Assembly (NCBI GenBank): GCA_024672315.1
Contig: GCA_024672315.1_4714.1
Source: a phage
Strand: one strand, 5' to 3'
Length of the DNA: 64,000 nucleotides
Shown here: one piece after another, positions 1 through 64,000 of the stretch
How the letters are laid out: each line of letters starts with the position of its first letter
Numbering within the stretch: the stretch's first letter is position 1
Translations under genes and position numbers: made by a program
The notes under the pieces: model-generated
What the model was told of the DNA's origin: nothing
Databases searched by the model: none
What the model saw: only the letters and a program-made list of their open reading frames with translations

Positions 1-27
1 AAAAAAAAAAAAATAATGATAGTCACA

Positions 28-49
28 GGCTCTCCAATGAAGGAGAGCC
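28..49 (-). terminator. intrinsic terminator after gene 62-763
   Basis: 8-bp stem GGCTCTCC/GGAGAGCC with 6-nt loop; A13 at 1-13 gives a U-run on the minus transcript 14 nt past the hairpin. Confidence 0.55.
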
Positions 50-61
50 GTGACCGTCAGT

Positions 62-763
62 TTAGGATGCGGATAATCTCGCGTACTTCTGGCGAACATG
101 GTTCTTACGGCGAACTTCGTCGTCCTCGTCACGCCATTCGAGGTAAGCAACGAATCGACGTAACTGCGCTGCCGTCATCGTTGACGAGCGGTCTTCTACG
201 TCCAGAACAACGTAACGAACATCACCAACATCATCGCAATCAACGTAACTGAATACCAAAAGACCATCACCATATTCAACGATGGTAACTTCGAATCGTT
301 TATCGAACAAATAAAACAGTTCCGATTCAATGATCATTGGAATGACGCATAAATCGGCACGATTGAGGATTTCCATCATCACCCGTAACGCGCGAGGAGT
401 ATGACGAGCGAACTGGTCGTTAAAACGTTGTTTCATCGCTTGTTCCACGCCATCTGTTTTTGTTCCAAACCACGGACGTACTACAGATTTCGGTGGTGTA
501 AGACGAAAGCGATATGCTTGTATAAACAACAGAATATCAGCGACGTTGGGAAATTCTTCCTGGTCTTCGTATATCTTGCGGATAATATCCGGAATCGTAA
601 CCATCAAGTATTTCTTATCGCCTCCCACTTTCTCGAGATTAGCAATATGTCCTTCTACCACCGGCTGGTAAACGAAATTATACCAATGACGGTATCTTTC
701 GGTACGTTGGTAGTTTGGGATAAAATTAAGAATAATACTCACTGCGCGTTTTAACGGGTTCAT
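62..763 (-). CDS. hypothetical protein
   Basis: 233-aa ORF; ATG at 763 preceded by AAGGAT RBS; no motif recognised. Confidence 0.55.
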   Translation of the reverse strand: MNPLKRAVSIILNFIPNYQRTERYRHWYNFVYQPVVEGHIANLEKVGGDKKYLMVTIPDIIRKIYEDQEEFPNVADILLFIQAYRFRLTPPKSVVRPWFGTKTDGVEQAMKQRFNDQFARHTPRALRVMMEILNRADLCVIPMIIESELFYLFDKRFEVTIVEYGDGLLVFSYVDCDDVGDVRYVVLDVEDRSSTMTAAQLRRFVAYLEWRDEDDEVRRKNHVRQKYARLSAS

Positions 764-777
764 CGAAAGGATCCTTC

Positions 778-1191
778 TTATGTTTTAATATGCACATCGT
801 CAATCCCCTCGGTAATCCAGCCGATGGGAAGGACAATCGTTGTTATCGTGTTATGGGTGTAATGATTGAGAAAATGGAAATAGTAATTTTTGTTAGACTG
901 TTCAATCCGCAGGTCGAGGTGCGCGTCTTCAGGTAACCGTAACCATGCACCGTACAGTTCATTAAACTTACGCTGAATTTTACCGGGGTTCATTGGAACC
1001 CCACGACCACGACGATGTAGCTGACGTAATGATTCAATCAAACACTCAGAGATACCCGTTGTCGTTCCGTTATCGCTTGTATCAATAACGATGAACTCTC
1101 GTGACCCACGACCGAGATAAAAGCCAGCGACAAAAGCTGCAGCAACAAAAATTATCGTACCGATACCAATATACCAATAGTAAGTATCCAT
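778..1191 (-). CDS. small membrane protein (N-terminal TM helix)
   Basis: Track start at 1212 is TTG; ATG at 1191 has GAGG RBS; hydrophobic stretch YWYIGIGTIIFVAAAFVAGFYL near N-terminus. Confidence 0.45.
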   Translation of the reverse strand: MDTYYWYIGIGTIIFVAAAFVAGFYLGRGSREFIVIDTSDNGTTTGISECLIESLRQLHRRGRGVPMNPGKIQRKFNELYGAWLRLPEDAHLDLRIEQSNKNYYFHFLNHYTHNTITTIVLPIGWITEGIDDVHIKT

Positions 1192-1202
1192 AACGACCTC
1201 AC

Positions 1203-1730
1203 TTATACCCAATAGTCGGCAAGCGGTTTTACCTTATTAATGGGCAACTGTACTTTACCGATGTTCTCTACATCCGCATCAGCGTAGAGAACAATTTTAT
1301 CATCGTCTCTTTCCCAACGAATAGTAAATCGGCCAGGAAGAAGATTACCCTGTTCAAGAGACGCAGTAACCTGTTGTGTTAATACAGACAACCAAGCAGG
1401 CATCAGTGTTGCAATGTCTAAGTCATTTGACCATTCAGCACGTTGCTCCACTGGGCGTAACATACGTTCGACGGTGCGTTGAACCGTTGCGGTGATATAG
1501 CCTTTATCTTCGTCACTGATTGGATCAGGACGAGACACGAAACGTTCAGCAGGTTTACGGGAAATATGCTCATGCAAATCGATGAGTGGTGTTGTCATAG
1601 TACTCGCTCCATCAGAATGTAATTGGGTAACCCGTAGGGTTGTCTGCATGCTATTCAGAAGCGCAAAAGCGCCATAAACAACAACGATACCAAGTATAGC
1701 CAAAACAGAAATCATTAACGTGTATTGCAT
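1203..1730 (-). CDS. small membrane protein (N-terminal TM helix)
   Basis: Track start at 1778 is TTG; ATG at 1730 has GGGGAGA RBS; TM segment LMISVLAILGIVVVYGAFALL. Confidence 0.45.
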   Translation of the reverse strand: MQYTLMISVLAILGIVVVYGAFALLNSMQTTLRVTQLHSDGASTMTTPLIDLHEHISRKPAERFVSRPDPISDEDKGYITATVQRTVERMLRPVEQRAEWSNDLDIATLMPAWLSVLTQQVTASLEQGNLLPGRFTIRWERDDDKIVLYADADVENIGKVQLPINKVKPLADYWV

Positions 1731-1800
1731 TGTCGTCTCCCCTACATACGCATCTTGAAGATCGGTTAAAAACAACAAAAGAAAAAACGATATAAAGCAA

Positions 1801-1822
1801 GGTCCTCTGATATCAGAGGACC
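1801..1822 (-). terminator. intrinsic terminator after gene 1832-2488
   Basis: Perfect palindrome GGTCCTCTGATATCAGAGGACC followed on minus strand by T-rich tract. Confidence 0.6.
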
Positions 1823-1831
1823 TTGGATCAA

Positions 1832-2488
1832 TTAGCTTGCAGCTTCTTCATTTGTATCAGGTTTGCTTCCCCCTAACAAACCGTCAAACAGACCCGTATG
1901 TTTCAGGTAGAAGAGAGCGATAGCGCCCATTGCTGCTGCGCTCGTCGCCGTTAACGCAACCCCAGCACGATACTGCCATTTACGGTCAGGCTTTTGATCA
2001 AGAGCCATACGACGCATGTATTCAGCCTCTGCTTCATTCCGATGAATTTCGGATTCAGCCAAGCGGGCTAAGGTATCGCGGTCAAGGTTATCATAACGTA
2101 CGTTCATGGTGGTTTCCTCTTGTTTGGAAGTTGATTGCTTAATGGATTCTTGGTCAACAGTCGTTTCAGATGGTTCAAACGGCTGGTTGTTCATTTTCTG
2201 ATCTTTATTGGTCATGATAGACTCCTTCGATTTTTGAGATGAAATTGATTTAAACCATCGTGGATGGCAGTGTTCGGTTTTGCATGTACAGTTAAGTTTC
2301 TCGTGCAGGAAAGCGTAAAAACGTTTTGCGCCTACACGTAAGGCTTTCAGCATTACCCATCCACGAGCACTCAAACGGTGTAGCTGTTGCGGTATGTCTA
2401 GTTTCCTAGCCAAGCGAAAGTATCTTTCAATCACTTCGATAGGAAACCATTGTTGTTCCACATCGGTGAGACTGAAAGTCTTATCCAT
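1832..2488 (-). CDS. hypothetical protein with C-terminal TM helix and CxC..HxH cluster
   Basis: 218-aa ORF, ATG at 2488; motif NCTCKTEHCH; C-terminal hydrophobic AGVALTATSAAAMGAIALFYL; conserved 24-bp motif 24 nt upstream. Confidence 0.5.
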   Translation of the reverse strand: MDKTFSLTDVEQQWFPIEVIERYFRLARKLDIPQQLHRLSARGWVMLKALRVGAKRFYAFLHEKLNCTCKTEHCHPRWFKSISSQKSKESIMTNKDQKMNNQPFEPSETTVDQESIKQSTSKQEETTMNVRYDNLDRDTLARLAESEIHRNEAEAEYMRRMALDQKPDRKWQYRAGVALTATSAAAMGAIALFYLKHTGLFDGLLGGSKPDTNEEAAS

Positions 2489-2512
2489 GATTGAAATCTC
2501 GCTGGCTTACTT

Positions 2513-2536
2513 CACTTAAGTAATATAGCCGTGAAA
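2513..2536 (-). promoter_or_regulatory. conserved 24-bp motif, candidate phage promoter for gene 1832-2488
   Basis: Plus-strand CACTTAAGTAATATAGCCGTGAAA; 24 nt upstream of ATG 2488. Confidence 0.45.
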
Positions 2537-2638
2537 AATGTTGGATTAAGTTAAATACGGCAACCGCAACTAATTTTATAGGCTTTTAGCCTAAACCAAT
2601 CATCTTCGGAATCATCATCTTTGAAACAGGAACCTATC

Positions 2639-3460
2639 ATGGAAAAAGTATTTGTTTGTAAGTTGTTTACTAACGGCAATAGCCAACCAATGTATCTGAC
2701 CGATCCCGTTCTAGGTAATCGTAACAGTACCGTATTCAAAGAAGCTTTCGAATACGCTAAAAATAAAGCCGTGAGAACACTGACGTCCGATGACTGTATC
2801 AATGGTATCACGTGGGCAGAGTTAATCGGTGATGCCGTTCGACACTTCGTTCGGGATGCGAGAAAACGGGAAATCTGTCTCACGACTATTGTTGTGCGTG
2901 AAAACGCAGAAATTTTATCAAACGTTTTGGTTGATTTTAATGACGTTTGTATGTTTAATCCAGAGAACACGTTTGAACAATACCTTACTGCCCTGAACAA
3001 CCAACTCGGTAAAGATATTCATCCCGAATTCGCCAAGTTAACATATCAGTTACTTTTTGACGACGTCGATCCAAATACGAAGATCAATACCAGCTCGTCA
3101 CACCTGGTAAAGAAATACGGATCGGTTCTCGCTACGGCAACACCCACCACCGATGGCGGTTATGATATAGAATTGGATGGTCCATTAAAAGAACAAGAGC
3201 CTACTGGGGTTCGGGCGGTACATCACAACCTCGTCGTTAAATCTGATGGATGCGATGAACATTACGCTATGATAAACGATGAAAACAATTACCGTTTAAG
3301 TCAAGCGATTGGTGTTCTACGCTATACCGAACCAACCGTTGTAGACGATTACACATCGACAACAACGCACACCACGTGTTTCATTTTCATCTATCCCAAT
3401 GAAAGTGTATACATTACTGACTGCTACGGCAATACCGTAGATAGCTTACGTCGTTACTAA
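2639..3460 (+). CDS. hypothetical protein
   Basis: Track start 2621 is TTG; ATG 2639 preceded by AGGAA RBS; followed by classic terminator 3468-3493. Confidence 0.55.
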   Translation: MEKVFVCKLFTNGNSQPMYLTDPVLGNRNSTVFKEAFEYAKNKAVRTLTSDDCINGITWAELIGDAVRHFVRDARKREICLTTIVVRENAEILSNVLVDFNDVCMFNPENTFEQYLTALNNQLGKDIHPEFAKLTYQLLFDDVDPNTKINTSSSHLVKKYGSVLATATPTTDGGYDIELDGPLKEQEPTGVRAVHHNLVVKSDGCDEHYAMINDENNYRLSQAIGVLRYTEPTVVDDYTSTTTHTTCFIFIYPNESVYITDCYGNTVDSLRRY

Positions 3461-3467
3461 TCGTCGA

Positions 3468-3493
3468 GCCTGTCCTTCGGGGCAGGCTTTTTA
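3468..3493 (+). terminator. intrinsic terminator after gene 2639-3460
   Basis: GCCTGTCC-TTCG-GGGCAGGC stem-loop followed by TTTTTA. Confidence 0.75.
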
Positions 3494-3571
3494 TGCTGTT
3501 AAATATCAGGAATAAGAATTAACAAAATAGGAAAATGGTGTGAATATAACACAAAGGGGAGGGAGATGATT

Positions 3572-3688
3572 ATGTTACTCATTCTAATGGAGAGAGCATT
3601 GCTGGCGGGTATCTGCGCATTCTCTGTTAAACACGCTGTTGCTATCATGGCTGAAGAAAGGCGTAATACGCATAATGTATTACGCTGA
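3572..3688 (+). CDS. small hydrophobic peptide (38 aa), speculative
   Basis: Below track threshold; strong RBS GGGGAGGGAG 6 nt before ATG 3572 (in-frame ATG also at 3566); product MLLILMERALLAGICAFSVKHAVAIMAEERRNTHNVLR. Confidence 0.3.
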   Translation: MLLILMERALLAGICAFSVKHAVAIMAEERRNTHNVLR

Positions 3689-3797
3689 AAACACTGTGTG
3701 CATTAGTGTATGACGAGAAATCGTCGAGGCCCCCGTCTTCACGAGGGCCAACACCTATGCATGATTATCCATCGTCTGTTAAACAAAGGTTATAAAC

Positions 3798-4106
3798 ATG
3801 AGCAATTTGAACGTTGAATTTACTTCAACAACGCCTGTCATGAATGGTGTTGGCACTGAAACCAAAATCGTATTAGAACCCATTCCAGGGTTACGCGATC
3901 TCGGTGATTTTTATCCACTGATGCCGCGTATACGGAAGGCCTTAAACAGTATCGATCTTGATTCCAATAAAGATTTCCAACACGATACGGAAAATACCGA
4001 TCATGTATTGCTGCCATCAGGGATCGCAAAATTCACCTACACGCAAACATTGAAAGCCTCCGATGGTGAAATCCGTCGTTTTATCGTTGAAGTAGAAAGC
4101 GCATAA
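3798..4106 (+). CDS. hypothetical protein
   Basis: 102-aa ORF, ATG with AAAGG RBS; ends 5 nt before hairpin 4111-4142. Confidence 0.5.
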   Translation: MSNLNVEFTSTTPVMNGVGTETKIVLEPIPGLRDLGDFYPLMPRIRKALNSIDLDSNKDFQHDTENTDHVLLPSGIAKFTYTQTLKASDGEIRRFIVEVESA

Positions 4107-4110
4107 AAAC

Positions 4111-4142
4111 CATCCTCCCAACCCGTAAGGGAAGGGAGGATG
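4111..4142. terminator. CCTCC-family hairpin H1 at convergent junction
   Basis: CATCCTCCC-AA-CCC-GTAA-GGG-AA-GGGAGGATG between stops at 4106 (+) and 4160 (-). Confidence 0.6.
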
Positions 4143-4159
4143 AAATATGCCGTTAAACG

Positions 4160-4789
4160 TTATTCAACAAACCCCGCATTCAACAGATTGTCGTAAACAC
4201 GATTAGCGACATCAACAGGAGAATGTGTGTTACTGGTGTCTATACACAACGTTTTCGCGTCGCCGAGATAGTCCATAAAATCCATGTAACGATAACGTCG
4301 TTTATTGAATGTCGCTTCATCGATGTTATCAAACATCTGATGTTTAGCGTGGCGAACACGGAACCGTCTTAAATACGTAGGATAGTCAATATCCAGATAA
4401 ACGTAGTAAGACGGCATGATAATAGACGGTAAGTTCGGCAACAACGCATCAAACAACTTAACGTTAGCATCATTAACCTGATAAACGTACGTCGAAGCAA
4501 TCGAACGATCGCTAAGCACAGTCTTCCCTTCGTTAAGGGCTGGATGAATCACCTTGTTGAAGAGATGATTGCGTTGCGACATCATCGCCAATAGTTCAGT
4601 TTCTGGATCGAATCTGTTCGTTGGAGTCTGATCTTCCAGGATAAGTTTACGAATGGCTTCTCCGTAGAGCGTACCACCAGGCTCACGTACGACACAGACA
4701 TTGTTTAAACGGCTGTGTAAAGACGAGATAACCGAACTCTTTCCTGAATAATCCAGGCCTTCAATAACGATATATTTATTACGAGACAT
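4160..4789 (-). CDS. tmk: thymidylate (dTMP) kinase
   Basis: P-loop IVIEGLDYSGKSS, REPGGT motif and DR motif (SDRSIAS) in Tmk order; track start 4801 is TTG, ATG at 4789 has GGAG RBS. Confidence 0.85.
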   Translation of the reverse strand: MSRNKYIVIEGLDYSGKSSVISSLHSRLNNVCVVREPGGTLYGEAIRKLILEDQTPTNRFDPETELLAMMSQRNHLFNKVIHPALNEGKTVLSDRSIASTYVYQVNDANVKLFDALLPNLPSIIMPSYYVYLDIDYPTYLRRFRVRHAKHQMFDNIDEATFNKRRYRYMDFMDYLGDAKTLCIDTSNTHSPVDVANRVYDNLLNAGFVE

Positions 4790-4805
4790 TCCCCGCTCCA
4801 ATTAA

Positions 4806-5987
4806 CTATTTCGTTTTCGCCGTCAACGGCTGCGATACCGTAATCTCGACACGATTCTCATCGGTACGTTTAACGATGATAAGGCTGCGTTCATCACCGA
4901 ATGGTGCTGCTACCTTGGAAGCCTCTTTAAGATTTTCAAGAATCTCACCGAAAGCTTCAAATACCGCAAAACCAGAGCTAACATCAATTCTTACTAAATG
5001 TACACGCACGTTGTTTACGGTAATGGTGTCATCCGTCTTGAACCCGCAACAGGAGGGTAGACAGAACTGACCGTCAGCGCAATTAGCTAGGCATGCCTCG
5101 CCACCGAACATTTCTATTAACGTCACCGGTTTAAATGTTTTCTCTGGAAAAGCACTATTAAGGGTATCGTTTCCATTCACGAACCAGATCGTTACTTTAT
5201 CTTCGGAATACACCAGCCGGTACGGTTGGGTTGCGGACGCTTGCGCTTTATGCTGGTTAAATAACTTTGATTTTGTCGCAATCACAGCACGACCTTCGGC
5301 GTCGAAGTACAGAACTTCATACCCAACACATCCGATAAACACACGACGGTTATTAAGTTCCGGAATTCTGACTAATAATGCTTCACCGTTGTATCCGGTA
5401 GGAACAATACCACGTAGGATGATAGATTCATTGTTCAATACTGAGTTGTCCACGACGATGCTTCGCATTACCGCTGGCGTTACTGTTTTATCTGCGGTAG
5501 GTTCAGGTTGCTCGACAATACGGTCAAAAGGTTCGATGGATACCATGGGAACGAAGTATTCAACTATATACTTGTTTTCAGCACCAACGTCCATGACGAT
5601 GATCTGCAAACGCGTAGCATCCGAATTCAATGCCTGTTTCACACGTTCCGCATTAGGAGTATCACGGTCAATATGAATCAAGGCTTTTATCACACCGTCA
5701 TCTTCCAACCATCCCGTTAAAACGCGACCGACGATATCGTTCACGTCACGAATCGGGAAGAGCACTTCAGCGCCATCGAGCACCGCTTCGATTTTACTGC
5801 TAATGACGGGCACCTTACCGTCGTTAAGATGCGCCAACAGACCGGTTATTGCACCTTCACTAACCGGACGTTTTGTCGTCGTACTGACCAACGGTACGAT
5901 AAAACGATCTTCACTGTATTTCTCTGCACCACAGATAACCGGGACTTGAGGACAATAATCAACCAGGCCCCATTCAACCGTATTCAT
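4806..5987 (-). CDS. hypothetical protein with C-terminal Cys cluster
   Basis: 393-aa ORF, ATG 5987 with AAGGAAA RBS; motif CLANCADGQFCLPSCCGF; co-directional and tightly spaced with tmk and resolvase. Confidence 0.55.
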   Translation of the reverse strand: MNTVEWGLVDYCPQVPVICGAEKYSEDRFIVPLVSTTTKRPVSEGAITGLLAHLNDGKVPVISSKIEAVLDGAEVLFPIRDVNDIVGRVLTGWLEDDGVIKALIHIDRDTPNAERVKQALNSDATRLQIIVMDVGAENKYIVEYFVPMVSIEPFDRIVEQPEPTADKTVTPAVMRSIVVDNSVLNNESIILRGIVPTGYNGEALLVRIPELNNRRVFIGCVGYEVLYFDAEGRAVIATKSKLFNQHKAQASATQPYRLVYSEDKVTIWFVNGNDTLNSAFPEKTFKPVTLIEMFGGEACLANCADGQFCLPSCCGFKTDDTITVNNVRVHLVRIDVSSGFAVFEAFGEILENLKEASKVAAPFGDERSLIIVKRTDENRVEITVSQPLTAKTK

Positions 5988-6019
5988 AACGTTTTCCTTC
6001 TTGGGTTTTGTACATGTTG

Positions 6020-6661
6020 CTAACGGCGTTTTGTACCGACCTTCCCGTTTCGATGGTCGTCAAGAATACGCCATTCTTCGAACAGGAGTTCAGCTGCGAA
6101 ATAACCTACGGCGATGCTGTCTATCGCATGCTCATCAAGATTCGCTAACACAACACCGTTTCTGGGTGTGATGTTCATGAGGTTCAACACTTTCTGGCGA
6201 ACATCGTCCTTACCAACACGGGACGTCATGATCCCAACAGCGCGTTTTGCGCTTCGGTTATCAACCCCTAAGAAAGACACCGTAGGATCAAAATCGATAA
6301 CCGTTGTCTGAATCGCTGAAAACAGCTCGCTGAGCGCCATCCCGCTTTGCTTGAAACGACCGATGAACGGTGTCTCACAAGCAACCGCTTGCGGCTGGTA
6401 CTCTTGCAATAACGTTGTCAGCGAACGACGGTGTTCTTGGATACGCGCGGCACGATTACCGTATCCAAGCGCAATATCGCCATCGGGATCGTATCGACGT
6501 GAAGCGTGCCATGTCCCCGCATACAGCAGTTCAATATCTTCGACACGCACGTCCAAACGTAGTAACGACGCACCGAGCGTATCGGTGCCAGGGTCGATTG
6601 CCAGAATATCGTAAGCGTATTCTGGTGGGATCATGGTGTTACAACAGCCTCTACTGACCAT
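6020..6661 (-). CDS. RuvC-like Holliday junction resolvase
   Basis: Motifs ILAIDPGTD (catalytic Asp), AVACETPF (Glu), DEHAIDSIAVGY (His/Asp) in RuvC order; alternative start ATG 6634 gives an ATGA overlap with the upstream gene. Confidence 0.7.
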   Translation of the reverse strand: MVSRGCCNTMIPPEYAYDILAIDPGTDTLGASLLRLDVRVEDIELLYAGTWHASRRYDPDGDIALGYGNRAARIQEHRRSLTTLLQEYQPQAVACETPFIGRFKQSGMALSELFSAIQTTVIDFDPTVSFLGVDNRSAKRAVGIMTSRVGKDDVRQKVLNLMNITPRNGVVLANLDEHAIDSIAVGYFAAELLFEEWRILDDHRNGKVGTKRR

Positions 6662-7443
6662 GGGAAGGTTTTCGCAACAACACCTTCCAGGAAGCGTTCA
6701 ACTTCCGATTGCTCATACACCGAAAGCTTTTCAAACGGTGTTTGGTCTTCGGTTAAACCTACCGCATGAATAGGACCCAGGTCTTTAACCAGGGTAACTT
6801 CGCCTTTAACGCCTTCGCGTTTAACGATGATCGCATGATCGTTAACCTTAGGATCGTACAGCACGCGCATCATGGTTACTGCATCATCCGGTTCATAACC
6901 GAAATCGATGGCAACACGAGCATTCGTCCCTTCATCGTCCAGAAGCTTGCTTAGCGCTTTACAACGGTCTTCAATCCAATCCAACGCAACCACGGTTTCT
7001 TGGCGTAGCTGAACCTCAACTTCTTTTCCTTGTTCGTCGATACGTTTCACGGTAACAAAATCGTGTAATAAACGGTCAGGAAGGAGGGAAGCAATAAGCT
7101 CAACGTTGGGTTCAGGTTTTTCGTTTTCCAGAATGATGGTCGCTTGTGCGTCCAGATGTTCTTTAAAACGGATGTAACGCGTTAATCGCAGAACCTCGTC
7201 TTGGGATTTTGCGTCTTCGGGAATAATCTCCGTCATGACGTTATAGATCTTTTCAGCGAACGTCGGAATTACGGTGATTGTAATTCGTGCTGGCGTACCA
7301 CGCTCCTGGTACTCATCGGCTAACTTCTTCGCCATCCCGTTAAAATAAGTCTGGAGAAACGGTTGCTGCGTTAAAAACATTTTCTCCAGATCGGAATAGC
7401 GATGCTTGCGTGCATGGCCTAGCTTCTTCATGGGCTTTTTCAT
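6631..7443 (-). CDS. hypothetical protein between SbcC-like and RuvC-like genes
   Basis: Track start 7446 is TTG; ATG 7443 with AAGGAT RBS; no Mre11/SbcD phosphoesterase motifs. Confidence 0.55.
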   Translation of the reverse strand: MKKPMKKLGHARKHRYSDLEKMFLTQQPFLQTYFNGMAKKLADEYQERGTPARITITVIPTFAEKIYNVMTEIIPEDAKSQDEVLRLTRYIRFKEHLDAQATIILENEKPEPNVELIASLLPDRLLHDFVTVKRIDEQGKEVEVQLRQETVVALDWIEDRCKALSKLLDDEGTNARVAIDFGYEPDDAVTMMRVLYDPKVNDHAIIVKREGVKGEVTLVKDLGPIHAVGLTEDQTPFEKLSVYEQSEVERFLEGVVAKTFPWSVEAVVTP

Positions 7444-7464
7444 CAACAGAAATCCTTATTTGTC

Positions 7465-9921
7465 TTAAATAATCGTGACGTGTTCGTTATATGTTTCAGG
7501 GAGAATGATGTTCGTTTTATCAAGAACCATACACTCGGCTTTACGGAATGATGCATGGTTGATCACATAGTGGCTGATGAACCACACCTGGCTTACGCGG
7601 TGACCATCAACCAGACGACGAACAAAATCCATGGCATTAGATTGGTGCTGAGGATCAAATGTTGATGCGAATTCATCTAACATCAACGGATAATCCGTGA
7701 ACCCTTTGTAATGCATCATCGCGATGATGAACGCAATGTTGATAATTTCCTTTTGTCCCTTACTCCCATAAACAATATCTTTTCGCGGTGTCGGATACTT
7801 CTCAGTTAAAAGCGGAAAACGATAGTTCAATCCTTGCGCGTCGATAGCACACGGGAGTATCTGAAGTTGGTATTCCCAAATACTCGCAATGATACCGTTC
7901 ATGTACTCAACGAACGCGTTGATGGGACCCGCAATTGTTTCGGCAATCAGTCCGTTGGATGGACTTAACTCATCCAGAACAAGTTGTGCGTAACCGAGCT
8001 GTTCTTCCACCTCTTTTTGTGTCGTTTCCAACTGAGCCAGAAGCTGCTGGTCGGTTTTAGCTTCCTGTAACTGCTGTTCGACATGACTTATTCGGCGAAC
8101 CGTATCAGACATCGCAGCACGTAACGATTTCGTGTAGAGGTGTTGCAGATACTCTAACCACAGTTGGGTTAACGCTTTATCGCTGTTATCAGAACGCACC
8201 TGATCTTCCATAATCGCCGTAATGGTTTCCAGTCTACCTTCCGTAGCTGTGATGGCTTGTGTTAACCGCTCAACGGTTGTTAACAACTCTGTCCTGTTCT
8301 TATAAAGCGATTCTCGGCGTTGCTGTAACGGTTCAACATCAACCGCTTGTACACGTTCGAGCATACCTTGAAGATGCTTCCGTTCTTGTTCGGCTTGTGT
8401 GTAACGCGCAAGTTTCTCAAACGCAAGCAACCAATCGTTAATGATTCCAATGCTGCGGAATCCTAAACCGTTTTTACGTCCTTCTTCCAGCAGATTATCC
8501 CACATGGGTTTAATGGCGTAATAATCCTTCGTCCAACGCGTTAACTGACGATGCTGTTCCATCCAGAGCGTATAGCGCTGAACCTTCTCGCTAAGCTCAG
8601 CTAACGATTTCTCTTGTTCTTCAACCCAAGCACGACCCTTCTGAATACGCTGTTCAATACCCGCTTTGCTGGTCTTCTCTGTTTCACCAACATGAAAGCG
8701 ATAGTTGCATTTTGGACAGCTGGTCTGGGGTTGATGGTTAAGGTGGTCAAGATGCGCTTCTAAATCGGCTAACGCATGTTTCGCGTTACGCAAACGCATT
8801 CTTGCCGCCTCTTCCTCCTTGATGTAAGCTTCAGCATCGTAAACATGATAGGTGTTGTCGGTATCAATCCATTCTTGGAGTAATTCTGTTAACGGAGCCT
8901 GAACTTGCGTGAGCTGTTGTAAACAAACCGCAGCGTCCAGATTCATCGTTAAAAGCTCACCTGGATGATCTTGCTGAAGTTGTTCGTCCAAACAGGCAAG
9001 GCGGGCTTTAATCTGATCGATATCACCTTCACCAGACTGTTTCAACTGGTCAAGGATATTATCGATGCCCAACAGCTCGTCAACCTGACTTTCGAGTTTT
9101 GCATTCGCATTCGCGAGTTGTTCTCTTAGTTCAGCCAGATTCTGCTGTTCTTGTTGCGATGTTCCTCCTTGGTAACGAACAACCGCACGTAGAAGCTCGC
9201 GATTAAAATGATGGGCACGTTGTGCGGATTCCAGAAGCTGTCGTTGATCAACATCGCTATCGAATAACGGCAATCCCATCATCGCTTCGAGTGCTGAGCG
9301 TTGCTGCTTTAACTCTGCTTCTAATCCCTGGTGGTCGGTGCCGGTGTATTTCGCTTCAATACGCTGTGATGTTTCAACCAACTTATTCAGTGTGTGTTCA
9401 TTCACCGCTTTCAGTGAACGTACCTGTTGCTTAACCACCTGAAACAATTCAAGTGCGTAATCGACGTTAACCGGACATATCTGCGTTAATCGTTCGCGAC
9501 GTTTCATCGGCCCCATTTCGGTGAACTGGTAAGCCGTTTCGTAACCTAACAACAAACGAATGGTGTCGTCATTAAGTTCAAAATGTTCCTCGATTAGTTT
9601 CCACTGAGCGGGTTGTGTGCCACCACCGTTCAGGTTCTCGCTGTCGTTAACGTAGAACTCATGCTTAAACCCTTTTTCTAAACGACTGATAAGACGGTAT
9701 TGCTTATTACGGTGTTCACAGCGGTATTCGTAATACCCGTCTTTATCAAAATCGGCACGCTCAGGAACGGTCGGATACAGCAAAGGCAATAGACTACTCT
9801 TACCCGAACCGTTGCTGCCTAAAATGAGTTGTACGGGATTATCTGGCCGGATGACCAGCTCCCGAATCATCCCGGTATCAAAACGATTGAATCCACGTAA
9901 GTGGAGATAGGTGCATCGCAT
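7465..9921 (-). CDS. SbcC/Rad50-like ATPase with zinc hook
   Basis: Walker A GSNGSGKSS, long central coiled-coil with CPKC hook, signature-like YGSKGQKEI, Walker B LMLDEF, H-loop ISH; start placed at ATG 9921 (AAGGAT RBS, gives Rad50-like N-terminus); in-frame ATG also at 9984. Confidence 0.8.
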   Translation of the reverse strand: MRCTYLHLRGFNRFDTGMIRELVIRPDNPVQLILGSNGSGKSSLLPLLYPTVPERADFDKDGYYEYRCEHRNKQYRLISRLEKGFKHEFYVNDSENLNGGGTQPAQWKLIEEHFELNDDTIRLLLGYETAYQFTEMGPMKRRERLTQICPVNVDYALELFQVVKQQVRSLKAVNEHTLNKLVETSQRIEAKYTGTDHQGLEAELKQQRSALEAMMGLPLFDSDVDQRQLLESAQRAHHFNRELLRAVVRYQGGTSQQEQQNLAELREQLANANAKLESQVDELLGIDNILDQLKQSGEGDIDQIKARLACLDEQLQQDHPGELLTMNLDAAVCLQQLTQVQAPLTELLQEWIDTDNTYHVYDAEAYIKEEEAARMRLRNAKHALADLEAHLDHLNHQPQTSCPKCNYRFHVGETEKTSKAGIEQRIQKGRAWVEEQEKSLAELSEKVQRYTLWMEQHRQLTRWTKDYYAIKPMWDNLLEEGRKNGLGFRSIGIINDWLLAFEKLARYTQAEQERKHLQGMLERVQAVDVEPLQQRRESLYKNRTELLTTVERLTQAITATEGRLETITAIMEDQVRSDNSDKALTQLWLEYLQHLYTKSLRAAMSDTVRRISHVEQQLQEAKTDQQLLAQLETTQKEVEEQLGYAQLVLDELSPSNGLIAETIAGPINAFVEYMNGIIASIWEYQLQILPCAIDAQGLNYRFPLLTEKYPTPRKDIVYGSKGQKEIINIAFIIAMMHYKGFTDYPLMLDEFASTFDPQHQSNAMDFVRRLVDGHRVSQVWFISHYVINHASFRKAECMVLDKTNIILPETYNEHVTII

Positions 9922-10035
9922 GCTATGATAATCCTTCTTCGATACCTTCTGAACCACGGGTTCAGAATGCGAAGCTGAAGCCATACTTCAGCGTTATTTT
10001 CTATATCGTTATTTAAATCAGTAGGAGATTACAGC

Positions 10036-11124
10036 ATGAGCGACCTGGCAACAGACAATCGCACAAAAGGGAGTCAGCTAGCTCCAGACAACAACGTAAG
10101 CGTTTTCCGTATCTATGCCTTGGGTACTGTTGCTGCCGACTTTTCCAATAAAAGTCTGGAAGAAGATCCTAACCAAACGCTGGAGGTCTTTCTTGATGAG
10201 ATGATGTCAGGTGCTGACGGGAAAGTTGAAGCGGCGGGAAGCGTGAAAGAAGTCAGTGCAACAGACGCTCAAGGGAACAGCTATACAGCGAAAGCGGCAA
10301 CAACAACCAGCGTACAGTGTTATTGGTTACCTTTCGGTAGTAACCGGATGACGGCACCTAACTTGAGGAAAGGTCAGCGTGTGGTGGTCTGGCGTACCGC
10401 CGATGAAGAACAACTCTACTGGCAGCCCAAAGGAGGGGATAGCGAGCTGATGACCATGGAATCAGTTATCCTCACCGTCAGCGCACGTCCTAGCGCTAAG
10501 AAGGACCGTAAATCGATTTCAACGGAAGACTGCTATTACCTAATGGTTGATACCTTCCTCAAGAAAGCGGTTATCGGCACCAGCGCGCAGCTTGGTGAAG
10601 TTACCCAAGTCTACATGGAACTTAATCTAGACGAGGGTTACTTACAGGTTGCGGACAGCGTTCATCAAAATCTGCTGTTACTCCATTTCGTTGAACATAT
10701 GCTGCGTTATCAAAACCAGGACGACAGCATCATCGACGTGACAAAAAAGAACATCACATTCCAGTGCGAGGATACGCTCAAAGCAATTGCTAAGAACGAT
10801 ATCCGAATGAAAGCAAAAAACATTTATACCGAATGTGAGAACTTCGAGCGTACCAGCAAAACAGAAAGCGTTACGAGTCAGAATGTTTCTTTGAAGTGTG
10901 ACCGTTACACCGCGCAAGTATCAGGACAGACCACGTTCAAATGTCCTAATACGGTATTCACTGGAGCTGTAAGCTTCACAGGTGAAGACGGGAACACGAT
11001 GACGTTGAATGGGAACTTCATACACATCGCAGGCTCTTGGCGTTCACCAACCGGAACAAACGTATACACCCACGATCACGGTGGTGTAGATCGTGGTAGC
11101 GGTCGTACAGACCCGTTCCAATAA
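10036..11124 (+). CDS. hypothetical protein, possibly baseplate spike-like
   Basis: ATG with AGGAGA RBS; N-terminal YWLPF..GQRVVVW resembles gpV/gp5 OB-fold signature (weak, from memory); Gly/Thr-rich C-terminus. Confidence 0.3.
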   Translation: MSDLATDNRTKGSQLAPDNNVSVFRIYALGTVAADFSNKSLEEDPNQTLEVFLDEMMSGADGKVEAAGSVKEVSATDAQGNSYTAKAATTTSVQCYWLPFGSNRMTAPNLRKGQRVVVWRTADEEQLYWQPKGGDSELMTMESVILTVSARPSAKKDRKSISTEDCYYLMVDTFLKKAVIGTSAQLGEVTQVYMELNLDEGYLQVADSVHQNLLLLHFVEHMLRYQNQDDSIIDVTKKNITFQCEDTLKAIAKNDIRMKAKNIYTECENFERTSKTESVTSQNVSLKCDRYTAQVSGQTTFKCPNTVFTGAVSFTGEDGNTMTLNGNFIHIAGSWRSPTGTNVYTHDHGGVDRGSGRTDPFQ

Positions 11125-11144
11125 AAAAAAGAAATGCAATACAA

Positions 11145-11179
11145 CCTCCTTCCCTAGCCATCAAGGCCGGGGAAGGAGG
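11145..11179. terminator. CCTCC-family hairpin H2 (variant loop) at convergent junction
   Basis: CCTCCTTCCC ... GGGAAGGAGG stem; A8 run 14 nt upstream on plus strand. Confidence 0.55.
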
Positions 11180-11194
11180 ATTATAGTTTATTTA

Positions 11195-11584
11195 TTAACG
11201 CGTTGCATTCTGGATGATTTCTTTTCCAATCTTAACCAAAGCGGGTATCTGTACAGCGGTTGCGCCTCGATGACGAAACGCGGTCGTTAACGCAGTATCG
11301 ATACTCACCGCACGTCCATGAAGACGATCGAAATAGACTTGAGTGATTGCGGTAGCGTAATCCTTTCGCTGTTTCTTGGTTTGGCTCAACAGCGCCGCAC
11401 TATGACTAACGATGAAGTAAGCGATTAAGAAGAACGCCGCTGAACGCGAACCGGGTAGAAAACCTTGTCGCTTAGGGAGCATCTCACAATCGCGAACAGA
11501 ATTATCGTTCGCCAGCTCTTCCATGTCAACGCAGCATAATTTTGCATAGGTGTGGAGATAGTGGGTAAAAGTTGAATTTAACAT
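11195..11584 (-). CDS. hypothetical small membrane protein
   Basis: 129 aa, GAGGAA RBS; hydrophobic AAFFLIAYFIVSHSAALL. Confidence 0.5.
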   Translation of the reverse strand: MLNSTFTHYLHTYAKLCCVDMEELANDNSVRDCEMLPKRQGFLPGSRSAAFFLIAYFIVSHSAALLSQTKKQRKDYATAITQVYFDRLHGRAVSIDTALTTAFRHRGATAVQIPALVKIGKEIIQNATR

Positions 11585-11689
11585 TTTCTTTCCTCGATTG
11601 CCATGAGTTCAATGTATAGCTTAAACGTCACAGAACGACGTATAACGGTTTGTTTTAATTTCTAAGGGGTTTCCCTATCTAAGATTGAA

Positions 11690-12052
11690 TTAAAGCGTTC
11701 TGAAGAGTTCTGTCGCGTTCTCGTCACGTAAACAGGCTTCGTTCAACAACTCCGCCAACAACTTCGATCTAACTTCAACGAATGTCCTGGTACGATGCTC
11801 CCAGTCTAAACGGATGGTGTAGGTATCATCCATGTTTCTGTGGTCCACAACAGATGTTGAACAGCGCGTTTCTTGTTTATTCACAGCACTCCAGACATCA
11901 CGGATAATCGTCATGCCTTTCTTGGTACACGTAAACGTTAAGATACAACGATTATTCGCTGCTTCTTCACAAACGTGAATAAATTCACTTCGTAGCGATG
12001 AGGTCTTGGTCAATCGATCGATAGCGAGCGATAAACCGATACGTTGTTGCAT
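11690..12052 (-). CDS. hypothetical protein
   Basis: 120 aa, AAGGAA RBS. Confidence 0.5.
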   Translation of the reverse strand: MQQRIGLSLAIDRLTKTSSLRSEFIHVCEEAANNRCILTFTCTKKGMTIIRDVWSAVNKQETRCSTSVVDHRNMDDTYTIRLDWEHRTRTFVEVRSKLLAELLNEACLRDENATELFRTL

Positions 12053-12053
12053 A

Positions 12054-12479
12054 TCAAATTCCTTCTTTCAAAATCTCATTAAGACCGTCAGTAATCCAGT
12101 CGAACTTCGTCTTAATCATGGCTGGGTTCAATCCATATACTTCCCACACAAGCTGGGGTTTATGTGTTCCATCGTCCAAACAAAGCACATCGATTGAGAG
12201 TACCATACCACCCGTCAATTTCATGTTCTCGCAACTACGAAGATATGCGGATTCTAGCAATACTTTCCCTAACGCAGTGCAAGCAAATGTTAACCGGGAA
12301 GAGTACAGGTACGATGACGTTTTACAGTAGGTTGCTGATATCGGTTGAATATGTTTGCGGAGTTTGGCGTCTTCACGTAAAAGCAATAACGTGTGATGTA
12401 ACCGCGTATGCTCGGTAACCGATGAGCTATACTCACCGATACACTCTTCGGCGACTGATTTAGGCCATTTAATTTTCAT
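12054..12479 (-). CDS. hypothetical protein (possible paralog of 12495-12938)
   Basis: 141 aa, GAGGAA RBS; N-terminus MKIKWPKSVA resembles MEIKFCKSIA of neighbour. Confidence 0.5.
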   Translation of the reverse strand: MKIKWPKSVAEECIGEYSSSVTEHTRLHHTLLLLREDAKLRKHIQPISATYCKTSSYLYSSRLTFACTALGKVLLESAYLRSCENMKLTGGMVLSIDVLCLDDGTHKPQLVWEVYGLNPAMIKTKFDWITDGLNEILKEGI

Positions 12480-12494
12480 GTTCGATTCCTCGTA

Positions 12495-12938
12495 TTAACG
12501 CTGTGTTCCATTCGATAAGCGGGTGGTATCAAAACGATCCAGTTGGTGTACAATGCTATCAGCAACACGATGCAAATAGTGTATTTTGTCCATTCGTGAA
12601 ATCGCAGAAATCGTCCAGCAAGCCTCTGACGTCCAATAGGTGCCGTCTTCACTAAGGCTAACGTTATAAACTAACTTCGTCATCACATTTCTCGCCTTAT
12701 GCTCAGCAGACCAGAATATGTTTTCTAACACATCCTTCCCCGTTTGTGAAAACACGAACCCAAGCTTCACGTCGAAGTCGGATGCTTCAAGATTAACGCA
12801 GTGAAGATGATTCTCTAACGGCGCAAAAGAGGCTAAACGTTCCAGCGCATGTTGCAGTGTGGGATGATCGAGCTTTTCGAGATCATCCGCAGGTTGTTCA
12901 GGTACAATCGCGATCGATTTACAGAATTTAATTTCCAT
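12495..12938 (-). CDS. hypothetical protein
   Basis: 147 aa, AGAGGA RBS. Confidence 0.5.
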   Translation of the reverse strand: MEIKFCKSIAIVPEQPADDLEKLDHPTLQHALERLASFAPLENHLHCVNLEASDFDVKLGFVFSQTGKDVLENIFWSAEHKARNVMTKLVYNVSLSEDGTYWTSEACWTISAISRMDKIHYLHRVADSIVHQLDRFDTTRLSNGTQR

Positions 12939-13050
12939 GGTAGGTTCCTCTTGATAGTGGTTGATGATAGTAACGGGGACGGCGATGTCCCCTTGGTTTC
13001 TTATTGCCCCGCCCGAACCCGATGAGGTACAGGCGGGTGATGTTGATGCG

Positions 13051-13458
13051 TTATAGCGGCATCAGACGTTCTTTAAGTTGGGTTAACTTATTTGCAACGA
13101 TGTTCTCAACGTCGATCATCTTGTTCATGTTGTCGAGGGTATCCTGCCAGATGAAAATATCCACGGAACCGGTTCCGACTAACGCGTTCTCAGGACGATG
13201 GTCGCGGGTCACGTAGCGTGGTCTCTGCGGGCAGGTTTGTAACTCGATCCAAAGCGCATCTAACGGACCACGGTCCGTGACACCTAAGGCGAAGAATTCA
13301 CCTCGTACGACCAGAACATCATCAGCCGTCCTGACACGGGTTGATCCTTCGTACACCAATTCCATCTTTGCTCGACAGGCTGGGTTCTCGTTCCACGCCT
13401 GGACGGCATCGGCAAGGGCTATTGACGTTGCGGTGGTGTTCGTTTGATCATGTTGCAT
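13051..13458 (-). CDS. hypothetical protein
   Basis: 135 aa, AGGAG RBS. Confidence 0.5.
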   Translation of the reverse strand: MQHDQTNTTATSIALADAVQAWNENPACRAKMELVYEGSTRVRTADDVLVVRGEFFALGVTDRGPLDALWIELQTCPQRPRYVTRDHRPENALVGTGSVDIFIWQDTLDNMNKMIDVENIVANKLTQLKERLMPL

Positions 13459-13535
13459 TCTAAGCTCCTGTAACGCTCTCTAAGCGTCGTTTTAAGTTAA
13501 GGTATAGTTTCCCTTCTTTGGATTCGTTTATTGCG

Positions 13536-13811
13536 TTATACGGCTTTTCTGTGCGCGTAGAACGCCTTCGTTCCGTTGTTGATTGCTTCAACCACATCCC
13601 GGGTTAACACAACGGCGTTATCGCTTCGAGACGACGGTGCGTAATACCCTTCACCGTTCTCGGTAATCAGGCGATAACGGACTAAGCCTATACTCGGTTC
13701 AACACGTAGCACCTTCTCAAGTTTGTATTTGATGATCTTCGTCAGGCTGACTGTGTCTGACGCGTAGATTGCTTTATAAACCTTGTTCTTTGCTGTCGGT
13801 TTCATCAACAT
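13536..13811 (-). CDS. hypothetical protein
   Basis: 91 aa ORF, weak RBS. Confidence 0.4.
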   Translation of the reverse strand: MLMKPTAKNKVYKAIYASDTVSLTKIIKYKLEKVLRVEPSIGLVRYRLITENGEGYYAPSSRSDNAVVLTRDVVEAINNGTKAFYAHRKAV

Positions 13812-13851
13812 GATTTCTGTTGTACTTTCCTTTTCGCTTGTTGGTGTTGGA

Positions 13852-14151
13852 TTAAGGTTTAGGTTCCGTTTTGTGTTGTGCGAGTAGTGTGTTGATCTGC
13901 TCCCGCTGTTCTTTTAAGCATGCGGGAAGTTGGTCTTCCCGTACCGTTCCGATTTCCAACGTGATGTACCAGCGTTGTTCGGAAGCCTGCCATTGAAAAC
14001 TGCTCTGTAACCTCAGGATGTTAGGATCACGTACCTTGCTTGCGCTGTAGCGATCGAACCAATCCAGGTATTCTGCTTTCCCTTCCTCGTCGGCAACGTA
14101 ACGCTGCACGCTGTTCTTCCCTTTGTTTTCGTATCCCGTTGCACGTATCAT
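13852..14151 (-). CDS. hypothetical protein
   Basis: Start moved to ATG 14151 with AAGGAG RBS (track start 14208 lacks RBS and overlaps upstream gene). Confidence 0.45.
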   Translation of the reverse strand: MIRATGYENKGKNSVQRYVADEEGKAEYLDWFDRYSASKVRDPNILRLQSSFQWQASEQRWYITLEIGTVREDQLPACLKEQREQINTLLAQHKTEPKP

Positions 14152-14174
14152 GCGAATGTTTCTCCTTGGTTGTA

Positions 14175-14924
14175 TTAGGGATGGCGCAACATAGTCACAT
14201 CCCAGCATACCAGCTTGCTTTTCTCAAGCATCTTCTGCGCGATATCAACGCTAACTCTAGGATGCATGACAGGTAGCCAACGTTCGTTAAGTACCTTCGC
14301 TTCCAGGCGTTGTTTGCGGGGATTGTAGCGCGCTTCGCTAACCCATGTGTAACCGAAAGGATGGATAACCCGTGGGTAGTAACGTTTAAGCATCACCAGT
14401 CTTTGCTGATAAAGCTTATCGGAACCCTCGCCAACGAATAAGGCAACCCGTTCCAACCGCTTGGTGTAATACGTTCCGGTGGTATGATTGATCCAACCAG
14501 GAAGCGTTCGTACGTCATTTTCAAGTGTTCCTGATACGTTGTGCACTTCACCGCTATACACCGTCCCAACAACCTGATTCGCTGCGTCCACCATCGACCG
14601 TGGCAAAGCATCGGCGGTAGGATACAACCATGCGTCCCCAAGCTGCTCTCCCGACGCAAGTACTCGTAGTCCGCTTGCGCTCATCCGTTGCGGATGCTGA
14701 CTCTTATGCGCACGCAACTGCACCACAGATAAGTCCGCTGGATAGGCGACACAACAACCCCGCTGACGGAACCGTCCAACCTCACCATCCATCCCTTCGA
14801 TCATGCTTCCTTCCGAACCGTTCCACCAACGTTTAACCTTCACGCATTCTGCTTGCACCGCTTCAGGCAACGTTAGATAATCGTGCTCGATAAACACCAC
14901 ATCAAAAATTAATTCATTGTTCAT
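14175..14924 (-). CDS. hypothetical protein
   Basis: 249 aa, AGAGGA RBS; first gene downstream of the promoter-motif pair at 15006-15072. Confidence 0.55.
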   Translation of the reverse strand: MNNELIFDVVFIEHDYLTLPEAVQAECVKVKRWWNGSEGSMIEGMDGEVGRFRQRGCCVAYPADLSVVQLRAHKSQHPQRMSASGLRVLASGEQLGDAWLYPTADALPRSMVDAANQVVGTVYSGEVHNVSGTLENDVRTLPGWINHTTGTYYTKRLERVALFVGEGSDKLYQQRLVMLKRYYPRVIHPFGYTWVSEARYNPRKQRLEAKVLNERWLPVMHPRVSVDIAQKMLEKSKLVCWDVTMLRHP

Positions 14925-15005
14925 GTAAAAAGATCCTCTGTTTCACGTTAACTAAACAACGTGTTGATTTCTATTTGACAGAATACGAACATTGTACGTA
15001 TCTAT

Positions 15006-15028
15006 CACTTAGGTAACGCTTACGCGTC
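15006..15028 (-). promoter_or_regulatory. partial copy of conserved motif
   Basis: CACTTAGGTAACGCTTACGCGTC shares first 11 nt with the motif. Confidence 0.3.
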
Positions 15029-15031
15029 GCG

Positions 15032-15054
15032 TTCATGATGCATGGCATCATGAA
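15032..15054. promoter_or_regulatory. perfect palindrome, operator-like
   Basis: TTCATGATGC-ATG-GCATCATGAA between two promoter-motif copies. Confidence 0.4.
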
Positions 15055-15072
15055 GGTAATATAGTCGTGAAA
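15052..15072 (-). promoter_or_regulatory. conserved motif, candidate promoter for gene 14175-14924
   Basis: GAAGGTAATATAGTCGTGAAA, ~128 nt upstream of ATG 14924; abuts palindrome 15032-15054. Confidence 0.45.
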
Positions 15073-15758
15073 GGATTTGTGTTACAGCAAGGGTTTTGTT
15101 GTTTTTAAGAAGGGATGGATTTAGAAGAGGTGTTGCAAGCAAGGAAGGTAAACGAGGATAGGTATTTTGATTTAAGTAAGTAAGATGTTATCTGTATTCG
15201 TTAAAAGTGTATTGTCTATCTTAAGTTATGTCTTATTGTTTAATCGTTTAATATTTTTATCTAAATAGGTTTAACTCTATCTTGTTTGTATATTTAAATT
15301 AAATCAATAAGCTTATCTTCAAAACAATGGATAACATGTGTTTACTACCTTAACGGTAACACATGTCATCTGTGCATTACACTTCGTTACATGCTAATTA
15401 AATCGGATAACTCAAAAAACATTTGTGATACTCTTCTTCACGTTGTTCATCAGAGTATCCCGTCTATACTCATTGCATTCGTATACGACATAACCGTTAT
15501 ACGCTAACGCTACGCTTATAGCTTGATAACTCTAAGGATAAAAACATAAACTCGCTTCGCTCGTTTAGTTTTTCTTTTTCTTAGAGTTATCCTGTTGCTC
15601 GTCTCTAAAGGACTTCGCTCCTCCCCCGTCCCCCGAAGGGGCCGAGGTCGTGGAAATTTTACTTTCCAAATACATTTACAACATCTGTAAACTTTTACTC
15701 CAGGTACTTAATCTTATCATTAGAAATTATAAAAGAGAAGAATAAACACAAACATAAA

Positions 15759-15791
15759 CCTTCCTCCAACCCAACAGGGAAGGAGGAAGGG
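15759..15791 (-). terminator. CCTCC-family hairpin H3 after gene 15807-16700
   Basis: CCTTCCTCC-AA-CCC-AACA-GGG-AA-GGAGGAAGG; identical to H9. Confidence 0.65.
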
Positions 15792-15806
15792 AGAGATTAA
15801 TTAAAA

Positions 15807-16700
15807 TTAATCAGCGACGTTATAACCGAATACGACTTTACCGTAGGTGTGAGTACCGTCAGCTAATGACAGCACCAGCACGTGGTTGTACGTAGCGTTA
15901 ACGCCCTTGTCGGTAGACTGGGCGGTAGCACCGTTATAGACAAAGGTAGCCGTTTGCAGATTGGTTTTCAGCTCATTGATGATATCATCACTTACACCGG
16001 TCTGCTCTTTGATCAGCGTAGTCAGGTTACCTGCTAAGCCTGCATCGATATTTACTTCGTTGCCGGTAATAGCTTGTAAACCTGCGGTGTAAGTACTGAA
16101 GTCTAACGGATAGGTTAACAGACGTGCTGAGGTCTTGGTACCATCGCCTTCATCAACGTAGGTTAAGTTACCTAGATTGGTAACCTTGATGATGTTAGCC
16201 AGATCCAGCGTGGTGTTATAAACTTTAACTTGAACAGAGCCGTACCACGCCAACGAATCTTCTTTGGCTTCCAGGGTGATCGTCTGGATACCATGCTGGT
16301 CGAAGGTAACCGGCGTAGCTAACGTTTCGGCTTTGATGTCTTTCGTTTTATCCAGGAACTTGTCACCGGAAGGCGTGATCATACCGTAGCGTTGAGCTAC
16401 GAGGTCGACCACATCACCGATGGTGGTGTTAGCAGTAACGTTAACACGTACGGCGATCTTCTGGAACCACTTAGCCAGATCCAGACGATGGTAGGTAACA
16501 TCGCGGTCATTGAAGTAAGGGGTACCATCACCAGGGCTAAGCGTTAAAGTTGCTTCTGGAGCAGAATCACTTTTGGATTTAAGAACGTATTTAAGATCAG
16601 AGTATTGGAATTCGGCACCAGTGTCGGCGTTGAGTTTGTTAATCTCATCAACGATAAGTTGCCAAGGTGTTTTTAAAGTAAGCGAAACTTGAGTTGCCAT
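15807..16700 (-). CDS. abundant virion-type protein, member of ~300-aa paralog family
   Basis: 297 aa; strongly biased enterobacterial codon usage; shares YxR[IL], R[YF]G[ILM] and LAW[YT]GSV blocks with 16842, 27766, 29588 and 30450; hairpin H3 follows 16 nt after stop. Confidence 0.65.
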   Translation of the reverse strand: MATQVSLTLKTPWQLIVDEINKLNADTGAEFQYSDLKYVLKSKSDSAPEATLTLSPGDGTPYFNDRDVTYHRLDLAKWFQKIAVRVNVTANTTIGDVVDLVAQRYGMITPSGDKFLDKTKDIKAETLATPVTFDQHGIQTITLEAKEDSLAWYGSVQVKVYNTTLDLANIIKVTNLGNLTYVDEGDGTKTSARLLTYPLDFSTYTAGLQAITGNEVNIDAGLAGNLTTLIKEQTGVSDDIINELKTNLQTATFVYNGATAQSTDKGVNATYNHVLVLSLADGTHTYGKVVFGYNVAD

Positions 16701-16841
16701 TTTCTACCTCTATGGTTGTTACATCACTCTCAAAAGATGTAAGTGTTTACAGAAATTAATATATTTTATATTAGTGTGAATAATATGGAGAACGACTCCG
16801 AATCTCCTTTTCGACCATCAAAAATCAGAGGACACATTATC

Positions 16842-17384
16842 ATGGCCTTAGACTTTAACAAAGCAGCGAAATCCCTTCTGCTTGATCTTATCAACACCAA
16901 AGCGACCCGCACGCTGACCGAAGAAGAACTGCAGTTCGGTACTCCGCAGGCATCTTCCGAACATCCTAAGAACACCGTTATTCAGCTGGACGCTGCGCCT
17001 GAAGCAGCTAACCTGCAGGGTAGTAAGCAGTTCTACTACGATCGTCTGGCTCTGTCCGACGTTTTCGCTGATGTAACTAGCGATGTTACTTTCGAACTGC
17101 CGCACGGTACCGACAGCATCCAGGCTTCTGAACTGGTAAGCAAGCTGGTCACCAAATTCGGCCTGGCTTCCCTGACCGGTGAAATCAAAGAAGAAACCTT
17201 CCAGCTGTCTGCAGGTACTGTTGCTCAGGTAACTCTGAACGCGATCGAGAATGGCATGGTATATACCGGCACCCTGCAGGTTGCACTGACCTACGCAGCT
17301 GCACCGAAAGATGACCTGGCAACCGTTCTGGCGAATAACGTAGCTGAAGGCTTCGAGAAACCGACCGTTAGCGTTGTTGGCTAA
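16842..17384 (+). CDS. short member of ~300-aa paralog family
   Basis: Start moved to ATG 16842 (AGAGGA RBS, onset of strong codon bias); motifs FYYDRLALSDVF, KFGLASLTGEI, MVYTGTLQV. Confidence 0.6.
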   Translation: MALDFNKAAKSLLLDLINTKATRTLTEEELQFGTPQASSEHPKNTVIQLDAAPEAANLQGSKQFYYDRLALSDVFADVTSDVTFELPHGTDSIQASELVSKLVTKFGLASLTGEIKEETFQLSAGTVAQVTLNAIENGMVYTGTLQVALTYAAAPKDDLATVLANNVAEGFEKPTVSVVG

Positions 17385-17583
17385 TAAGCACATAGAGCAA
17401 TAGTATGGGTTTTGTACAGCTCGGCTATTGCTCTTCTACAATTTGGTTGTAATAATCTGCGTGGTTGCACGCTTATCTTTCTCATTGAGCGCTTCGTATG
17501 AAGCGTGGTGTTGAAAGGGTTGTGGATCTCCTCAAGCGGCCAGGGACCCAGACCAACCTGAATAAACACGAACACCTGTTAAG

Positions 17584-17615
17584 CCCCTCCTCATCCGTTA
17601 TTGGGTGAGGAGGGG
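17584..17615. terminator. CCTCC-like hairpin between convergent genes 16842-17384 and endolysin
   Basis: CCCCTCCTCA / TGAGGAGGGG 10-bp stem followed by T-rich tract on plus strand. Confidence 0.5.
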
Positions 17616-17678
17616 TCTTATACGTCTTTATGCGTTCCGTTCGTTCTGGAGCGTTTTAGGACGGTTTACGGCAGGGTT

Positions 17679-18314
17679 TTATTCAACACTGAAACCGTTC
17701 AAACGAATAGCTTCATAACGCTTACGTTCACGACGTTTACGTGCCTGCCAGCCGTAAATGAACTTCTCGTCTTTCTCACGACGTTCAGCTAATTCGATGT
17801 AGTAGGTGCTCTGCATATCCAACATCGCGTCGATGAGATAATCTTTACCGGTTTCTCCGCGTTTAGCGATGTAAGCGTCGAGTACGCCTAACGTCGCAGG
17901 TCCCATCAAACCGTCGGCGTTGATATCTTTCCAGTAAGTTTGACGATTGTTCATGACGTTAAGGTAACGCTGGAGGTTCTTAACCGCAACCGTTTTACCT
18001 GCATTGATACCCAGGTCAAAGAGACGGTCAGCTAAGAACACAGAACGTTTCATGACTTCGTCAAGCTTCATCTTATCCCAGAAATGAGTCTTGTAGATAA
18101 AGAACGCCATTTCCGTGGTAAGGTTACGCATGTTACCGTTCCAGCCGAATTTCGTTTTCAGCGTGGTTTTGTATTGTTCCGCCAAAGCTTGCGTCACGCC
18201 GTGGTTTGTGATTCCGCCCGAATCATCGGGATCGTCGACGTAACCTGCTTCGATGCTTGTTTTGTCACGAATGATGAATTCGCAGGTAAAATCTTTTTCT
18301 GTAATCTTAGCCAT
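17679..18314 (-). CDS. endolysin, GH108-type lysozyme with peptidoglycan-binding domain
   Basis: N-terminal EAGYVDDPDDSGGITNHGVTQ matches GH108 catalytic signature; AGGAG RBS. Confidence 0.75.
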   Translation of the reverse strand: MAKITEKDFTCEFIIRDKTSIEAGYVDDPDDSGGITNHGVTQALAEQYKTTLKTKFGWNGNMRNLTTEMAFFIYKTHFWDKMKLDEVMKRSVFLADRLFDLGINAGKTVAVKNLQRYLNVMNNRQTYWKDINADGLMGPATLGVLDAYIAKRGETGKDYLIDAMLDMQSTYYIELAERREKDEKFIYGWQARKRRERKRYEAIRLNGFSVE

Positions 18315-18357
18315 TAGAACTCCTCGTTGGAATAACGATTTAGAGGAACAGGAAGGG

Positions 18358-18431
18358 TCTAGAACGCGATAAACGATTTAATCCAGGCAAACCCCAGGTT
18401 AAACTTTTCGGAGCGTTACAACGCGTTCTAG
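18358..18431. promoter_or_regulatory. inverted repeats upstream of endolysin gene
   Basis: TCTAGAACGCG at 18358 and 14-bp perfect palindrome GCGTTCTAGAACGC at 18418-18431. Confidence 0.35.
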
Positions 18432-18440
18432 AACGCTGAA

Positions 18441-20489
18441 TTAAATACCCTTGGTTCCTTTCACGTGATGTGCAATTTCTTCAACCATTGCACGCAGAGC
18501 ACGAAGCTGTTGGTCATGTTCGTACCAACCGCCTAACAGAACCCCGCTATACACCATGGTGTCAAGACTTAACAGCCCTTTATCTGATACGTTGATCATT
18601 TCAGGGAACTGTTCTTGAACACGCTGTGCGATAACACCGATCTTCTCGACATCAGGATCGTAGTTGTGACGGAAACGGGCAAGCCCACTGCGTGCCATTT
18701 CACGTAAACGTTCACTAAGAGATTCTGGATGGTCTTTCAGATAACGGATGTCGTGTTTACTGCGCTCATCTGAACGGATGTAAGCGTTAGGAACATCGAT
18801 GTTGCTGTTGAAGTACAGCGCACTACCACCACCTGCAGAGTTCCCCCAATAGAAGCGCGTGATCTCACCGCCACCATTTTCCGTGATGATAACATGTTTA
18901 CCTAAACGTGTACCACCATTACCATCAACGAAGACCAGTTTGTTTCCGCTGTAAGAACCCCAGAACAAGCGTGTATCGATGATGTGCGTTGCGGCGAGAC
19001 GGGCGTTACGCGGTGTAGAATACACGGTGTTAACATCTTGCTGCGCATGCGCATCGGAAGCGATACCGTAGTTCTGAACGTTCCCCAACCCTACCTGCGC
19101 TTTCGTAACAGCGTGAGGGTTGTCTCGACGGTTAGCGTGAGCGTTAACCAGATCACCCGCTAATTTCTGAATTGCCCAGTTAGTAGACTGTGGTGTCATG
19201 TAACGGTTAGTCGAGGAACCACCTTGCGCTTCAGCTTGGTTAGCGGTTGGGTAGTTCTCAACACTTCCTAACCCTACTTGTGCTTTAGACACTTGGTGTG
19301 GGTTATTCTTGTCAGCGATGTGTGCATTAAGCGGAACTAACGCAAAGGTCTCAATGGACGCTTTGGTTGTGTTCGGTGCCATTAATCGGTTAGCTGCAAC
19401 ACCGGCGCGCGCTTCTTCTTCAGAAGCCATCGGATAGTTTTGCACATTACCTAATCCCACCTGGGCTTTAGTTACCTTGTGTGGGTTGTTGTAATCGGTT
19501 TTGTGTGCATTAAGCGGAATCAGTGCGAACTGTTCAATCGCTGCAACAGTGCGTAGCGGCGTCATGAAACGGTTGTTCGCTGTTCCGGCTTTCGCCTCAC
19601 CATCCGAAGCGGTCGGGAAGTTATCAACGTTCCCAAGGTTAACCTGTGCTTTGGTGACGCTATGCGGGTTATCCCGACGGTTAGCGTGTGCGTCGACGAG
19701 ATCGCCCGCCAGTTTAGCAATTGCCCATCCAACCGTTTGTGCGGTCATGTATCGGTCAGGTGCAGTACCGGCTTCTGCCTCCGCCTTGTTTGCGGTAGGA
19801 TAGTTCTGTACGTTACCGAGTCCGACTTGGGCTTTTGTTACTTCGTGCGGGTTATCGGTACGGTTAGCATGCGCGTAATGCAGATCGGTTAGATCTTTAT
19901 CCGCTGCTTGCATGTCTTTGCGTAGCTGATCGATTGCCGCCCAGAGACGGTTATCGGATGCAGCATCACCGATAAGTATTGCGGCTTTCAGTGAATAGAT
20001 CGCTAAGCAAAGATGTTCGGTACCGTAAATAGCACTAACGTGGTGGATGTGTGGTTCAGGCGGATAAAGTTCCGGTTTGTTCTTGATGTCGTCCCAGTTG
20101 ATCGGACGATCGTCAAGTTTGAGTTCTTCGATAGCCTGATATAACGCGTCAATAAGACTTACGTAAACACCACCGATGATACGATAGTCGTTAACTAACG
20201 TCCCCTCGATATCATCGTTGATGATGGCGATCGCCGCACAGATTTCTTTACCTGCGTAAAGCGTTGCGTCCTGATACAAGAAGATGGGTTTATAATCCAC
20301 GCCTCGCACCAGTGTCTTACCGGTAAGCTTTTCAGTGATGACCAGACTTTCGGTGAAGAACGGTCCGCCATCAAGGGCGTAACATTTATTCTCGGTTCGT
20401 GGAACGGTATGCTCTTCACCAACGATGTGGTTGCTGGCGAGTGTACCGGTCCAGTCCTCGGGGTACTTCAGGGTAATTGGTGTCGACAT
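18441..20489 (-). CDS. tail fibre with NPH repeats and C-terminal S74 intramolecular chaperone domain
   Basis: Five ~55-aa repeats (NPHxVTKAQVGLGNVxNY...YMTP); C-terminal RSDERSK Ser/Lys motif and GWYEHDQQLRAL typical of self-cleaving chaperone domains. Confidence 0.75.
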   Translation of the reverse strand: MSTPITLKYPEDWTGTLASNHIVGEEHTVPRTENKCYALDGGPFFTESLVITEKLTGKTLVRGVDYKPIFLYQDATLYAGKEICAAIAIINDDIEGTLVNDYRIIGGVYVSLIDALYQAIEELKLDDRPINWDDIKNKPELYPPEPHIHHVSAIYGTEHLCLAIYSLKAAILIGDAASDNRLWAAIDQLRKDMQAADKDLTDLHYAHANRTDNPHEVTKAQVGLGNVQNYPTANKAEAEAGTAPDRYMTAQTVGWAIAKLAGDLVDAHANRRDNPHSVTKAQVNLGNVDNFPTASDGEAKAGTANNRFMTPLRTVAAIEQFALIPLNAHKTDYNNPHKVTKAQVGLGNVQNYPMASEEEARAGVAANRLMAPNTTKASIETFALVPLNAHIADKNNPHQVSKAQVGLGSVENYPTANQAEAQGGSSTNRYMTPQSTNWAIQKLAGDLVNAHANRRDNPHAVTKAQVGLGNVQNYGIASDAHAQQDVNTVYSTPRNARLAATHIIDTRLFWGSYSGNKLVFVDGNGGTRLGKHVIITENGGGEITRFYWGNSAGGGSALYFNSNIDVPNAYIRSDERSKHDIRYLKDHPESLSERLREMARSGLARFRHNYDPDVEKIGVIAQRVQEQFPEMINVSDKGLLSLDTMVYSGVLLGGWYEHDQQLRALRAMVEEIAHHVKGTKGI
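19020..19920 (-). repeat. tandem coding repeats (five NPH units) in tail fibre gene
   Basis: Repeated DNA cores encoding NPHxVTKAQVGLGNV. Confidence 0.7.
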
Positions 20490-20502
20490 AACCTGGAGGT
20501 CC

Positions 20503-23106
20503 TTATAACGTGACTGTACCTAATTTGGTTGTCTTATTGAGATTAATGACAGAGATCTGGGTATCGCTGGTCGTAATCGTTCCGATATTAACGCGCTGTC
20601 CTTTATCATCTTCTTGCTTGTAGATGGTTAACTCCAGTTCTAACTGGTCGCCATTAGGAACAACGGAAACGTACCATGTTTTATTACCCGGTGAGCTATT
20701 ATAGTCTTTTAGGTTATAATGGCCTTTAGGTAAGGTCATGACCTTACCGGCAAACAAGCAAGTGATGTCTTCGTTGATGTAGATATCGTAACCGGAAGCA
20801 GCAACGACCGTAGAAACCATGTAACGGTTTTTAACAGCGAGAGCTTTATATTCCGCAACGGAATTACCGACAGCGCTAAAGACTTGACCGCCATTACCCA
20901 TCACCGTAGAGACTGCGGTATCAACATAACCGATTCCCCACACCGGATGCACGTTCCAGCGCCAGCCGCTTGTCTGTAGGTAAGCATACATACCTTCAAA
21001 TGCGATGGTTGTCCAGTTCCCATCGTTTTGTCGTCCAGCTCGGAACTGATAGGTGTTCTGGTTCCCTGCAGACTGACGGGAGTACGGAACATGTCCCGCA
21101 ACAAGCCATCCATCACTCGCCTTCTTGTAAGCTAATACACCCCAGGCAGCATCCTGACTACCGATATTTGTTGAATCGGGTTCTTCGACATAACCCAGCA
21201 ATTTGGTTACGCCCGTCACCGTAATAGCGCCTTTACGCGCGGATACGGTAACCTCTGCAGCGATTCGTCCATGTACGCGTGTGCTGGTATTACAGCCAGC
21301 AACAAACAGGATACAGGGTGCGTTTGTACCATCTGGAGGCACTGCTAACGCATGTCGCCACTGACTTACCCCTGATAACTTAGATCCTGTATATGCGTTC
21401 CACACAAGCTGACCGCCTGCCTGCAGATTCGCTGCGGTTATGCTGATGGCTTCACCGGATGGTGCAAGTTTGGTTGCATCGTAACCGATTTTGCTTGTTA
21501 GGACCGCATCGGTTAAATAAGACCCGCTAACCACCGTATTATCGTCGCTTAAATGCACGGTTAGGAAAGGTAGTGACATTTGACCCGTTCTAACCACCAC
21601 GTTGTTGGAAGGCGGAAAACCGTAAACATTAATACCCTCGCCCTGATAATGGTAATTGAGGTTCCAGTCATAGGTCACTAGACGAGCCTCAAAATTACCC
21701 TGTCCGCCAGCCGTACGCGAGTTAACAAAAACCTTGTTCTTAGAAAAGAAACCCAGGTAACCATGGGACGCGAGTGCACCAACGACGCGATCCCCGACGC
21801 TTTTCCAGTTTGAATCGTACTGTCTTCCACCGGTCGGGCCGAGTTTGGCGAGTTCGTCGAACACGTTTCCAGAGAAACCATTGATGGTGTACGATCTCGC
21901 TTGGGGGGCGGATAAGTTGTCGTTTTGGATAAGGGCTACCTGACCACGTTCGTTGATTTCGATATTCCCGGTACCGTTACCCGAACCCCATTGCCAGAAA
22001 CCATCGTTATATGCACTTGTCCCCTCCGTTGTGTTGGAAGGTCCTATCCAGTCAATACCGCTGCTGGTTGACGTGTAAGTCGATTGTCCAGCGCCTGGGT
22101 TCATGCTGTAACTGTTGTTGGCGGTTTCAAAATCCAGATAAAACTGATGCAGCCCGTTTTTAGATCGGTTGTTACGGTTGTTCGTCCACCACGCCGAAGC
22201 AATCAGAATGCGTGCTTTAGTGCCTTTGGTTGCTGCAAGCAGACGAATCTGGGCACGCCAGACGATTTGACCGATCCCGTCAGAAGGGAAATCGTTCGCA
22301 GTTATGCGGTTGCAGACAATCATCTCGGCGCTGTTGCTTATTGCCATCCCTTCTATCGTTCTACCGCTAATATTCGTAAGCTGTGTAGCCGCTACGCTGC
22401 CACCGCTGGGACCGATGGAAGATTTAGTTACGGTATAAACATTTAAGTAGAGTTTATAACTGTTAGTGCCAGCAATAGCGATGTAGATTTTACCGTTAAT
22501 TTCCCAACAGCAGACATTCGGTGACGTATCAACAAAGTTGGCAAGACTACCATCGAGATACATGGCGACGTGTTTGGATGCATCAAACGTTCCGTCTGTC
22601 AATGCGATAAACATTTTAGGGCTGCTACCGTCTTCAAAAGCAGCTTGACCTAACATGATACCGTTCTGGTGACAGTATATCGCCGTAGGAATACGGTCGA
22701 GCGTCGCGGGTTCATAACGACGACTGGTTGGGATAACTTCGGTGATTTGCCCGTTTTGATCTGTTTTACAGATAACGTAGTAAACCCCTTTCTTTACGCT
22801 GTTCGTTGCTGAACGCAATAACACGATAGTACCGTCGGATTCACGACATACGCCGTAACGACGGTATCTGTCGTTTAGGGAGATAGCACCATCAGCGGAG
22901 CCTTCAATTGCCAGAGGAAAATAACTTTGGTCCCCAACCTGTTCGATATCGGTTACGCCAATATCGATGTATTTTTCCATCTCAGTGTCGAACTCAGCGG
23001 TACTGTAGGCACCGAGATCGCTCGCCTTTAGTCCCGTTGGGTTGTCACGACTGGCGATACGCGTAGTAACGCTACTCACCAGTTCGCTGAACTTTTTCAT
23101 TGCCAT
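20503..23106 (-). CDS. tail fibre / receptor-binding protein
   Basis: 867 aa; N-terminus FSELVSSVTTRIASRDNP shares module with neighbouring fibre genes; Gly/Ser/Thr/Asn-rich body; GAGGTG RBS. Confidence 0.6.
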   Translation of the reverse strand: MAMKKFSELVSSVTTRIASRDNPTGLKASDLGAYSTAEFDTEMEKYIDIGVTDIEQVGDQSYFPLAIEGSADGAISLNDRYRRYGVCRESDGTIVLLRSATNSVKKGVYYVICKTDQNGQITEVIPTSRRYEPATLDRIPTAIYCHQNGIMLGQAAFEDGSSPKMFIALTDGTFDASKHVAMYLDGSLANFVDTSPNVCCWEINGKIYIAIAGTNSYKLYLNVYTVTKSSIGPSGGSVAATQLTNISGRTIEGMAISNSAEMIVCNRITANDFPSDGIGQIVWRAQIRLLAATKGTKARILIASAWWTNNRNNRSKNGLHQFYLDFETANNSYSMNPGAGQSTYTSTSSGIDWIGPSNTTEGTSAYNDGFWQWGSGNGTGNIEINERGQVALIQNDNLSAPQARSYTINGFSGNVFDELAKLGPTGGRQYDSNWKSVGDRVVGALASHGYLGFFSKNKVFVNSRTAGGQGNFEARLVTYDWNLNYHYQGEGINVYGFPPSNNVVVRTGQMSLPFLTVHLSDDNTVVSGSYLTDAVLTSKIGYDATKLAPSGEAISITAANLQAGGQLVWNAYTGSKLSGVSQWRHALAVPPDGTNAPCILFVAGCNTSTRVHGRIAAEVTVSARKGAITVTGVTKLLGYVEEPDSTNIGSQDAAWGVLAYKKASDGWLVAGHVPYSRQSAGNQNTYQFRAGRQNDGNWTTIAFEGMYAYLQTSGWRWNVHPVWGIGYVDTAVSTVMGNGGQVFSAVGNSVAEYKALAVKNRYMVSTVVAASGYDIYINEDITCLFAGKVMTLPKGHYNLKDYNSSPGNKTWYVSVVPNGDQLELELTIYKQEDDKGQRVNIGTITTSDTQISVINLNKTTKLGTVTL

Positions 23107-23118
23107 TATTCACCTCGA

Positions 23119-23604
23119 TTAAATAGGCGAGTCGGGTAGCTGACCATCATCGATCTCGATGGTGGCCACCTTACGTGTTGCAGCAAGATGTGATGTACCC
23201 TGGATTTTGTTCCAGGTGCCGATACGCATGGCGTTTTTGTAGCTGCTATCGCTATCGTTCAGTGTGTAAACAAAACCGCTATCGGTTACGGCAAGATAGA
23301 TCCAGCCTACAGACTCACTGATACCTGACACGTCCAAAGTTGCTGCTGGCACCGTCCCTACCACCGTGTTGTATTCCGCTGTACCTTGACCAATGCTGAT
23401 CCGTCCGTTGCTGTAACTGGCTGCCGGAAGCGTTTTATTTCGACTGAAGAAAAGAAACGGAAGGTAACGCTGGGTAACAAGCGGTGCAAGTTTAGAAGCC
23501 ACTTCGGTCTTAACGTAGACATCTGTTTGTGTTGGCGTTACCTCGTGAGGGTTCTTTTGGGTAAGATACGTCCCCCATTCAGAAAGCAGTGTTGATAGCT
23601 TCAT
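23119..23604 (-). CDS. small tail-fibre-family protein
   Basis: 161 aa; N-terminus LSEWGTYLTQKNPHEVTPTQ shares fibre module. Confidence 0.5.
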   Translation of the reverse strand: MKLSTLLSEWGTYLTQKNPHEVTPTQTDVYVKTEVASKLAPLVTQRYLPFLFFSRNKTLPAASYSNGRISIGQGTAEYNTVVGTVPAATLDVSGISESVGWIYLAVTDSGFVYTLNDSDSSYKNAMRIGTWNKIQGTSHLAATRKVATIEIDDGQLPDSPI

Positions 23605-23608
23605 GCGG

Positions 23609-24118
23609 TTACCCCATGTAACGTTTTTGGCCGAGGATGAAGACTTTGTTAAAGACCACCGAAGTGATTCCTGTTGCGTTACAGCTCACCTGCCCGACGC
23701 GAATTGCTGTTGACGTATCGACCCCAGCACTACTCTGCCAGATCCAATCGATCGATCCGTCTTTCTGACGAATGAAAAGATAACCGGTTTTGTTCGCCCA
23801 GTCGGAAGTAAGTTTTTTGATGTCTAGCGTTCCCTTCGCCAGAATATAGTCGGTACCGGCGATCATGACGGGTATTTCAGGATACGAGATTACCGTACCG
23901 CTGGCGGTAACGTTGCTGATGCGATCACTACGAATATCAGTACAATCACCGAAATACGCTACGGGGAGTATCCCCTTAGGGAGCTTTTTGCCGATTCTCG
24001 TATCGATCGTGTTTTTATCGGGTGCACCGATTTGTGCTGCAGTGACTTGGTTAGGGTTATCCTTCCTTGCGTACCATGTCGTCATGCGAGCACCCAATTC
24101 ACTCATTTTTGTGCCCAT
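23609..24118 (-). CDS. small tail-fibre-family protein
   Basis: Track start 24124 is GTG; ATG at 24118; N-terminus MSELGARMTTWYARKDNPNQVTAAQIG shares fibre module. Confidence 0.5.
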   Translation of the reverse strand: MGTKMSELGARMTTWYARKDNPNQVTAAQIGAPDKNTIDTRIGKKLPKGILPVAYFGDCTDIRSDRISNVTASGTVISYPEIPVMIAGTDYILAKGTLDIKKLTSDWANKTGYLFIRQKDGSIDWIWQSSAGVDTSTAIRVGQVSCNATGITSVVFNKVFILGQKRYMG

Positions 24119-24152
24119 TTTCACATCCTATCGAAAAATAAAAAGAAGGAAA

Positions 24153-24169
24153 GGTGGGTAGAACCCACC
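24153..24169 (-). terminator. intrinsic terminator after tail fibre gene 24176-26329
   Basis: GGTGGGT / ACCCACC stem; plus-strand A-rich run 24128-24150 gives U-run on minus transcript. Confidence 0.65.
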
Positions 24170-24175
24170 CATCCG

Positions 24176-26329
24176 TTATAACGTTTCGAAGTCGGTTGCT
24201 TTGATAACCGCGTTGAAGTTAGCAAGGAATTCCTTAAGCAGTGCTTGGAAGACATCACGAAACGCTGTGTTCGTCTGCAAGCTGGTTAAATAATCGTTCT
24301 TAAGGTAATCGCTCAGCTTACCGATCTTCTGCATCTTCTCGCCGTCTTGGTTCTCTCCAGGTTCTTGGCTGTTGATGTTAACCCATTTGATCCCTTCGAG
24401 ATCGCCATCGGCAAGGAAGTTGGCGGGTGTCTCATCGTCGTTCAGGATTTTAATCGTATCACTGGATTCAATACCACCGTAAGCTTCCAGAAGCTGGTTG
24501 ACTGTTAGCTTATTGGTGTTGATTGAACCATTGACACCATCGATACCGATGCCTGCACCTGTGATGGATGTCGCCGAAAGATCGATCGGTCCGGTTAACT
24601 TACCACCGTTGATCGGTAACGCACCAACTTGCTCAGCGGTGTGTGTATGGTCAGCTAACGCCGCAAACGCCACGATAGACTTATATGTCGAATACGGCGT
24701 CATATACGCTGATTGGTTGGTGTTGTCAGCCGCTTCAGTATCGGTAGCAACATTAAAGTTCTGCACGTTGCTGAGACCGACCTGTGCCTTCGTTACTTCG
24801 TGCGGGTTGTTCTTATTGACAACGTGTGCGGCAAAACCGTCACCAGCTAAAGCAGTGATTGCAGCTTTTGTCGCAGCCGGTGTCATATAGCGGTTGGTTG
24901 CTTCACCCGTTTGCGCCTCTTCGTCGGAAGCAACAGGATAGTTCTCAACGCTCCCCAAACCGACCTGAGATTTTGTTACTTGGTGTGGGTTTTCGGTATT
25001 CGCGATGTGACTACTGAACCCTTGACCAGCCAGCTGCTCGATTGCGTAACGAACAAGTATTGGTGTCATGTACTTGTTGTTAACTTGACCATCGATCGCT
25101 TCTTGGGTGGTGGCAACCCCGAAGTTTTGCACGCTCCCCAACCCAACTTGCGCTTTCGTAACAGCGTGAGGGTTATTGGTGTTACCGATGTGATCGGTAA
25201 CCGTTGGGGTGATTAATGCTGCGATAGCGGCTGCCGTGGTCGCAGGGGTCATGTATTTATCGTTAGCAACACCTGCACCAGCTTCTACGTTAGATGCTAC
25301 ACCGTAGTTCAATACATTCCCTAACCCAACTTGAGCTTTGGTTACCCCATGGGGGTTGGTCTTGTCTCCGGTATGGGTTGTCAACGTAGCGTTGACATGA
25401 TCGATACGCGTGCTTAAGCCGTCGGTGATTGCTTTGATTGCGGCTCGTACACCCGCTGGTGTTGTGTACAGATTTGTGGCCGTACCGGTAATAGTTGTAT
25501 TACTATCGGCTGTACCGTAGTTCTCAACGTTTCCGAGCCCCACCTGGGCTTTCGTTACCTTGTGTGGGTTGTTGTAGTTGCTGATGTGTGCAGCAGCACT
25601 ATCACCACTCAGGTTAGCGATCATCTTACGCGTCATCGCCAACGTCATGTACAGATTTTCACCGATGGTTTCCAGATCGCTCTCGGTCGCCGTTGTGAAG
25701 TTCTGAACATTCCCCAAACCAACTTGTGCCTTGGTTACACCATGGGGGTTATCGCGACGATTCTCGTGCTGTAGCAATGCGGTCATTGCTTTATTGAACC
25801 CTTCTTCAAGCGGTTCTTTCAATGATTCGATTGCAGCCACCACATCGTCCCACGTCATTGTGTCGGTTTCGACATTATGCTGATGGTTGATTGGCGGGAA
25901 TACGGAAGGAACGTCGGCAACCTTTTCCCAGAACGTAACGCGGGGGTCGTAGAGGTTGTTGGCTAAAACGTTAAGAATTTGTTGTTGATCAAGTGTAAAC
26001 TCACCCCCCAGTGAATAGTAGTTCAGTTGCAACTGTCCACTGAATGCGGTGTCCAACAGCATGATGGAACCGTATAATTCCAGGCCGGTCAGCGCAGCCA
26101 TGGCACGGAAGGGGTGAGTGCATAAAAAGTCAACGCCTTCTTCCAGATACGCGTTTGTTTCAGGGTTGTAGATCTTTAACCCATTACGAAAATAGGGTGC
26201 GTATTTAGGAACGAGAAAGTTAAATCCGGTCCCCGTGGAAGGACGGACAGTGACGAGTTCTTCTGGAACCCATGCGCCATCCAAATTCCCCTGCGGGTTA
26301 TACGGAAGGCGTTTAATTTCATCTGTCAT
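24176..26329 (-). CDS. tail fibre with six NPH repeats
   Basis: 717 aa; six repeats of NPHxVTKAQVGLGNVxNx...YMTP; followed by terminator 24153-24169. Confidence 0.75.
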   Translation of the reverse strand: MTDEIKRLPYNPQGNLDGAWVPEELVTVRPSTGTGFNFLVPKYAPYFRNGLKIYNPETNAYLEEGVDFLCTHPFRAMAALTGLELYGSIMLLDTAFSGQLQLNYYSLGGEFTLDQQQILNVLANNLYDPRVTFWEKVADVPSVFPPINHQHNVETDTMTWDDVVAAIESLKEPLEEGFNKAMTALLQHENRRDNPHGVTKAQVGLGNVQNFTTATESDLETIGENLYMTLAMTRKMIANLSGDSAAAHISNYNNPHKVTKAQVGLGNVENYGTADSNTTITGTATNLYTTPAGVRAAIKAITDGLSTRIDHVNATLTTHTGDKTNPHGVTKAQVGLGNVLNYGVASNVEAGAGVANDKYMTPATTAAAIAALITPTVTDHIGNTNNPHAVTKAQVGLGSVQNFGVATTQEAIDGQVNNKYMTPILVRYAIEQLAGQGFSSHIANTENPHQVTKSQVGLGSVENYPVASDEEAQTGEATNRYMTPAATKAAITALAGDGFAAHVVNKNNPHEVTKAQVGLSNVQNFNVATDTEAADNTNQSAYMTPYSTYKSIVAFAALADHTHTAEQVGALPINGGKLTGPIDLSATSITGAGIGIDGVNGSINTNKLTVNQLLEAYGGIESSDTIKILNDDETPANFLADGDLEGIKWVNINSQEPGENQDGEKMQKIGKLSDYLKNDYLTSLQTNTAFRDVFQALLKEFLANFNAVIKATDFETL
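24700..25770 (-). repeat. tandem coding repeats (six NPH units) in tail fibre gene
   Basis: Same unit as 19020-19920; segments 25121-25171 and 25531-25580 nearly identical to 19071-19121 and 19451-19500. Confidence 0.7.
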
Positions 26330-26433
26330 GATGCGCCCTTTACAAGTTGTTAGTAAGTATGGGATACCCTGGGGTATCCTGTGTTAACAGCGGTAAAATA
26401 TTACTGTAACTATAAAATAAGGGGGCCTCTCCC

Positions 26434-27714
26434 ATGTATACATTGGTAAAAACTTACGGATTACCCGTAGGTTCTGGCACGGCCTGGACAGCGCTTGAGG
26501 CGGGTGAAAGTGTCCTGAGTACGTTGTTCTCAACGTATCAAAAACTCAAGATCCAGGTCCATGAAAGCTATGCTGACCAGCAACAAGTTATTGATCTGTA
26601 CACATTTCAATCCGAGCTTCAAAACAGCAGTGATACGCTCAATGCGTGGTTGAAAGCGAAATCGGATGCGCATACCAACCTTCGCGGACAGCCTGGTGAG
26701 CTGTCGATTAAAACCCACAAGCTTTATTGTCATGACGCTATTACGGTAGGCTTTCTCCCTAAAGTCGGTAATAGCGGTTATCATCCGAGCAACGCGATCC
26801 CTGAGTCGGAACGCACCGATATCCTGTTGACGAAAGCGAATACGAATTACGAAAATATCGGCAAACATTGTTTGTTCACCGTAGGTGGTTATGTCCATCC
26901 TCACGTTTACGGTAAAGACGTTGGTGTCTATATCCAAGGTGGGTTCAAGACAGCACAGCGTGGCCAAGAAAACGATATCGGCATGATTGATTTTAGCCGT
27001 ATTGGGAGTTTGGAAATCCATGCTATCACAGAAGAGATGATTGCTGATTCCACGAAGCTCTTGCCGTATAAGGACGAGATGTACTTGCGGTTACCGCGCA
27101 AGGTCGCCGAAGATGAAACCGTCGCGCTGGTGTTCGGGGGATATTTACATCTTCTTGACGATTGTTACACGATCGTTAGCGACACGACAGCGAAAATAAA
27201 CTGCATTAACATGTTTCTCTATGAACGATACTTCCGCTCCCGCAAATACCTCGATCTAACATCTCTTGGTATTCTGTTGAACGAAGAAGACCCACAGTCC
27301 GACATTGTTGCCAATCGTTTATTGTCAGATAAAGCATTAAAAGCGTGGGTGACACATCCTTGCAGTTTCTGGGTGTATATCAAAGCAACATCAATTCAGG
27401 TTACGCAAGAACCTTTACCACGAAGTGGTGTACCAGGACAATATTTCTTAGGTAAGAAACCGGAAGGATTGATTCGAGCCGATCTTGGTGAGTTACCGGC
27501 TTACGTACAGACCTATGAAAAACCGTTATGGGTACTTCACTCGCGCTGGGGACTTCGTAAGAACATGTTGTTTGAAAACACATTGTACAAACATACCCGC
27601 GTTAAGCGGCTTAACGATACGCCTTATCTTCACCAGGTCTGGTTGGAAACGCATGCGACGTTGCAGACAGTACACAAGCTCGAATTGATCGATTCCAGTC
27701 AGAAAAACAAATAA
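26434..27714 (+). CDS. hypothetical protein
   Basis: 426 aa; plus-strand gene between tail-fibre cluster and paralog cluster; ends at hairpin H4. Confidence 0.55.
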   Translation: MYTLVKTYGLPVGSGTAWTALEAGESVLSTLFSTYQKLKIQVHESYADQQQVIDLYTFQSELQNSSDTLNAWLKAKSDAHTNLRGQPGELSIKTHKLYCHDAITVGFLPKVGNSGYHPSNAIPESERTDILLTKANTNYENIGKHCLFTVGGYVHPHVYGKDVGVYIQGGFKTAQRGQENDIGMIDFSRIGSLEIHAITEEMIADSTKLLPYKDEMYLRLPRKVAEDETVALVFGGYLHLLDDCYTIVSDTTAKINCINMFLYERYFRSRKYLDLTSLGILLNEEDPQSDIVANRLLSDKALKAWVTHPCSFWVYIKATSIQVTQEPLPRSGVPGQYFLGKKPEGLIRADLGELPAYVQTYEKPLWVLHSRWGLRKNMLFENTLYKHTRVKRLNDTPYLHQVWLETHATLQTVHKLELIDSSQKNK

Positions 27715-27724
27715 CCAAACATAA

Positions 27725-27756
27725 CCCTCCTCCAACCCGTCAGGGAAGGAGGAGGG
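27725..27756. terminator. CCTCC-family hairpin H4 at convergent junction
   Basis: CCCTCCTCC-AA-CCC-GTCA-GGG-AA-GGAGGAGGG between stops at 27714 (+) and 27766 (-). Confidence 0.6.
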
Positions 27757-27765
27757 AATATGCTG

Positions 27766-28671
27766 TTATGCCACGTATAGCGTTAGATAACCATCGATGA
27801 GCGTATTCATCACACTGAGTTGAAGTACGACAGCTTTACTAACATCCGTACGTACACCGAACGGTAGTGTTTTGAATTGCTCTGGATCGGCTATTACTTG
27901 CGCATTCTGCAAGTTGAGCGGCCCAGGCATTGCTGACAATACCCAGCGATCGTTGACCATAAGGCCGTCGATCTCTTCAGAGAGACCCAATTGCAGCATG
28001 TTCATTTCTGCGATTAGTGCCTCCGATTGCGTATCACCTGAGGTTAACGTATAACCATCGGTAAGTGACGCCAGAACACCAGCAGATACGAACCAGTTGT
28101 ACGAAACAATAGCGCCTGGGAGTTTACTGCTATCTCGATCGATGATATAATTCAACCCAGCCAACATATTGTTGCGAACGAGGTTGTTGAGGTCATTATG
28201 TCCTGAAGTTAACTCGACAAGTAACTGACCAACCCATACTTGGTTACCGGGTTTAGGTGTTATCACAACCTGTATCGGTGACTTGGACTTATCCAGATCC
28301 GTGTCGACAATCTCGGTTTTGTTGAGAAGGATACCGTACGTCGATGCTAAGACAGGTAGGATCTCAGAGACCTTGGTTAGCGCATCTAAGGTTTCGATCT
28401 CGACGGGCCAGTGGTGCTGTCCGCCAGGCCAAGTACCCAGTTTACCAAGATCGATGCGGTTATAATAGATGTCGACAGAGTTCACCAGCCCTGAACCCGG
28501 CTGGGGATGCACGGTTAACTTGCTGTTACGCTTGTACCCTGTGCTTTCAGAAGCCTCACCGATAACCAGTTTATCCAGCGTTACGCCTCGAGCATCGAAA
28601 TCGCTATGCTTTCGAATCAGCCGAAAGAGGATTTCTTTCGATTCTAACCCCAGGATTTCACTGTACTCCAT
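27766..28671 (-). CDS. member of ~300-aa paralog family
   Basis: 301 aa; YYNRIDLGKL, STYGILLN, VWVGQLLV blocks; AAGGGG RBS. Confidence 0.6.
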   Translation of the reverse strand: MEYSEILGLESKEILFRLIRKHSDFDARGVTLDKLVIGEASESTGYKRNSKLTVHPQPGSGLVNSVDIYYNRIDLGKLGTWPGGQHHWPVEIETLDALTKVSEILPVLASTYGILLNKTEIVDTDLDKSKSPIQVVITPKPGNQVWVGQLLVELTSGHNDLNNLVRNNMLAGLNYIIDRDSSKLPGAIVSYNWFVSAGVLASLTDGYTLTSGDTQSEALIAEMNMLQLGLSEEIDGLMVNDRWVLSAMPGPLNLQNAQVIADPEQFKTLPFGVRTDVSKAVVLQLSVMNTLIDGYLTLYVA

Positions 28672-28686
28672 TTAACACCCCTTAGG

Positions 28687-29571
28687 TTACGGTAGGATTT
28701 CTGCGCCCGTCGGGCCTGCCTTACGAGCTTCCAACGCACCAAGGTCGTATTTCAGTGTCAGCGTATCGTTGGTGGTAAATAGGTTGTGGTAAGTCGAAAT
28801 CAGATCGGTAACCTGCGCACCAACGATTTCGTTCATGTCGAAGGCCGAACCTTGACCATCATCAGCACGAACGATTTTATCGCCAGCAGAGACCATCCCA
28901 ATTTCAGAAATAACCGCGTACTCTTCACCACCTTCGGTGAGTTTAGCCACATTGAGATATTCGTTAATATCCCATGGCGTCCAAACCAAAGAGACTTTAC
29001 AGCTATAATCGTAGTACTCCCCGGTCGCTACCAGAATTCCGGTTGTTGGAATATCCGGTCGGGTGGGGTTGAGGTTCGCGTCGGTTGGATGCCATTCGAT
29101 GGTCTGAGCGACGCCGTCGACGTATTTGGTATAACGCATGGAGCGGACAACGTTATCGAAATCGATGCGACGACCGTAATAACAGATATACTTTTTACCG
29201 CTTTCCAGTGTCTCAATACGACGTAACCCAAATTTAGCGCGTTCGTCCGTGGTCAAGTCGTTACCAACCTCACGCATCACGAAAGGCTTGATTTTCCACG
29301 GTGAAAGATCGCTTGCTTCGTGAGCGATCGGCATCGAGGAAGGGATACCGTTAGCGTTGCGGATGAATTCATGACCCTGGTTGCCGATACAGAAGTAACG
29401 TACAGCAGGATTACCCTCGGGGTAAACCTTTGATTGAATCTGAAGCTTTTCATTCAAGGTGCTGTGTTCTTCCCATGCATGAGGAAGACCGAGCGTAAGG
29501 TTAGTTTGTACTTGACCGCCGATAATCGTACGGACGATACGATCGGTAGCACGGATTTGTGTAGAAGCCAT
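28687..29571 (-). CDS. hypothetical virion-type protein
   Basis: 294 aa, AGGAAA RBS; embedded in paralog cluster but lacks family motifs. Confidence 0.55.
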   Translation of the reverse strand: MASTQIRATDRIVRTIIGGQVQTNLTLGLPHAWEEHSTLNEKLQIQSKVYPEGNPAVRYFCIGNQGHEFIRNANGIPSSMPIAHEASDLSPWKIKPFVMREVGNDLTTDERAKFGLRRIETLESGKKYICYYGRRIDFDNVVRSMRYTKYVDGVAQTIEWHPTDANLNPTRPDIPTTGILVATGEYYDYSCKVSLVWTPWDINEYLNVAKLTEGGEEYAVISEIGMVSAGDKIVRADDGQGSAFDMNEIVGAQVTDLISTYHNLFTTNDTLTLKYDLGALEARKAGPTGAEILP

Positions 29572-29587
29572 GTCTTTTCCTATTTAA

Positions 29588-30439
29588 TCAGTTATATTGC
29601 ATCAACAGGATACCGCCGTAGTTCGTGCAGTAATCTTGGCTAAGCGTAACGATAACAGCGTTAGCGAACGCAGGGTTAACCGGATAACCCTGTGCGATAA
29701 GTTCTGTTGTTTTACCGGTTGCAAGCACAGTGGCTCCGTAAAGGTTGTTTTCGTCTTCACGGCCGTTATAAACCCACGGGATTGGCGCAACGTTGTTGAA
29801 TAAGCTAACCAGTGCGCTTAAGTTACCGCCAACTTTTAACCCAGCAAGATCGGAACGGATAGCCGTACAGTCTATAGCGTAACTGTAGACCAATGCCTGG
29901 ATACGATTTGCGGTGTAGTACGGGAAATTGAGACCGGTCATCACCGAAGTCTTCATCATCCCCGCAATATCGTGGGCACTATCGAGGAGATAGAACGTAA
30001 CACTTCCCGTCCAAGCCAATCCGGTTGTTTTCAATTCTACGGTGTGAGGGAACGGATATTCATCCCCTCGTACAATCGGAGAATCGACGCAGCTATCCTG
30101 ATCGATAACGATTCCGTACGTTGATTGAATCAGAGGGATAAGATCGTGCGTCGTTTTAACCCCAGCATCGATAGCAAGCTTCGGTTCCATTCCCAAGAAG
30201 AAGTCTTGGATAGGGATACGATCGTACCACACGTAGCTGCTTTCACGGTATTGTGCTGGCGTTACTGTTGCCGAAGGCGATACCTTAGCGCGTGTGTTCC
30301 GTTTATACGCATGGTTTCCGTTTTCAGCAGCATCCGTGATATCAATTGCATCGAAGTTAAAGTCGAAGTCAGGATTGGCCGCCTGAATAAGTTCAGCGAC
30401 CAGTACTTTAGGACTTTTGTTTAACAATTTCTGACTCAT
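29588..30439 (-). CDS. member of ~300-aa paralog family
   Basis: 283 aa; VWYDRIPIQDFF, STYGIVID, LAWTGSV blocks; AAGGAA RBS. Confidence 0.6.
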   Translation of the reverse strand: MSQKLLNKSPKVLVAELIQAANPDFDFNFDAIDITDAAENGNHAYKRNTRAKVSPSATVTPAQYRESSYVWYDRIPIQDFFLGMEPKLAIDAGVKTTHDLIPLIQSTYGIVIDQDSCVDSPIVRGDEYPFPHTVELKTTGLAWTGSVTFYLLDSAHDIAGMMKTSVMTGLNFPYYTANRIQALVYSYAIDCTAIRSDLAGLKVGGNLSALVSLFNNVAPIPWVYNGREDENNLYGATVLATGKTTELIAQGYPVNPAFANAVIVTLSQDYCTNYGGILLMQYN

Positions 30440-30449
30440 TGTTTATTCC

Positions 30450-31385
30450 TTAGCCTTGTTCTTCTGGAGAACGACCCTGGAGGCTTGCGGTATGTCCGTC
30501 GACATTGTAATAGAAAATCAATGGACCGCCAACGGCAGTACAGTAGTTTTCATCCAGACTGATCTCGATACCGTATTGGTAACCTGCTCTTGCTGGAATA
30601 CGTCCGCCTAACTCACCGTTGAAAGCCACTTTAGCATTATACAGGTTATACGGTGCGGCGTTGTCGTCTAATACCCAACGATCGGTAGTCATTTCAGCCA
30701 GAAGATCGGCAACCACCACATCGCTAATAACGGTACCTGTTACCAGCGAAGCCAGTAGTTCACCGTAATCAGAAGTATCACGACTGTAACTGTAAATCTC
30801 GCCGCTAGCGCGTACGCCTTGACCGAAGAACTTAAGGCCGTCCAGCTCCTTGATCGCGATAATATCATCAAGATTCGGTACACGCGACTTCATCAAGATA
30901 CGAACGCTCCCCGTCCAAGCCAGGCAGTTAGATGCGACACGAAGCAATTGTCCGTTAACGGTATCCCAGTTAAGTTCGTCGTTGACGATTTCTTCCGCGG
31001 TAAGGCCAAGACCGAAACGTTCTTTGATGATAGGCCAGATTTCACGCATCTTGGTGGCGTCTGGCGCATCGATAAGAATAGGCGCTACGTTACGCAGATA
31101 CGCACCGATGTTAATACGATCGTAATACAGCGTCGTCGAACCTTCATAATCGTCTAACTCGGTAAGCTTAGCGGTTGCTGTCGCCGTAATCTGGGTGTCG
31201 CGCTCGTAGGCGCTTTGGTTAGTGGTTGGTGTTCCTAAAACCAATAATTCAGGGGTTAGAACATGCTCTCCGTTCTGAGGTGGGTTATCGTGGTTGATAA
31301 GACCATACACGAGATCGGATGAGGGTAAAGAGACGTCGACCGGGTAAAGTTCGGTGTCGTCAATAGTTGTTACCGTATCACTCAC
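30450..31385 (-). CDS. member of ~300-aa paralog family
   Basis: 311 aa; GTG start with strong GAGGAGG RBS; LYYDRINIGAYL, ERFGLGLT, LAWTGSV blocks. Confidence 0.6.
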   Translation of the reverse strand: MSDTVTTIDDTELYPVDVSLPSSDLVYGLINHDNPPQNGEHVLTPELLVLGTPTTNQSAYERDTQITATATAKLTELDDYEGSTTLYYDRINIGAYLRNVAPILIDAPDATKMREIWPIIKERFGLGLTAEEIVNDELNWDTVNGQLLRVASNCLAWTGSVRILMKSRVPNLDDIIAIKELDGLKFFGQGVRASGEIYSYSRDTSDYGELLASLVTGTVISDVVVADLLAEMTTDRWVLDDNAAPYNLYNAKVAFNGELGGRIPARAGYQYGIEISLDENYCTAVGGPLIFYYNVDGHTASLQGRSPEEQG

Positions 31386-31444
31386 GGTGACCTCCTCGCC
31401 GGGAATTAGATAAAAAAGACTTTACGATTTGCTGCGCTATCACG

Positions 31445-33856
31445 TTAAACGTCCTCGATAGGCAAAGGTTTAACAATCAAACGATTGAGCGGATTCGATA
31501 GACGCATACTGATAGGCTTATACGCAACACGATTCGTCTCACTTAGAGCCACTGATCTGAAACGACCGTTCAACTGTTTGTAAATCGGTTCTATCCAGAG
31601 ACCTCGAAGATCACGTTTACGGAAACGTTGTTCGAACGGTTTGATTGGGGTTACGGTTAACCCATGCAACGACTCTGATGGTAGACGTTCACGAAGGTCG
31701 CGTGGTGCCCGACCTGGGAACGGTGCAAGCCACAAACCATCGAGCGGATTTTTACGGAAACGCAACGAGACAGGATCGCTAATGACTTGTGCCCAATATT
31801 GCGTACTGAATCGAACGGTTTGGGTGTTCTCGTAACCACTACAATCACACCAGGTTGGTTTCGGAGGCGCTTCCAAACTTTCAACCGCCGATTCACGCCA
31901 GTTCGTCATCGGGTTGTTATCGTGTACAAATTTGATAACTTCCGTAGCCTGGTTATCCGTATCATGAACGTTTGCTTGCGCCCAGTCTTCCCACAGTTCT
32001 TCACTACCGCTTACTAAACTCGAGCCGAGACGGATGGCAATTTTGTTTAGCGGTTTGATTGGATCGCTGTTGATTGTCTGGATAAAATGGATGGTGTAAC
32101 TGCTCAATGTCTTAAGCAGCTGCAGCATTCCGTATTGAATATCCTTAAGACTGGTGACATCTTCCAAATCTTGACCGGTGGCCTTTGTGAAGATATCGAG
32201 AGCCAGAATTCCCGCCTCTTCTTGACTGATTGCGTCAAGCTCCCAATCCATCGATAAGAACCATTCCTTGTAAAGCTGCCCAATACCGAAGTCGACACCA
32301 ACATCCACGTAGAAGTTTTCAACGATTGCTTCAGCCATGCCTCGAGCTTGATAATGTTCCTGGAGCTGATACATGAACTGATGGCGACGCCAACCCTGGT
32401 AAATCTCGGTAACGGCGCTCAGAAACTCTTCAGTACTGACGACCGCACGCAGCGTCACTTGCTTATCCAAACACCACCAGATCAGTTTATCGGGAATGAT
32501 AGCAGGATCGGTAATGCTACGGAGATGGTCGAATGTCGGTAGCGTTAATACCCTGACGTGGTTAGCATGGATCTTAGGTACTTCAATCAGCGTCATGCCC
32601 ATCGAATAGTTCAGCAAATACAAGAACAGCTTGTATGCATCTTTCATCGACATCGTCATGGTATCACCCGTCACCGGGTTGGTTGTTGTCAACCGTGACT
32701 GATACATGCCTATCGCGCTAAGATGAATCCATTCGTTCAGTAGGAAATCATACTTAGGATACAGTTCACTGTCTGTAAGGTCTTCGGCTTCACTTTCCAA
32801 CACCTTGGTCGTTAAGGTATTGTTGTCGTGCATCGACATCTTCTCTATCGTGCGGTTAAGCTCGGTATAATACTCCGCTTCGTTATCCCGCGCTAGAGGG
32901 AACTGTTGTTGCATCACGGTAGTGACCTTACGTCTTACCGTGCCATTACCGACGATCTCTTGAAGGTTAAGCGGTTTACGCTCCATGTAAACTGTGGGTT
33001 TTAACGTCTGAGGTATCTCGGAAGCGTCTTGTTTGATCGAGAACGCACCGATTGGAATCCCACGATCGGTTAATACCTTTTGAATGAGCTTATCGTAGTT
33101 TTCCGTTCTGCCCATGTTTCTTTCAATGTAAGCGATGTTACGATAGAACCAGAGCATTTGGGATTCGGTCATGTATCGCTTGAATCGATCAAGACCTTGA
33201 TGGCTTGCCAGATAACTCCAGATATGGAAGCTATGGGCATAATGGGTATGACAGTTTTCCCAACGAATACCTTTTATCATCTCAGGTATTTGTGTGAATA
33301 GGATGGCGTATAGCGCAGGCCAATGAAGCATATCGACGCTCTCATATGCCGGATGTTCCCAGCGTCTGAAGTAATCGTCGATTTCTTGCTGTAAACGTGG
33401 AATAAGATTGGCCTCGCGCGACTCAACCTCTTGTGTATCGTACCAGAGAATCTCATGATTGCGTGCCGCAATTGCTTTCTCGATATCGATGGGGTTAAGG
33501 ATACCCAAGATCAGCATACGCTGTTCCGGATACCGCGCAATTAAACGATTGAAATAATCTCCACCATACGCGTATTCCCTTGCTGTCATGCGATGCCGTA
33601 ACATGTTTTCCTTGGTGAACTCGATCTCTTCGAGCGTATCCAGGGAATTTACGGTCATCATTGTCTGACAAGGATGATACTCGCCAGCGAGATTCATGTA
33701 GTATAACCACGTGCGTGGGTCGTCCCCGACGGTCATCTGGTAGACTTCGGAAACCTTGAGGTTTAACCGTTCTGCCGTGATGTCGCTTTTAATAATCAGG
33801 GTGTCCGTTAGACGCTGCACGCTTTCCGAATAAAGCTGATAGTCAGTGTTGGACAC
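31445..33856 (-). CDS. large hypothetical protein with C-terminal short repeats
   Basis: Start placed at GTG 33856 with GGAGGA RBS (track start 33925 is TTG and overlaps divergent gene); C-terminal repeats RKNPLDGLWLAPF / RKRDLRGLWIEPI. Confidence 0.5.
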   Translation of the reverse strand: MSNTDYQLYSESVQRLTDTLIIKSDITAERLNLKVSEVYQMTVGDDPRTWLYYMNLAGEYHPCQTMMTVNSLDTLEEIEFTKENMLRHRMTAREYAYGGDYFNRLIARYPEQRMLILGILNPIDIEKAIAARNHEILWYDTQEVESREANLIPRLQQEIDDYFRRWEHPAYESVDMLHWPALYAILFTQIPEMIKGIRWENCHTHYAHSFHIWSYLASHQGLDRFKRYMTESQMLWFYRNIAYIERNMGRTENYDKLIQKVLTDRGIPIGAFSIKQDASEIPQTLKPTVYMERKPLNLQEIVGNGTVRRKVTTVMQQQFPLARDNEAEYYTELNRTIEKMSMHDNNTLTTKVLESEAEDLTDSELYPKYDFLLNEWIHLSAIGMYQSRLTTTNPVTGDTMTMSMKDAYKLFLYLLNYSMGMTLIEVPKIHANHVRVLTLPTFDHLRSITDPAIIPDKLIWWCLDKQVTLRAVVSTEEFLSAVTEIYQGWRRHQFMYQLQEHYQARGMAEAIVENFYVDVGVDFGIGQLYKEWFLSMDWELDAISQEEAGILALDIFTKATGQDLEDVTSLKDIQYGMLQLLKTLSSYTIHFIQTINSDPIKPLNKIAIRLGSSLVSGSEELWEDWAQANVHDTDNQATEVIKFVHDNNPMTNWRESAVESLEAPPKPTWCDCSGYENTQTVRFSTQYWAQVISDPVSLRFRKNPLDGLWLAPFPGRAPRDLRERLPSESLHGLTVTPIKPFEQRFRKRDLRGLWIEPIYKQLNGRFRSVALSETNRVAYKPISMRLSNPLNRLIVKPLPIEDV

Positions 33857-33883
33857 GATCGGTCCTCCAAGGAGCCAGTGTAA

Positions 33884-36793
33884 ATGAACGATATAAATAA
33901 AGGGCGCGTCGCCCTCGAACGTCAAATGAGTAATAATGACGTTGCGAAGGCACTCATGAACAAATTTGTCGCTCCTGCTCCGCAGTCACGTCTTTATAAT
34001 ACACGTGATGCGGAAGGAGCGAACGGTCGTTTCGGGTTAGTTGTTCCCGACCAAATGACGATGAACACGGTTACGCGTGCGACCGCGACAAACATCGAGG
34101 ATAATAAAAACATCCTCGAGTTGTTCCCTGAACTTAAACGCGTGATGCAGATCTATGTTGCCGCGTTGACGAACCCTAACGATCTTAAGACGGTCGAGAT
34201 GTTTATCGACAGCGAAGATTTCCCCGGCAGAGTCGCAGAAATCGTTCAGCCGATGATCGATACCATCGACACGCATTTTAAGAATATCTATAAAATAAAG
34301 ACGCTTATCCCTCGTATCATCGAAGACGTCTTCTTTATCAAGGGCAGTTATAACTTCGTTGTTCTGCCAGAAAGCACGCTCGACCGCGCCATTAATGGTA
34401 ACGGTCAACTGAAACTTGAAGAATACGGATTTAAAGACAACCATTTTGCAAGTTGGGGGCTTCTAGGTAACGACAGTCGCAAACGCCACGAAAATCAATT
34501 ACCTGCGACGGTTTCGATGGAAGATTATTTCTCAGGCGTTAATGAAACCATACCGTACGATCCTGTTGTTCGCATAGACAGCATTAAGTTTACCAATACC
34601 CTGCTTCGTGATAAGGACGGTAAATTCATTGAAGCGAAGATCGATATTCCGGATATGGTTACGGTTGTCGATAACCCAGACATCCTCCGCATGCCTATTC
34701 TACATCAACGTCGAGCAGCGACCGCGGTACAACGTGCGTTACGTGCGAACACGTTAGGTGGTAGTGGTTTGGTAACACTGTCAGGTGATCCGACCCTAAC
34801 CGCTAACCGACGTGAGCTGTCGCAAGAACAGGTTAACGAGATTTGGAATAAACTCAACATCCAGCGTCACACCAAGGTATCTCCCGTTTACGCGTTGGCA
34901 ACCCCAGATACACTCGATCGTCAAAGCGTTGGTCATCCTGGCGTGATGCACGTACCACCTGAGGCATTAGAACCCGTACATGCACCAGGTGATCCGGAGA
35001 ACCATATCGGGTATTTAGTTCAGTTGGATGAGTTTGGTTATCCGGTGCGTTTGGTTGAAGACGCAGCGTATTACAAGCAGTTGGAAGGTCGATTGTCGAA
35101 GATCACCGCGGATATCGCAGGTACGTCAAGCAACGGCATGGCGAGCGAGATGATCGGCGCAGCCAAGAACATGATCCAAGGTACGTCATGTAATCAGGTA
35201 GACATGTCGGCCTTCGTATCGTCGTACGAATCGCTGATGCAACGTTACATTGTTGAACGTATCGTTAACGGCTATCTTGGCAGTGCGGTGGAAATCGGCG
35301 CGACATCATCGTTCTATTTGTCTATGCTTGCTCGTAGTCTCGCTCACAAGCAGACCCGTGTTTTGTTTATTCCTCGAGAGATGGTGACTTACATCGCCTA
35401 TGAATACAACAAATACGGTATCGGTCGTTCGCTGCTTGAAAGTACGAAAATGATCTCGTCGCAACGAGCCATGCTCATGGTTCAAGAACTGATGGCGAAA
35501 ATCAAAAGTTCGTTGAACTATACGACGTTAAGCGTAATGCTTGAAGACACCGACAGAAACCCGGTCGATACCGTCGAACAAGCACTACATAGTTTCGCTC
35601 GTGTCTACCAGTCTGGTTTCCCGTTGGGTGAAACTAACCCGATGGATATCATCAATGCGTACGAACGAAGCTCGATTCGATTGAAGGTTGAGGGGAATAA
35701 CCCACGCTTCCCGAAATTGAATACAGACGTCAGCGTTGAGCAGCGCAACTATCAGTCTCCTGATAATGAGCTGATGGATCGTTACCGTCGTGACCATTTC
35801 ATGGGCTTGGGCGTTTCTCCGGAGATTATCGATACTTCCTACCAATCTGAATTCGCAGCTTCTGTGATTACAGCTAACGCGATGCAGGAGAAACAGTTCA
35901 CGGTTTGTCGTGAGGTGATCACGAATGGGTTATCGGACCACATCAAGAAATACACGGCATACAGTCCCGTGTTGTTGACGTCGTTACGAAACACGGTTCG
36001 TGCGAACATGTCTAAGCTCTCCCAGGCACAATTGAAGCAGCTTTTTGGTAGCGATTTCGAAAACGGTGTTATCCGTAACGTTAACGCCTATCAGGAGATT
36101 GACGACCAATCAGCAACAATGGATCTGGATTACACTAAACCAGAAGTCCAGGAAGTTATTGCCGATGCTTATGTGTCCATGTTCTTAAACAGCCTGCGTG
36201 TGCGTTTACCGGATAGCAATGCTCGTCGCCTTGAAGATCAGGTACGTGAATATAATCAGTACAAGGAAGCGATTACTGCGCAACTTGATGATTATTTAAC
36301 GCCTGATTACGTCATGGGTCTGGGTGGGGTTGATGAAACAACGCTGCAGATGATTCGTGCATGCATTATTGGTACCGCGATGCGTACGTGGGCAAAAGAG
36401 AACAACTTCAATCAGGAGCTAGCTGATCTCTTCAGTCTTGACGATAAGAAGAATGCCGTGCAAGATTGGAAACGTATGTCCATGGAACATATTGAAGTCA
36501 TGGGTAAATGCATGGGTGATTTTGCATTGTATATTCAGAATCTGACGAAGAAGATTGAAGAGAAGATGGGCGCTCAAGCACAGGATGGTAGCGTTTCATC
36601 TGACGGTTCTTGGTCATCCGATTCAAGTAGCGATACCGGTTCTTCTGATGACTTCGGTGGCGGTGACGATTTCGGGGATACCGATTTCGATACCGAAACG
36701 ATGGAGGAAACCTCAACAGAAGAAACAACCACATCTGAGGATACGACGACCGACACAACGTCAGAAGACGATACTTCAGGTGATATTGTCTAA
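33884..36793 (+). CDS. large virion-type protein with acidic Ser/Thr/Asp/Glu-rich C-terminal tail (portal only a guess)
   Basis: 969 aa; ATG with AAGGAG RBS; last ~65 aa low complexity; followed by A-run and hairpin H5. Confidence 0.55.
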   Translation: MNDINKGRVALERQMSNNDVAKALMNKFVAPAPQSRLYNTRDAEGANGRFGLVVPDQMTMNTVTRATATNIEDNKNILELFPELKRVMQIYVAALTNPNDLKTVEMFIDSEDFPGRVAEIVQPMIDTIDTHFKNIYKIKTLIPRIIEDVFFIKGSYNFVVLPESTLDRAINGNGQLKLEEYGFKDNHFASWGLLGNDSRKRHENQLPATVSMEDYFSGVNETIPYDPVVRIDSIKFTNTLLRDKDGKFIEAKIDIPDMVTVVDNPDILRMPILHQRRAATAVQRALRANTLGGSGLVTLSGDPTLTANRRELSQEQVNEIWNKLNIQRHTKVSPVYALATPDTLDRQSVGHPGVMHVPPEALEPVHAPGDPENHIGYLVQLDEFGYPVRLVEDAAYYKQLEGRLSKITADIAGTSSNGMASEMIGAAKNMIQGTSCNQVDMSAFVSSYESLMQRYIVERIVNGYLGSAVEIGATSSFYLSMLARSLAHKQTRVLFIPREMVTYIAYEYNKYGIGRSLLESTKMISSQRAMLMVQELMAKIKSSLNYTTLSVMLEDTDRNPVDTVEQALHSFARVYQSGFPLGETNPMDIINAYERSSIRLKVEGNNPRFPKLNTDVSVEQRNYQSPDNELMDRYRRDHFMGLGVSPEIIDTSYQSEFAASVITANAMQEKQFTVCREVITNGLSDHIKKYTAYSPVLLTSLRNTVRANMSKLSQAQLKQLFGSDFENGVIRNVNAYQEIDDQSATMDLDYTKPEVQEVIADAYVSMFLNSLRVRLPDSNARRLEDQVREYNQYKEAITAQLDDYLTPDYVMGLGGVDETTLQMIRACIIGTAMRTWAKENNFNQELADLFSLDDKKNAVQDWKRMSMEHIEVMGKCMGDFALYIQNLTKKIEEKMGAQAQDGSVSSDGSWSSDSSSDTGSSDDFGGGDDFGDTDFDTETMEETSTEETTTSEDTTTDTTSEDDTSGDIV

Positions 36794-36827
36794 ACGGACG
36801 TAAAAAAAAAAAATAACACATAGTTAA

Positions 36828-36863
36828 CCTTCTCCCCAACCCGATGAGGGAAGGGGAGAAGGG
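36828..36863. terminator. CCTCC-family hairpin H5 at convergent junction
   Basis: CCTTCTCCCC-AA-CCC-GATGA-GGG-AA-GGGGAGAAGG; A12 run 14 nt upstream on plus strand. Confidence 0.6.
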
Positions 36864-36879
36864 CTATGCGCTATTTAAT

Positions 36880-37155
36880 TTATTTCGAGGTTAACCACGA
36901 TTCAATTGTGGTGAGTTTGCTTCTCAGTACGCGCCAACTAGGGTGTGGTGGGATCACAGCGCCATTGTCGATTACGGTTAGCTGAACCTGGTACTTCTGT
37001 TGCATACGTGCTACCGTGTCGCTTATCGAGAGGAAAAGCTGGTAACGTTCATATGCCGTCAGTTCACTGTCCTGTTGAACTGCGTTGGCTGCTAACGTAA
37101 TTTCGCGTAAGTCCTTTGCATCCACAGAGACGGTAATGAGTTTATATTGACTCAT
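36880..37155 (-). CDS. hypothetical protein
   Basis: 91 aa; AAGGAAA RBS; perfect 8-bp hairpin 37177-37198 upstream. Confidence 0.45.
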   Translation of the reverse strand: MSQYKLITVSVDAKDLREITLAANAVQQDSELTAYERYQLFLSISDTVARMQQKYQVQLTVIDNGAVIPPHPSWRVLRSKLTTIESWLTSK

Positions 37156-37216
37156 ACGGTTTCCTTATCAACTAGGGTATTGCAAATACAATACCCGTCG
37201 TCGGACGATAAGTTAA

Positions 37217-39775
37217 TTACTGCTCATCACGTTCCAACAGATACTCGGAAGCGGTAATACCGTTTACCGTACGCACTGCTTTCAGACGAGTATCATCACT
37301 CAGAATCACGGTAACAGATTGCAGACCTTTTACTTTGGTTTCGAAGGTCTTGAACACCTGATCCAGCATACGAGCAATGCTTGGGTTGGTTGCAGCCGAT
37401 GCGTGAGTGTAACCGCTCTGGTTCAGCTTCAGAATCTTGGCGTTGGTCGGTACGCGAACAACAACATGCGGACGCATCGCGAATACGCTGTGATTGAACC
37501 AGTAAGCATCGTTGCTATCTTCGTCGGTAACGATGTCTGGATTAACACGCATATCCTCGATAGCCGCATCCGCCAAACGACGTTCGATTTCATCGGCGTC
37601 CAGAGAGCCATCTTTCTCCAGTTCTGCACGATACTCACTCATGGCGACCAGATGACGCTCACGATTCGCTGCAGATTTTTCGTGAGCGGCTTTCAGGTAG
37701 TCATGCATGTTGTACAGTTCAGCCATGGAAAGACGAATGTTCCATTGACCTTCGCCATCACGATTGCAGTAGAGACACTTCAGCATGTTGACCCAGGTGT
37801 AGTAGCAATTGGAGAATTCATCTTCAATGAACTTCTGGTCCATTTTAAGATCGTGAATCAGCCAACCGGACAGTTCTCCGATATCATCAACGAAGCTAGA
37901 GATGGTGGTTTCAGAGAAGTTCTTCGGTACGATACGTTTGATCAGCTTATTGACGTCTTTGGTCATGCTATCGTTCAGGAAATGCCAGATACGCAGAGGA
38001 ATGACATCTCGATACTGTTGCATGATCTGACGATAAGCTTTGATATCGTCGCTACGACCTTTATCAATAGACAACGCATCCAGGAATTCATGGATTGCAT
38101 CCAGCTCCTTGTCGGTATAGGTTCCCAGATAGGAATTGACCGTAGCCAGGAATGCTAATGCGTCGTTTTGGTTGACGTCGGTGTTGGTCTGCTGAATGAT
38201 TGCCACTGAAGCTTTGGTTTCAGCATCCTCAACGCTTGACGCTGCGATTGCGTCGGTGACGGTAAACAGTTTCATTTCGCGCTGCTCGCCGACAACGATT
38301 GGTTCGCGTTGAACCGGTTTGTTAAGGCTAACACGAACAACTTCTGCTTGCGCGATGCGATCCAGTTTTGCCATTTCCTGCTCTGCCATACGACGAGCGG
38401 TTGGATCTGATTCAAGTTCGATGTATTCCACTTCTTCCTCCGTGAGGGATGTAATGTCAACAATGGTTTCATGAAGAATTCCGTTTTCGTCGATACGTGC
38501 CCGACGAGCGAAGTGTCTGAAGTCATACAACGTCGGCCAACGACTATTAGGTGCAAAGTCTTTGGCTTTCAGACGCATCTGCATAAATTCTTCATGTTGA
38601 ACAACACGACCGTAACGCTTAGCATCTTCGGTCGCATCAATTGGATTAACGGTCTTTGTTACCGTAGCAGAACGAGCCGTACGAACGGGTTCCGGTTTCA
38701 CCTGCGCAGGTTCAGGTTGAACGGGTTTCTGCTGCCCAGCCTTAACATGCCATTCTGGCTCTTCGTACTGTTCAGCAAACTGTTCAGCCGCTGCAAAGAT
38801 ATCGTTGATACCACCAATATCTCCTTCAGGATTTGTCGAGTAAATCCGTGGTTGTGGTGCCTCGTAACGCGGCGCTGTAGCAGCAGGTGCATCATCAACG
38901 ATAGGATCGTCATCACCAACATCATACAAACGGTTGAACGCACAATCCTTCGAATCGATGTACGATGGCGCTTGTGGTTGAACAACCGTCGGCCGAGGTT
39001 GTGCGCCGTATCCTGGCGTTGTTGGAGCCATACCACGCATAACTGCCGGATTAGGCTGGTATTGCGGTTGCGGATAGGTTCCACCATACATGGCGTACGC
39101 TGGCTGTTGTGGTTGACCGTACCCGCCACTAACCATCGCGCTTGCTTGCGGGCCACGATAAGTCATCCCCATCTGCATCACCTGCTGCTTCAAACCACGT
39201 GACTTCTGCGCGATTTGTGCCAGGCTCCCGCTTTTATTCAGCTGCGTGTACTTATTCGCGGCTTCCGGGTTAATGCGTGATAATTCAATCGCGCGATAAT
39301 ATTCCGGGTACTGATTCGGTTCAAAGAGCCACGTTACAAGATGATACAGCGCAACTGTGCTCACGGCAGCAGAGACGATCTGGTCGTCGGACGCGTTCTG
39401 CGGCATCGGGTTGATGTAAGAGAACACGTTCCAACAACAGTCTTCAACAAGCGATTCCATCATCATATCGTTATTGGTATAACGTGCGACGAATTCGGTT
39501 TGTATTTTGTCTTGCTGAGCGAAGTCTTTCAGGACATTAAAGATAGCTTGACGGATTTTGACGATCGTTGCTTCTTGGGTGATGAAGTTATAGTTCTGCT
39601 GATATGAGGGTTGTTGGTATTGTGGTGGTTGATAGGCGTTATTCGGATATGCGCCGTACGGCGATTGCTGATACTGTTGCTGACGAACCTGTTCAGCCGC
39701 ATAATTAACCGTGCTCGTATAAGGGTTTTCGCTATAGCCCATTTGTTGATACATGTTGTTACTGCCATTATACAT
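37217..39775 (-). CDS. hypothetical protein with Gln/Tyr/Pro-rich low-complexity regions
   Basis: 852 aa; AAGGAT RBS; N-terminal ~70 aa and residues ~205-285 are Q/Y/P/N-rich. Confidence 0.55.
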   Translation of the reverse strand: MYNGSNNMYQQMGYSENPYTSTVNYAAEQVRQQQYQQSPYGAYPNNAYQPPQYQQPSYQQNYNFITQEATIVKIRQAIFNVLKDFAQQDKIQTEFVARYTNNDMMMESLVEDCCWNVFSYINPMPQNASDDQIVSAAVSTVALYHLVTWLFEPNQYPEYYRAIELSRINPEAANKYTQLNKSGSLAQIAQKSRGLKQQVMQMGMTYRGPQASAMVSGGYGQPQQPAYAMYGGTYPQPQYQPNPAVMRGMAPTTPGYGAQPRPTVVQPQAPSYIDSKDCAFNRLYDVGDDDPIVDDAPAATAPRYEAPQPRIYSTNPEGDIGGINDIFAAAEQFAEQYEEPEWHVKAGQQKPVQPEPAQVKPEPVRTARSATVTKTVNPIDATEDAKRYGRVVQHEEFMQMRLKAKDFAPNSRWPTLYDFRHFARRARIDENGILHETIVDITSLTEEEVEYIELESDPTARRMAEQEMAKLDRIAQAEVVRVSLNKPVQREPIVVGEQREMKLFTVTDAIAASSVEDAETKASVAIIQQTNTDVNQNDALAFLATVNSYLGTYTDKELDAIHEFLDALSIDKGRSDDIKAYRQIMQQYRDVIPLRIWHFLNDSMTKDVNKLIKRIVPKNFSETTISSFVDDIGELSGWLIHDLKMDQKFIEDEFSNCYYTWVNMLKCLYCNRDGEGQWNIRLSMAELYNMHDYLKAAHEKSAANRERHLVAMSEYRAELEKDGSLDADEIERRLADAAIEDMRVNPDIVTDEDSNDAYWFNHSVFAMRPHVVVRVPTNAKILKLNQSGYTHASAATNPSIARMLDQVFKTFETKVKGLQSVTVILSDDTRLKAVRTVNGITASEYLLERDEQ

Positions 39776-39809
39776 TTCTTACGATCCTTTTTATTTATTC
39801 GGTTATGTG

Positions 39810-41606
39810 TCAATCGATTATGTCGTGATCGTTAATTTCTACAATTTCTTCATCGAATCGACCGACGTCTTTCTTCAAGCCTGCATTGGTTGCTGCAACG
39901 TCATTTGCAATTTGTGGAGTAATGATTAACCGACCACGCTCGTCGATAGGTGCGTACATACTGAACTTCTGACGTCCGGTTGGTTCGGAGTGCGGAAGAT
40001 TCAGATAGCTTGCACAGAACGGGATGGAACCACTAACCAAACGACTCTCGTCAGCCAATGCAGCACCGCCTGCATTTTGGCTCTGGAGAACAACATGTGT
40101 GCTCACTTTGAACAGCATGCAATCACCAGGTGACTGAATCGATGTTGCCACTTTCTCACGTTTATCACGATTGCTCTGGATATTGAGAATCGCTTCCGTT
40201 GCAACTTGATTTCGCAACGCCTTCTGTACATCGCGATTGGTCATCTCTTTACGGTTGTTCTGTCGTTTACCACGTTCTGTGGTTTTAAGATGGAACCCCA
40301 GTTTAAAGATGCTCTTACGCACATCCTCCATGACATATTCCAACACCATCAGTTCCTTACCGAACATCGTCGTGGTATCAACACGACTCATTTCGATAGT
40401 AACATTATCAATCAGATACGCCATAAATTCGTAGAAGTCGTCGCAAGGAATATTTTCCTGTTTGAACTTCTTCTGTTGAATCTCGTCAACGTAAAGATCG
40501 AGACTGTCGATGTGGTGGTTTACATCACGCAACAAACGCGCATCCGCATTGTTGTTATTAAAGATAATCAAACCGAGTAATGTACGCCAATGGTCTGGCG
40601 CATTCGCGAACTCTTCAACCGGATAGTCTTCCGGAAAACGATCGTAATAACGGTCGATGAGATATAAGAACGCACCGACAAGGCCAAGAACAATACGTTC
40701 CGTGCCTCCACGTCTTACAGCGATTTGAATATCAGGATGTTTATAACGTACAGCGCTAGCGCTACGGCTTTTACCGCTTTTGCTGATACTAAAGCCTTTA
40801 GGAATAACCCCCATGGTGCGATAGATTACCCATTGGTCGCGCGGAAAATCACGTTCAGCAAGGTTCCGTCCGGTTACGGCTTCGACACCTGCAAAACGTC
40901 GGAAACACTCACCCACCCCGTACTTCGCAAAGAGATAGTGACCCAGTGTGGTTACGCTGGTGTGGTTGATGTTGTCACCGTTCACTTTACTTTGTTTGGT
41001 AAGATGATAGATTTGCGACCAGGGTAATGACAGGTAATGACGATAATCGATACCGGTCGGTGTATCATTGCTCAGGAACTGATACGGTGTACGTTTAACC
41101 GTGATTTTGTCACGCGGAAGCATGATGAACGCCATGTCTTTCGTGTAACTGATTACCGGGTCAGCGAGCACCGCACTGAGAATGAAGTTCGCACCACGTA
41201 GACGCATTTTACCACCCTGACCTACCGCGGGTAATAGGAGAGGGTGTCGGATAATGCAGTAGTCCTTTCCGGGTTCACGACGGTCACCTGATTCCATCGC
41301 GCCGTACCAGCGGAATTCTAGCATCACCATAAACACATCGGAAGGCGCAAGGTCGAAGGTCAGCTTACCGCTATCCTTCCCTTTGGTTTTCTTTCCTCCG
41401 CTTAAGTAGTGGAACTGTTCGCGGGCCATACAGCGACGCAGGCCATGATACACCAGATCCTTAGGTAAACTATCTTTGCTGTTCCGCCAAAGACGATCAA
41501 CATAGGACTCAACATCTTGCATCTTATCGACGACGATGTTGCGTGCTATCTTCTCGTTCATCTTCGGTGCAAGCTCAGCGACAGCTTTGCAGAATCTAGG
41601 ATCCAT
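39810..41606 (-). CDS. hypothetical protein
   Basis: Track start 41609 is GTG; ATG 41606 with AAAGGAG RBS; 598 aa; no polymerase or ligase motifs. Confidence 0.55.
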   Translation of the reverse strand: MDPRFCKAVAELAPKMNEKIARNIVVDKMQDVESYVDRLWRNSKDSLPKDLVYHGLRRCMAREQFHYLSGGKKTKGKDSGKLTFDLAPSDVFMVMLEFRWYGAMESGDRREPGKDYCIIRHPLLLPAVGQGGKMRLRGANFILSAVLADPVISYTKDMAFIMLPRDKITVKRTPYQFLSNDTPTGIDYRHYLSLPWSQIYHLTKQSKVNGDNINHTSVTTLGHYLFAKYGVGECFRRFAGVEAVTGRNLAERDFPRDQWVIYRTMGVIPKGFSISKSGKSRSASAVRYKHPDIQIAVRRGGTERIVLGLVGAFLYLIDRYYDRFPEDYPVEEFANAPDHWRTLLGLIIFNNNNADARLLRDVNHHIDSLDLYVDEIQQKKFKQENIPCDDFYEFMAYLIDNVTIEMSRVDTTTMFGKELMVLEYVMEDVRKSIFKLGFHLKTTERGKRQNNRKEMTNRDVQKALRNQVATEAILNIQSNRDKREKVATSIQSPGDCMLFKVSTHVVLQSQNAGGAALADESRLVSGSIPFCASYLNLPHSEPTGRQKFSMYAPIDERGRLIITPQIANDVAATNAGLKKDVGRFDEEIVEINDHDIID

Positions 41607-41645
41607 CACACACTCCTTTCAGAAAGTTGCTTAAGCAGATTAAAG

Positions 41646-43082
41646 TTACTTTTTCGATGACGCCTTCTCAAGAATCTTGAAAAAGGTCATACCTATACCG
41701 ACAACGGCCGCAGTTATACTCGCAGCGGCTTTCCAAACATCGACGTTACGTTGACGTCGCGCTTCTTCCGCTTCACGTTGTCTTTTTGCCTCTTCATCAC
41801 GTCGGCGTATCTCGGCAGCAAACTCGTCGTGCTTACGTTTGGATTCTTCGTCTCGACGACGAAGTTCAGCGACGAATTCTTCATGTTTGCGTTTAGCCTC
41901 GTCATCACGACGTTTTAAATCAGCTTGATAATCTTCGTGTATTTGTTTACGTAGATCATCTTGACGTTTCATTTCGGCTTGGTGTTGTTCCATCCTACGT
42001 TTTTGTTCGTCTTTAAGCTGATCGAGTTCGGCTTTATGTTGTTCATCGCGCAGCTTTGCGTCGGCGCGATGCGCCTCATGCATCTGCGCGATAACTGCCT
42101 TGTGTTCATCCGCCATACGTCGCATTTCAGCCATCACCCCTTTAAGGGTTTCTTCTGATGCCTTACGTTCGTAGCTACGCTGGTCGAAATCATTTTTGTA
42201 GGCTTCTTTTTGGATGGGGTCGCGCCAATGCAATGCCGATTCACGTGTCGGAAAAACATTGTACTTCCACATCTCTTTTTCCAAATCTTCGACCGGTACG
42301 AAGATGGAGTCATTATTCCCGAAGGTAACCAACATACCTGGCGCGCCTGCTCCATTCGTTGGTTTTATTTCGAACGCTTTCCCCAGCACGTTAACCCATA
42401 AGCTATACGGATTATGAAAGTCGGGTGGCGTCCAATGGATAGTGAGTTGCGTTCCGAGAATTCGGAAACCCTCTGTTTTTCCCGTCAAGCTCCGCGCGCA
42501 CGTTGCGATGTAGGGGTGATCAATCCCTTTCGTAACGTGGTCTGCGCTTTTGTATTCTCCTTTAACTTTTACGATTGCCACGTTGATTTGCGCGACATAA
42601 GCGGGTTGATTAAAGTTCAACGTGTTGAGGTCAATTTGACATATTTCATCCAGCGTATCGTACCAGTCTTGCTGGTCTAATAGGCGCGGCATTTTCTCGG
42701 TGTTAACAATACGACGGATATGCGGTTTCCTTATCGCGTAACCTGTGCCGTTTTTAACACGGAGTATATCCCGACGTCTACCCGCGTAGACGAAGTTTCT
42801 GAATGCACCATTCGCATTAGATACGTCATGGCTGTCAACTATTACAGGACTACGAAATTTTGAACGTCGTACGATCCTGAATGTATTGCCGTCCTCAACC
42901 CTACCAGGAATGTACTGGAACATATTGTCGGAGGTGATAACCAACACGGTATGGCCAGATTCATTAATACATGCCCATCCTAATTCCAGGTCATATAACG
43001 GTTCAGCATAACCGTCAATGCGATAAGCGTGCGTACCATCCCACGGTTCGAACGCCGTATCACATATTGGCATGGAGGGCAT
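41646..43082 (-). CDS. tail-anchored protein with charged Glu/Arg/Lys-rich helical repeats
   Basis: Track start 43088 is TTG; ATG 43082 with GGAGG RBS; tandem ~18-aa repeats; C-terminal TM AAASITAAVVGIGMTFF; conserved promoter motif ~150 nt upstream. Confidence 0.55.
   Translation of the reverse strand: MPSMPICDTAFEPWDGTHAYRIDGYAEPLYDLELGWACINESGHTVLVITSDNMFQYIPGRVEDGNTFRIVRRSKFRSPVIVDSHDVSNANGAFRNFVYAGRRRDILRVKNGTGYAIRKPHIRRIVNTEKMPRLLDQQDWYDTLDEICQIDLNTLNFNQPAYVAQINVAIVKVKGEYKSADHVTKGIDHPYIATCARSLTGKTEGFRILGTQLTIHWTPPDFHNPYSLWVNVLGKAFEIKPTNGAGAPGMLVTFGNNDSIFVPVEDLEKEMWKYNVFPTRESALHWRDPIQKEAYKNDFDQRSYERKASEETLKGVMAEMRRMADEHKAVIAQMHEAHRADAKLRDEQHKAELDQLKDEQKRRMEQHQAEMKRQDDLRKQIHEDYQADLKRRDDEAKRKHEEFVAELRRRDEESKRKHDEFAAEIRRRDEEAKRQREAEEARRQRNVDVWKAAASITAAVVGIGMTFFKILEKASSKK
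41736..41906 (-). repeat. tandem ~54-nt coding repeats
   Basis: Encode DLKRRDDEAKRKHEEFVAE / LRRRDEESKRKHDEFAAE / IRRRDEEAKRQ. Confidence 0.6.
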
Positions 43083-43232
43083 CGTCAACCTCCATCTGAT
43101 TGAAAACTATCACGCATAACGCATTTCCCTTTTCTTGTTCTTATCGAGCCGACAGCCGACGGTTTCAGTATCGTTCCTAGCGCGAGAACGACCTTACGTG
43201 TTGTCTATGCCTTATTCATCGCAGGCGTCTGT

Positions 43233-43256
43233 CACCTAGGTAATGTAAGCGTCAAA
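43233..43256 (-). promoter_or_regulatory. conserved motif, candidate promoter for gene 41646-43082
   Basis: CACCTAGGTAATGTAAGCGTCAAA, ~150 nt upstream of ATG. Confidence 0.45.
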
Positions 43257-43290
43257 TTTTTTCTATTCGCAACGATAAACGGCATAGAAA

Positions 43291-43320
43291 CCTCCCCCAA
43301 CCCTTACGGGCTGAGGGAGG
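43291..43320 (-). terminator. CCTCC-family hairpin H6 downstream of major virion protein gene
   Basis: CCTCCC ... CCC-TTAC-GGG ... GGGAGG, about 100 nt past stop; promoter motif 35 nt further on minus strand. Confidence 0.55.
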
Positions 43321-43419
43321 CTGACTTATGTATCACGGTGCCGGATGAATGTCCGGTGCAATGAAACCATCCGCAACGTTGTCGTCAAGAATATCATCCA
43401 ACGAAGCAGCTACGGTAGT

Positions 43420-45642
43420 TCAGTTAGTCTGAACAGGCAGCTTGATGTTTTCAGTGTAGACCTTACGCAGGTTCACAACGTTAATCAGACCCAGCAGCGG
43501 GCAGTTGTTAACGAAGCGGCAGCGCGGCTGAACCATGGTTTCTTTAGAAACCTGACCGTTACGGGTAACCTGAGCAACAGATACCAGTTCCGGTACATAC
43601 AGGAACATACCGAAGGTCAGCGGATCCGGAGAACCCTGGATACCACGAGACAGGGTCACGAAGATCTTATCACGCAGCATGACGTTCGGGTTATCTACAA
43701 CCACGAAGTTGAAGCTTACACCAACGGTACGGAAATCACCATCGGTCTGCAGGAACTGCGGGATGTAGTTGTCAGTTGCTACTACGCAACGCGGTTTCTC
43801 ATCAGCGTTGGAAGACAGCAGCTGCAGAGCTGGCTGATAACCAGACTCGGAGTACATGCGGTATGCCATTTCACGAATCACGTTCATGATCGCAGCAGAC
43901 ACTTCAGCACGACGTTCTGCAGTGGTGGTACCCTGAACAGATTTCTCCAGGTCCAGATTGATTTCTTCGAACCACGGACGGATCAGGTAACGACCGAAAC
44001 CTTCGATCTGGATGTCGCCGAACTGACGGAAGCGAGAGGTCGCAACCGCTTTCAGTGCGTCTTTGTAGCTGAACAGTTTCTCAACCATCAGGTTGTCGAA
44101 ACGTGCGTTAGCAGCCTGGATCAGAACGTCCAGGTCAGCAGCGTTTTCTTCCCAATCCAGCGGACGAGGAATGGAGAACGGAGCCAGCAGGCCGATTGCG
44201 TAACGTTCTTGCTTCATGTTGAAGTCAAGGTGCTTACCGCGTTCACGACGGTTGCTGTTGTTACGACGGATACGCAGTTCGTAACCAACCAGTTTGAAGC
44301 TCAGGTCTTCAGCCAGCTGTTTGAACTCTTCGCTCTTACGCGGTTGTTCGATGTTGTCCTGATCAACCAGGCGATACAGTTCAGCGTTAGCGCCGTTAAC
44401 ACGCAGACCGGCTTTCTCTACGTTGGAAGAACCGTAAACTTCGATTGCCAGCTGAGCAGCGGATTTCGAATCGATGATGTCCTGCAGCGCTTCAGCTCGT
44501 GCACCTTTAACGTCAACGGTGTGCTCATCAACGAAGATGGAGTGGGTGTCGAACGCCAGGGTCATTTTGCGGAAGTCGCCTTCCAGGGATTTCTGGAAAC
44601 CGTTGGTGATCAGACCAGATACGTCGAACGGTACGTAAGAGGTTTTGCTGTGCTTGGTAGATTTGATTTCCACCAGGATTTTGGTCAGCGTGATCTGAGC
44701 ATCCAGCGCATCGGTGTTGTCGCTGTAACCGTTAGCCAGAATGCTATCGTCTTCAGCGATACCGATCATGTCGATCAGTTTATCAACAGCCAGGTAAGAC
44801 GTTTTATAAGTTACGCCTTTAATTTCGATGTCGCGCGGAGCAACGATAGTTTTGTCAACGAAGTACTGCGCGTTAGCATCGTCAGCACGATAGATCGGAT
44901 GCAGATCGGTCACGTCGTTGGACAGAACGTCGTTGTACATGAACGCATCCAGCAGCGGACGACGTACCCAATCAGCCGGAGTACCGTCAGCGTTACGGCG
45001 CAGGTGGTTGAACACCAGCGGACGACGGAAAGATACATCGTAACCGATCTGGTTCGGAGCCAGAACGATGGTGTTGTACAGTTCGTTACCCATGCGGCTC
45101 AGACGAGAAGCCTTCACGTTGAACACAACGGAGTACGGCATCATGTCACGCAGTTCTTTCTGGTCGTAGGACAGCTGAACCAGTTCTTCAGATTCGCAAC
45201 CGCAGGAATCAGCAGCCATCATGACGAAGTTAGAGCTGTCAACTTCACGGCCAGACGGAGTGGTGCTGATGTTCATGGAACGTGCTTGTTTAGCATATTC
45301 CACCGGGTTGCCATGAGCCAGCATGATCAGTGCTGCTGCACGAGCCTGCTGTGCGTTCATGGTGAACAGCTGTTCTTCAATACGCTGCTTCTCTTCCGGA
45401 GTGGTGGTTTCGAAGCCCAGCATGGACAGAACCGGTTCTTCTGCTTTACGGATGTCGCTGCTGAAGCTCTTAACATCCATTTCGTTAACCAGTTTGTCCA
45501 TGGATTTGAAATCAACCTTAGAAGCAGATTCCATAGACAGGAAGGTGTTCTCCAGACCTTTGTCTGCTGGTTTGCTACCATTAGCGGTCAGGAACTGGCG
45601 AGTGGCCGCGACCTGTTGGCTAAGAAGGGTTTTATCATTCAT
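43420..45642 (-). CDS. major virion structural protein, tentatively major capsid (tail sheath not excluded)
   Basis: 740 aa; extreme enterobacterial codon bias; AAGGAT RBS; size fits large-phage capsid proteins; N-terminal ~160 aa contain several S/A/G-x-E sites. Confidence 0.45.
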   Translation of the reverse strand: MNDKTLLSQQVAATRQFLTANGSKPADKGLENTFLSMESASKVDFKSMDKLVNEMDVKSFSSDIRKAEEPVLSMLGFETTTPEEKQRIEEQLFTMNAQQARAAALIMLAHGNPVEYAKQARSMNISTTPSGREVDSSNFVMMAADSCGCESEELVQLSYDQKELRDMMPYSVVFNVKASRLSRMGNELYNTIVLAPNQIGYDVSFRRPLVFNHLRRNADGTPADWVRRPLLDAFMYNDVLSNDVTDLHPIYRADDANAQYFVDKTIVAPRDIEIKGVTYKTSYLAVDKLIDMIGIAEDDSILANGYSDNTDALDAQITLTKILVEIKSTKHSKTSYVPFDVSGLITNGFQKSLEGDFRKMTLAFDTHSIFVDEHTVDVKGARAEALQDIIDSKSAAQLAIEVYGSSNVEKAGLRVNGANAELYRLVDQDNIEQPRKSEEFKQLAEDLSFKLVGYELRIRRNNSNRRERGKHLDFNMKQERYAIGLLAPFSIPRPLDWEENAADLDVLIQAANARFDNLMVEKLFSYKDALKAVATSRFRQFGDIQIEGFGRYLIRPWFEEINLDLEKSVQGTTTAERRAEVSAAIMNVIREMAYRMYSESGYQPALQLLSSNADEKPRCVVATDNYIPQFLQTDGDFRTVGVSFNFVVVDNPNVMLRDKIFVTLSRGIQGSPDPLTFGMFLYVPELVSVAQVTRNGQVSKETMVQPRCRFVNNCPLLGLINVVNLRKVYTENIKLPVQTN

Positions 45643-45791
45643 TGAAAGTATCCTTTACAGAATTAACTTATATAAGTCGGTCGATAGACCATAGCGTACA
45701 CGCGTGCATGCGCCACTATAGTATCAGTAAACACTTACCGTTATTGAGGTCGTGATACAACACTAAAAATGCCGCATAACTTTTCCCTACG

Positions 45792-46412
45792 TCACAAACG
45801 ACGCAGGCGATAATGGATGGAACGATTGGTGCAATATGAACGGAACAGCGGCAATTGCGCAACTTCCGCAAGACTCATATTAATTCGCAGGTGTTCAATA
45901 ACGGCGCTGTAGTTATCAGCAATACGATCGCTCAATAACTCTTCTGCCAATAAAGGAAGACAATCGACAACAATCGCGATCACATCCTCATTAACATAAC
46001 GCACCCGAACACTCAACGGACGTTTGTCTGGGCTGTAAGTTGGATCCGCCAAACGACGTTCAATATCACGCGGATAGCTCGTCAGTAAATGGTAATAACC
46101 ATTGTCATAACGATTGATGTACTCACACAGCACATCAACATTCTTCTCTGGCGGCAAACCTGTTTCGTCATAGTGATACGCAAACATACCACCAAGCAAG
46201 TTGTTAAGATGAACCGCAGGGTTCGCTTGTTCGTGTTCTTTCGTGATGAAGAAAGGCACGTTCTGGGCTGCGAAATAAAAACCTACATCATTGGGCGATA
46301 GTATGCCGAAAAGACTTTTAGGGTCTAATAACACCTGTAAGTCATCACGCGCATTTCGAATAATCGCGTGTTCTACCCAATTCGGAACGACGAGATATCG
46401 GAGTTCCTTCAT
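45792..46412 (-). CDS. hypothetical protein
   Basis: 206 aa; ATG with AGAGG RBS; divergent from helicase gene. Confidence 0.5.
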   Translation of the reverse strand: MKELRYLVVPNWVEHAIIRNARDDLQVLLDPKSLFGILSPNDVGFYFAAQNVPFFITKEHEQANPAVHLNNLLGGMFAYHYDETGLPPEKNVDVLCEYINRYDNGYYHLLTSYPRDIERRLADPTYSPDKRPLSVRVRYVNEDVIAIVVDCLPLLAEELLSDRIADNYSAVIEHLRINMSLAEVAQLPLFRSYCTNRSIHYRLRRL

Positions 46413-46451
46413 TATGATTACCTCTTTGCAAGTATCGAAAGGATTGAGTCG

Positions 46452-48062
46452 ATGGACCCAAAACAGATAGCCATTAAGATTATTACGTTACTGTTTCGTA
46501 ATGCACAATTGAACCATCCCGATCCCAGTACGATCGAACATGTTAAATCCGTCTTAGATAAAGTCGAACCCCCGAAAAACCATCTCGCTACAGACGTAGA
46601 TAGAGAGGTTTTCAGCAACCTGATGAACACCATTCATTGGATGCTGGAACAACCGTTATCGGAACCTTTCGATAAACAACAGTTGTTACAAAGGATACGT
46701 TTAGATTGCCTTGAACAAAGCAACCTTTACGAGATTCTTGCCGACGGACTGTACGATATCGAAGACGACGCTCATATCAGTAAGGTCTGTTCGCTCTATT
46801 ACAATGAATTACGTAATCTGATTACCCGTCGTCGTGTTTTCGAAACCTTTAAAAACACGTACATGGATATCAGTAACGGGCGACTTGGGGATAAAGAATT
46901 TTTCGATGCGATGGCGAATTTGAAATTATCGCTAGACAGTATCGAAATGGATACCGAAAATCCCGAAGAGATGTCGTGTATGATTGACGGCTTTATCGCT
47001 GACAGTGAAGACGATATCGAGAAAGTTGAACGTATGTTCGTCAAAGCGATGGAACGTAACAGTCCTGAAGGTGGGTTTGTAACCGGCTGGCAAGGCTTTA
47101 ATAAAATGTTGGGGTCGGTCGGCGTTTTACGTCGCGGTACCTTAGGACTGATTGGTGCAATGCAGCACCGGAACAAGTCAGGTGTGTTGTTAAAACTGTT
47201 CACGCATCTGGCACTGTACAATAAACCCCATTTCTTTTTTCCGGAGCGAGCAAAGAAAGCACTACTGATTCATTTGTCAACCGAAAACGAAGTGGAAGAA
47301 AACACGCTTCAAATATACAAGAACATGCGAGAACAGGAAACAGGCGAATATGTCGATATTCGTAAGATTGACCCTCGCGAGGCATCACGTTATGTGTTGA
47401 AGGTGTTCAATGATGCGGGTTTCTCTGTTTGTATGCGTCGTGTTGATGGGATGAGCTATAAACAACTCGCTAATCTCATCGACCATTTCGAACGCATGGG
47501 TTATGAAGTCATGGCGTTGTTCATTGACTATCTGAAAATGTTCTCATCGGAAGGGTTGGATAGAAATGGGCCGACCGGCGCATGGCTCCAAGAACTCTTT
47601 AACAAAGTACGTAACCTCTGCAGCGTTAAACGTATTTTAGGTATGACCGTACACCAGCTGTCATCCGATGCGAAGATGCGTGCGCGTGATGGCAACGATG
47701 AAGAGTTCGTTGACCAGGTCGCGGGTTTAAGTTACTGGGATGGTTGTAAAGGGATTGACCGTGAGATTGACCTTGAAGTGATTGTTGATATCGTTAAGGA
47801 ACCGGGCAAACGTCAAAGCTGGCAGGTCTTTGCGTTAGGGAAAGACCGTCAACCGGATAACGGTTCAACGAAACCTGAAGACAAACATTTCGCGATGCCA
47901 TTCCAAACCATCGGGATGCTTCCTGATGATTACGGTAAGAAAGCAGTATACTGCCGCAAGGTTGGCGGACAACCTGTCTCCGAGGGAGGTAAAGGTCCGT
48001 GGAACAAGTTCGATGAAAACGCAGCACCGAGTAATGAATTACAATTTGATTTAGAATTTTAA
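46452..48062 (+). CDS. DnaB-like replicative helicase (RecA-fold ATPase)
   Basis: Track start 46368 is GTG; ATG 46452 with AAAGGA RBS; motifs in DnaB order: Walker A-like GAMQHRNKSG, H1a LIHLSTE, Walker B LFIDYL, H4-like TVHQLSSDAKMRAR. Confidence 0.6.
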   Translation: MDPKQIAIKIITLLFRNAQLNHPDPSTIEHVKSVLDKVEPPKNHLATDVDREVFSNLMNTIHWMLEQPLSEPFDKQQLLQRIRLDCLEQSNLYEILADGLYDIEDDAHISKVCSLYYNELRNLITRRRVFETFKNTYMDISNGRLGDKEFFDAMANLKLSLDSIEMDTENPEEMSCMIDGFIADSEDDIEKVERMFVKAMERNSPEGGFVTGWQGFNKMLGSVGVLRRGTLGLIGAMQHRNKSGVLLKLFTHLALYNKPHFFFPERAKKALLIHLSTENEVEENTLQIYKNMREQETGEYVDIRKIDPREASRYVLKVFNDAGFSVCMRRVDGMSYKQLANLIDHFERMGYEVMALFIDYLKMFSSEGLDRNGPTGAWLQELFNKVRNLCSVKRILGMTVHQLSSDAKMRARDGNDEEFVDQVAGLSYWDGCKGIDREIDLEVIVDIVKEPGKRQSWQVFALGKDRQPDNGSTKPEDKHFAMPFQTIGMLPDDYGKKAVYCRKVGGQPVSEGGKGPWNKFDENAAPSNELQFDLEF

Positions 48063-48090
48063 ACGCAAAAAAAAAAAAGATTGTGCGGTT

Positions 48091-48122
48091 CCCTCCTCCA
48101 ACCCGTAAGGGAAGGAGGAGGG
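48091..48122. terminator. CCTCC-family hairpin H7 at convergent junction
   Basis: CCCTCCTCC-AA-CCC-GTAA-GGG-AA-GGAGGAGGG; A12 run 12 nt upstream on plus strand. Confidence 0.6.
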
Positions 48123-48138
48123 GTTATGACCGCTTTGA

Positions 48139-48465
48139 TTAACTTATTGTCATGAATTCATTAGGTGAAAATTTCCAGCCGTTCTCAGTGAGAAGCGTGT
48201 TGAGTTTCGCTGCAACGATAAGCCATGCGTGCATGGCTGTTACGTCGTATTGGCGATTCACTCGACGTTGGTTTTCGATATTGATTTGCTCCTGTTCAGT
48301 GATGTTTGGATAAAGTGCGATAGCGCTGGGTTTACCCAATGCGCTAGTCATCACCGCCGTACATTCACTGATAATGTTGTTTAAGTGGTAGTTATACACC
48401 GTTCCACGCATGACGCGATGACGGCATTCGATAATAGCGTCGTAAATGATTTCTCGAGTAATCAT
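48139..48465 (-). CDS. hypothetical protein
   Basis: 108 aa ORF. Confidence 0.45.
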   Translation of the reverse strand: MITREIIYDAIIECRHRVMRGTVYNYHLNNIISECTAVMTSALGKPSAIALYPNITEQEQINIENQRRVNRQYDVTAMHAWLIVAAKLNTLLTENGWKFSPNEFMTIS

Positions 48466-48471
48466 GATAAT

Positions 48472-48873
48472 TTAAAACATACGGTCGTTTTTAGCACGGG
48501 CATCCATTACCAGATCGTAGATGCCTGCGGTTCGTAAGCACTCTTCGTAGTAACGATGTGTGCCTTCCTCAGCCATCCACGATAGCCCACGACTATCCGC
48601 AACAATAACCAGTTTGTTATTGTTGAACGCACACACCACACGGTAGGTCGCGTTGTTATTCGGATCGCGAGTGATAAGTTCGTAGACGCCGTTAACAGGT
48701 TTACTGAATTCACCATTTAACGGAACGAGTTCGGTAGTACCTTCAGCAAACGTTACGTTGATCGGTGATGGATCTTTAGCGATAACAGTATATTCCACAT
48801 TGTGTTCTTTACTGGTCATAATACCGAAGTAAGAACTGACAGGGGAACGCGGTACACTAAGAATATTAAACAT
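48472..48873 (-). CDS. hypothetical protein
   Basis: 133 aa ORF, 4-nt gap to downstream gene. Confidence 0.45.
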   Translation of the reverse strand: MFNILSVPRSPVSSYFGIMTSKEHNVEYTVIAKDPSPINVTFAEGTTELVPLNGEFSKPVNGVYELITRDPNNNATYRVVCAFNNNKLVIVADSRGLSWMAEEGTHRYYEECLRTAGIYDLVMDARAKNDRMF

Positions 48874-48942
48874 AAATGTTGTCCTCTTAATTGGATTTAG
48901 ATTGTTGAGTATGTGATTGGAAATGAAAACGTTGTTTCGGTT

Positions 48943-49512
48943 TTAGACGATGAGTGACCAGGTGGTAAGCACCCCGCTTGCGAATTCGAGCTTAAGACGT
49001 TTACCGATAAGTTGTTGCTGAATCATCTTCTCGGTGATACGTCGATCATGCTGAACCGCTTTATCAAACGCTTCTTTCGCTTCAGCTTGGTAGAAGTTCG
49101 TTTCTTCGTTTTCGTCGATCTCTTCGAGAGCATCGTCGTCGATGTCAGCAAGTTTCACTCGACCGTTTTCATCAGGTTGTTCTGCAGGTTCATTGTCATA
49201 CGGCGTGTCTTTTGTTGGTGCGACACGATGTTGCAACTCGACCTGTGTTAACATGATCTCCATCTCACCATCGATAGGAATGATTTCATCGGCGCTGCCG
49301 TTTTCGGTCAGCTCCCGACTTTCCAGTAATGTCGTCGTAACAGAGAACACCTCTTCAACAGGAACCTCATCATCGTCGATGGTGTTAACCGTGTTGCTGG
49401 TAACTTCAGCAACGACCATCAAATCAAATGCGTGAGGATCGCCTGGCATTTTGATTCCTGGAAGTTTGTTGAGGTACCAAGGATCAAGAATCATGATTTC
49501 TGGATTAAACAT
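48943..49512 (-). CDS. hypothetical acidic protein
   Basis: 189 aa; ~205 nt leader downstream of promoter motif 49717-49740. Confidence 0.5.
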   Translation of the reverse strand: MFNPEIMILDPWYLNKLPGIKMPGDPHAFDLMVVAEVTSNTVNTIDDDEVPVEEVFSVTTTLLESRELTENGSADEIIPIDGEMEIMLTQVELQHRVAPTKDTPYDNEPAEQPDENGRVKLADIDDDALEEIDENEETNFYQAEAKEAFDKAVQHDRRITEKMIQQQLIGKRLKLEFASGVLTTWSLIV

Positions 49513-49716
49513 CGTATTTTTACCTTTCTATGTTAGGTGGATTGCGGATAGAAGAATCAATGCATAGATTGATCGTTCTATGTTAGAAATTATTGCTGAA
49601 CTGGTTATGGTTATAACGCGTGTTTTCGTATGCTGACGGGTCGCGTATTAATAAGGCCATGACTGTATCCTCGATTATTAAGAGAAATTTACAACGGTAA
49701 CAGTAACCGCTCTTAT

Positions 49717-49740
49717 CACCTAGGTAATGTAGTCGTGAAA
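49717..49740 (-). promoter_or_regulatory. conserved motif, candidate promoter for gene 48943-49512
   Basis: CACCTAGGTAATGTAGTCGTGAAA, ~205 nt upstream of ATG. Confidence 0.45.
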
Positions 49741-49775
49741 TAAACTGGAGTAACGAGAAATAAGACAGCATAGAA

Positions 49776-49808
49776 CCCTCTCCCTTCCCTGATGGGTTGG
49801 GAGAGGGA
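49776..49808 (-). terminator. CCTCC-family hairpin H8 (inverted orientation) after gene 49814-50446
   Basis: CCCTCTCCC-TT-CCC-TGAT-GGG-TT-GGGAGAGGG; promoter motif 36 nt downstream on minus strand. Confidence 0.6.
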
Positions 49809-49813
49809 ATATA

Positions 49814-50446
49814 TCACCAATGATCGAAGGAACCGGGAGCGTTACGAACGATCTCAACTTGGAAGGTTATTGGTACTGATGGCAATGAAACATATTCGCG
49901 TTGCGATAGCAGGACGTTGTCTTCTCGCTCATCGATGCGAGCAGAACCCGTCAGAAATTGGAACATAGCGACTTGAAGCTCATCGGTGAAACGGAGGTAC
50001 TCACCGATGTGTGGTGTTGCATCATATCGAATAAGTACGTTACCAAACCGTCGTGCGATATTTGGAGTATCTGTGAACGAAACAGGGAAATCCAAAGTCA
50101 TTCCCATCGTTTCACCTGGCTTCATTTTCCGAATCGACGCAATTGGCACGTCGAAGATATTCCATTCTTCTTTCATCGTGTCTGGAAACACACCGCGATA
50201 CAAGATGGTTTTTTGATGACGATGAACGGGTTGTAAACGGTCAACCAATATTTTCAAAGGTTTAAGTTCTTCAGCCAATTCATAATCTGCTTGGATGTTC
50301 CACTTTGCCGCAAGTTCCATTAGGTTGGGATACGCGCTATATTTATTGACGATAGCCCAGTTAACATTACGCAAATCGATAGGAAGGAATTTGATAATTT
50401 CCTTGTTGAATATCCATTGGTTTAATTTCTTAATCTCCGAAAGCAT
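49814..50446 (-). CDS. hypothetical protein, weak ADP-ribosyltransferase-like motif arrangement
   Basis: Start moved to ATG 50446 to remove 113-nt overlap; LYRG, VSFTDT and DEREDN spaced roughly like R-S-E ART motifs (speculative). Confidence 0.4.
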   Translation of the reverse strand: MLSEIKKLNQWIFNKEIIKFLPIDLRNVNWAIVNKYSAYPNLMELAAKWNIQADYELAEELKPLKILVDRLQPVHRHQKTILYRGVFPDTMKEEWNIFDVPIASIRKMKPGETMGMTLDFPVSFTDTPNIARRFGNVLIRYDATPHIGEYLRFTDELQVAMFQFLTGSARIDEREDNVLLSQREYVSLPSVPITFQVEIVRNAPGSFDHW

Positions 50447-50462
50447 GATGTACTCACTACAG

Positions 50463-51830
50463 CTAAACGGTTGGGCGAATGGTGTTGTCTTTTTCTGGTG
50501 CAAGCCATAACGTGACCGTACCATGGCATGTCCACTGTGGTTCACGTACAGAAGAACCTGCCATCGTAACAGCACAATCGGTACGCATGATAACCCCGTA
50601 TGCTTCGCAGAGATTGTTATCCTGCATCCACACGACTTTAGCAGGCATGCCGGGATACAACAAATCCATGTTTGCGTATTCCCACACCAACTGCATTGTT
50701 CTACCGCGTAATCCAGCAGTATTACTTAATTCACGCCATCGGTTATCGGTTACGCGTCCCATCCCTTTCGCCACCTTCACGTTATCGCTACGTTCTTCAG
50801 TTACGTACTCGCTAACGTTTACAGTACGGCTGATTATCGTATCGCCCCCTTTTGATAATGTCATTCCCTGACTCATCTGACTTGCCGAAACAAAACGCCC
50901 ACCCGCATTACCTAACAACGAAGCCGCGTTATTGATGTCGCTTACCGACGCCCCTCTCGTACATGCAATTTCCACGTATTTGTCACGGTTGATCCAAGTC
51001 TTGTCCATGCCCGGAAACATATCGGCAGGATAGTTGTAAAAGATAGCCGTGCGCCGACCGTCAGAGAAACGGGTTTCGTCGTAGAGAGGATAAATATACA
51101 GATACGGAGATTGATAATAACAACCGACGTCCGCCGAATAAATACCGACCTGGTTCTGGATTTTGTCTACGAGATCCATTGCGTTGGTGCCGTGCGGAAG
51201 AATAAGCAACTTGAACAGGTTGTCGTTATTCGGTGCAACAATGTCTACACCCTGCATTTTGAATCCGGTGTCGGCTTCAACCGCAGAAAGTATCTTGCTG
51301 AATTCGAGTCGTAACACATCCAGCACTTTCGACCCGGTATAGTTTTCACCGGTTTCTGATTGCATGAAGCTTTCAAGAACAGGATCGAACAGTTGAAATT
51401 GAAGATCGACCATTTGTTCGTAGTCTTTCTTCGAAGAATCGGTTGCGGTACGTTCGTCGTTAGCAGACATACGACTGTCCACGGTTGTTAAACAAACCGC
51501 CCGATAGACGTAAGCTTGCGCAGCATCGTCTACGGTTTGGCGTTGTCCGCGCATCAGGCTGTACGCCTGCACGATGATGCGCATTTTAAGTTGTTGTTGG
51601 TACGGTAAGATGTATTTTCCGTAACTGCCTGGCGGGAACTTTACAGAGATATAAAGTTCATCTCCTGCATTACGTTCATAGTCTCGATACGTGTGGACTT
51701 GAGTCACTAAAGGAACAGACACCGTCATTGACGGCGTGATTAATTCCGCGGTGACTTTATACGCAACAGCAACTGCTTCCTGCGCAAATGTACCGATGTA
51801 CCGTCCTAACGGCGTCTGTTTGTAATCCAT
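50463..51830 (-). CDS. hypothetical virion-type protein
   Basis: 455 aa; tightly packed operon. Confidence 0.55.
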   Translation of the reverse strand: MDYKQTPLGRYIGTFAQEAVAVAYKVTAELITPSMTVSVPLVTQVHTYRDYERNAGDELYISVKFPPGSYGKYILPYQQQLKMRIIVQAYSLMRGQRQTVDDAAQAYVYRAVCLTTVDSRMSANDERTATDSSKKDYEQMVDLQFQLFDPVLESFMQSETGENYTGSKVLDVLRLEFSKILSAVEADTGFKMQGVDIVAPNNDNLFKLLILPHGTNAMDLVDKIQNQVGIYSADVGCYYQSPYLYIYPLYDETRFSDGRRTAIFYNYPADMFPGMDKTWINRDKYVEIACTRGASVSDINNAASLLGNAGGRFVSASQMSQGMTLSKGGDTIISRTVNVSEYVTEERSDNVKVAKGMGRVTDNRWRELSNTAGLRGRTMQLVWEYANMDLLYPGMPAKVVWMQDNNLCEAYGVIMRTDCAVTMAGSSVREPQWTCHGTVTLWLAPEKDNTIRPTV

Positions 51831-51832
51831 GT

Positions 51833-52438
51833 TTAACGACCCCGTTGCTGTTGTTGAATGATGAATTCTTCGATCTTCGTACCACGGAATTCGCTGTGAC
51901 GAACCGCTTGCAGTTGCTCTTCAACGGTCGGGCCTGCATTGAGACCACCACGACGTGCGCGGTTGATGCCGATTTTACGACGCTGACCGATTTCACGTAA
52001 ACGTGAAGATAATCCGCTCATTTCGGTTGGGTCTTTAATGCGACCGCGTGCAACGTTCCACAGACCACCCATGAACTCTTCGAGGATACGGCTGGCTTCG
52101 AGAGACGGTACGCGCGCGTTAGGATCGTTTTCGAGATTGTATTTAACGTATTCCGTGTGTTCCAGAAGAAGCATGAACATCTTCATGGCGTTCACGTCAG
52201 GATTTGCAATACGCATAGGGACACCACGAGAATGTTTTTCAGCAGCCTGCGGTACCGTGAGCTGTGCGGGCACCTCTTCGTTCATGGCCATATCGTCGAT
52301 TTCTGCAACCCCTGAAGAGTAGACACCGCTGACCTCATTGGTGTAGTTATCCACCATGAATTTACGGGGAATCCAGAATTCGAATTTACGTTCAAATAGA
52401 CGTTTGGTTGGGGTATCTTTAACGTGTTGTAGACTCAT
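51833..52438 (-). CDS. hypothetical protein
   Basis: 201 aa; ATGA start/stop overlap with upstream gene. Confidence 0.5.
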   Translation of the reverse strand: MSLQHVKDTPTKRLFERKFEFWIPRKFMVDNYTNEVSGVYSSGVAEIDDMAMNEEVPAQLTVPQAAEKHSRGVPMRIANPDVNAMKMFMLLLEHTEYVKYNLENDPNARVPSLEASRILEEFMGGLWNVARGRIKDPTEMSGLSSRLREIGQRRKIGINRARRGGLNAGPTVEEQLQAVRHSEFRGTKIEEFIIQQQQRGR

Positions 52439-53751
52439 GGTTCAATAGCTCCTGCTCGTAACAGCATGATAACGAACGGTGTGAAATAATAACGATCTAG
52501 CGGAGAAAGCAACGGTATTGCGTCAACCATCTGTTTCAGTGCTGGATGGCTGATCGCTTTCTCATCGACCATATCACGTACCATACTCTCAATAATCGTC
52601 ATTGGGGCTTGATTGCGGTAGAAAGCCTCTGTGAAAACATAGTACGGATCGTCCGCTACTGATGGAAACAGCGGAACGCCGTCATACTCCATCGATGTAA
52701 GGTTGGTCACCAACGGGTTTGTCGGTGGTGTGTTTTCAGGCACAGCCAACTCTTTACCGACGTCTTCACCGAGCGACATGGTCGCAGGCCACATACAGAA
52801 CCGCGCCCCGCTAAAACGAATCCCGCCTGCAGCCGGGTATTGATAGAAACGCTTCGTTGATAACAGTGTGAATTTTACTGTCAACCGTGCTTCGTCTTCC
52901 CGACGTCCGTCCATGACCCATTCAAAGACAGAAATCGCATTCGCTTCCTGGTTGTCGTCTACGTTAAGGCGTCCGAAGTTCCATGATGGCTTTCCTTCAA
53001 GCGATGACCATAATTTCGTAAACGCGTTAACACACCAGGGATCGTAGGTTGCCGCATCCTGACCAGGAACAAGTAGTGTGTTTAATTCACGGCTGTAAAA
53101 TTCGTGGTAATACGCGTGACAAAGTCCCAGTGCACGACGGAGATAATCATACTTACGATTGTATTTCTCCGTTGCCATCACGGGATGTTTTCCGTGCTTT
53201 AACTGGTCTTGGTCGTATAGCGTATCTTCAACGATTTTCGCTTCCAGTTCGATAAGCTGTTTTTCGTCAAGAATACGTTGGAAGGAAATATCGCATTCGT
53301 AAGCCGGTGCTAAGCTGATGTTCTTCGGCGTGATTCGGGTGATTGTGTACACCGCGATACGATGATCGAGACCGGAGATTAACAGCATGTTACCTAAAAG
53401 AGGAACCGATACCGCCGGAAGTATACATGTACCCTCGGATTGAAAACGTGCGGTACCGTTGTCGTACGACGGTGTCAATGACGACATTAACTTGATAGGG
53501 TAATGTCTGATGCGACGGTACTGCTGTTCAGCGATGTCGCGGTTAGCCTGAAAACTGCTTTGTTCATCGTCGCGACCGAGAATCTGTTCGTAATAATCGC
53601 ATTCTACGGAATAACCGGATGCGTAATTCACTAACCCGATTTGACTATTGTATTGCTCATCCACCACCGCAGAACGATAAACATCGTCGCGAGCCTTCGC
53701 GGGTTGTTGGGGGTTGATGATGGGTTTCGCGGGCTTCTTAGCGAGCGCCAT
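52435..53751 (-). CDS. hypothetical virion-type protein
   Basis: 438 aa; overlaps neighbours by 4 and 14 nt. Confidence 0.55.
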   Translation of the reverse strand: MALAKKPAKPIINPQQPAKARDDVYRSAVVDEQYNSQIGLVNYASGYSVECDYYEQILGRDDEQSSFQANRDIAEQQYRRIRHYPIKLMSSLTPSYDNGTARFQSEGTCILPAVSVPLLGNMLLISGLDHRIAVYTITRITPKNISLAPAYECDISFQRILDEKQLIELEAKIVEDTLYDQDQLKHGKHPVMATEKYNRKYDYLRRALGLCHAYYHEFYSRELNTLLVPGQDAATYDPWCVNAFTKLWSSLEGKPSWNFGRLNVDDNQEANAISVFEWVMDGRREDEARLTVKFTLLSTKRFYQYPAAGGIRFSGARFCMWPATMSLGEDVGKELAVPENTPPTNPLVTNLTSMEYDGVPLFPSVADDPYYVFTEAFYRNQAPMTIIESMVRDMVDEKAISHPALKQMVDAIPLLSPLDRYYFTPFVIMLLRAGAIEP

Positions 53752-55303
53752 AGCGTTTCACTCCTACGATGGTACCGACAAGAATTCTCGGTACGAATAA
53801 ACTACGATGTTTGAACCATGATGCGGTTGTTGGGATACGTTTGATGGCTTCGATAAGCCCGATTAGCGTATAGCACCCCCGACTGTTCTTCTTAGGCCAG
53901 TACTTTTTATCTAAACCTAATACCGCAAACAGTTCATCCACCAGATTGGGATAACAACACAACGCTTCAAGTGTTTCAACCTGTAACTGACTTAAATCTA
54001 ACAGTATCGCTAGACGAACATGGTAATCACTCCGTAAGTCTAACGGATCTTTCGCTTCAAGATCGCCAACGTCGGTTAATGCCCACGCGTCTCTTGCGTA
54101 GCGGTATTTGCCCTTCCAAACCTCAAGGAAAAAAGGAGACTGGTAATGGCATTTTGACCATTCCGGGTACTCACGGAACCACCGAACAAGATCGGGATGG
54201 AATTCACCTTCTTCGGCTAACGAGTCCAACGTCACCAACAGGTTAGGTTGTTCGGGATCGATAGCAAGCAGCGCGGTGAAAAGCGTGCTTGATGGAAGCT
54301 CGGTTTCCACGCTCGATGGAGGCAGCCATTCATCCAAATCGGGATACCGATACGCTTGAAGCGATGCACCTTGTTCCGGCAAGAACGAATCACGAAGAAT
54401 GTCCTGATACTGCACCACCATACCACCACGACGCGCACGGGATTTATCGCGCACCGAGAGGCTTGGTTTGTAAAGGTACTCTTCGGGGAGTATCTGTTGA
54501 TGTACTTGAACAGGATACCGTGCTACGATGTGTGTTGGTGTGTCGTACGTGTAACGGTAAGAGAAGGTTGCGTTGTACGAAGAACTGTTCTCGTTCTTCT
54601 CTGGCTTCGGAGCGTCGGTGAAATCAAATTGACCAGAGATCTCTTCTTGCATTTCCCTGATAACCAATTTAACGCTCTTACCGTCACCAGCAACTGTCGT
54701 CATGGTGGTTGCACGGTTGTCGAACCCGTCTCTAAGGTATTCGCTGAACTTATCCCCGTAACCTGCTATTGCTTCTCGGTGTGTGTGAATAACTTTTAAC
54801 AACATGAGAAACTGTGTTGGGATCGCATAGCTGTATTCAGCGCTAAGAAAGGCAGCGACATGCTGACTTGTCAGCAAACGTTTCATGTCATACCACCAAC
54901 GTTCGGCAGTGACCTGATCTTCGAACCGTTTGGTGATCTGCATGGTCGCAACCATCGTACTGTAAACAGGTACTAACGATACGCCAAGGTTACGGTCTTC
55001 GAATACTGGAAGACTGTTTCGTTTGTAAACGGTATCGTACATAGAGGCCTGTTCTTCAGGGACAATGTTAAGCTCAATTTGGATAAACCCGTCAGCAGGC
55101 CCTTTTACATCCTGATCAACAACTTGCGGTGGTTGCTCGTTCACAGCGCTCATTTTAGCGTGAAGCGCTTCCCCTCGAAAAAGAATGTTCTCCCGATTAT
55201 AATCCCACCCGCAAAGCTCGCTGATCTGCCGTAACACCGCGATTGCAACCGGACGTGTTACCGTCGCGTATACGTCATTGATTTTTCGATCAAGTTTAGG
55301 CAT
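53738..55303 (-). CDS. hypothetical virion-type protein
   Basis: Start placed at ATG 55303 with GAGGAC RBS; ATG 55336 also possible. Confidence 0.5.
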   Translation of the reverse strand: MPKLDRKINDVYATVTRPVAIAVLRQISELCGWDYNRENILFRGEALHAKMSAVNEQPPQVVDQDVKGPADGFIQIELNIVPEEQASMYDTVYKRNSLPVFEDRNLGVSLVPVYSTMVATMQITKRFEDQVTAERWWYDMKRLLTSQHVAAFLSAEYSYAIPTQFLMLLKVIHTHREAIAGYGDKFSEYLRDGFDNRATTMTTVAGDGKSVKLVIREMQEEISGQFDFTDAPKPEKNENSSSYNATFSYRYTYDTPTHIVARYPVQVHQQILPEEYLYKPSLSVRDKSRARRGGMVVQYQDILRDSFLPEQGASLQAYRYPDLDEWLPPSSVETELPSSTLFTALLAIDPEQPNLLVTLDSLAEEGEFHPDLVRWFREYPEWSKCHYQSPFFLEVWKGKYRYARDAWALTDVGDLEAKDPLDLRSDYHVRLAILLDLSQLQVETLEALCCYPNLVDELFAVLGLDKKYWPKKNSRGCYTLIGLIEAIKRIPTTASWFKHRSLFVPRILVGTIVGVKRYGAR

Positions 55304-55679
55304 CGATGTCGTCCTCGTTAATTTCCTCACCTCCATGTTGTCGATATCCGGTATAATGAATCAGACTGCTCTGTAGAAGCTCTTTAACGAGCCCTAGACG
55401 CGTTTTATCTGTTTCATTGGACGTTTCCATTAATGTTTCTATTTCGTTGTTTAAAACAGCGTATAGCGCTTCTAACGGCAATCCTTGGATGATTGGTTTG
55501 ATGGTACCTTCCGGTAGTGCCGCAACAGGAATCTGCACGACGGTTTCATGTGCGGTATGTGGGTTAATACGGCAAATATACATACCGGGTACTGAATGTC
55601 GCGGGCACGCCGCTACCAAGCATGTCTGTTGCTGCGCACCGTTAAGTGCGAGTGAAAGAAATTTTGCTTCACGTGTCAT
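55296..55679 (-). CDS. hypothetical protein
   Basis: 127 aa; preceded by hairpin 55731-55753. Confidence 0.45.
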   Translation of the reverse strand: MTREAKFLSLALNGAQQQTCLVAACPRHSVPGMYICRINPHTAHETVVQIPVAALPEGTIKPIIQGLPLEALYAVLNNEIETLMETSNETDKTRLGLVKELLQSSLIHYTGYRQHGGEEINEDDIDA

Positions 55680-55730
55680 CGCAGATTCCTGTTTGAAAGA
55701 TAAGATATCACATGATGGTCGACAGCATAA

Positions 55731-55753
55731 AGCCCACCCCGAAGGGCGGGCTG
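55731..55753 (-). terminator. hairpin after 1128-aa gene
   Basis: AGCCCACCC-CGAA-GGGCGGGCT imperfect stem. Confidence 0.4.
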
Positions 55754-55767
55754 TTTATGCGTACGGA

Positions 55768-58700
55768 TTACTTGTAGGCACCGCAATGGGCTTTGATGAG
55801 GAAAAGCACCGCTTGCATCGGTTTATTGAACTGTTGCCATAACGTCAATGCCGGATGGAACAACCAATCTTCCAGGCCGAGAACAATACCGTAGTTAACG
55901 ACATTATTAACGTCGTTCTCAACGTTGAGTTCGCTGTCCAGGAATTTATCGATTGAACGCAGGGTCTGCATGGCATTGTCAGCAATAAGCCAAGCTTCAT
56001 GCGCTTCACGAGCCGCACGCAGCACTGCTTCCAGTTCGCTGATAGTGGCTACCGGTAATTCCTCACTGGTAAGGTCGTCAGATACCGTAAACTGGCGATT
56101 GATACCGGTGTAGATCCACTGCATCAGTTTCGCTGCTTCCTCGTTCGGGTTGTTACGCGTTGTCGCATAAGTCGCGCTCACCTTCACGATGTGTGTTTCA
56201 CCAAGATACGCCTTGGAACCAACACCTTTACGATCGCTGTCTTTCCACGGTTGTACGGTAGCGACCATGAGCTTATCCCATTTCTGAATAGGAATACGCT
56301 TCAGACCAACAACCGATCCGGCGGATGTTTCGGACTGGTTGCTCTTCCGCACGTCGCTGAGTTCACGATCGATAGCAACGATTAATTCACGCGTCATGTT
56401 ACCAAGCATTTTGATTTCACCCAACGCAGCGATGAGCTTCTTCACATCGGTAACAGGTTCACCACCGATGGTAAGATGACGGATGAAACGTTTCAGAATA
56501 ATCCGTTCTGCTGCTGGGTTACCGCGACGCGCTTTAGCCAATGCTTGCTGTGTTTCGGCGAACAGCTTATCCCATGGAGCCGTAGCGGCGGTATAGTAAC
56601 GGTGGTTGGTTTCAATCCAGTTACCGATACGGTTGACCGCGTTCTTAACGGTATCCATGAATCCTTCCATCGCAATTTCGGTAGCTTCGACGTTACCCTG
56701 GAAGTTATCAGGACCGATCTCACGTGCCGCGACCAGAATACCTTCCACCGCGCTCACCGCGTGGCGACCGATAGCTAGATTTCGCTGCGCTTCCTCAGCA
56801 CGCTCAACGAATTCCACCACAGCTGGATCGTCAACGATTTCCGCCTCGGCAATAGCACGTGTACCTGCATCGCCTTCCAGTGTTTCGATGGTGACAACAG
56901 GATCGTTTTCACCAGCAACATCCTGGTATTCTTCCTGTTTGAGATCGCCGTTATCAGCCGATGCGACAGCGGTGAGTATACGAACGGTAACATCGCCGAG
57001 TTCTTTTGAGGCAAACCCGTAAACAACGCATGCTGTTTTTGCGAAGTTCATCAGCGTGCGTGTGCGTTTAACGATGTAGCCGACATCGTAATCATTACCG
57101 CTCTTATCGATGTCACGGATTAACTGTTCAGCCGTTTCTTGAAGGATAGATACTGACTTCAAGAGATCGTCTTCAAACAGTTTCTTCGACACCTCAACCA
57201 ACATATCAGCATTGATGTTGGGTGGGGTTTTGTCGCCCTGCTGTTTCATCTCGCTTAATTCATCGCGGAACTTATTGATTCCATCTAAAGCGGCACTGGC
57301 GGTATGTCCGAACGCAGCCACGCCTGGCATTGTTGTTGCTGTCAGCATGTCCGCATCAGCGTTTGGACTTTCGCCTTCTTTAAGATCCTTCAGCTGGTCG
57401 AAGAACTTACGAGATGCTTCAGCGATACGTTTGCTGTCTTTAACTGCATTTACGATCTTATCGACGGATTTAGCGTCGTTTGCAAGCAGCGTATCGAGTT
57501 TGTTCCATTCGACATCGACTTTCGCTGCATCCTTAGTATCGCTTGGTGGAGGAAGCAGTTTTGTCACCGGGGTCGTGCGTTGTTCTTTGGTCAGCTTGTT
57601 GGCCTTCTCTTCGATTTTTTTCTTATTAACACCAAAGAGATTTTTCAAACGCGCCACGAGGGCTTTTAAGAACTTCGCGACCGCTTCGTAAACCGATTTC
57701 AGAATCTGTTTAAAGCGACCTGGCTGCTTTTCCCCGTCTTCCAGATTGAGATCGCTGTTCAGTGCGACATCAAGCTGTTTGTACGATTCCATGATGTATT
57801 CGTCTTTGATTTCAGGACGAATCTCGAAGCTTTCCATCGGACCTTCAGCCGGACGGAATTCCATTTTCAGTTCGCCTTGCAGGGTAGGGTCGACAATGGC
57901 GATAGCTTCACCCTGACCATCAGCGTTAAAGCGTTCAGCGTAACGAGTACGACGAACAATAACACTCTTATCCCCATCAAGACGACGTACCACCATGGTG
58001 CCAGGAATGTACGGTTGTTCTGTTTCAATGACGGTTACATCTGCCTCACCTTCACCGAGAATAACCGATGCGCGCTGTTCAACAACCGGAACATCTAATA
58101 CGCCACGGGCTTCCAGCTCTTGATGAATTTCGAACGACTCTTGTTTCAGATCTTCATCTTCTTCGTTTTCGTCGTCTTCATCATCGTCACCTTCGGTGTT
58201 TTCATCACCCTTGGTGGTTGTGTCGTCGGTGGCACCAGCGTCAGCGTCGGTGTTAGCAGGTTCTTCGGACGCAGGTTCGGTGGTGCTGTCCTCGGTGGGT
58301 GTTTCGTCAGTGTTATCGACATCAACATCACCTTGCAGTTCTGTTTCCTGAGCAACTGCTTCGGCTTTCTGCTCACCGGTATTACCGTCATTAGCGTCGA
58401 CAACAGGTTGTTCGTCAGCGACGGTATCTTCAACCTTTTCTACTTTCTCCACGACACGTTTAATCACGGTGACTTTGATGGGTTCTTCCGTTGTTTTGGT
58501 TTCTGGCGTCACCTCGGCTGCCGCAGCCGCTGTTTCAGCAACAGGTTCTGCTTTTTCCGGTTCGACGACATTACCTTTAACGCCTTCGGTGGTTTCTGCA
58601 GGTTGCGCTGCCTGTTCGATTTGCGCTGGATTGGTTGGATCGATGGCGTTAGCCGCATCCTGAATCTTGTTCTTCAGGTTGTCGCGGTCAGCGTTAACGG

Positions 58701-59154
58701 TCGGGTCGTTGGTCACTTTCGGTGCCGGTGTTTCGGTCGGTGCGTTTGCCGGATACGGGTTCTTCGGCTCTTCACCAGGTGCGGTCGGCACCGCGATCAG
58801 AACGAACGGTTGAACATCGTTACCATCTTCCATGGTCACGCCACCATTGCTCGGTGTGAAACGAATTCGCAAACTACCATCAATAGGACGGGTCACAATA
58901 ACAGCACGTACGACATCTTCACCGTTCTCATCCGTGCTACGAATCACACGAACGGCGTCATCAACAGTAGCCCCTTCCTCGAGCGTATCTGATTCGATCG
59001 TCGCTTCGATGCTGTCTGGCCGTGCCGCTGTAGGTAATGCGATCACTTGCTCTTCTTTATCAGTAGAAAGCGTTGCTTTGACTTCGATAGGTGTATCGCC
59101 GCTTTCCAGGTTAAGATGCGACTTACGCATCAGATCAGCTAACGATTTTTTCAT
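55768..59154 (-). CDS. very large virion-type protein with central acidic low-complexity segment
   Basis: 1128 aa; AGAGGA RBS; central D/E/T-rich stretch; no enzymatic motif recognised. Confidence 0.6.
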   Translation of the reverse strand: MKKSLADLMRKSHLNLESGDTPIEVKATLSTDKEEQVIALPTAARPDSIEATIESDTLEEGATVDDAVRVIRSTDENGEDVVRAVIVTRPIDGSLRIRFTPSNGGVTMEDGNDVQPFVLIAVPTAPGEEPKNPYPANAPTETPAPKVTNDPTVNADRDNLKNKIQDAANAIDPTNPAQIEQAAQPAETTEGVKGNVVEPEKAEPVAETAAAAAEVTPETKTTEEPIKVTVIKRVVEKVEKVEDTVADEQPVVDANDGNTGEQKAEAVAQETELQGDVDVDNTDETPTEDSTTEPASEEPANTDADAGATDDTTTKGDENTEGDDDEDDENEEDEDLKQESFEIHQELEARGVLDVPVVEQRASVILGEGEADVTVIETEQPYIPGTMVVRRLDGDKSVIVRRTRYAERFNADGQGEAIAIVDPTLQGELKMEFRPAEGPMESFEIRPEIKDEYIMESYKQLDVALNSDLNLEDGEKQPGRFKQILKSVYEAVAKFLKALVARLKNLFGVNKKKIEEKANKLTKEQRTTPVTKLLPPPSDTKDAAKVDVEWNKLDTLLANDAKSVDKIVNAVKDSKRIAEASRKFFDQLKDLKEGESPNADADMLTATTMPGVAAFGHTASAALDGINKFRDELSEMKQQGDKTPPNINADMLVEVSKKLFEDDLLKSVSILQETAEQLIRDIDKSGNDYDVGYIVKRTRTLMNFAKTACVVYGFASKELGDVTVRILTAVASADNGDLKQEEYQDVAGENDPVVTIETLEGDAGTRAIAEAEIVDDPAVVEFVERAEEAQRNLAIGRHAVSAVEGILVAAREIGPDNFQGNVEATEIAMEGFMDTVKNAVNRIGNWIETNHRYYTAATAPWDKLFAETQQALAKARRGNPAAERIILKRFIRHLTIGGEPVTDVKKLIAALGEIKMLGNMTRELIVAIDRELSDVRKSNQSETSAGSVVGLKRIPIQKWDKLMVATVQPWKDSDRKGVGSKAYLGETHIVKVSATYATTRNNPNEEAAKLMQWIYTGINRQFTVSDDLTSEELPVATISELEAVLRAAREAHEAWLIADNAMQTLRSIDKFLDSELNVENDVNNVVNYGIVLGLEDWLFHPALTLWQQFNKPMQAVLFLIKAHCGAYK

Positions 59155-59169
59155 AAAGCGTTATTCCTC

Positions 59170-60276
59170 TTAAAAGTAATATTTCAGCGCCTCGCGAGAG
59201 ACATCAAGCATAGCCGCTGTTGAATTCGTAAAGAACTCGGCATAGCCCACAAGCGGCACCTTGATCCACGCGGTATACGCTGTAAGGTATCGAGAAAGGG
59301 CTACCATAGCATCATCAGAAGCAGTAGTAACTGACAACTGACCTTGTTGACGATAAACGTCGTTAAGTTTTGCTTGTAGATTCCCTGCGATTTCGAGTAA
59401 CTCGTTGGCGTACTTTTTACGATGGTAACTAACCAGTAAATCAACACCCTTATTCACAGACTCGAGTAGCACACCAACTTGTTCTAATGATGGCATTGTA
59501 ACCACCATATCCCGTTCAACGGACGGTACATCCTGGACTTCAAACCGTGCGGATTGAATAGCAAGGGATTGTTGAATTGGACCAGAACCTGAGGTGGTAA
59601 CCTGATCGAGTCGTAGCGTACGGTTGCCCAGTAACGTTACGTTGACAAGTCTCGATTCGTTCAGCGTACCGTAGACTTTATGCAGTAACGTATACGCGTC
59701 ACGGTTAATCACATCGATTAATGCGGTATCCGTCTGTTTTAAGATAATGTCGAGCGCTCTATCTAACGTATTAGCGAACTGCTTGAAATCATCACGGAAC
59801 GACGAAGACAAGAGATATTCAGCGATTGCCAAATTCTGTTTGTATAACGTATTCCCAGTTGTGAAGTCGAATCCAAAACTGTTCCCATACCGTAGGTGCG
59901 GTGCCAGCGTTGACGAAGCTTCGAAGCTTTGCGCGATGGGTTTACGACCAACGGCTTTTGTGTAGTGACGGCGGATGTTGCTGAGTTCGAGCTGTAGTGC
60001 GCGACTACGATCGATAAACCGTGCGATAAACGCAGTAATGTTCCGCAACGTTGTCCAGATTGCATCGATGATAGCTTTGATGATTTTCATCGCAAGCTGA
60101 TCGTACGATTCCATCGTGAGGAGATCAGCACTTTCTGTGGTATAACTGGTTGCTGGAATACCGCCTGCTTGCTGATAAATAAGCTGGTGAATTTTTCGTT
60201 GCGTTGCTGTCTCTGGCACAGGTAATGTTTTTAACAAGCTTAACGCTTGAATCTGTCCATCATAGGTCTGCAGCAT
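59170..60276 (-). CDS. hypothetical virion-type protein
   Basis: Start placed at ATG 60276 with GAGGAA RBS (track start 60327 lies inside upstream gene). Confidence 0.5.
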   Translation of the reverse strand: MLQTYDGQIQALSLLKTLPVPETATQRKIHQLIYQQAGGIPATSYTTESADLLTMESYDQLAMKIIKAIIDAIWTTLRNITAFIARFIDRSRALQLELSNIRRHYTKAVGRKPIAQSFEASSTLAPHLRYGNSFGFDFTTGNTLYKQNLAIAEYLLSSSFRDDFKQFANTLDRALDIILKQTDTALIDVINRDAYTLLHKVYGTLNESRLVNVTLLGNRTLRLDQVTTSGSGPIQQSLAIQSARFEVQDVPSVERDMVVTMPSLEQVGVLLESVNKGVDLLVSYHRKKYANELLEIAGNLQAKLNDVYRQQGQLSVTTASDDAMVALSRYLTAYTAWIKVPLVGYAEFFTNSTAAMLDVSREALKYYF

Positions 60277-61561
60277 TGCTGGTTTCCTCAAGTTCGAGAT
60301 GCGCGTCAAGATAATCATTAAGACCATCGATGACGTCGCAGACAGTTAACAGGAATCGGGCAAAAGCAACCGCCTGGAAGCCGACGACGTTACGCGCGAT
60401 ACCCACGCGTTGAACGATAGCGGATGCTGCGGTATCGCTGTTATCCATCTGTTGTAGCAAACGCTCGTAAGGTTGAATCCATTCGTCCTGGTCGGCAAGG
60501 CTTGCTTCAAGACAACGTTTAAATTCCAACTGTCGTAGCGTAGACCATAACGTACTTAATGCGTTGATGATCGCGTTGGTTCCGTCGATAACATCGTTTA
60601 ACGGCAAGAAACGGAATCCGTCTTTTGCTGATTGGAAAGATACGGCTTCCCACACAACGCTGAACTGCGTTCCTGTTGCGTCTTCGATGTTGTGTAATTT
60701 AAGATAGGAAGCACCAACAGGTACGTCAACGACCAGATCGTCTGTTCCGGTAGGCGTTAACGGCTTCTCGCATAACGCATCGTTGATGACCTCGAGAATA
60801 TTCTCCCAACAGGCTTCGTTTTCTGCAGCGATACCTTCTTTGTTATCCACTGATGGTGCTTTTAGTAGCTGCATTAATAACGGATCGAGTTGACGATGCC
60901 ATGCTGCGAGGATTCCTGTGTTCGTTACGATGTTTTCTGCGGTTTGTCGTAAATCAGCAATACTGCTTACCGCGCCGCCTTTCGGATGAAGATATCGCCA
61001 GTTGTAGGGAAAGTTCTCCCAGAATGCATTATCTTCATCGACGTCGTATTCGGAAATAGTTTTCAGCGCAGCCGCTTTCTTTAATAACGGCTTCACCTGA
61101 CGAACGAATCGACGATAACAACGATTGCAGATATCGATCGCGTAACGGTATAACTCGTTCATGTAAAGCCATAACGCACGGGTTGCTTCTTTTGCGGTCT
61201 TGTCAAAACTTTCCATGTTCAAGCTCATCCCGCTGGAAGTTTCCTCTTCCAGACCCTCGATGATTTGGTTTGGGTCCATTCCCATTCCGGCTGCTGCGGT
61301 TGTTGCGATATGTTTGATCGTGCTGATATCGCGTTCTTCAACTTCAGCCATGTTTGGGACAATATCCAGCCGGAGTTTATTTAATGTTTGAAGGTGTTGT
61401 TCACCTTCTTTCATCGCCACGTTTGTTTCGTCGATTGAGTGAAACTGATTCTCAATATTACTGGCATCGAGAATATTGCCAGCGATACCGAACGATTCTA
61501 CAGGTTCATCATCAATCCCTTGAAACAACGATGTCATGGGTTGTTGTAACACGTTTTCCAT
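60260..61561 (-). CDS. head-internal-protein-like paralog with acidic N-terminal region
   Basis: 433 aa; AGGAG RBS; N-terminus and block IKHIATTAAAGMGMD parallel IRQIASTSAANLGMSD of 61710-62999. Confidence 0.55.
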   Translation of the reverse strand: MENVLQQPMTSLFQGIDDEPVESFGIAGNILDASNIENQFHSIDETNVAMKEGEQHLQTLNKLRLDIVPNMAEVEERDISTIKHIATTAAAGMGMDPNQIIEGLEEETSSGMSLNMESFDKTAKEATRALWLYMNELYRYAIDICNRCYRRFVRQVKPLLKKAAALKTISEYDVDEDNAFWENFPYNWRYLHPKGGAVSSIADLRQTAENIVTNTGILAAWHRQLDPLLMQLLKAPSVDNKEGIAAENEACWENILEVINDALCEKPLTPTGTDDLVVDVPVGASYLKLHNIEDATGTQFSVVWEAVSFQSAKDGFRFLPLNDVIDGTNAIINALSTLWSTLRQLEFKRCLEASLADQDEWIQPYERLLQQMDNSDTAASAIVQRVGIARNVVGFQAVAFARFLLTVCDVIDGLNDYLDAHLELEETSNAADL

Positions 61562-61667
61562 TTGGGACTCCTACGTAGGAAAATCTTGGCGGGTGATCAT
61601 GTCCGCCATTTACCTTCTGAACCGTTGATTCAGAAGTCAAAAGATAACCGGATACCAACGCCATAAA

Positions 61668-61700
61668 CCTTCCTCCAACCCAACAGGGAAGGAGGAAGGG
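61668..61700 (-). terminator. CCTCC-family hairpin H9 after gene 61710-62999
   Basis: Identical core to H3; shared upstream CATAAACC. Confidence 0.65.
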
Positions 61701-61709
61701 ATATAGTGG

Positions 61710-62999
61710 TTATGCTTTTTCGGTTACAGCATCGAAGTATTTCGCTGCAGCAAATACAGCATCTGCATATTGACGGTTAGCAACACGGAGGATCTTAGCT
61801 GCTAATACTGCACTCAAGCGTGCCATTTCAGAAATGGCGCTTATATAAGGGCGAACGGTTTCACGATCTGCTTCCGGTAGATTGTCGAGCATACCGTCCC
61901 ATTTAGTTTTAATTTTCATACCGTTTAGTTTAGCAGTACGTTCGACAGTACTTGTTAAACTTTCTGTCTGGCGAAAATACGCGGGGTCAACGACACGAAA
62001 CGCGTTAAGATACGAAGTCAGTGCGGCTTTCAATTCGTCGTCGTTATTGAAAATGTTCGCGTTTTCGATACTACCGGTCGCGGTTTCTTCAACTTCGATC
62101 TGAATATTCTTCACGAGCGCGCAGGCCTTAATGGTATCTTTCTCAGCCATAAGGGCGTCAAGACCTTTAACAACATATCGTTTCCCACCGCTTTCTGGTA
62201 GTTTGAGTCCTTTTAACGCAGGCTTGATGGCGTAAATATAATCGTCCAGAATATCGGCAAGTGTCGTCAAATCGGTTAGTTTATTAACTTTCTTGTTAAT
62301 GTCGTCAGTTTGGAGTAGTAAAAAAGCGGATGCTTGTGTGGATGCCGCTAACTGCTCGATATGTTTACGAACCTCCAACGCGTTAACCATTTTTGCGTTA
62401 GGGAACATGCTAATCATATTCCCGGTCGGTTTATTTATTTGTTTGAGGTGACGCTCGCCTTTATTTACAGCGGTTGCAACATCAGTAATTTTTTTATACG
62501 CTACCGCAAGGTTTTTGAAAAGCAGCTGAATCAGCTTACATAACTGTTCAGCCATGTTCGCAATGATTACCCAAACTGCGTATAACGCTTGTGCTGCGCG
62601 TTCTTTAAAGCCTTCCAGCACAATAGCTTGCCCTTCCACCAAACGATCGTCAGCTTGGAACATGTCTTCATCAGACATCCCCAGGTTTGCTGCTGACGTC
62701 GAAGCAATCTGACGGATAAGGGCGACGTCGCTCGCACGTGCTTCCGGGATCGTAGGCGCGATCATGTATGCGGTATCTTCCAGCGTTGCTGAGGTACGCA
62801 CTGCAATTTCAGCCAGTTCGCTAGATTCATCGATCGTCTCGTCGGTGCGTCGAATCACCAACTCAACTTCGTCCTCTTCGATTTCTGCGTTGGGATCATT
62901 TTGCTCCGCTGGAATTGTCGCAAGAAGATCTTCGGCGCTCAGCAAAGCGAGTTCGAATGCGTTTTTATTGACGTTATCAAAAAGAGAGATGCGGGCCAT
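61710..62999 (-). CDS. head-internal-protein-like paralog with acidic N-terminal region
   Basis: 429 aa; AAGGAA RBS; paralogous to 60260-61561; hairpin H9 10 nt after stop. Confidence 0.55.
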   Translation of the reverse strand: MARISLFDNVNKNAFELALLSAEDLLATIPAEQNDPNAEIEEDEVELVIRRTDETIDESSELAEIAVRTSATLEDTAYMIAPTIPEARASDVALIRQIASTSAANLGMSDEDMFQADDRLVEGQAIVLEGFKERAAQALYAVWVIIANMAEQLCKLIQLLFKNLAVAYKKITDVATAVNKGERHLKQINKPTGNMISMFPNAKMVNALEVRKHIEQLAASTQASAFLLLQTDDINKKVNKLTDLTTLADILDDYIYAIKPALKGLKLPESGGKRYVVKGLDALMAEKDTIKACALVKNIQIEVEETATGSIENANIFNNDDELKAALTSYLNAFRVVDPAYFRQTESLTSTVERTAKLNGMKIKTKWDGMLDNLPEADRETVRPYISAISEMARLSAVLAAKILRVANRQYADAVFAAAKYFDAVTEKA

Positions 63000-63008
63000 G
63001 TTAGTTCC

Positions 63009-64000
63009 TTAACCTTTGGTATAAGCTTTAACGAGAGTGTTGATAAATGAAGTCAGTGCGCGAAGATACTGGTAAGCGAATTGGTTTTCAATACGGTTCT
63101 CTTTACCGCAAAGCAGAATCGCGCGCTTAACGAGCTTAGGATAGATCTCGATGTACGGTTGGTAGCTCGCATCAAAATTCTGCTCGTTGAAGCGTTTCAT
63201 GGTGATTTCCTGGATGCGCTCCATGGTGCGAATTTTATTGCGAGAGAACATCTCAGAGAAAGCACGTCCGCGTTTTGTTACCATCAACAGATCTTTCGCG
63301 AACGTCAGTTGTCGAACGCTACGCAAATCGTCAGGTGTCGGCAGGACGTACGTTTCTGGATCGCTATCCCATTCAACATCTTCAACGACAATATCCAAGT
63401 CGAGGTAACGTTTAACCACATCGATGATATTGTCTTTTGACGCATCGAATTCTTTCAAGAAGACCGCACCGTTGATGTAGCGGATACGTTTTCCGGAAAC
63501 CGTTGGGGTGATAACGTCAGTACCTTCCACGGAACCGCGATTTTCCAGTGTCGATTTGACGGCGTGCAAGAAAGACAGATAATCAACGGGAAGTTTTTCG
63601 ACCTTATCTAAATGGAAGTCGATGATGTTTAATCCTAACCCATCAATAACCGAATGACCATCCGATTTAAGGAACATCTGATTGAAGGTATCGATGTTGC
63701 TTTTCAGTGCGTCTACACCACCAACGTTGTTACGGTTAGGGAAAAGCGTCCGCCATTCTGGTTTAAACACAACCTCTTTATTTTCCTCGTATTTGCCTTT
63801 AGGCATTTGTTCGAGGTCTGCAACGGCTTTCTGAAAATTGCGTGTCTCGTCGTAAACAAGACGGGTAAGCTTCTCGAAGGCTGCTGCCAAGGTCAGGGCA
63901 ATATCAACAATGATATCCCAGATCTTTTTCATGGCTTTTACAACGGTGTCCTTAAACCCTTCAACAACCAAAGCTTCTCCAACCTCAACACGATCGGTTG
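63009..64000 (-). CDS. hypothetical protein, 5' end beyond window
   Basis: Frame stays open to position 64000; track start at 63971 is only a TTG codon. Confidence 0.5.
   Translation of the reverse strand, partial: TDRVEVGEALVVEGFKDTVVKAMKKIWDIIVDIALTLAAAFEKLTRLVYDETRNFQKAVADLEQMPKGKYEENKEVVFKPEWRTLFPNRNNVGGVDALKSNIDTFNQMFLKSDGHSVIDGLGLNIIDFHLDKVEKLPVDYLSFLHAVKSTLENRGSVEGTDVITPTVSGKRIRYINGAVFLKEFDASKDNIIDVVKRYLDLDIVVEDVEWDSDPETYVLPTPDDLRSVRQLTFAKDLLMVTKRGRAFSEMFSRNKIRTMERIQEITMKRFNEQNFDASYQPYIEIYPKLVKRAILLCGKENRIENQFAYQYLRALTSFINTLVKAYTKG

Follow-up and report, generated by a model that had tools for sequence, protein, structure and literature searches.

Long A-runs at convergent junctions of a Goslar-like jumbo phage as probable U-tract arms of two-way phiKZ-type terminators

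The long A-runs found at convergent gene junctions in the window analyzed here (the whole 64-kb stretch of DNA, 97.5% identical to its relative Goslar, an E. coli jumbo phage of the Chimalliviridae) are, with a probability of roughly 0.65, the complements of oligo-U tracts that form the minus (majority)-strand arm of bidirectional phiKZ-type intrinsic terminators, with termination itself predicted from sequence. The best reading of these sites is a nested, two-stage bidirectional intrinsic terminator, in which the long U-tract would halt majority-strand transcription before the convergent gene.

The four A-runs and their hairpins

As an earlier note on this DNA had claimed, four long A-tracts are present. 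Their occurrence is non-random and strand-specific: these four runs, all on the plus strand, are the only homopolymers of at least 8 bases in the window. Three A-runs of at least 12 bases were observed against 0.008 expected under a first-order Markov model, and 0 T-runs of at least 8 bases were found on the plus strand of the 64-kb window, where the same model predicts 3.6. An octamer scan of the window returned 17 overlapping matches, all on the plus strand, compared to 6.5 +/- 3.5 in shuffles. The position ascribed to the tracts also holds, that is, they lie 12-14 nt on the 5' side of the hairpins (gaps to the cores of 14, 14, 14 and 12 nt at sites 1-4) and, where a plus-strand stop codon is visible, directly after it (gaps of 0, 8 and 4 nt). 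The elements of the four sites and two run-free hairpins for comparison are as follows.

1-13, plus strand: site 1 A13 run (T13 on the minus strand), followed by T-AA and clipped by the window start
17-59: site 1 hairpin, with the core 28-49 (GGCTCTCC-AATGAA-GGAGAGCC) and outer pairs reaching 17-59
62-763, minus strand: gp001-like gene, whose transcript runs into the site 1 hairpin and then into the U-run
4111-4142: run-free hairpin of the same family at the convergent gp007/gp008-like junction
11123-11130, plus strand: site 2 A8 run, overlapping the TAA stop (11122-11124) of a baseplate gene (10036-11124)
11131-11144: site 2 spacer, GAAATGCAATACAA, whose complement in the minus RNA, UUGUAUUGCAUUUC, is predicted to pair with 11180-11185 and 11203-11210 in an outer helix
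11145-11179: site 2 core hairpin, CCTCCTTCCC-TAGCCATCAAGGCCG-GGGAAGGAGG
11195-11197, minus strand: stop of the gp014-like gene, just past the site 2 core hairpin
27720-27762: run-free hairpin of the same family at the convergent gp030/gp031-like junction, with no intergenic A-run and flanked by CATAA and (A)ATATG boxes
36802-36813, plus strand: site 3 A12 run, 8 nt past the stop of the portal gene (33884-36793; gp36 is the portal protein, bioRxiv 10.64898/2026.04.21.720040)
36811-36876: site 3 extended two-tier hairpin, with the core 36828-36862
48067-48078, plus strand: site 4 A12 run, 4 nt past the stop of a DnaB-like helicase gene (end 48062)
48085-48133: site 4 hairpin, with the core 48091-48122 (CCCTCCTCC-AA-CCC-GTAA-GGG-AA-GGAGGAGGG) and the outer helix GCGGT/ACCGC

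All four hairpins are stable and GC-rich on the minus RNA, with predicted folds of -28 to -45 kcal/mol (z = -4.3 to -7.4), including -28.2 kcal/mol (z = -7.4) at site 1 and -45 kcal/mol (z = -6.6) at site 3. The layout is bidirectional, with intergenic regions of 70, 86 and 76 nt that each contain one hairpin between the plus-strand stop and the minus-strand stop. At site 1, the A13 is the oligo-U tract of a putative minus-strand terminator that follows the gp001-like gene. In the relatives, a second hairpin and TTATGCCGTCAAGC are located immediately upstream of site 1, beyond the window start.

The motif published for phiKZ terminators (Putzeys et al. 2024, PMC10914365) reads 5'-BCCYCCCCHWWDGGGRRGGBYTTATKYYGT-3' and corresponds to "motif A" of phage 201phi2-1 (PMC11512511), and bidirectional versions have been described between convergent genes, 6 in phiKZ and 15 in 201phi2-1 (PMC10914365, PMC11512511). 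Judging by their stems and, in part, by the box, the window hairpins belong to this family, in which a CCYCC...GGRGG stem is followed by TTATKYYGT. The arms are of the CCTCC/GGAGG type at the cores of sites 2, 3 and 4, with GGCTCTCC/GGAGAGCC as their counterparts at site 1. On the plus strand, the box 3' of the stem is GTTATGACC at site 4, where it follows the hairpin, GCTATGCGC at site 3, and ATTATAGTT, without TATG, at site 2. In the minus direction, there is a partial box at site 3, TTAACTATGTGTTA, and TATG is absent at sites 1, 2 and 4. Most of the other Goslar terminators fit the phiKZ-type box well.

The earlier note described the U-run as displaced from the hairpin by 14 nt, in a non-canonical arrangement, a description that we revise because, in the minus RNA, the intervening 12-14 nt are predicted to be mostly base-paired with the 5' flank of the hairpin. 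The gap of 12-14 nt, which exceeds the canonical U-tract spacing of 0-2 nt, appears when only the core is considered; in the predicted folds with the extended stem, 3, 1, 0 and 6 unpaired nt remain ahead of the U-run at sites 1-4, respectively, which places sites 1-3 within or close to the canonical spacing and site 4 outside it. Only UUA separates the extended stem from U13 at site 1 (spacer shuffle, 2/1000), and a single unpaired nt precedes the U-run at site 2 (55/1000). At site 3, the stem continues into the U-tract, with the spacer (36814-36827) and the first bases of the run pairing with 36863-36876 in an outer 13-bp helix (4/1000), and at site 4, six nt (ACAAUC) are unpaired ahead of U12. 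Taken singly, the outer helices of site 4 (85/1000) and of Goslar gp161 (308/1000), both of which keep 6 unpaired nt, are not significant. Across 42 related sites, the median was 1 unpaired nt before the U-run, and the complementarity between spacer and flank exceeded that of shuffled spacers (combined p = 1.6e-19). Rather than reflecting selection for RNA pairing, this complementarity may simply follow from the TTATG boxes that flank a two-way terminator on both sides. Nor is the spacing fixed, as had been proposed: within the family, it ranges from 0 nt (RSL2) to 18 nt, and the value of 14 nt holds only when counted from the inner core, the site 1 stem extending out to position 17. A simple canonical terminator scan detected 0 of the 4 run-bearing sites in the window, and a search of the whole window against Rfam at the gathering score yielded 0 matches.

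Junction context and conservation

The claimed tie between the tracts and convergent junctions is borne out in the window, where 4 of the 7 convergent junctions have a run and, of the 11 strong hairpins between co-directional minus-strand genes, none does (Fisher p = 0.011). In Goslar, the corresponding figures are 5/17 vs 1/56 (p = 0.002), and in IMG/VR, no more than 8 nt separate the end of the T-run from the stop of a convergent ORF at 24 of 42 chimallivirus-like sites vs 7 of 68 sites from other phages (p = 1.8e-7). The accompanying claim that hairpins at co-directional minus junctions lack the tract stands for the window, but not for full-length Goslar, which has two exceptions: T10-CG-T11, 9 nt past the hairpin, at the gp094/gp093 junction, and a T8 abutting the hairpin at another junction, which is a canonical hairpin-T8 terminator. 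In Goslar, A/T runs of at least 8 bases occur at 7 intergenic loci, a count that takes in both of these co-directional cases, and at all 7 it is the majority strand that carries the T (binomial p = 0.016). Likewise, T-runs of at least 7 bases in the SPN3US-like phage SPFM16 are on the majority strand in 10 of 10 cases, all abutting hairpins. About two-thirds of the Goslar convergent junctions lack a long run, which therefore is not required.

The composite signal suggested in the earlier note is conserved in phiKZ, in several named genera and in about 40 distant chimallivirus contigs from IMG/VR, often at orthologous junctions, with the recurring order of gene stop, hairpin, TATG box, T9-T17 and convergent gene stop. 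At the phiKZ gp041.3/gp042 junction, this architecture takes the form hairpin-CATTATGTC-T9AT8-stop, and it is also seen at the tail-tube junction of Simmy50, SPFM16, RSL2 and Eowyn. Orthologous run junctions shared at 25-40% protein identity include those of the tail tube (in 5), the helicase (in 2), and also gp187, gp203, gp030, gp233 and gp172; the helicase junction of a phage whose helicase is 32% identical also carries T10 (L020/L061).

The earlier note held that related phages lacking the tract would speak against it; the close relatives keep every tract, with varying lengths. All four sites retain the run in the four genomes: at site 1, A17 in Goslar and A13 and A16 in the relatives R1 and R2, respectively (range 13-17); at site 2, A6, A8 and A8 (range 6-8); at site 3, A9, A7 and A9 (range 7-12 with the window included); and at site 4, A9, A8 and A10 (range 8-12 with the window included). 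Such variation in length, with every tract kept, would fit the pattern of slippage-prone homopolymers above a functional minimum.

The two-stage terminator and alternative explanations

Under the two-stage reading, a phage RNA polymerase would complete the last gene of a minus block (the gp001-, gp014-, gp037- or gp044-like gene) and, in the first stage, transcribe the GC-rich core hairpin and the short U-rich TATG-type box, as at every terminator of the family. Polymerases that read through would transcribe the last 12-14 nt, and pairing of these with the 5' flank of the hairpin would add about 5-13 bp. In the second stage, 8-17 template A's would produce an all rU:dA hybrid immediately preceded by a long stem, the canonical set-up for release; this would occur 0-8 nt from the stop of the oncoming plus-strand gene, so that antisense transcription and head-on collisions would be prevented. 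On the plus strand, the same hairpin with its own (T)TATG box would end the plus-strand gene, the A-run becoming the start of its 3' UTR. The plus-strand mRNA does not need the run because, at the Goslar gp187/gp001 junction and in Eowyn, the A-runs lie beyond the plus-strand gene's own hairpin. Above about 8 nt, the run length is probably unconstrained and drifts by slippage. Two-way terminators between head-to-head genes appear to be a fairly ordinary device in a Goslar-like giant phage.

It seems unlikely that the oligo-T instead acts independently of the hairpin, either as an oligo(dT) stop for non-canonical polymerases or as a quencher of a TATG box that resembles a late promoter. It would then be a special signal for the chimallivirus polymerases instead of a plain U-tract. 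In the quenching variant, transcripts starting at the G of TATG would hit U9-U17 within 0-10 nt, and reiterative or abortive transcription would eliminate them, resulting in less antisense RNA against the convergent gene. TATG is the published late promoter of the phiKZ nvRNAP, with the start at G, and is read by the core beta-like subunit (PMC4666361, PMC12809450). Furthermore, the T-run begins 0-10 nt past TATG in 24 IMG/VR sites, the combination of TATG and a T-run is almost confined to convergent junctions, and no TATG is present between hairpin and run in 7 of 7 co-directional T-run cases (Goslar, IMG/VR). Hairpin-TATG elements at co-directional junctions precede the start codon of the following gene by 20-45 nt, in a promoter-like position. 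However, TATG occurs in the minus-direction spacer at only one of the four window sites (36802) and at 3 of 6 Goslar-like loci, the opposite TATG boxes, facing minus-strand genes, have no quenching run, the extended stem already accounts for the spacing, and promoter firing of the Goslar boxes is putative. If either variant holds, a terminator, a promoter and an insulator would be combined within about 60 nt, which could explain why TATG together with a T-run is found only at convergent junctions.

The variable lengths of the runs (7-12, 8-12, 6-8 and 13-17 among 97-99% identical genomes), the fusion of a TAA stop with two of them and the majority of convergent junctions without any are compatible with functionless, neutral homopolymers born by slippage in the few non-coding nt next to A-rich stop contexts (TAA-A...). 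We consider this quite unlikely, given the strict strand polarity (0 intergenic T-runs on the plus strand), the fixed position relative to the hairpins, and the conservation data, which weaken this possibility: the run is kept at 4 of 4 sites in the four genomes and recurs at orthologous junctions of 25-40% protein identity as well as in phiKZ. In addition, the A-rich C-terminal Lys/Asn codons of Goslar gp192 and gp030 give T6 and T5 on the opposite strand (11 nt past the hairpin for gp192). Very unlikely, too, is a role as a 3'-UTR element of the plus-strand mRNA, be it a site for a phage-nucleus RNA-binding/export factor or Hfq, or a spacer protecting the hairpin from ribosomes. The runs at Goslar gp187/gp001 and in Eowyn are downstream of the terminator hairpin of the plus-strand gene and hence outside that mRNA, two Goslar runs at co-directional minus junctions are readable only as U-tracts, a run is found in only 5-6 of 31 plus-strand genes, at run-free junctions 4-10 nt separate the stop from the hairpin, and the published ChmC eCLIP (in PhiPA3) gave no binding motif; on the other side are the proximity of the run to the stop of the convergent gene (0-8 nt in the window and at 17 of the 24 TATG-box sites) and the conservation of the plus-strand partner (tail tube, helicase, portal) rather than the small minus-strand gene. 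Finally, the Goslar record begins and finishes in a run, with about 56 nt duplicated, and the window also begins in one, as might be expected of a DNA-level signal (for packaging, genome ends or replication, or a bent-DNA element). Such a signal is extremely improbable: the duplicated ends resemble an assembler break at a homopolymer, the same junction is internal to the R1 and R2 contigs, the remaining runs are scattered over ordinary gene junctions, and phiKZ-like genomes are generally regarded as circularly permuted.

Implications and comparison with known systems

The two-stage terminator translates into a testable rule by which the ends of transcription units in nucleus-forming jumbo phages could be annotated, with convergent junctions reading as a stop, about 11 nt, a phiKZ-type hairpin, a TATG box, oligo-T and a stop. 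Standard terminator finders overlook these convergent-junction sites. This arrangement suggests how genomes that rely wholly on phage polymerases for their transcription could protect minority-strand genes such as portal, tail tube and helicase against antisense read-through. The sites could be a source of strong two-way insulators for phage engineering, and the run-length polymorphism is a caution for assembly and variant calling. The view of termination is unchanged unless the promoter-quenching reading is true.

With the phiKZ-type terminators, the window sites share the CCYCC/GGRGG-rich stem, in part the (T)TATG(C/T)(C/T)GT box, and the position at gene ends. They differ in the degenerate minus-direction boxes of sites 2 and 4 and in the two-tier hairpins, which have an inner CCC-GNRA-GGG and flanks predicted to pair and extend the stem. 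The published motif stops at the box, and we found no description of a long oligo-T beyond it or of a restriction to convergent junctions.

Reiterative transcription occurs at T-runs near the start site in E. coli pyrBI, codBA and upp, where the resemblance lies in a T-run no more than about 10 nt from a potential start (the G of TATG), with initiation at our sites being putative and the parallel relevant to the minority reading alone. Tandem or fail-safe terminators, and the hairpin-independent oligo(dT) termination of Pol III and archaeal RNAP, are similar in that a second stop signal comes right after the first and a long rU:dA hybrid is destabilizing; unlike tandem terminators, both stages here would use one hairpin, in a nested arrangement, rather than two separate ones.

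Bacterial bidirectional Rho-independent terminators consist of one hairpin with an A-tract on the 5' side and a U-tract on the 3' side, between convergent genes; Ju, Li and Liu reportedly described them in 2019 (Nat Microbiol). The features in common are the single hairpin serving both strands, the A-run that is the U-tract of the other strand and the convergent setting, and the RSL2 tail-tube junction takes the plain form A8-hairpin-T5. Unlike the bacterial terminators, our sites have the long run on one side of the hairpin only, the 3' side of the window hairpins being merely T-rich or interrupted (TATTTAATTTATTT, TTTATTTATT, CTTTGATT) and the A-run being present on the 5' side. They also contain a box region of 9-14 nt, predicted to form an outer helix, between the GC-rich core and the run, and the polymerases involved are phage-encoded non-canonical multisubunit enzymes rather than that of the host.

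A-runs at convergent junctions

The window is related to Escherichia phage vB_EcoM_Goslar (Chimalliviridae, 237,307 bp), with 97.5% identity over the full length of a 4-kb window probe; coordinates of the Goslar record and the window are offset by about 20-40 nt. Of the 247 CDS annotated in Goslar, the minus strand carries 216 and the plus strand 31, which makes for 20 convergent (plus, then minus) and 196 co-directional minus junctions. An IMG/VR protein search yielded only three near-identical genomes, namely, Goslar itself and two others, denoted R1 and R2; the "phages" collection contained no relatives between Goslar and the next match, at ~34% protein identity.

The four long A-runs described in the earlier note are present and are the sole homopolymers of at least 8 nt in the window:

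1-13, plus strand: site 1, A13 at the gp187/gp001 junction; hairpin core at 28-49
11123-11130, plus strand: site 2, A8 past the baseplate gene; hairpin core at 11145-11179
36802-36813, plus strand: site 3, A12 past the portal gene; hairpin core at 36828-36862
48067-48078, plus strand: site 4, A12 past the DnaB-like helicase gene; hairpin core at 48091-48122

The site 1 run is cut by the window edge, so its length is a lower bound. Under a first-order Markov model, only 0.008 A-runs of at least 12 nt are expected in the window (3 observed), compared with 3.6 plus-strand T-runs of at least 8 nt (0 observed). Such T-runs are also strongly depleted in the whole Goslar genome (1 observed vs 10.7 expected), and the single one, at 92437, is part of the coding region of gp081. 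An octamer scan gave 17 overlapping matches, all on the plus strand, compared to 6.5 +/- 3.5 in dinucleotide shuffles.

As claimed, the runs directly follow plus-strand stop codons, beginning 0, 8 and 4 nt past the stops of the baseplate, portal and DnaB-like helicase genes, respectively. The reported distance of 12-14 nt to the hairpin also holds when measured to the core (14, 14, 14 and 12 nt), although the value of 14 varies with the choice of stem end. Folding predicts highly stable hairpins, with energies between -28 and -45 kcal/mol and z-scores between -4.3 and -7.4. Runs occur at 4 of the 7 convergent junctions touching the window and at none of the 11 strong hairpins between co-directional minus genes (p = 0.011); the claim that the latter lack the tract is correct within the window, but the full Goslar genome contains two exceptions: at 86,147, a T8 immediately next to a hairpin, and at 108,101, a T10-CG-T11 tract 9 nt past one. 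Intergenic regions with a run measure 70-86 nt; those that lack it are shorter (51-53 nt) and would rely on the hairpin together with a TATG-type box 3' of the stem. Thus, the runs and their link to convergent junctions are real, and the link is conserved.

The runs close long minus-strand gene blocks, of which the site 3 block includes the 740-codon major head protein gene (43420-45642, minus strand, as in the Goslar annotation). This gene is entirely covered, in the antisense orientation, by an unusually long plus-strand frame of 766 codons (43345-45645). At the ends of some other plus-strand genes, C-terminal Lys and Asn codons (...GCG AAA AAA TAA; ...CAG AAA AAC AAA TAA) produce T5-T6 on the opposite strand, ~11 nt past the hairpin at the Goslar gp192 end (232590-232610) and ~17 nt past it at the gp030-like end (window ~27700-27714); at these gene ends, the coding sequence supplies a portion of the opposite-strand terminator tail.

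The predicted extended stem and the strand of the run

On the minus transcript, each run is a U-tract, which the earlier note considered to be displaced from the hairpin and hence non-canonical. When the minus-strand RNA of each site was folded, most of this displacement disappeared. At site 1, the stem extends beyond the previously delineated core to position 17, and UUA alone separates it from U13. At site 2, the pairing partner of UUGCAUUU lies 5' of the core, and 1 nt separates this helix from the run; at site 3, a 13-bp outer helix (AAAUAGCGCAUAG / CUAUGUGUUAUUU) is continuous into the U-tract. The helix of site 4 is shorter (5 bp, GCGGU/ACCGC), with 6 nt left before the run. When only the spacer between core and run was shuffled (n = 1000), folds as good as the native one were obtained in 2, 55, 4 and 85 cases at sites 1-4, and in 308 and 119 cases at two further Goslar sites; combined by Fisher's method, our own calculation for the six results gives ~5e-5. 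The spacer of 12-14 nt therefore forms, for the most part, the 3' strand of a predicted outer helix, and the extended stem, with gaps of 3, 1, 0 and 6 nt at sites 1-4, largely explains away the displaced U-tract. Among the IMG/VR matches listed, 42 non-redundant sites have a median spacer of 14 nt with a median of 1 unpaired nucleotide before the run, and their spacers are complementary to the 5' flank far above shuffled versions (combined p = 1.6e-19). In part, this pairing is inherent in the two-way terminators of the family, in which the boxes flanking the hairpin on either side (...GCATAA-hairpin-TTATGC...) are complementary to each other. The few outer-helix substitutions, T to C at site 3 in R1 and G to A at site 4 (G-U on the minus RNA, A-C on the plus RNA), do not conflict with pairing on the minus RNA, although their number is too small to carry weight.

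Several observations bear on the strand that owns the run. In all 7 Goslar intergenic loci with an A/T run of at least 8 nt, the T's are on the strand that carries most genes, the minus strand (p = 0.016), and two of these lie between co-directional minus genes, where they are only readable as minus-transcript U-tracts. In the first 50 kb of the SPN3US-like phage SPFM16, all 10 T-runs of at least 7 nt are on the majority strand, directly abutting hairpins. Two junctions, gp187/gp001 in Goslar (site 1) and the tail-tube junction in Klebsiella phage Eowyn, have two hairpins: the plus-strand gene is followed by its own, and the A-run comes next, ahead of a second hairpin serving the opposite gene; if the first hairpin terminates, the A-run would lie outside the plus-strand mRNA. 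Taken together, these observations indicate that the run belongs to the transcript that reads the hairpin first and the U-run next.

In phiKZ, a hairpin-13 nt-T8 element (segment L145, 12540-12584, plus strand) is located within a minus-strand gene block, directly 3' of the terminase gene, on whose strand it reads stop-A8-spacer-hairpin. It is placed as if it were halting antisense read-through ahead of a long structural operon.

Conservation across the family

All four runs are retained in Goslar, R1 and R2, with hypervariable lengths among these 97-99% identical genomes (7-12, 8-12, 6-8 and 13-17 nt).

Run lengths (nt) in the window and near-identical genomes
Site 1: window, 13 or more; Goslar, 17; R1, 13; R2, 16
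Site 2: window, 8; Goslar, 6; R1, 8; R2, 8
Site 3: window, 12; Goslar, 9; R1, 7; R2, 9
Site 4: window, 12; Goslar, 9; R1, 8; R2, 10

Such variation would be expected of a slippage-prone tract above a functional minimum; sequencing error may also be its source. Another A-run (window 15414-15419), inside an ORF-free stretch of ~880 nt (14925-15806), is A6 here and A9 in R1. In R2 (segments L011 and L006), the inner portion of the hairpins at sites 1, 2 and 4 is the exact reverse complement of its counterpart in R1, Goslar and the window; at site 4, for instance, AACCCGTAAGGGAA becomes TTCCCTTACGGGTT with the arms unchanged. These changes are small inversions between inverted-repeat arms, similar to the minute inversions of hairpin loops described in spacers of chloroplast DNA.

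An IMG/VR scan with the pattern CCTCC-N8-30-GGAGG-N3-18-T9 identified at least 120 loci. Of the 120 listed, ~38 encode homologues of Goslar proteins (25-40% identical) and represent distant chimalliviruses, with the architecture [ACGGCATAA]-hairpin-[..TATGYYGT..]-T9-11. Among the matches listed, a distance of ~11-13 nt usually separates the hairpin from the end of the preceding gene on the T-run strand, and the T-run extends to within 8 nt of a convergent ORF stop in 17 of the 24 TATG-box sites and in 24 of 42 chimallivirus-like sites vs 7 of 68 from other phages (p = 1.8e-7). In 22 of the 42 loci, most of the local coding is on the strand of the T-run, a count that says little because the loci are short. 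Many of the sites have an orthologous counterpart among the Goslar junctions: tail tube (at least 5 contigs), helicase (at least 2), gp187, gp203, gp030, gp233 and gp172. Named phages present variants of the same arrangement.

Tail-tube junctions of named phages
Simmy50: TAA-A6-GCAGCATAAGC-hairpin-TTATGCCGG
SPFM16: A10, 7 nt, hairpin
RSL2: A8 abutting the hairpin, T5 on the opposite side
Eowyn: A8 between two hairpins
PhiEaH1: run absent

The phiKZ tail-tube junction and the 201phi2-1 helicase junction are co-directional and thus offer no comparison. Elsewhere in phiKZ, at the gp041.3/gp042 junction (~34.93-34.96 kb), GGCATAAG-CCCTCCC-GCAAT-GGGAGGG-CATTATGTC-T9-A-T8 ends at the stop of convergent gp042. 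Thus, the suggested composite signal is borne out across the family, including distant chimallivirus contigs, named phages and phiKZ. The fixed spacing is not: between core and run, it ranges from 0 to 18 nt with the presence and form of the box region.

Competing readings and the probable phiKZ-type terminator

In phiKZ, TATG is the late promoter of the nvRNAP, with the start at G, and is recognised by a core subunit (PMC4666361, PMC12809450). The run might, therefore, quench antisense initiation at a TATG box, or act as a hairpin-independent stop: it begins 0-10 nt past TATG, and the combination of TATG and T-run is almost confined to convergent junctions. However, a spacer TATG is present at only one of the four window sites (site 3) and 3 of 6 Goslar-like loci, and boxes facing the opposite way are unprotected. 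Counted by eye, minus-direction TATG occurs at 3 of 6 Goslar junctions with a run vs 9 of 11 without, a difference that, with these small numbers, does not look significant. Two further roles are disfavoured, namely, that of a 3'-UTR element of the plus-strand mRNA, by the two-hairpin junctions and co-directional cases, and that of neutral slippage homopolymers, by the strict polarity and deep conservation of the runs. At Goslar co-directional junctions, a (T)TATGCYGT box is often found 20-45 nt upstream of the next start codon (for example, segment L004, 30588-30617, record 180588; also window 3466-3500, plus strand), so that the same ~40 nt may serve as both terminator and promoter.

The phiKZ middle promoter consists of an A-rich repeat and TTAC ~22 nt upstream of the start (PMC8244752, PMC4666361), a likeness seen at site 3 only (AAAATAACA). 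A promoter reading was rejected given that the site 3 start would fall within the hairpin, with no plus-strand gene downstream; in a sigma-70 scan, promoter-like matches were fewer than the shuffle expectation. Both ends of the Goslar GenBank record lie inside an A17 run, with ~56 nt present twice (1-56 and 237252-237307), and the window start likewise falls in an A-run. A genome-end or packaging signal was nevertheless rejected, as the break looks like an assembly artefact at a homopolymer rather than a true end.

A long stem directly followed by an rU:dA hybrid is the textbook configuration for transcript release. We infer a nested two-stage terminator. The first stage would be the core hairpin with its short U-rich box, common to every terminator of the phiKZ-type family. 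Polymerases reading through would transcribe the rest of the box region, the RNA zipping onto the 5' flank, and would then meet 8-17 template A's, such that an all rU:dA hybrid would come right behind the long stem. This second stage would sit just ahead of the stop codon of the oncoming gene; otherwise, read-through from the minus-strand blocks would cover the portal, helicase, baseplate or tail-tube genes with antisense RNA and lead to collisions inside them. The Goslar papers contain no transcript-end data.

The hairpin itself is familiar. One strong hairpin is found in 16 of the 19 annotated convergent intergenic regions of Goslar and at the junction spanning the record ends. Most of these form a single family, CCCTCCTCC-AA-CCC-GTAA-GGG-AA-GGAGGAGGG and variants, followed by (T)TATGC(C/T)GT, a box also found 3' of most co-directional terminators. 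Rfam gave no matches, and none of the four sites was picked up by a simple terminator scan, owing to the internal loops of the stems. In most of the Goslar terminators, hairpin and box match the conserved phiKZ motif, 5'-BCCYCCCCHWWDGGGRRGGBYTTATKYYGT-3', which was identified at 3' ends mapped by experiment; in phiKZ, six bidirectional terminator regions are flanked by convergent genes (PMC10914365); the motif recurs in 201phi2-1, with 15 bidirectional sites (PMC11512511). The hairpin part is, therefore, a known element. Judging from the sequence, the whole is most simply read as an intrinsic terminator of the phiKZ type, bidirectional and with a long U-tract on one side only, a detail that is undescribed but hardly surprising for a known kind of terminator.

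Follow-up and report, generated by a model that had tools for sequence, protein, structure and literature searches.

Four copies of a 24-bp motif in the window, the whole 64-kb stretch of phage DNA analysed here, are very probably early promoters read by the virion RNA polymerase of a Goslar-like chimallivirus (probability about 0.88). The feature is real but expected, phiKZ-like phages being known to have promoters of this kind. Between positions 40000 and 52000 the window was 98% identical to Escherichia phage Goslar, and judged by this similarity its source is a Goslar-like chimallivirus. Goslar is a nucleus-forming phiKZ-like jumbo phage of E. coli and the main E. coli model for such phages. 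A multisubunit virion RNA polymerase is both encoded and packaged according to the Goslar annotation, which lists several RNA polymerase beta-like genes, and to virion mass spectrometry, which identified the five packaged subunits as gp78, gp196, gp205, gp207 and gp210. The genes for these subunits lie outside the window.

Read on the minus strand, the motif has the consensus TTTCACGRCTAYATTACYTNNNTG, with four copies in the window and none expected by chance (Table 1). No match with three or fewer mismatches occurred in 100 dinucleotide-preserving shuffles. A weight-matrix scan of the window gave the four copies 44 to 47 bits (43.9 to 47.4), while the next best position reached 8 bits. The strict core TAYATTAC-N5-TG was observed four times against 0.33 expected. 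The earlier note had listed the same four strong copies, with the second given as 15052-15072 instead of 15049-15072. It had also described them as intergenic and co-oriented with the gene downstream at variable distances from the ATG, and this was borne out for all four, each with the orientation of its downstream minus-strand gene and with 25, 125, 151 or 205 nt between the last G of the motif and the ATG. The alternative that the motif is scattered through coding DNA in random orientation did not apply, as the window has no copy within a coding sequence and none pointing the other way.

Table 1. Predicted early promoters, found by sequence match to the motif, and neighbouring features of the window
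Feature	Position	Strand	Score or remark
P1, predicted early promoter, TTTCACGGCTATATTACTTAAGTG	2513-2536	minus	47.4 bits; predicted start G at 2513
First gene after P1, Goslar gp004 homologue, 218 aa, no known family	1832-2488	minus	
P2, predicted early promoter, TTTCACGACTATATTACCTTCATG	15049-15072	minus	43.9 bits; predicted start G at 15049
43-bp segment directly after the predicted start of P2	15006-15048	minus	indel relative to Goslar
First gene after P2, Goslar gp021 homologue, 249 aa, no known family	14175-14924	minus	
P3, predicted early promoter, TTTGACGCTTACATTACCTAGGTG	43233-43256	minus	45.5 bits; predicted start G at 43233
Terminator of the major-head-protein transcript	43278-43321	minus	z = -5.5
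First gene after P3, Goslar gp040 homologue	41646-43082	minus	
Second gene of the P3 operon, PHIKZ123 homologue	39810-41609	minus	structure, PHROGs and tblastn matches
P4, predicted early promoter, TTTCACGACTACATTACCTAGGTG	49717-49740	minus	45.3 bits; perfect consensus match; predicted start G at 49717
Terminator of the operon upstream of P4	49765-49807	minus	z = -3.0
First annotated gene after P4, Goslar gp046 homologue, 189 aa, no known family	48943-49512	minus	
Genes following 48943-49512	48472-48873, then 48139-48465		

Two further elements proposed in the earlier note did not hold up. The supposed partial copy at 15006-15028 scored only 2 bits by weight matrix and is not a member of the set; from its sequence, it is the 3' end of the 43-bp indel segment at P2. 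At 45733-45760, upstream of the capsid gene, the sequence named as a degenerate relative has no TAYATTAC core; its score, below -17 bits, was no better than that of about 1,800 other positions of the window. No second copy of this sequence was found in the window or in Goslar.

The genome-wide search that had been suggested was run on Goslar and gave 13 TAYATTAC-N5-TG sites against 1.25 expected. All 13 were on the minus strand, the gene strand; this bias alone is weak evidence because the minus strand carries 87% of Goslar genes. Twelve of the sites were fully intergenic, with intergenic DNA making up 7.06% of the genome, and the thirteenth overlaps only a doubtful 62-aa ORF. Each site is 25 to 205 nt upstream of a minus-strand ATG. 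The predicted starts fall at Goslar 2553, 15053, 43252, 49718, 86691, 113783, 142786, 160777, 166055, 172964, 187625, 201930 and 226681, the first four being the counterparts of window 2513, 15049, 43233 and 49717. The upstream element TTTCACGRC was present in 8 of the 13, and 5 of the 13 have the core variant TACATTAC, in which C is tolerated at the third core position. The TTT at -24 to -22 is conserved; an A-tract, resembling that of the phiKZ chimallin promoter, is found in four Goslar sites, including that of P3, and most sites carry CACGRC and are not AT-rich there.

Among Goslar-like genomes, substitutions were counted at 2 of 252 high-information positions, 58 of 1432 flanking positions and 13 of 252 variable motif positions, so that conserved motif positions changed about 5 times more slowly than the flanks, with the counts coming from non-independent genome pairs. 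All but one of the changes within the motif affected positions that also vary between copies, the exception being a Goslar-specific change at -19. Besides Goslar, a scan of IMG/VR with a 19-nt pattern returned two more contigs of the Goslar-like type and two that are unrelated. The last two were regarded as chance matches, having no DNA similarity to Goslar, no TG and, by eye, an apparently coding location.

These data bear on the reading that the motif is not a promoter and instead represents a repeated operator bound by a regulator of the phage, a signal acting in the RNA as a leader or in processing, or what is left of a DNA duplication. The evidence consists of sequence only, and some copies have up to about 42 bp in common, which is compatible with duplication. 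Against this, conservation around the copies is confined to the stretch between about -34 and +2, with unrelated flanks, and the substitution pattern indicates base-specific constraint. No secondary structure is common to the copies, and a CCTAGG palindrome occurs in only two of them. The same core and spacing also recur across a phage family whose proteins share only about 25% identity, including phiKZ sites with mapped starts. A non-promoter function was therefore considered highly improbable.

The earlier note had tentatively pointed to a likeness of the core to early promoters of phiKZ-like phages, and the octamer with N5-TG does recur in phiKZ. In that genome, from which the phiKZ consensus was derived directly, 23 exact TATATTAC-N5-TG sites were found against 1.9 expected, all on the gene strand; a further 8 or so near-matches, whose upstream context is the same, bring the total to about 31. 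Published counts of phiKZ early promoters are 28 to 32. Ceyssens et al. reportedly dealt with these promoters and the virion RNA polymerase in 2014. In published descriptions the virion RNA polymerase reads these early promoters (Wicke et al. 2020, PMC8244752), their AT-rich element has its centre near -10, transcription begins 6 nt further on, and the motif has been called an 'extended -10 box'. The promoters have also been reported to drive expression of non-virion polymerase subunits. Two of the exact sites precede PHIKZ054 and PHIKZ260; primary transcription starts have been mapped for both genes, and the early-promoter motif is explicit only for PHIKZ054. The phiKZ-type AT-rich core near -10 was present in all four window copies and in all 13 Goslar sites. 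The core was also found upstream of the nuclear-shell gene in four other chimalliviruses, Eowyn (TATATTACTTAGGTGA), RAY, PhiPA3 (TATATCAC) and RSL2, and the T-G five bases after the core is a signature common to the window, Goslar, phiKZ and these four phages.

Both phiKZ and Goslar have the core, N5-TG and multiple strand-specific intergenic sites upstream of early operons, in Goslar including the chimallin and non-virion polymerase genes. Three sites in front of chimallin and non-virion polymerase genes, each of them with genes for non-virion polymerase subunits downstream, match in position: Goslar 43252 (P3 of the window) precedes the gp123 homologue and corresponds to phiKZ 120657, Goslar 160777 precedes the gp68-70 homologues and corresponds to phiKZ 57984, and Goslar 172964 precedes the gp54-55 homologues and corresponds to phiKZ 45568. 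In both phages a hairpin terminator of the form CCYCC...GGRGG, with a TTATG-type tail, often lies ahead of the site. The two differ in the region upstream of the core, which in phiKZ is AT-rich (TTTAAACAG or TTTGAGAT versus TTTCACGRC, with G and C, in 8 of 13 Goslar sites), and in the strict site count (13 in Goslar, 23 exact or about 31 with near-matches in phiKZ). Primary starts have been mapped experimentally in phiKZ; the promoters of the Goslar lineage are predicted from sequence. In published Goslar RNA-seq (5 to 60 min) chmA was reported as early, and the paper describes no promoter motif. A full-text literature search for TATATTAC returned only unrelated papers.

Early promoters of the Bacillus phage AR9 have the form AAATATATATTAT-(6N)-G+1 (Lavysh et al. 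2017, PMC5312081). They likewise have a TATATTA-type AT-rich core near -10 and six bases to a G start, and are read by a virion-packaged multisubunit polymerase, as proposed here; AR9 early transcripts accumulate without new protein synthesis (PMC5312081). AR9 differs from the present phage in not being a chimallivirus, in its uracil-containing DNA, in a core ending with T instead of C and in an AAATA upstream extension. By analogy with AR9, phiKZ and phiR1-37, the final G of the motif is the predicted transcription start, to within about 1 nt.

That the motif is a middle or late promoter read by the second, non-virion phage RNA polymerase was judged very unlikely. Some phiKZ genes, such as PHIKZ054, are published as having both early and middle promoters, but the published promoters of that enzyme differ, with TATG at the start or a weak TACT/AT-rich motif near -22. 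In addition, the motif fronts the genes for non-virion polymerase subunits themselves, and an enzyme cannot first transcribe its own genes, which counts against this reading.

A promoter for the host E. coli sigma70 polymerase, with TATATT as the -10 hexamer, was considered extremely unlikely. TAYATT resembles TATAAT, and as in bacterial extended -10 or sigma70 promoters a -10-like TAnAnT lies at a similar distance from the start, but TTTCACGRC, the invariant C at -7 and the TG at -1/+1 do not fit and there is no -35 element. The motif copies do not have -35/-10 hexamers at 16 to 18 nt spacing, as the earlier note had stated; three of the four lack any such match, and P2 overlaps a weak 9/12 sigma70-like match. 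Across the region, sigma70-like matches were at or below the level of shuffles (15 versus 27.8 ± 5.9, and 7 versus 9.7). According to the literature, phages of the phiKZ type do not depend on the host polymerase for transcription, and their polymerases have no known homologue of bacterial sigma. The proposal of a phage-specific promoter outside the sigma70 type was thus supported, and we infer promoter activity itself from these patterns.

Two other phage promoter types were rejected. T7/SP6-type promoters, used by single-subunit RNA polymerases, are about 23 bp long (-17 to +6) with a CACTATAG-type core; only ACGACT is common with the T7 promoter, the core and start region differ, and a check of the Goslar annotation listed no single-subunit RNA polymerase. 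Promoters of N4-type virion polymerases form a short DNA hairpin upstream of the start from an inverted repeat, and no conserved inverted repeat was found within the 24-bp motif.

The genes downstream of the predicted promoters are mostly small ORFs of no known family; searches of Pfam and PHROGs left 9 of 10 proteins tested without a family, and Rfam and tRNA scans of the whole window gave no matches. P1 is located in a divergent intergenic region, the ATG of ORF 1832-2488 lying 25 nt downstream; it has its core TATATTAC at -14 to -7 and conservation reaching about -34 (2547). Its sequence is unchanged in Goslar and two IMG/VR relatives, and a hairpin terminator at 1798-1825 follows the gene. 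P2 heads eight small minus-strand ORFs of no known family down to about 11195. Its 43-bp segment, with the inverted repeat TTCATGATGC/GCATCATGAA and a second GTTACCTAAGTG at its end, is shared by the window and IMG/VR contig 3300011560 and is missing from the same site in Goslar and contig 3300045988. At Goslar 226649-226691, a related segment of 39 bp comes after TATATTAC. At two promoters a segment of 39 to 43 bp is thus inserted straight after the core; a regulatory role for it is conceivable but improbable. A role of the P2 segment as a stabilising 5' RNA hairpin was rejected, as its predicted fold was no better than shuffles (z = -0.55).

P3 is preceded by the A-tract AGAAAAAA. On one side of it is the major head gene and on the other the operon with the PHIKZ123 homologue, a location that matches phiKZ site 120657. 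The terminator of the major-head transcript consists of a 14-bp GC-rich hairpin (43290-43321) and the tail TTTCTATGCCGT, similar to the terminator consensus published for phiKZ and to the hairpin that precedes site 120657 in that phage. The gp040 homologue begins with an ATG at 43082 and a GGAGG ribosome-binding site, giving a predicted leader of 151 nt, and had no family or solved-structure match. The second gene product matched PDB 7OGP chain E over its full length (E = 5.8e-41), phrog_2943, and phiKZ by tblastn (E = 1.6e-52). PHIKZ123 is a beta-like subunit of the phiKZ non-virion RNA polymerase and binds the late-promoter TATG. From P4 it is 205 nt to ORF 48943-49512 and 57 nt to a 25-codon ORF that has the ribosome-binding site GAGGA. 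The terminator near P4 has a hairpin at 49776-49807 with the tail TTCTATGCTGT; compared with Goslar, the hairpin's inner part is inverted, with its pairing kept.

In the proposed mechanism the virion polymerase would read the -10-like core TAYATTAC at -14 to -7. A lineage-specific upstream element, either TTTCACGRC (-24 to -16) or TTTSAG preceded by an A-tract, is a candidate for additional recognition. Transcription would start six bases past the core, where a conserved G closes the 24-bp motif, and each promoter would head a minus-strand early operon, with P3 and P4 each just downstream of the predicted terminator of the preceding operon. In this phage the virion polymerase would bind the motif, and transcription from it would be early. 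It is doubtful that the two upstream elements mark functionally different classes of Goslar early promoters. The A-tract with TTTSAG is found at P3 and at the phiKZ chimallin, gp68 and gp121 promoters, and TTTCACGRC at P1, P2 and P4, each before genes without a known family. Differences in timing or strength between such classes are conceivable, as is a dependence of the second on an additional specificity factor that is injected. A division into A-tract promoters for core genes and TTTCACGRC promoters for accessory genes did not hold up, the association being imperfect, as the promoter of the Goslar homologue of phiKZ gp68 is of the TTTCACGRC type.

These findings will not surprise a specialist. 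They provide a usable Goslar-type consensus with a predicted start at the last G, and a map of 13 predicted early promoters for Goslar, four of them represented in the window, which helps to define early operons and to correct the annotation of Goslar gp047, which runs across a promoter. They may also aid the design of early-expression cassettes for engineering these phages; the phiKZ consensus early promoter has already been used for such a cassette. The conserved core, spacing and position, at about 25% protein identity, constrain how the virion polymerase recognises DNA. P3 would drive an operon encoding a subunit of the second, non-virion polymerase, the transcriber of late genes, and therefore these promoters would set off the early-to-late cascade.

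All four strong copies of the 24-bp motif claimed by the earlier note were found in the window (P1 to P4, see table). Read on the minus strand, where the downstream genes are encoded, the motif is TTTCACGRCTAYATTACYTNNNTG. A degenerate-pattern search of the window allowing up to three mismatches returned exactly P1 to P4 and nothing else, and 100 dinucleotide-preserving shuffles gave 0 matches with the same pattern. With a weight matrix built from 13 sites of Escherichia phage vB_EcoM_Goslar (Goslar) and spanning -34 to +6, P1 to P4 scored 44-47 bits and the runner-up position 8 bits (128 kb, both strands). Two weaker copies, a partial one at 15006-15028 (2 bits) and a degenerate relative at 45733-45760 (below -17 bits ungapped, matched or exceeded by about 1,800 other positions), failed this test, and the members in the window are therefore four, not five or six. 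The sequence at 45733-45760 (minus strand, upstream of the major head gene), ATCACGACCTCAATAACGGTAAGTG, has TCACGAC and TAAGTG in common with the promoter motif and lacks the TAYATTAC core. No further copies of it were found in the window or Goslar; it could be the remnant of a promoter or a chance resemblance.

Coordinates of promoter copies, terminator-like hairpins and related promoters
Feature	Position	Strand	Sequence	Context
P1	2513-2536	minus	CACTTAAGTAATATAGCCGTGAAA	last motif G to ATG, 25 nt
P2	15049-15072	minus	CATGAAGGTAATATAGTCGTGAAA	last motif G to ATG, 125 nt
P3	43233-43256	minus	CACCTAGGTAATGTAAGCGTCAAA	last motif G to ATG, 151 nt
P4	49717-49740	minus	CACCTAGGTAATGTAGTCGTGAAA	last motif G to ATG, 205 nt
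GC-rich hairpin	3466-3499	plus		TYTATGYYGT tail
GC-rich hairpin	43278-43321	minus		TYTATGYYGT tail
GC-rich hairpin	49765-49807	minus		TYTATGYYGT tail
GC-rich hairpin	~55722-55755	minus		TYTATGYYGT tail
Goslar promoter	172964			chimallin, then gp55 homologue; phiKZ site 45568
Goslar promoter	160777			gp68, gp69, gp70 homologues; phiKZ site 57984
Goslar promoter	43252 (= P3)			gp040, then gp123 homologue; phiKZ site 120657
Klebsiella phage Eowyn			TATATTACTTAGGTGA	upstream of chimallin
Erwinia phage RAY			TATATTACGTATGTG	upstream of chimallin
PhiPA3			TATATCACAGGTGTG	upstream of chimallin
Ralstonia phage RSL2			TATATTACAAAGTTGA	upstream of chimallin
phiKZ			TATATTACTAAATTGA	upstream of chimallin
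Goslar			TATATTACCTAGGTGA	upstream of chimallin

When a phage collection was searched with window 40000-52000, the sole matching record was Goslar (237,307 bp; 98% identity across 95% of the length), a phiKZ-like, nucleus-forming jumbo phage of the Chimalliviridae. IMG/VR contained Goslar and two more Goslar-like contigs with 82-97% identity to the window. The annotated full Goslar genome was used as a proxy for the complete phage. The strict pattern TAYATTAC-N5-TG occurred 4 times in the window and 13 times in Goslar (0.33 and 1.25 expected from base composition), always on the minus strand. With 87% of the Goslar genes encoded by the minus strand, strand bias by itself is weak evidence; what matters is the placement of the sites. 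Every Goslar site is followed, after 25-205 nt, by the ATG of a minus-strand gene, and 12 of the 13 are wholly intergenic, while intergenic DNA makes up 7.06% of the genome. The thirteenth overlaps solely gp047, a doubtful 62-aa ORF. The motif is thus not equally common inside genes in random orientation, the outcome that the earlier note had named as speaking against a promoter. In the window the gp047 ORF (49583-49771, minus) begins at an ATG in a terminator tail and crosses P4. If transcription starts at 49717, only the last 25 codons would be translatable, from an ATG at 49660 that has a ribosome-binding site of its own (GAGGA) and lies 57 nt from the last motif G of P4; the gp047 annotation is probably wrong or too long.

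Constraint was assessed in 14 comparisons in which Goslar promoter regions were set against their orthologues in the window or the IMG/VR relatives. High-information motif positions carried 2 substitutions in 252, both from one Goslar-specific change at -19 of P4 that was counted twice, compared with 58 in 1432 for flanking non-coding DNA (Fisher p ~0.005) and 13 in 252 for low-information motif positions (p ~0.007), these p-values being approximate because the genome pairs are not independent. Except for -19, all motif changes fell at positions that vary among the copies (-12 Y, -16 R, -6 Y, -2/-3 and -31/-32).

According to reviews and primary papers, all jumbo phages that encode multisubunit RNA polymerases of their own carry a conserved motif ahead of their early operons. 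It is an AT-rich element of about 10 nt with its centre near -10, and it serves as promoter for the polymerase packaged in the virion. Transcription begins 6 nt downstream of the early consensus in phiKZ and phiR1-37, and the AR9 early consensus is AAATATATATTAT-(6N)-G+1. The phiKZ consensus was derived directly from the phiKZ genome sequence, where TATATTAC-N5-TG occurred 23 times (1.9 expected), all on the plus strand. Twenty-two of these sites were just upstream of plus-strand genes, the exception being site 264091, within PHIKZ290 and without the usual upstream context. Together with about eight near-matches (TATATCAC, TATATCAT, or A replacing the final G), which had the same upstream context as the exact sites, the total was about 31, in agreement with the published counts of 28 and 32 early promoters. 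PHIKZ054 and PHIKZ260, two genes with primary starts reported by differential RNA-seq, each have one of the exact sites upstream, and the PHIKZ054 start was explicitly tied to the early motif. The Goslar-type motif and the phiKZ sites agree in core, core-to-G spacing and the G itself, so the likeness to phiKZ-like early promoters that the earlier note tentatively suggested was correct. The predicted +1 is, by analogy, the G that ends the 24-bp motif, which places TAYATTAC at -14 to -7.

The two forms differ upstream of the core. While -24 to -16 is AT-rich in phiKZ, 8 of the 13 Goslar sites, including P1, P2 and P4, have TTTCACGRC. Four others, including P3 and the chimallin promoter, have an A-tract and then TTTSAG, close to the phiKZ chimallin, gp68 and gp121 promoters. 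The third core base tolerates C in Goslar (TACATTAC in 5/13 sites). A division of the upstream types between core and accessory genes failed, the gp68-homologue promoter being of the TTTCACGCT type.

The same element was found upstream of the gene for chimallin, the nuclear-shell protein, in distant chimalliviruses whose homologues have just about 23-25% identity to that of Goslar. Three Goslar promoters correspond in position to phiKZ sites, and each of the three conserved operons carries genes for non-virion polymerase subunits. The non-virion enzyme is absent when infection begins. Phages of the phiKZ type do not use the host RNA polymerase, and phiKZ early promoters have been reviewed as driving expression of non-virion polymerase subunits. 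P3 and its phiKZ counterpart share a location: each separates the major head gene from the next operon and comes right after a GC-rich hairpin terminator. The window gene at 39810-41609 matched PHIKZ123 over its full length (E = 5.8e-41); PHIKZ123 is chain E in the solved structure of the phiKZ non-virion polymerase. As gp123 is the phiKZ polymerase subunit to which binding of the late-promoter TATG is assigned, P3 is a plausible link between the early and late programmes.

Gene order in window 36880-48062 agrees with that of phiKZ gp118-gp124, in mirror orientation: DnaB-like helicase, small virion-protein gene, major head protein, terminator and early promoter, a single gene in place of phiKZ gp121 and gp122, PHIKZ123 homologue and a large gene. 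Pfam and PHROG searches with ten downstream proteins gave no family for nine, the exception being the PHIKZ123 homologue. The 852-aa protein of the P3 operon (37217-39775, minus) had a sub-threshold Pfam match to a Cas9 C-terminal domain (E = 0.0019, 18.4 bits; cut-off 27), probably by chance.

Strong hairpins (z = -5.5 and -3.0) stand 20-35 nt upstream of P3 and P4, respectively, and both are followed by TTCTATGCYGT, which resembles the published phiKZ terminator of a hairpin plus YTTATKYYGT. The TYTATGYYGT tail had five matches in the window (1.2 expected by composition), four of them after a strong hairpin; it includes TATG, the phiKZ late-promoter consensus. P1 lies in a divergent intergenic region, with a terminator after the first downstream gene. 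The inner part of the P4-side hairpin is inverted between the window (49776-49807, AACCCATCAGGGAA) and Goslar (49777-49808, TTCCCTTACGGGTT) with stem pairing kept, which fits selection on structure, not sequence. Directly after the TATATTAC-CTTCAT-G of P2 is a 43-bp segment (15006-15048, minus) with an inverted repeat (TTCATGATGC/GCATCATGAA) and, at its end, a second GTTACCTAAGTG. The window and one IMG/VR relative have this segment, which is missing at that site in Goslar and in a further relative. A different Goslar promoter has a related segment of 39 bp in the matching position (Goslar 226649-226691), and no additional copies were found. The segment may stem from an insertion, a duplication or a deletion. 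Between the structural gene 15807-16700 and P2, about 735 bp (15073-15806) are AT-rich (26-41% GC) and unannotated in Goslar too. This stretch had no ORF above 40 aa, Rfam match or tRNA, and contained a terminator-like hairpin at 15759-15790.

On sequence alone an operator or RNA element is conceivable though unlikely, and it would leave the family-wide match to mapped promoters unexplained. That the motif serves the non-virion polymerase is improbable, as published promoters of that enzyme differ, having either TATG where transcription starts or a weak motif around -22. Also unlikely is a host sigma70 promoter: scans gave fewer matches than shuffles in 1-16000 (15 versus 27.8 ± 5.9) and in 42900-50000 (7 versus 9.7 ± 3.2), and matches overlapped P2 alone, at a weak 9/12. 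The deficit in 1-16000, about 2 sd, may reflect avoidance of host-polymerase promoters. An N4-type hairpin promoter was rejected for want of a conserved inverted repeat, and a T7-type promoter because only ACGACT is shared with the T7 promoter sequence; the Goslar annotation lists no single-subunit polymerase.

A Goslar RNA-seq time course assigned chmA, the chimallin gene, to the early class and the capsid gene to the late class, and did not describe a promoter motif; a literature search of limited scope found no published Goslar promoter consensus, which does not disprove that one exists. The motif itself was confirmed and its interpretation as a phage-specific promoter is supported. Judged from sequence, it would be the form that the chimallivirus early promoter takes in the Goslar lineage, with the injected virion RNA polymerase as the enzyme that reads it (probability about 0.88). 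Early promoters of this kind are already known from phiKZ, and the Goslar-lineage form would be an addition to them.

What the first reader, a model, noticed from the sequence alone, without database searches (positions are those of the whole stretch)
4111..61700. Family of near-identical CCTCC/GGAGG hairpins with fixed internal architecture placed right after stop codons
Nine elements (4111, 11145, 15759, 27725, 36828, 43291, 48091, 49776, 61668) share a 9-10 bp polypyrimidine/polypurine stem, an A-A bulge, a CCC/GGG inner stem and a 4-5 nt loop. H3 and H9 are identical over ~40 nt. Eight of the nine sit 5-18 nt after a stop codon; H6 sits about 100 nt after the stop of 43420-45642. Each convergent gene junction carries one of them. 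Conservation of stem sequence, not just structure, is more than intrinsic termination needs, so a protein or RNase recognition site is possible. The purine arm is a perfect Shine-Dalgarno sequence.
Basis: seen in the sequence. Interest (0 to 1): 0.65.

Follow-up and report, generated by a model that had tools for sequence, protein, structure and literature searches.

The report
Jumbo-phage terminator hairpins with TATG tail
The repeated CCTCC/GGAGG hairpins are almost certainly the transcription stop signals of a Goslar-like nucleus-forming jumbo phage, a local version of a terminator motif already mapped in phage phiKZ; most carry a short TATG "tail" that in phiKZ marks where RNAs end and that is spelled like that phage family's late-promoter core.

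Summary
They fold at -24 to -31 kcal/mol on both strands and occupy all six convergent junctions plus four co-directional gene ends.

The window is a ~95% identical relative of E. coli jumbo phage Goslar (Chimalliviridae), which carries about 38 such elements.

The kind is already known. ONT-cappable-seq mapped 61 phiKZ terminators with the motif CCYCCCC-loop-GGGRRGG-TTATK-YYGT, and 201phi2-1 has the same. The window's copies share that grammar (pyrimidine arm, purine arm, TATG(YYGT) tail) but have longer, composite stems and fail the literal phiKZ pattern. I therefore call them a new variant of a known kind.

New here: the TATG tail sits 0-8 nt after the stem in 28/40 (minus strand) and 18/40 (plus strand) Goslar elements, against 2-3% background. 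It appears on the strand where a gene ends. It persists in Erwinia and Ralstonia chimalliviruses whose stems have the opposite polarity. In published phiKZ tables, RNA 3' ends map within about 3 nt of the tail's G, while 0 of 119 transcription starts do.

The Shine-Dalgarno reading fits at most 1-2 of 10 elements. No evidence supports a protein or RNase site.

The parts
4111..4142 (.). H1: bidirectional terminator hairpin at a convergent junction (+ORF ends 4106, -ORF ends 4160). Tails: CATA at 4102-4105 (TATG on the minus strand) and TATG at 4146-4149 (TATGCCGT).
   Evidence: (dG -24.6 / -23.5)
11145..11179 (.). H2: bidirectional terminator hairpin at a convergent junction. Variant inner stem (AGCC/GGCC). 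No TATG tail. An A8 run lies upstream on the plus strand (T-run on the minus strand). Goslar's depositors annotated the orthologue as a putative terminator.
   Evidence: (dG -29.6 / -27.6)
15759..15790 (-). H3: terminator after minus-strand gene 15807-16700 (co-directional context). Tail TATG on the minus strand (plus-strand coordinates 15753-15756), followed by a U-rich stretch.
   Evidence: (dG -24.5)
17584..17615 (.). No tail within 8 nt. Goslar's depositors annotated the orthologue as a putative terminator.
   Evidence: (dG -26.7 / -31.5)
27725..27756 (.). H4: bidirectional terminator at a convergent junction, with both tails (CATA 27720-27723; TATG 27759-27762, TATGCTGTT).
   Evidence: (dG -29.5 / -26.8)
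36828..36862 (.). H5: bidirectional terminator at a convergent junction, with both tails (CATA 36819-36822; TATG 36865-36868). An A-run upstream varies in length between relatives.
   Evidence: (dG -29.4 / -30.9)
43291..43320 (-). H6: terminator 99 nt after the stop of the major capsid gene (43420-45642, minus strand), with both tails (CATA 43283-43286 = TATGCCGTT on the minus strand; TATG 43327-43330). phiKZ has its equivalent hairpin ~92 nt after its own capsid gene.
   Evidence: (dG -30.2)
48091..48122 (.). H7: bidirectional terminator at a convergent junction. Plus-strand tail TATG at 48125-48128; an A12 run upstream. The inner 14 nt are exactly inverted in a relative (IMG/VR contig 3300045988_173921).
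   Evidence: (dG -26.7 / -25.8)
49776..49807 (-). H8: terminator after minus-strand gene 49814-50575. The inner module is flipped relative to Goslar and to the other copies. The minus-strand tail TATG (49769-49772) supplies the start codon of a 62-aa ORF (49583-49771), the only case in the window where the purine arm could act as a Shine-Dalgarno.
   Evidence: (dG -24.1)
61668..61699 (-). H9: terminator after minus-strand gene 61710-62999. Minus-strand tail TATG at 61662-61665. Identical to H3 over 40 nt; its loop (AACA) differs from the orthologues (GTAA) and matches H3.
   Evidence: (dG -28.2)
3466..3495 (+). Terminator with an ordinary (not pyrimidine/purine) stem but the same tail: GAGCCTGTCC-TTCG-GGGCAGGCTT, then TT, then TATGCTGTT, after the +gene ending 3460.
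55726..55759 (.). Terminator with an ordinary stem (AGCCCACCC-CGAA-GGGCGGGCT, 55731-55752) after minus-strand gene 55768-59154, flanked by CATA (55726-55729; TATGCTGTCG on the minus strand) and TATG (55756-55759).

Best explanation
The elements are factor-independent transcription terminators of a Goslar-like nucleus-forming jumbo phage (Chimalliviridae). They are the local version of the sequence-conserved terminator already mapped in phiKZ and 201phi2-1.

Proposed mechanism: the nascent RNA folds into a very stable hairpin (pyrimidine 5' arm, purine 3' arm), and the polymerase releases the transcript a few nucleotides later, at or just past a conserved (U)UAUG(YYGU) tail that takes the place of the usual U-tract. 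Because the element is a near-palindrome, it works in both directions at convergent gene pairs, where it carries a tail on both sides. At co-directional junctions it carries the tail mainly on the transcribed strand.

Shown: the structure, the placement, the tail and its strand rule, conservation across relatives, and, in phiKZ only, RNA 3' ends at the tail.

Inferred: that the same happens in this phage; that the enzyme concerned is a phage RNA polymerase (in phiKZ-like phages transcription does not depend on the host polymerase); and that the tail acts as the pause or release site. UAU|G fits the pyrimidine(-1)/G(+1) elemental-pause rule of multisubunit polymerases, which I cite from my own knowledge.
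For: Identity of the genome: 95% identical to Goslar, whose record annotates three of the orthologues (H2, H4 and the new element at 17584) as putative terminators.

Structure: dG -24 to -31 kcal/mol and 0/200 shuffles as stable, on both strands.

Placement: 6-17 nt after stop codons, 6/6 convergent junctions in the window, and about 17/19 in Goslar.

Known homologue: 61 phiKZ terminators mapped by ONT-cappable-seq share BCCYCCCC-HWWD-GGGRRGG-BY-TTATK-YYGT. 201phi2-1 motif A (n=59) resembles it, 15 of that phage's termination sites are bidirectional, and eight were tested in vivo. My own scan of phiKZ finds the same grammar, including double-sided tails at convergent junctions.

Tail: TATG within 0-8 nt of the stem in 28/40 (minus) and 18/40 (plus) Goslar elements against 3.0% and 1.8% background (p ~1e-33 and 5e-21). 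A plus-strand tail occurs at 13/18 convergent against 4/19 co-directional junctions (p=0.003). The extended tail TATGYYGY occurs in 17/46 tails against 14/164 other intergenic TATGs (p=1e-5). The tail is rare after other intergenic hairpins (5/34) and absent after intragenic ones (0/47).

Experimental anchor in phiKZ: mapped 3' ends lie 1 nt before to 2 nt after the tail's G in six terminators placed exactly on the genome, and within about -4 to +3 in 16 read from the table. None of 119 mapped transcription starts sits on a tail.

Depth: the same tails flank LucasX hairpins (5/6) and the opposite-polarity stems of RAY and RP12. A T4 control shows none on pyrimidine/purine hairpins.
Against: No transcript data exist for this phage or for Goslar in the library I could search, so termination here is inferred by homology of the motif.

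The literal phiKZ 3'-arm-plus-tail pattern does not hit any of the ten elements at up to 1 mismatch.

Three of the ten (H2, 17584, and H7 on the minus strand) lack a tail within 8 nt, so the tail is not obligatory.

Plus-strand tails are U-poor (for example AAUAUGCU), which is unusual for intrinsic termination.

ONT-cappable-seq 3' ends have a resolution of about 2 nt, and the supplementary table was machine-read from a PDF, so offsets may be off by 1.

3' ends 5-9 nt after a stem are expected for any intrinsic terminator, so their coincidence with TATG does not by itself prove that TATG is read as a signal.
Confidence: 0.78

Rival explanations
1. Terminator plus restart promoter. The hairpin stops the upstream transcript, and the adjacent TATG is a working late promoter of the non-virion RNA polymerase (start at the G) for the next gene. 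The unit would be an insulator cassette.
For: TATG is the phiKZ late-promoter core, with G as +1, and is bound by the beta-like subunit gp123. The minus-strand tail is most frequent (18/20) where a downstream gene follows. TATG recurs upstream of plus-strand genes in divergent regions without a hairpin. In the window, a weak hairpin plus TATG lies 136 nt upstream of the capsid gene. Goslar keeps a phiKZ-like early-promoter word, so promoter grammar is probably shared.
Against: Tails are also present at convergent junctions (minus 9/16, plus 12/16), where they would fire antisense into the opposing gene. In phiKZ, 0 of 119 mapped starts lie on a tail; real promoters sit 11-40 nt further downstream as separate elements. 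In about 5 Goslar cases the tail ATG is itself the start codon, which is incompatible with a start at the G. In hairpin-free spacers, sense-strand TATG is only 1.6-fold enriched, the same as antisense. P119L has no upstream hairpin.
Confidence: 0.12
2. Translational device. The purine arm is the Shine-Dalgarno sequence and the tail ATG the start codon of the next gene. The hairpin hides the Shine-Dalgarno until a ribosome terminating 6-17 nt upstream melts it (translational coupling).
For: GGAGG lies 5-9 nt before the ATG. In the window, H8's tail ATG opens a 62-aa ORF orthologous to Goslar_00047. In Goslar the tail ATG equals an annotated start at 49772, 117666, 152272 and 166924, and gives an in-frame extension at about 84362. 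Stop codons sit within ribosome-footprint distance of the stem.
Against: About 41 of 46 tails open ORFs of 2-60 codons with no annotated gene, many of them antisense at convergent junctions. The T and A before ATG are invariant, which a start codon does not need. RAY and RP12 put the pyrimidine arm next to the same tail. A -25 kcal/mol hairpin would strongly block initiation.
Confidence: 0.05
3. Recognition site for a specific protein or RNase, for example for mRNA 3'-end protection, processing, or export from the phage nucleus.
For: Sequence, not just structure, is conserved. Pyrimidine/purine arms and the tail persist from phiKZ to Goslar even though the major capsid proteins are only ~25-33% identical. 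Transcription inside a nucleus-like compartment makes an export or stability mark conceivable (inference).
Against: No direct evidence. The inner module and its AA loop flip orientation between close relatives. Arm sequences vary by paired transitions. Arm polarity is reversed in RAY and RP12. The stems are too short for classical RNase III sites. No Rfam family matches.
Confidence: 0.04
4. Selfish or passively spreading palindromic repeat (REP- or MITE-like), homogenised by gene conversion, with no function beyond being a hairpin.
For: H3 and H9 are identical over 40 nt, and H9's loop matches H3 rather than its own orthologues. Inner modules flip. Many copies share AACCCGTAAGGGAA.
Against: The copies sit strictly at gene ends, at nearly every convergent junction, and never inside genes. 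Tail presence follows the direction of transcription. The grammar is conserved across very distant phages, where copying cannot explain it.
Confidence: 0.01

Closest known systems
phiKZ conserved intrinsic-terminator motif, 5'-BCCYCCCC-HWWD-GGGRRGG-BY-TTATK-YYGT-3' (Putzeys et al. 2024, PMC10914365; 61 sites mapped by ONT-cappable-seq)
   Same: C-rich pyrimidine 5' arm, complementary purine 3' arm, TTAT(G) tail with a YYGT extension, position after stop codons, double-sided copies at convergent genes, and a copy ~90-100 nt after the capsid gene.
   Different: The window's stems are 9-10 bp outer arms plus a 2x2 AA loop plus a CCC/GGG inner stem, instead of 7 bp around a tetraloop. The tail is almost always TATG (phiKZ allows G or T) and lies at a variable 0-7 nt from the stem. 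The literal phiKZ pattern does not match. There are no transcript data for this phage.
201phi2-1 terminator motifs A and A+B (Poppeliers et al. 2024, PMC11512511)
   Same: A sequence-conserved terminator resembling phiKZ's. Elongated hairpins arise where two motifs combine. 15 termination sites are bidirectional. Eight terminators were tested in a reporter assay, several of them strong.
   Different: I could not see the motif sequences (they are in figures and tables that are not held), so the resemblance of the elongated form to the Goslar composite stem is untested.
Canonical bacterial Rho-independent terminators, including bidirectional ones at convergent genes
   Same: A GC-rich hairpin right after the gene, release 5-9 nt past the stem (phiKZ data), and palindromes serving both strands.
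   Different: The U-tract is replaced by a short fixed word (UAUG). Plus-strand tails are U-poor. The stem composition is strictly pyrimidine then purine and is conserved in sequence.
phiKZ late promoter core TATG (Yakunina et al. 2015, PMC4666361; promoter-analogue structure, PMC12809450)
   Same: The identical four letters, in the same orientation relative to transcription.
   Different: At promoters, the G is where RNA starts and no hairpin precedes it (P119L). At terminator tails, RNA ends there and no starts were mapped (0/119). Tails tend to continue YYGT, whereas other intergenic TATGs do not.

Membership tests
phiKZ-type conserved chimallivirus terminator (Putzeys 2024 motif) | C-rich polypyrimidine 5' arm (CCYCCCC-like) | tested here: met
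   10/10 window elements have 7-10 nt pyrimidine arms with at least 4 C.
phiKZ-type conserved chimallivirus terminator (Putzeys 2024 motif) | Complementary G-rich polypurine 3' arm (GGGRRGG-like) | tested here: met
   Perfect or one-mismatch complements in all ten.
phiKZ-type conserved chimallivirus terminator (Putzeys 2024 motif) | Arms separated only by a ~4-nt loop (HWWD) | tested here: not met
   In the window the arms are separated by a 12-16 nt inner module (AA-CCC-loop-GGG-AA or a variant). Simple phiKZ-like forms do exist elsewhere in Goslar (117670, 140971).
phiKZ-type conserved chimallivirus terminator (Putzeys 2024 motif) | TTATK tail about 2 nt after the stem, continuing YYGT | tested here: inconclusive
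   TATG lies 1-6 nt after the stem in 7/10 (minus) and 5/10 (plus), and Goslar tails are enriched for YYGY. However, the literal pattern GGGRRGGBYTTATK with up to 1 mismatch hits none of the ten.
phiKZ-type conserved chimallivirus terminator (Putzeys 2024 motif) | RNA 3' ends map at the element | not testable with these tools
   No Goslar-type transcriptome was found. In phiKZ, 3' ends fall 1 nt before to 2 nt after the tail G.
Canonical Rho-independent terminator | Stable GC-rich hairpin directly after a gene | tested here: met
Canonical Rho-independent terminator | U-tract (at least ~5 U in the 8 nt after the stem) | tested here: inconclusive
   The consensus scan of 1-20 kb listed none of H1, H2, H3 or 17584, partly because it does not handle composite stems. 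By eye, the minus-strand tails of H1, H3, H4 and H6 have 5-6 U in 8, H8 and H9 have 4, and plus-strand tails have only 2-3.
phiKZ-type late promoter | TATG with transcription starting at the G | not testable with these tools
   The word is present, but starts cannot be mapped here. In phiKZ, 0/119 mapped starts lie on terminator tails.
RNase III processing site | About 20 bp or more of near-continuous double-stranded RNA | tested here: not met
   The stems are 12-14 bp interrupted by a 2x2 loop. The length criterion is from my own knowledge.
Any curated RNA family (Rfam 15) | Match at the gathering threshold | tested here: not met
   0 matches in the whole window.

The most novel reading that the evidence does not exclude
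In chimalliviruses one four-letter word, TATG, may serve as both 'start' and 'stop'. The pocket in the beta-like subunit of the non-virion RNA polymerase binds non-template TATG at promoters and stays in the elongating enzyme. It may also grip TATG during elongation and pause the polymerase with the RNA 3' end at UAU|G. When a stable hairpin has just formed 1-6 nt upstream, that pause would become termination. This would explain four things: why the tail is conserved from phiKZ to Goslar, RAY and RP12 even where stem polarity is reversed; why it follows the strand on which a gene ends; why mapped phiKZ 3' ends sit on it while starts do not; and why TATG is the second most depleted tetramer in Goslar (observed/expected 0.63-0.73). 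I found no paper that makes this link.
Probability: 0.25. Interest if true: 0.75.

Novelty: new variant of a known kind. Interest (0 to 1): 0.4.

Why it matters
How the split, sigma-less RNA polymerases of nucleus-forming jumbo phages choose where to start and stop is still open. Published work calls the specificity of a 4-nt promoter puzzling. Showing that the same word closes transcription units across the family, next to a hairpin, gives a concrete, cheap experiment on termination and pausing by these enzymes. Practically, the elements give a transcription-unit map for Goslar-like phages, which are used as E. coli models of the phage nucleus. They also provide a set of compact bidirectional terminators, and a rule (hairpin plus TATGYYGT) for annotating terminators in other chimalliviruses where U-tract-based predictors miss them; Goslar's record marks only 3 of the 10 orthologues (H2, H4 and 17584).

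Tried and rejected
1. Extended-stem idea (CAUA pairing with UAUG). RNAfold does pair them where both are present (H4, H5, H6, H9), but co-directional elements mostly have only one of the two, so the pairing is a by-product of two-sided tails.

2. Palindromic DNA site for a dimeric protein. This predicts symmetry everywhere, which is not seen.

3. Covariation among orthologues. The four Goslar-like genomes are too close: the outer stems are invariant and only loops and inner-module flips vary, so there is no statistical power. The paired transitions seen between paralogous copies are suggestive only.

4. The literal phiKZ motif search gave no hit on the family.

5. Rfam gave nothing.

6. TATG as a general promoter in hairpin-free spacers: only weak, strand-symmetric enrichment.

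7. Papers and tables I could not get: Ceyssens 2014 and the 2026 promoter-terminator coupling preprint are not held, and the supplements of both PMC versions are not held. The bioRxiv supplement of Putzeys et al. was held, and I used parts 7, 8 and 13 only, so phiKZ P001-P007, P127-P149 and about two thirds of the terminator table were not examined.

8. The generic uninterrupted-stem scan misses composite stems, so it served only as a control class.

9. I built no covariance model, because enumeration by two independent scans (arm-first, tail-first) agreed.


Full report
WHAT IS THERE. All nine hairpins are at the stated coordinates. A scan for pyrimidine runs followed by their reverse complement finds these nine plus a tenth at 17584-17615. 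Each folds into the predicted structure with dG -23.5 to -31.5 kcal/mol and z-scores of -3.9 to -8.0, and none of 200 dinucleotide shuffles folds as well. This holds on the minus strand for all ten and on the plus strand for the six at convergent junctions. The 'A-A bulge' is a symmetric 2x2 internal loop. The full architecture holds for H1, H3, H4, H5, H7 and H9. H8 has it flipped, H6 is asymmetric, and H2 and the new element have other inner stems. Outer arms differ between copies by paired C/T and G/A changes. Eight of the nine lie 6-17 nt after the stop of a minus-strand gene, and H6 lies 99 nt after the capsid gene. All six convergent junctions in the window carry one. The other four mark co-directional gene ends.

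WHERE THE WINDOW COMES FROM. It is 95% identical to the first 64 kb of Escherichia phage Goslar, a 237-kb chimallivirus. Its capsid protein is 99% identical to Goslar's, and the next-best match is only ~33%. Goslar's record marks three of the orthologues (H2, H4 and 17584) as 'putative terminator'. I fetched the whole Goslar genome and encoded its 247 coding sequences, all of which translate cleanly. Goslar has about 38 elements of this kind, at about 17 of its 19 convergent junctions and otherwise just after minus-strand genes. Two IMG/VR contigs (237.5 kb and 182.9 kb) are further close relatives.

Most elements are followed, 0-8 nt after the stem, by TATG. In Goslar this holds for 28/40 on the minus strand and 18/40 on the plus strand, against backgrounds of 3.0% and 1.8% (p about 1e-33 and 5e-21). 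In the window it is 7/10 and 5/10. The tail continues as TATG-Y-Y-G-T: TATGYYGY occurs in 17/46 tails against 14/164 other intergenic TATGs (p=1e-5). Among uninterrupted-stem hairpins, only 5/34 intergenic ones that are not pyrimidine/purine carry the tail, and 0/47 intragenic ones do. A tail-first search of the window nevertheless finds two terminators with ordinary stems and the same tail, at 3466-3495 and 55726-55759.

THE STRAND RULE. At co-directional minus-strand junctions the tail is on the minus strand (18/20) and seldom on the plus strand (5/20). At convergent junctions it is on both strands (minus 9/16, plus 12/16). After reassigning two borderline cases, the plus-strand tail occurs at 13/18 convergent against 4/19 co-directional junctions (p=0.003). 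The tail therefore follows the strand on which a gene ends, even where no gene follows. Only about 5 of 46 tail ATGs coincide with a real gene start; the rest open ORFs of 2-60 codons.

WHAT IS ALREADY KNOWN. Putzeys et al. 2024 mapped phiKZ transcript ends with ONT-cappable-seq. They report that most predicted intrinsic terminators share 5'-BCCYCCCC-HWWD-GGGRRGG-BY-TTATK-YYGT-3', 'a distinct stem-loop followed by a TTAT region', in 61 terminators, six of them in bidirectional pairs between convergent genes. Poppeliers et al. 2024 found a closely similar motif (n=59) in 201phi2-1, elongated hairpins where two motifs combine, and 15 bidirectional sites, and tested eight terminators in vivo. My scan of 50 kb of phiKZ shows the same grammar directly, for example CATAgg-CCCTCCC-TTCG-GGGAGGG-ctTTATGttgt 92 nt after the capsid gene, with two-sided tails at convergent junctions. 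The window's hairpins are therefore the Goslar-lineage form of a known terminator class. They are not literal matches: the phiKZ 3'-arm-plus-tail pattern hits none of them at up to 1 mismatch, and the arms are separated by a 12-16 nt inner module rather than a tetraloop. Rfam has no family for them.

HOW DEEP THE GRAMMAR GOES. Xanthomonas phage LucasX (55% GC) has pyrimidine/purine hairpins with tails in 5/6 cases. Erwinia phage RAY and Ralstonia phage RP12 have no such stems in the sampled regions. Instead they use purine-first stems (AGAGGAGGAGC-ATT-GCTCCTCCTCT; AGCGAGAGGACCC-TGAT-GGGTCCTCTCGCT), flanked by the same CATAA...(T)TATGCCGT. Reading their annotation tables, convergent junctions again carry two-sided tails and co-directional ones mostly a single tail. 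A T4 control has no tailed pyrimidine/purine hairpins, and 3/16 generic hairpins have a tail. The tail is thus the most widely conserved part, and the stem's composition and polarity are lineage-specific.

START OR STOP. TATG is also the phiKZ late-promoter core. The G is +1, each base is needed in vitro, and the beta-like subunit gp123 binds the word on the non-template strand. I therefore tested whether tails are restart promoters, using the supplementary tables of the Putzeys preprint.

- For six phiKZ terminators that I could place exactly on the genome, the mapped 3' end lies 1 nt before to 2 nt after the tail's G, that is 5-9 nt past the stem. For 16 read from the table, it lies within about -4 to +3 (the machine-read text adds an uncertainty of about 1 nt).
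- Among 119 mapped phiKZ starts (P008-P126), none lies on a terminator's own tail. Two (P049, P075) use a second TATG 11-12 nt past the stem. At least nine have a terminator tail 20-40 nt upstream of a separate early, middle or late promoter.
- P119L has no upstream hairpin.
- In Goslar, hairpin-free spacers show only a 1.6-fold enrichment of TATG, equal on both strands.

Taken together, the tail marks where RNA ends. The restart-promoter reading explains neither the convergent junctions nor the phiKZ start map.

MECHANISM, WITH ITS STATUS.
- Shown: a stable two-strand hairpin at gene ends; a conserved tail that follows the direction of transcription; phiKZ 3' ends at the tail.
- Inferred: that the same holds in this phage, that a phage RNA polymerase is the enzyme concerned, and that UAU|G is the pause or release point standing in for a U-tract. 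Pyrimidine at -1 and G at +1, with G-rich RNA about 10 nt upstream, is the elemental-pause consensus of multisubunit polymerases (my own knowledge, not tested here).
- More speculative: the promoter-reading pocket may cause that pause.
- TATG is the second most under-represented tetramer in Goslar after CTAG (observed/expected 0.63 and 0.73 on the two strands). This fits a word that is avoided elsewhere, but coding constraints were not controlled.

WHY THE STEMS LOOK ALIKE. Across the four Goslar-like genomes the outer stems are invariant and variation is confined to the loops. At H7 and H8 the central 14 nt are exactly reverse-complemented between relatives (AACCCGTAAGGGAA against TTCCCTTACGGGTT; H8 also shows loop changes). 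The orientation of the AA/UU loop is therefore not constrained. This argues against a strand-specific protein site and points to template switching or recombination within the palindrome. H9's loop in the window matches H3 rather than its own orthologues, giving a 40-nt identity, which suggests gene conversion between copies. Copying can explain the near-identity within a genome, but not the conservation of the grammar between phages whose capsid proteins are ~25-33% identical.

THE SHINE-DALGARNO POINT. The purine arm does read GGAGG, and in the window H8's tail ATG opens a 62-aa ORF orthologous to an annotated Goslar gene. That is one clear case in ten. The reversed polarity of the stems in RAY and RP12 rules it out as the general reason.

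VERDICT. The elements are a new variant of a known kind. The added value is the tail, its strand rule, its family-wide conservation, and its identity with the promoter core, which I did not find discussed in the papers I could search.

Noticed in passing
window 2520-2527 and 15056-15063 (plus-strand GTAATATA; minus-strand reading TTTCACGGCTATATTACTT and TTTCACGACTATATTACCT): A repeated motif containing TATATTAC, pointing leftwards. It also occurs in Goslar divergent regions at about 142.8, 173.0 and 226.7 kb. It matches the word shared by the phiKZ early promoters listed in Putzeys' Table S3 (...GATCTATATTACTA...), so these are probably early (virion RNA polymerase) promoters.
   Followed up: partly
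window 14925-15758: A stretch of about 830 nt with no convincing ORF between H3 and the next minus-strand gene. It contains the early-promoter-like motif at 15056, but about 700 nt remain unexplained (possibly a non-coding RNA). Goslar has the same gap, and another at 82.5-83.25 kb. No Rfam hit.
   Followed up: partly
window 48100-48113 (H7) and 49785-49798 (H8), compared with Goslar and IMG/VR contig 3300045988_173921: The central 14 nt of the hairpin are exactly reverse-complemented between close relatives while the outer arms stay fixed. This is a 'flip' of the kind expected from template switching or recombination inside a palindrome.
   Followed up: yes
window 61662-61701 compared with 15753-15792: H9 and H3 are identical over 40 nt. 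H9's loop (AACA) differs from the GTAA of its orthologues in three relatives and equals H3's, which suggests gene conversion between paralogous terminators.
   Followed up: partly
Goslar whole genome (L001-L005): TATG is the second most under-represented tetranucleotide after CTAG under a second-order expectation (observed/expected 0.63 on the plus strand, 0.73 on the minus strand). Inside genes it is half as frequent on the antisense strand as on the sense strand.
   Followed up: partly
window about 11120-11135, 36805-36818 and 48068-48079: Homopolymer A-runs of 8-14 nt lie just upstream of H2, H5 and H7 on the plus strand (T-runs 12-20 nt after the hairpin on the minus strand). They vary in length between the four related genomes. 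These are the elements with a weak or missing minus-strand TATG tail, so a distal U-run may substitute for it.
   Followed up: no
L115 (Erwinia phage RAY) 3331-3354 and 21836-21860; L116 (Ralstonia phage RP12) 6415-6442, 17265-17288, 27375-27404 and 37112-37139: In these distant chimalliviruses the terminator-like hairpins have the purine arm first and the pyrimidine arm second, the opposite of Goslar and phiKZ, yet keep the CATAA...TTATGCCGT flanks.
   Followed up: partly
window 45778-45775 (minus strand): A weaker hairpin plus TATG lies right after the stop of gene 45792-46412 and 136 nt upstream of the major capsid gene start. It could be the capsid gene's late promoter or another terminator tail.
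   Followed up: no
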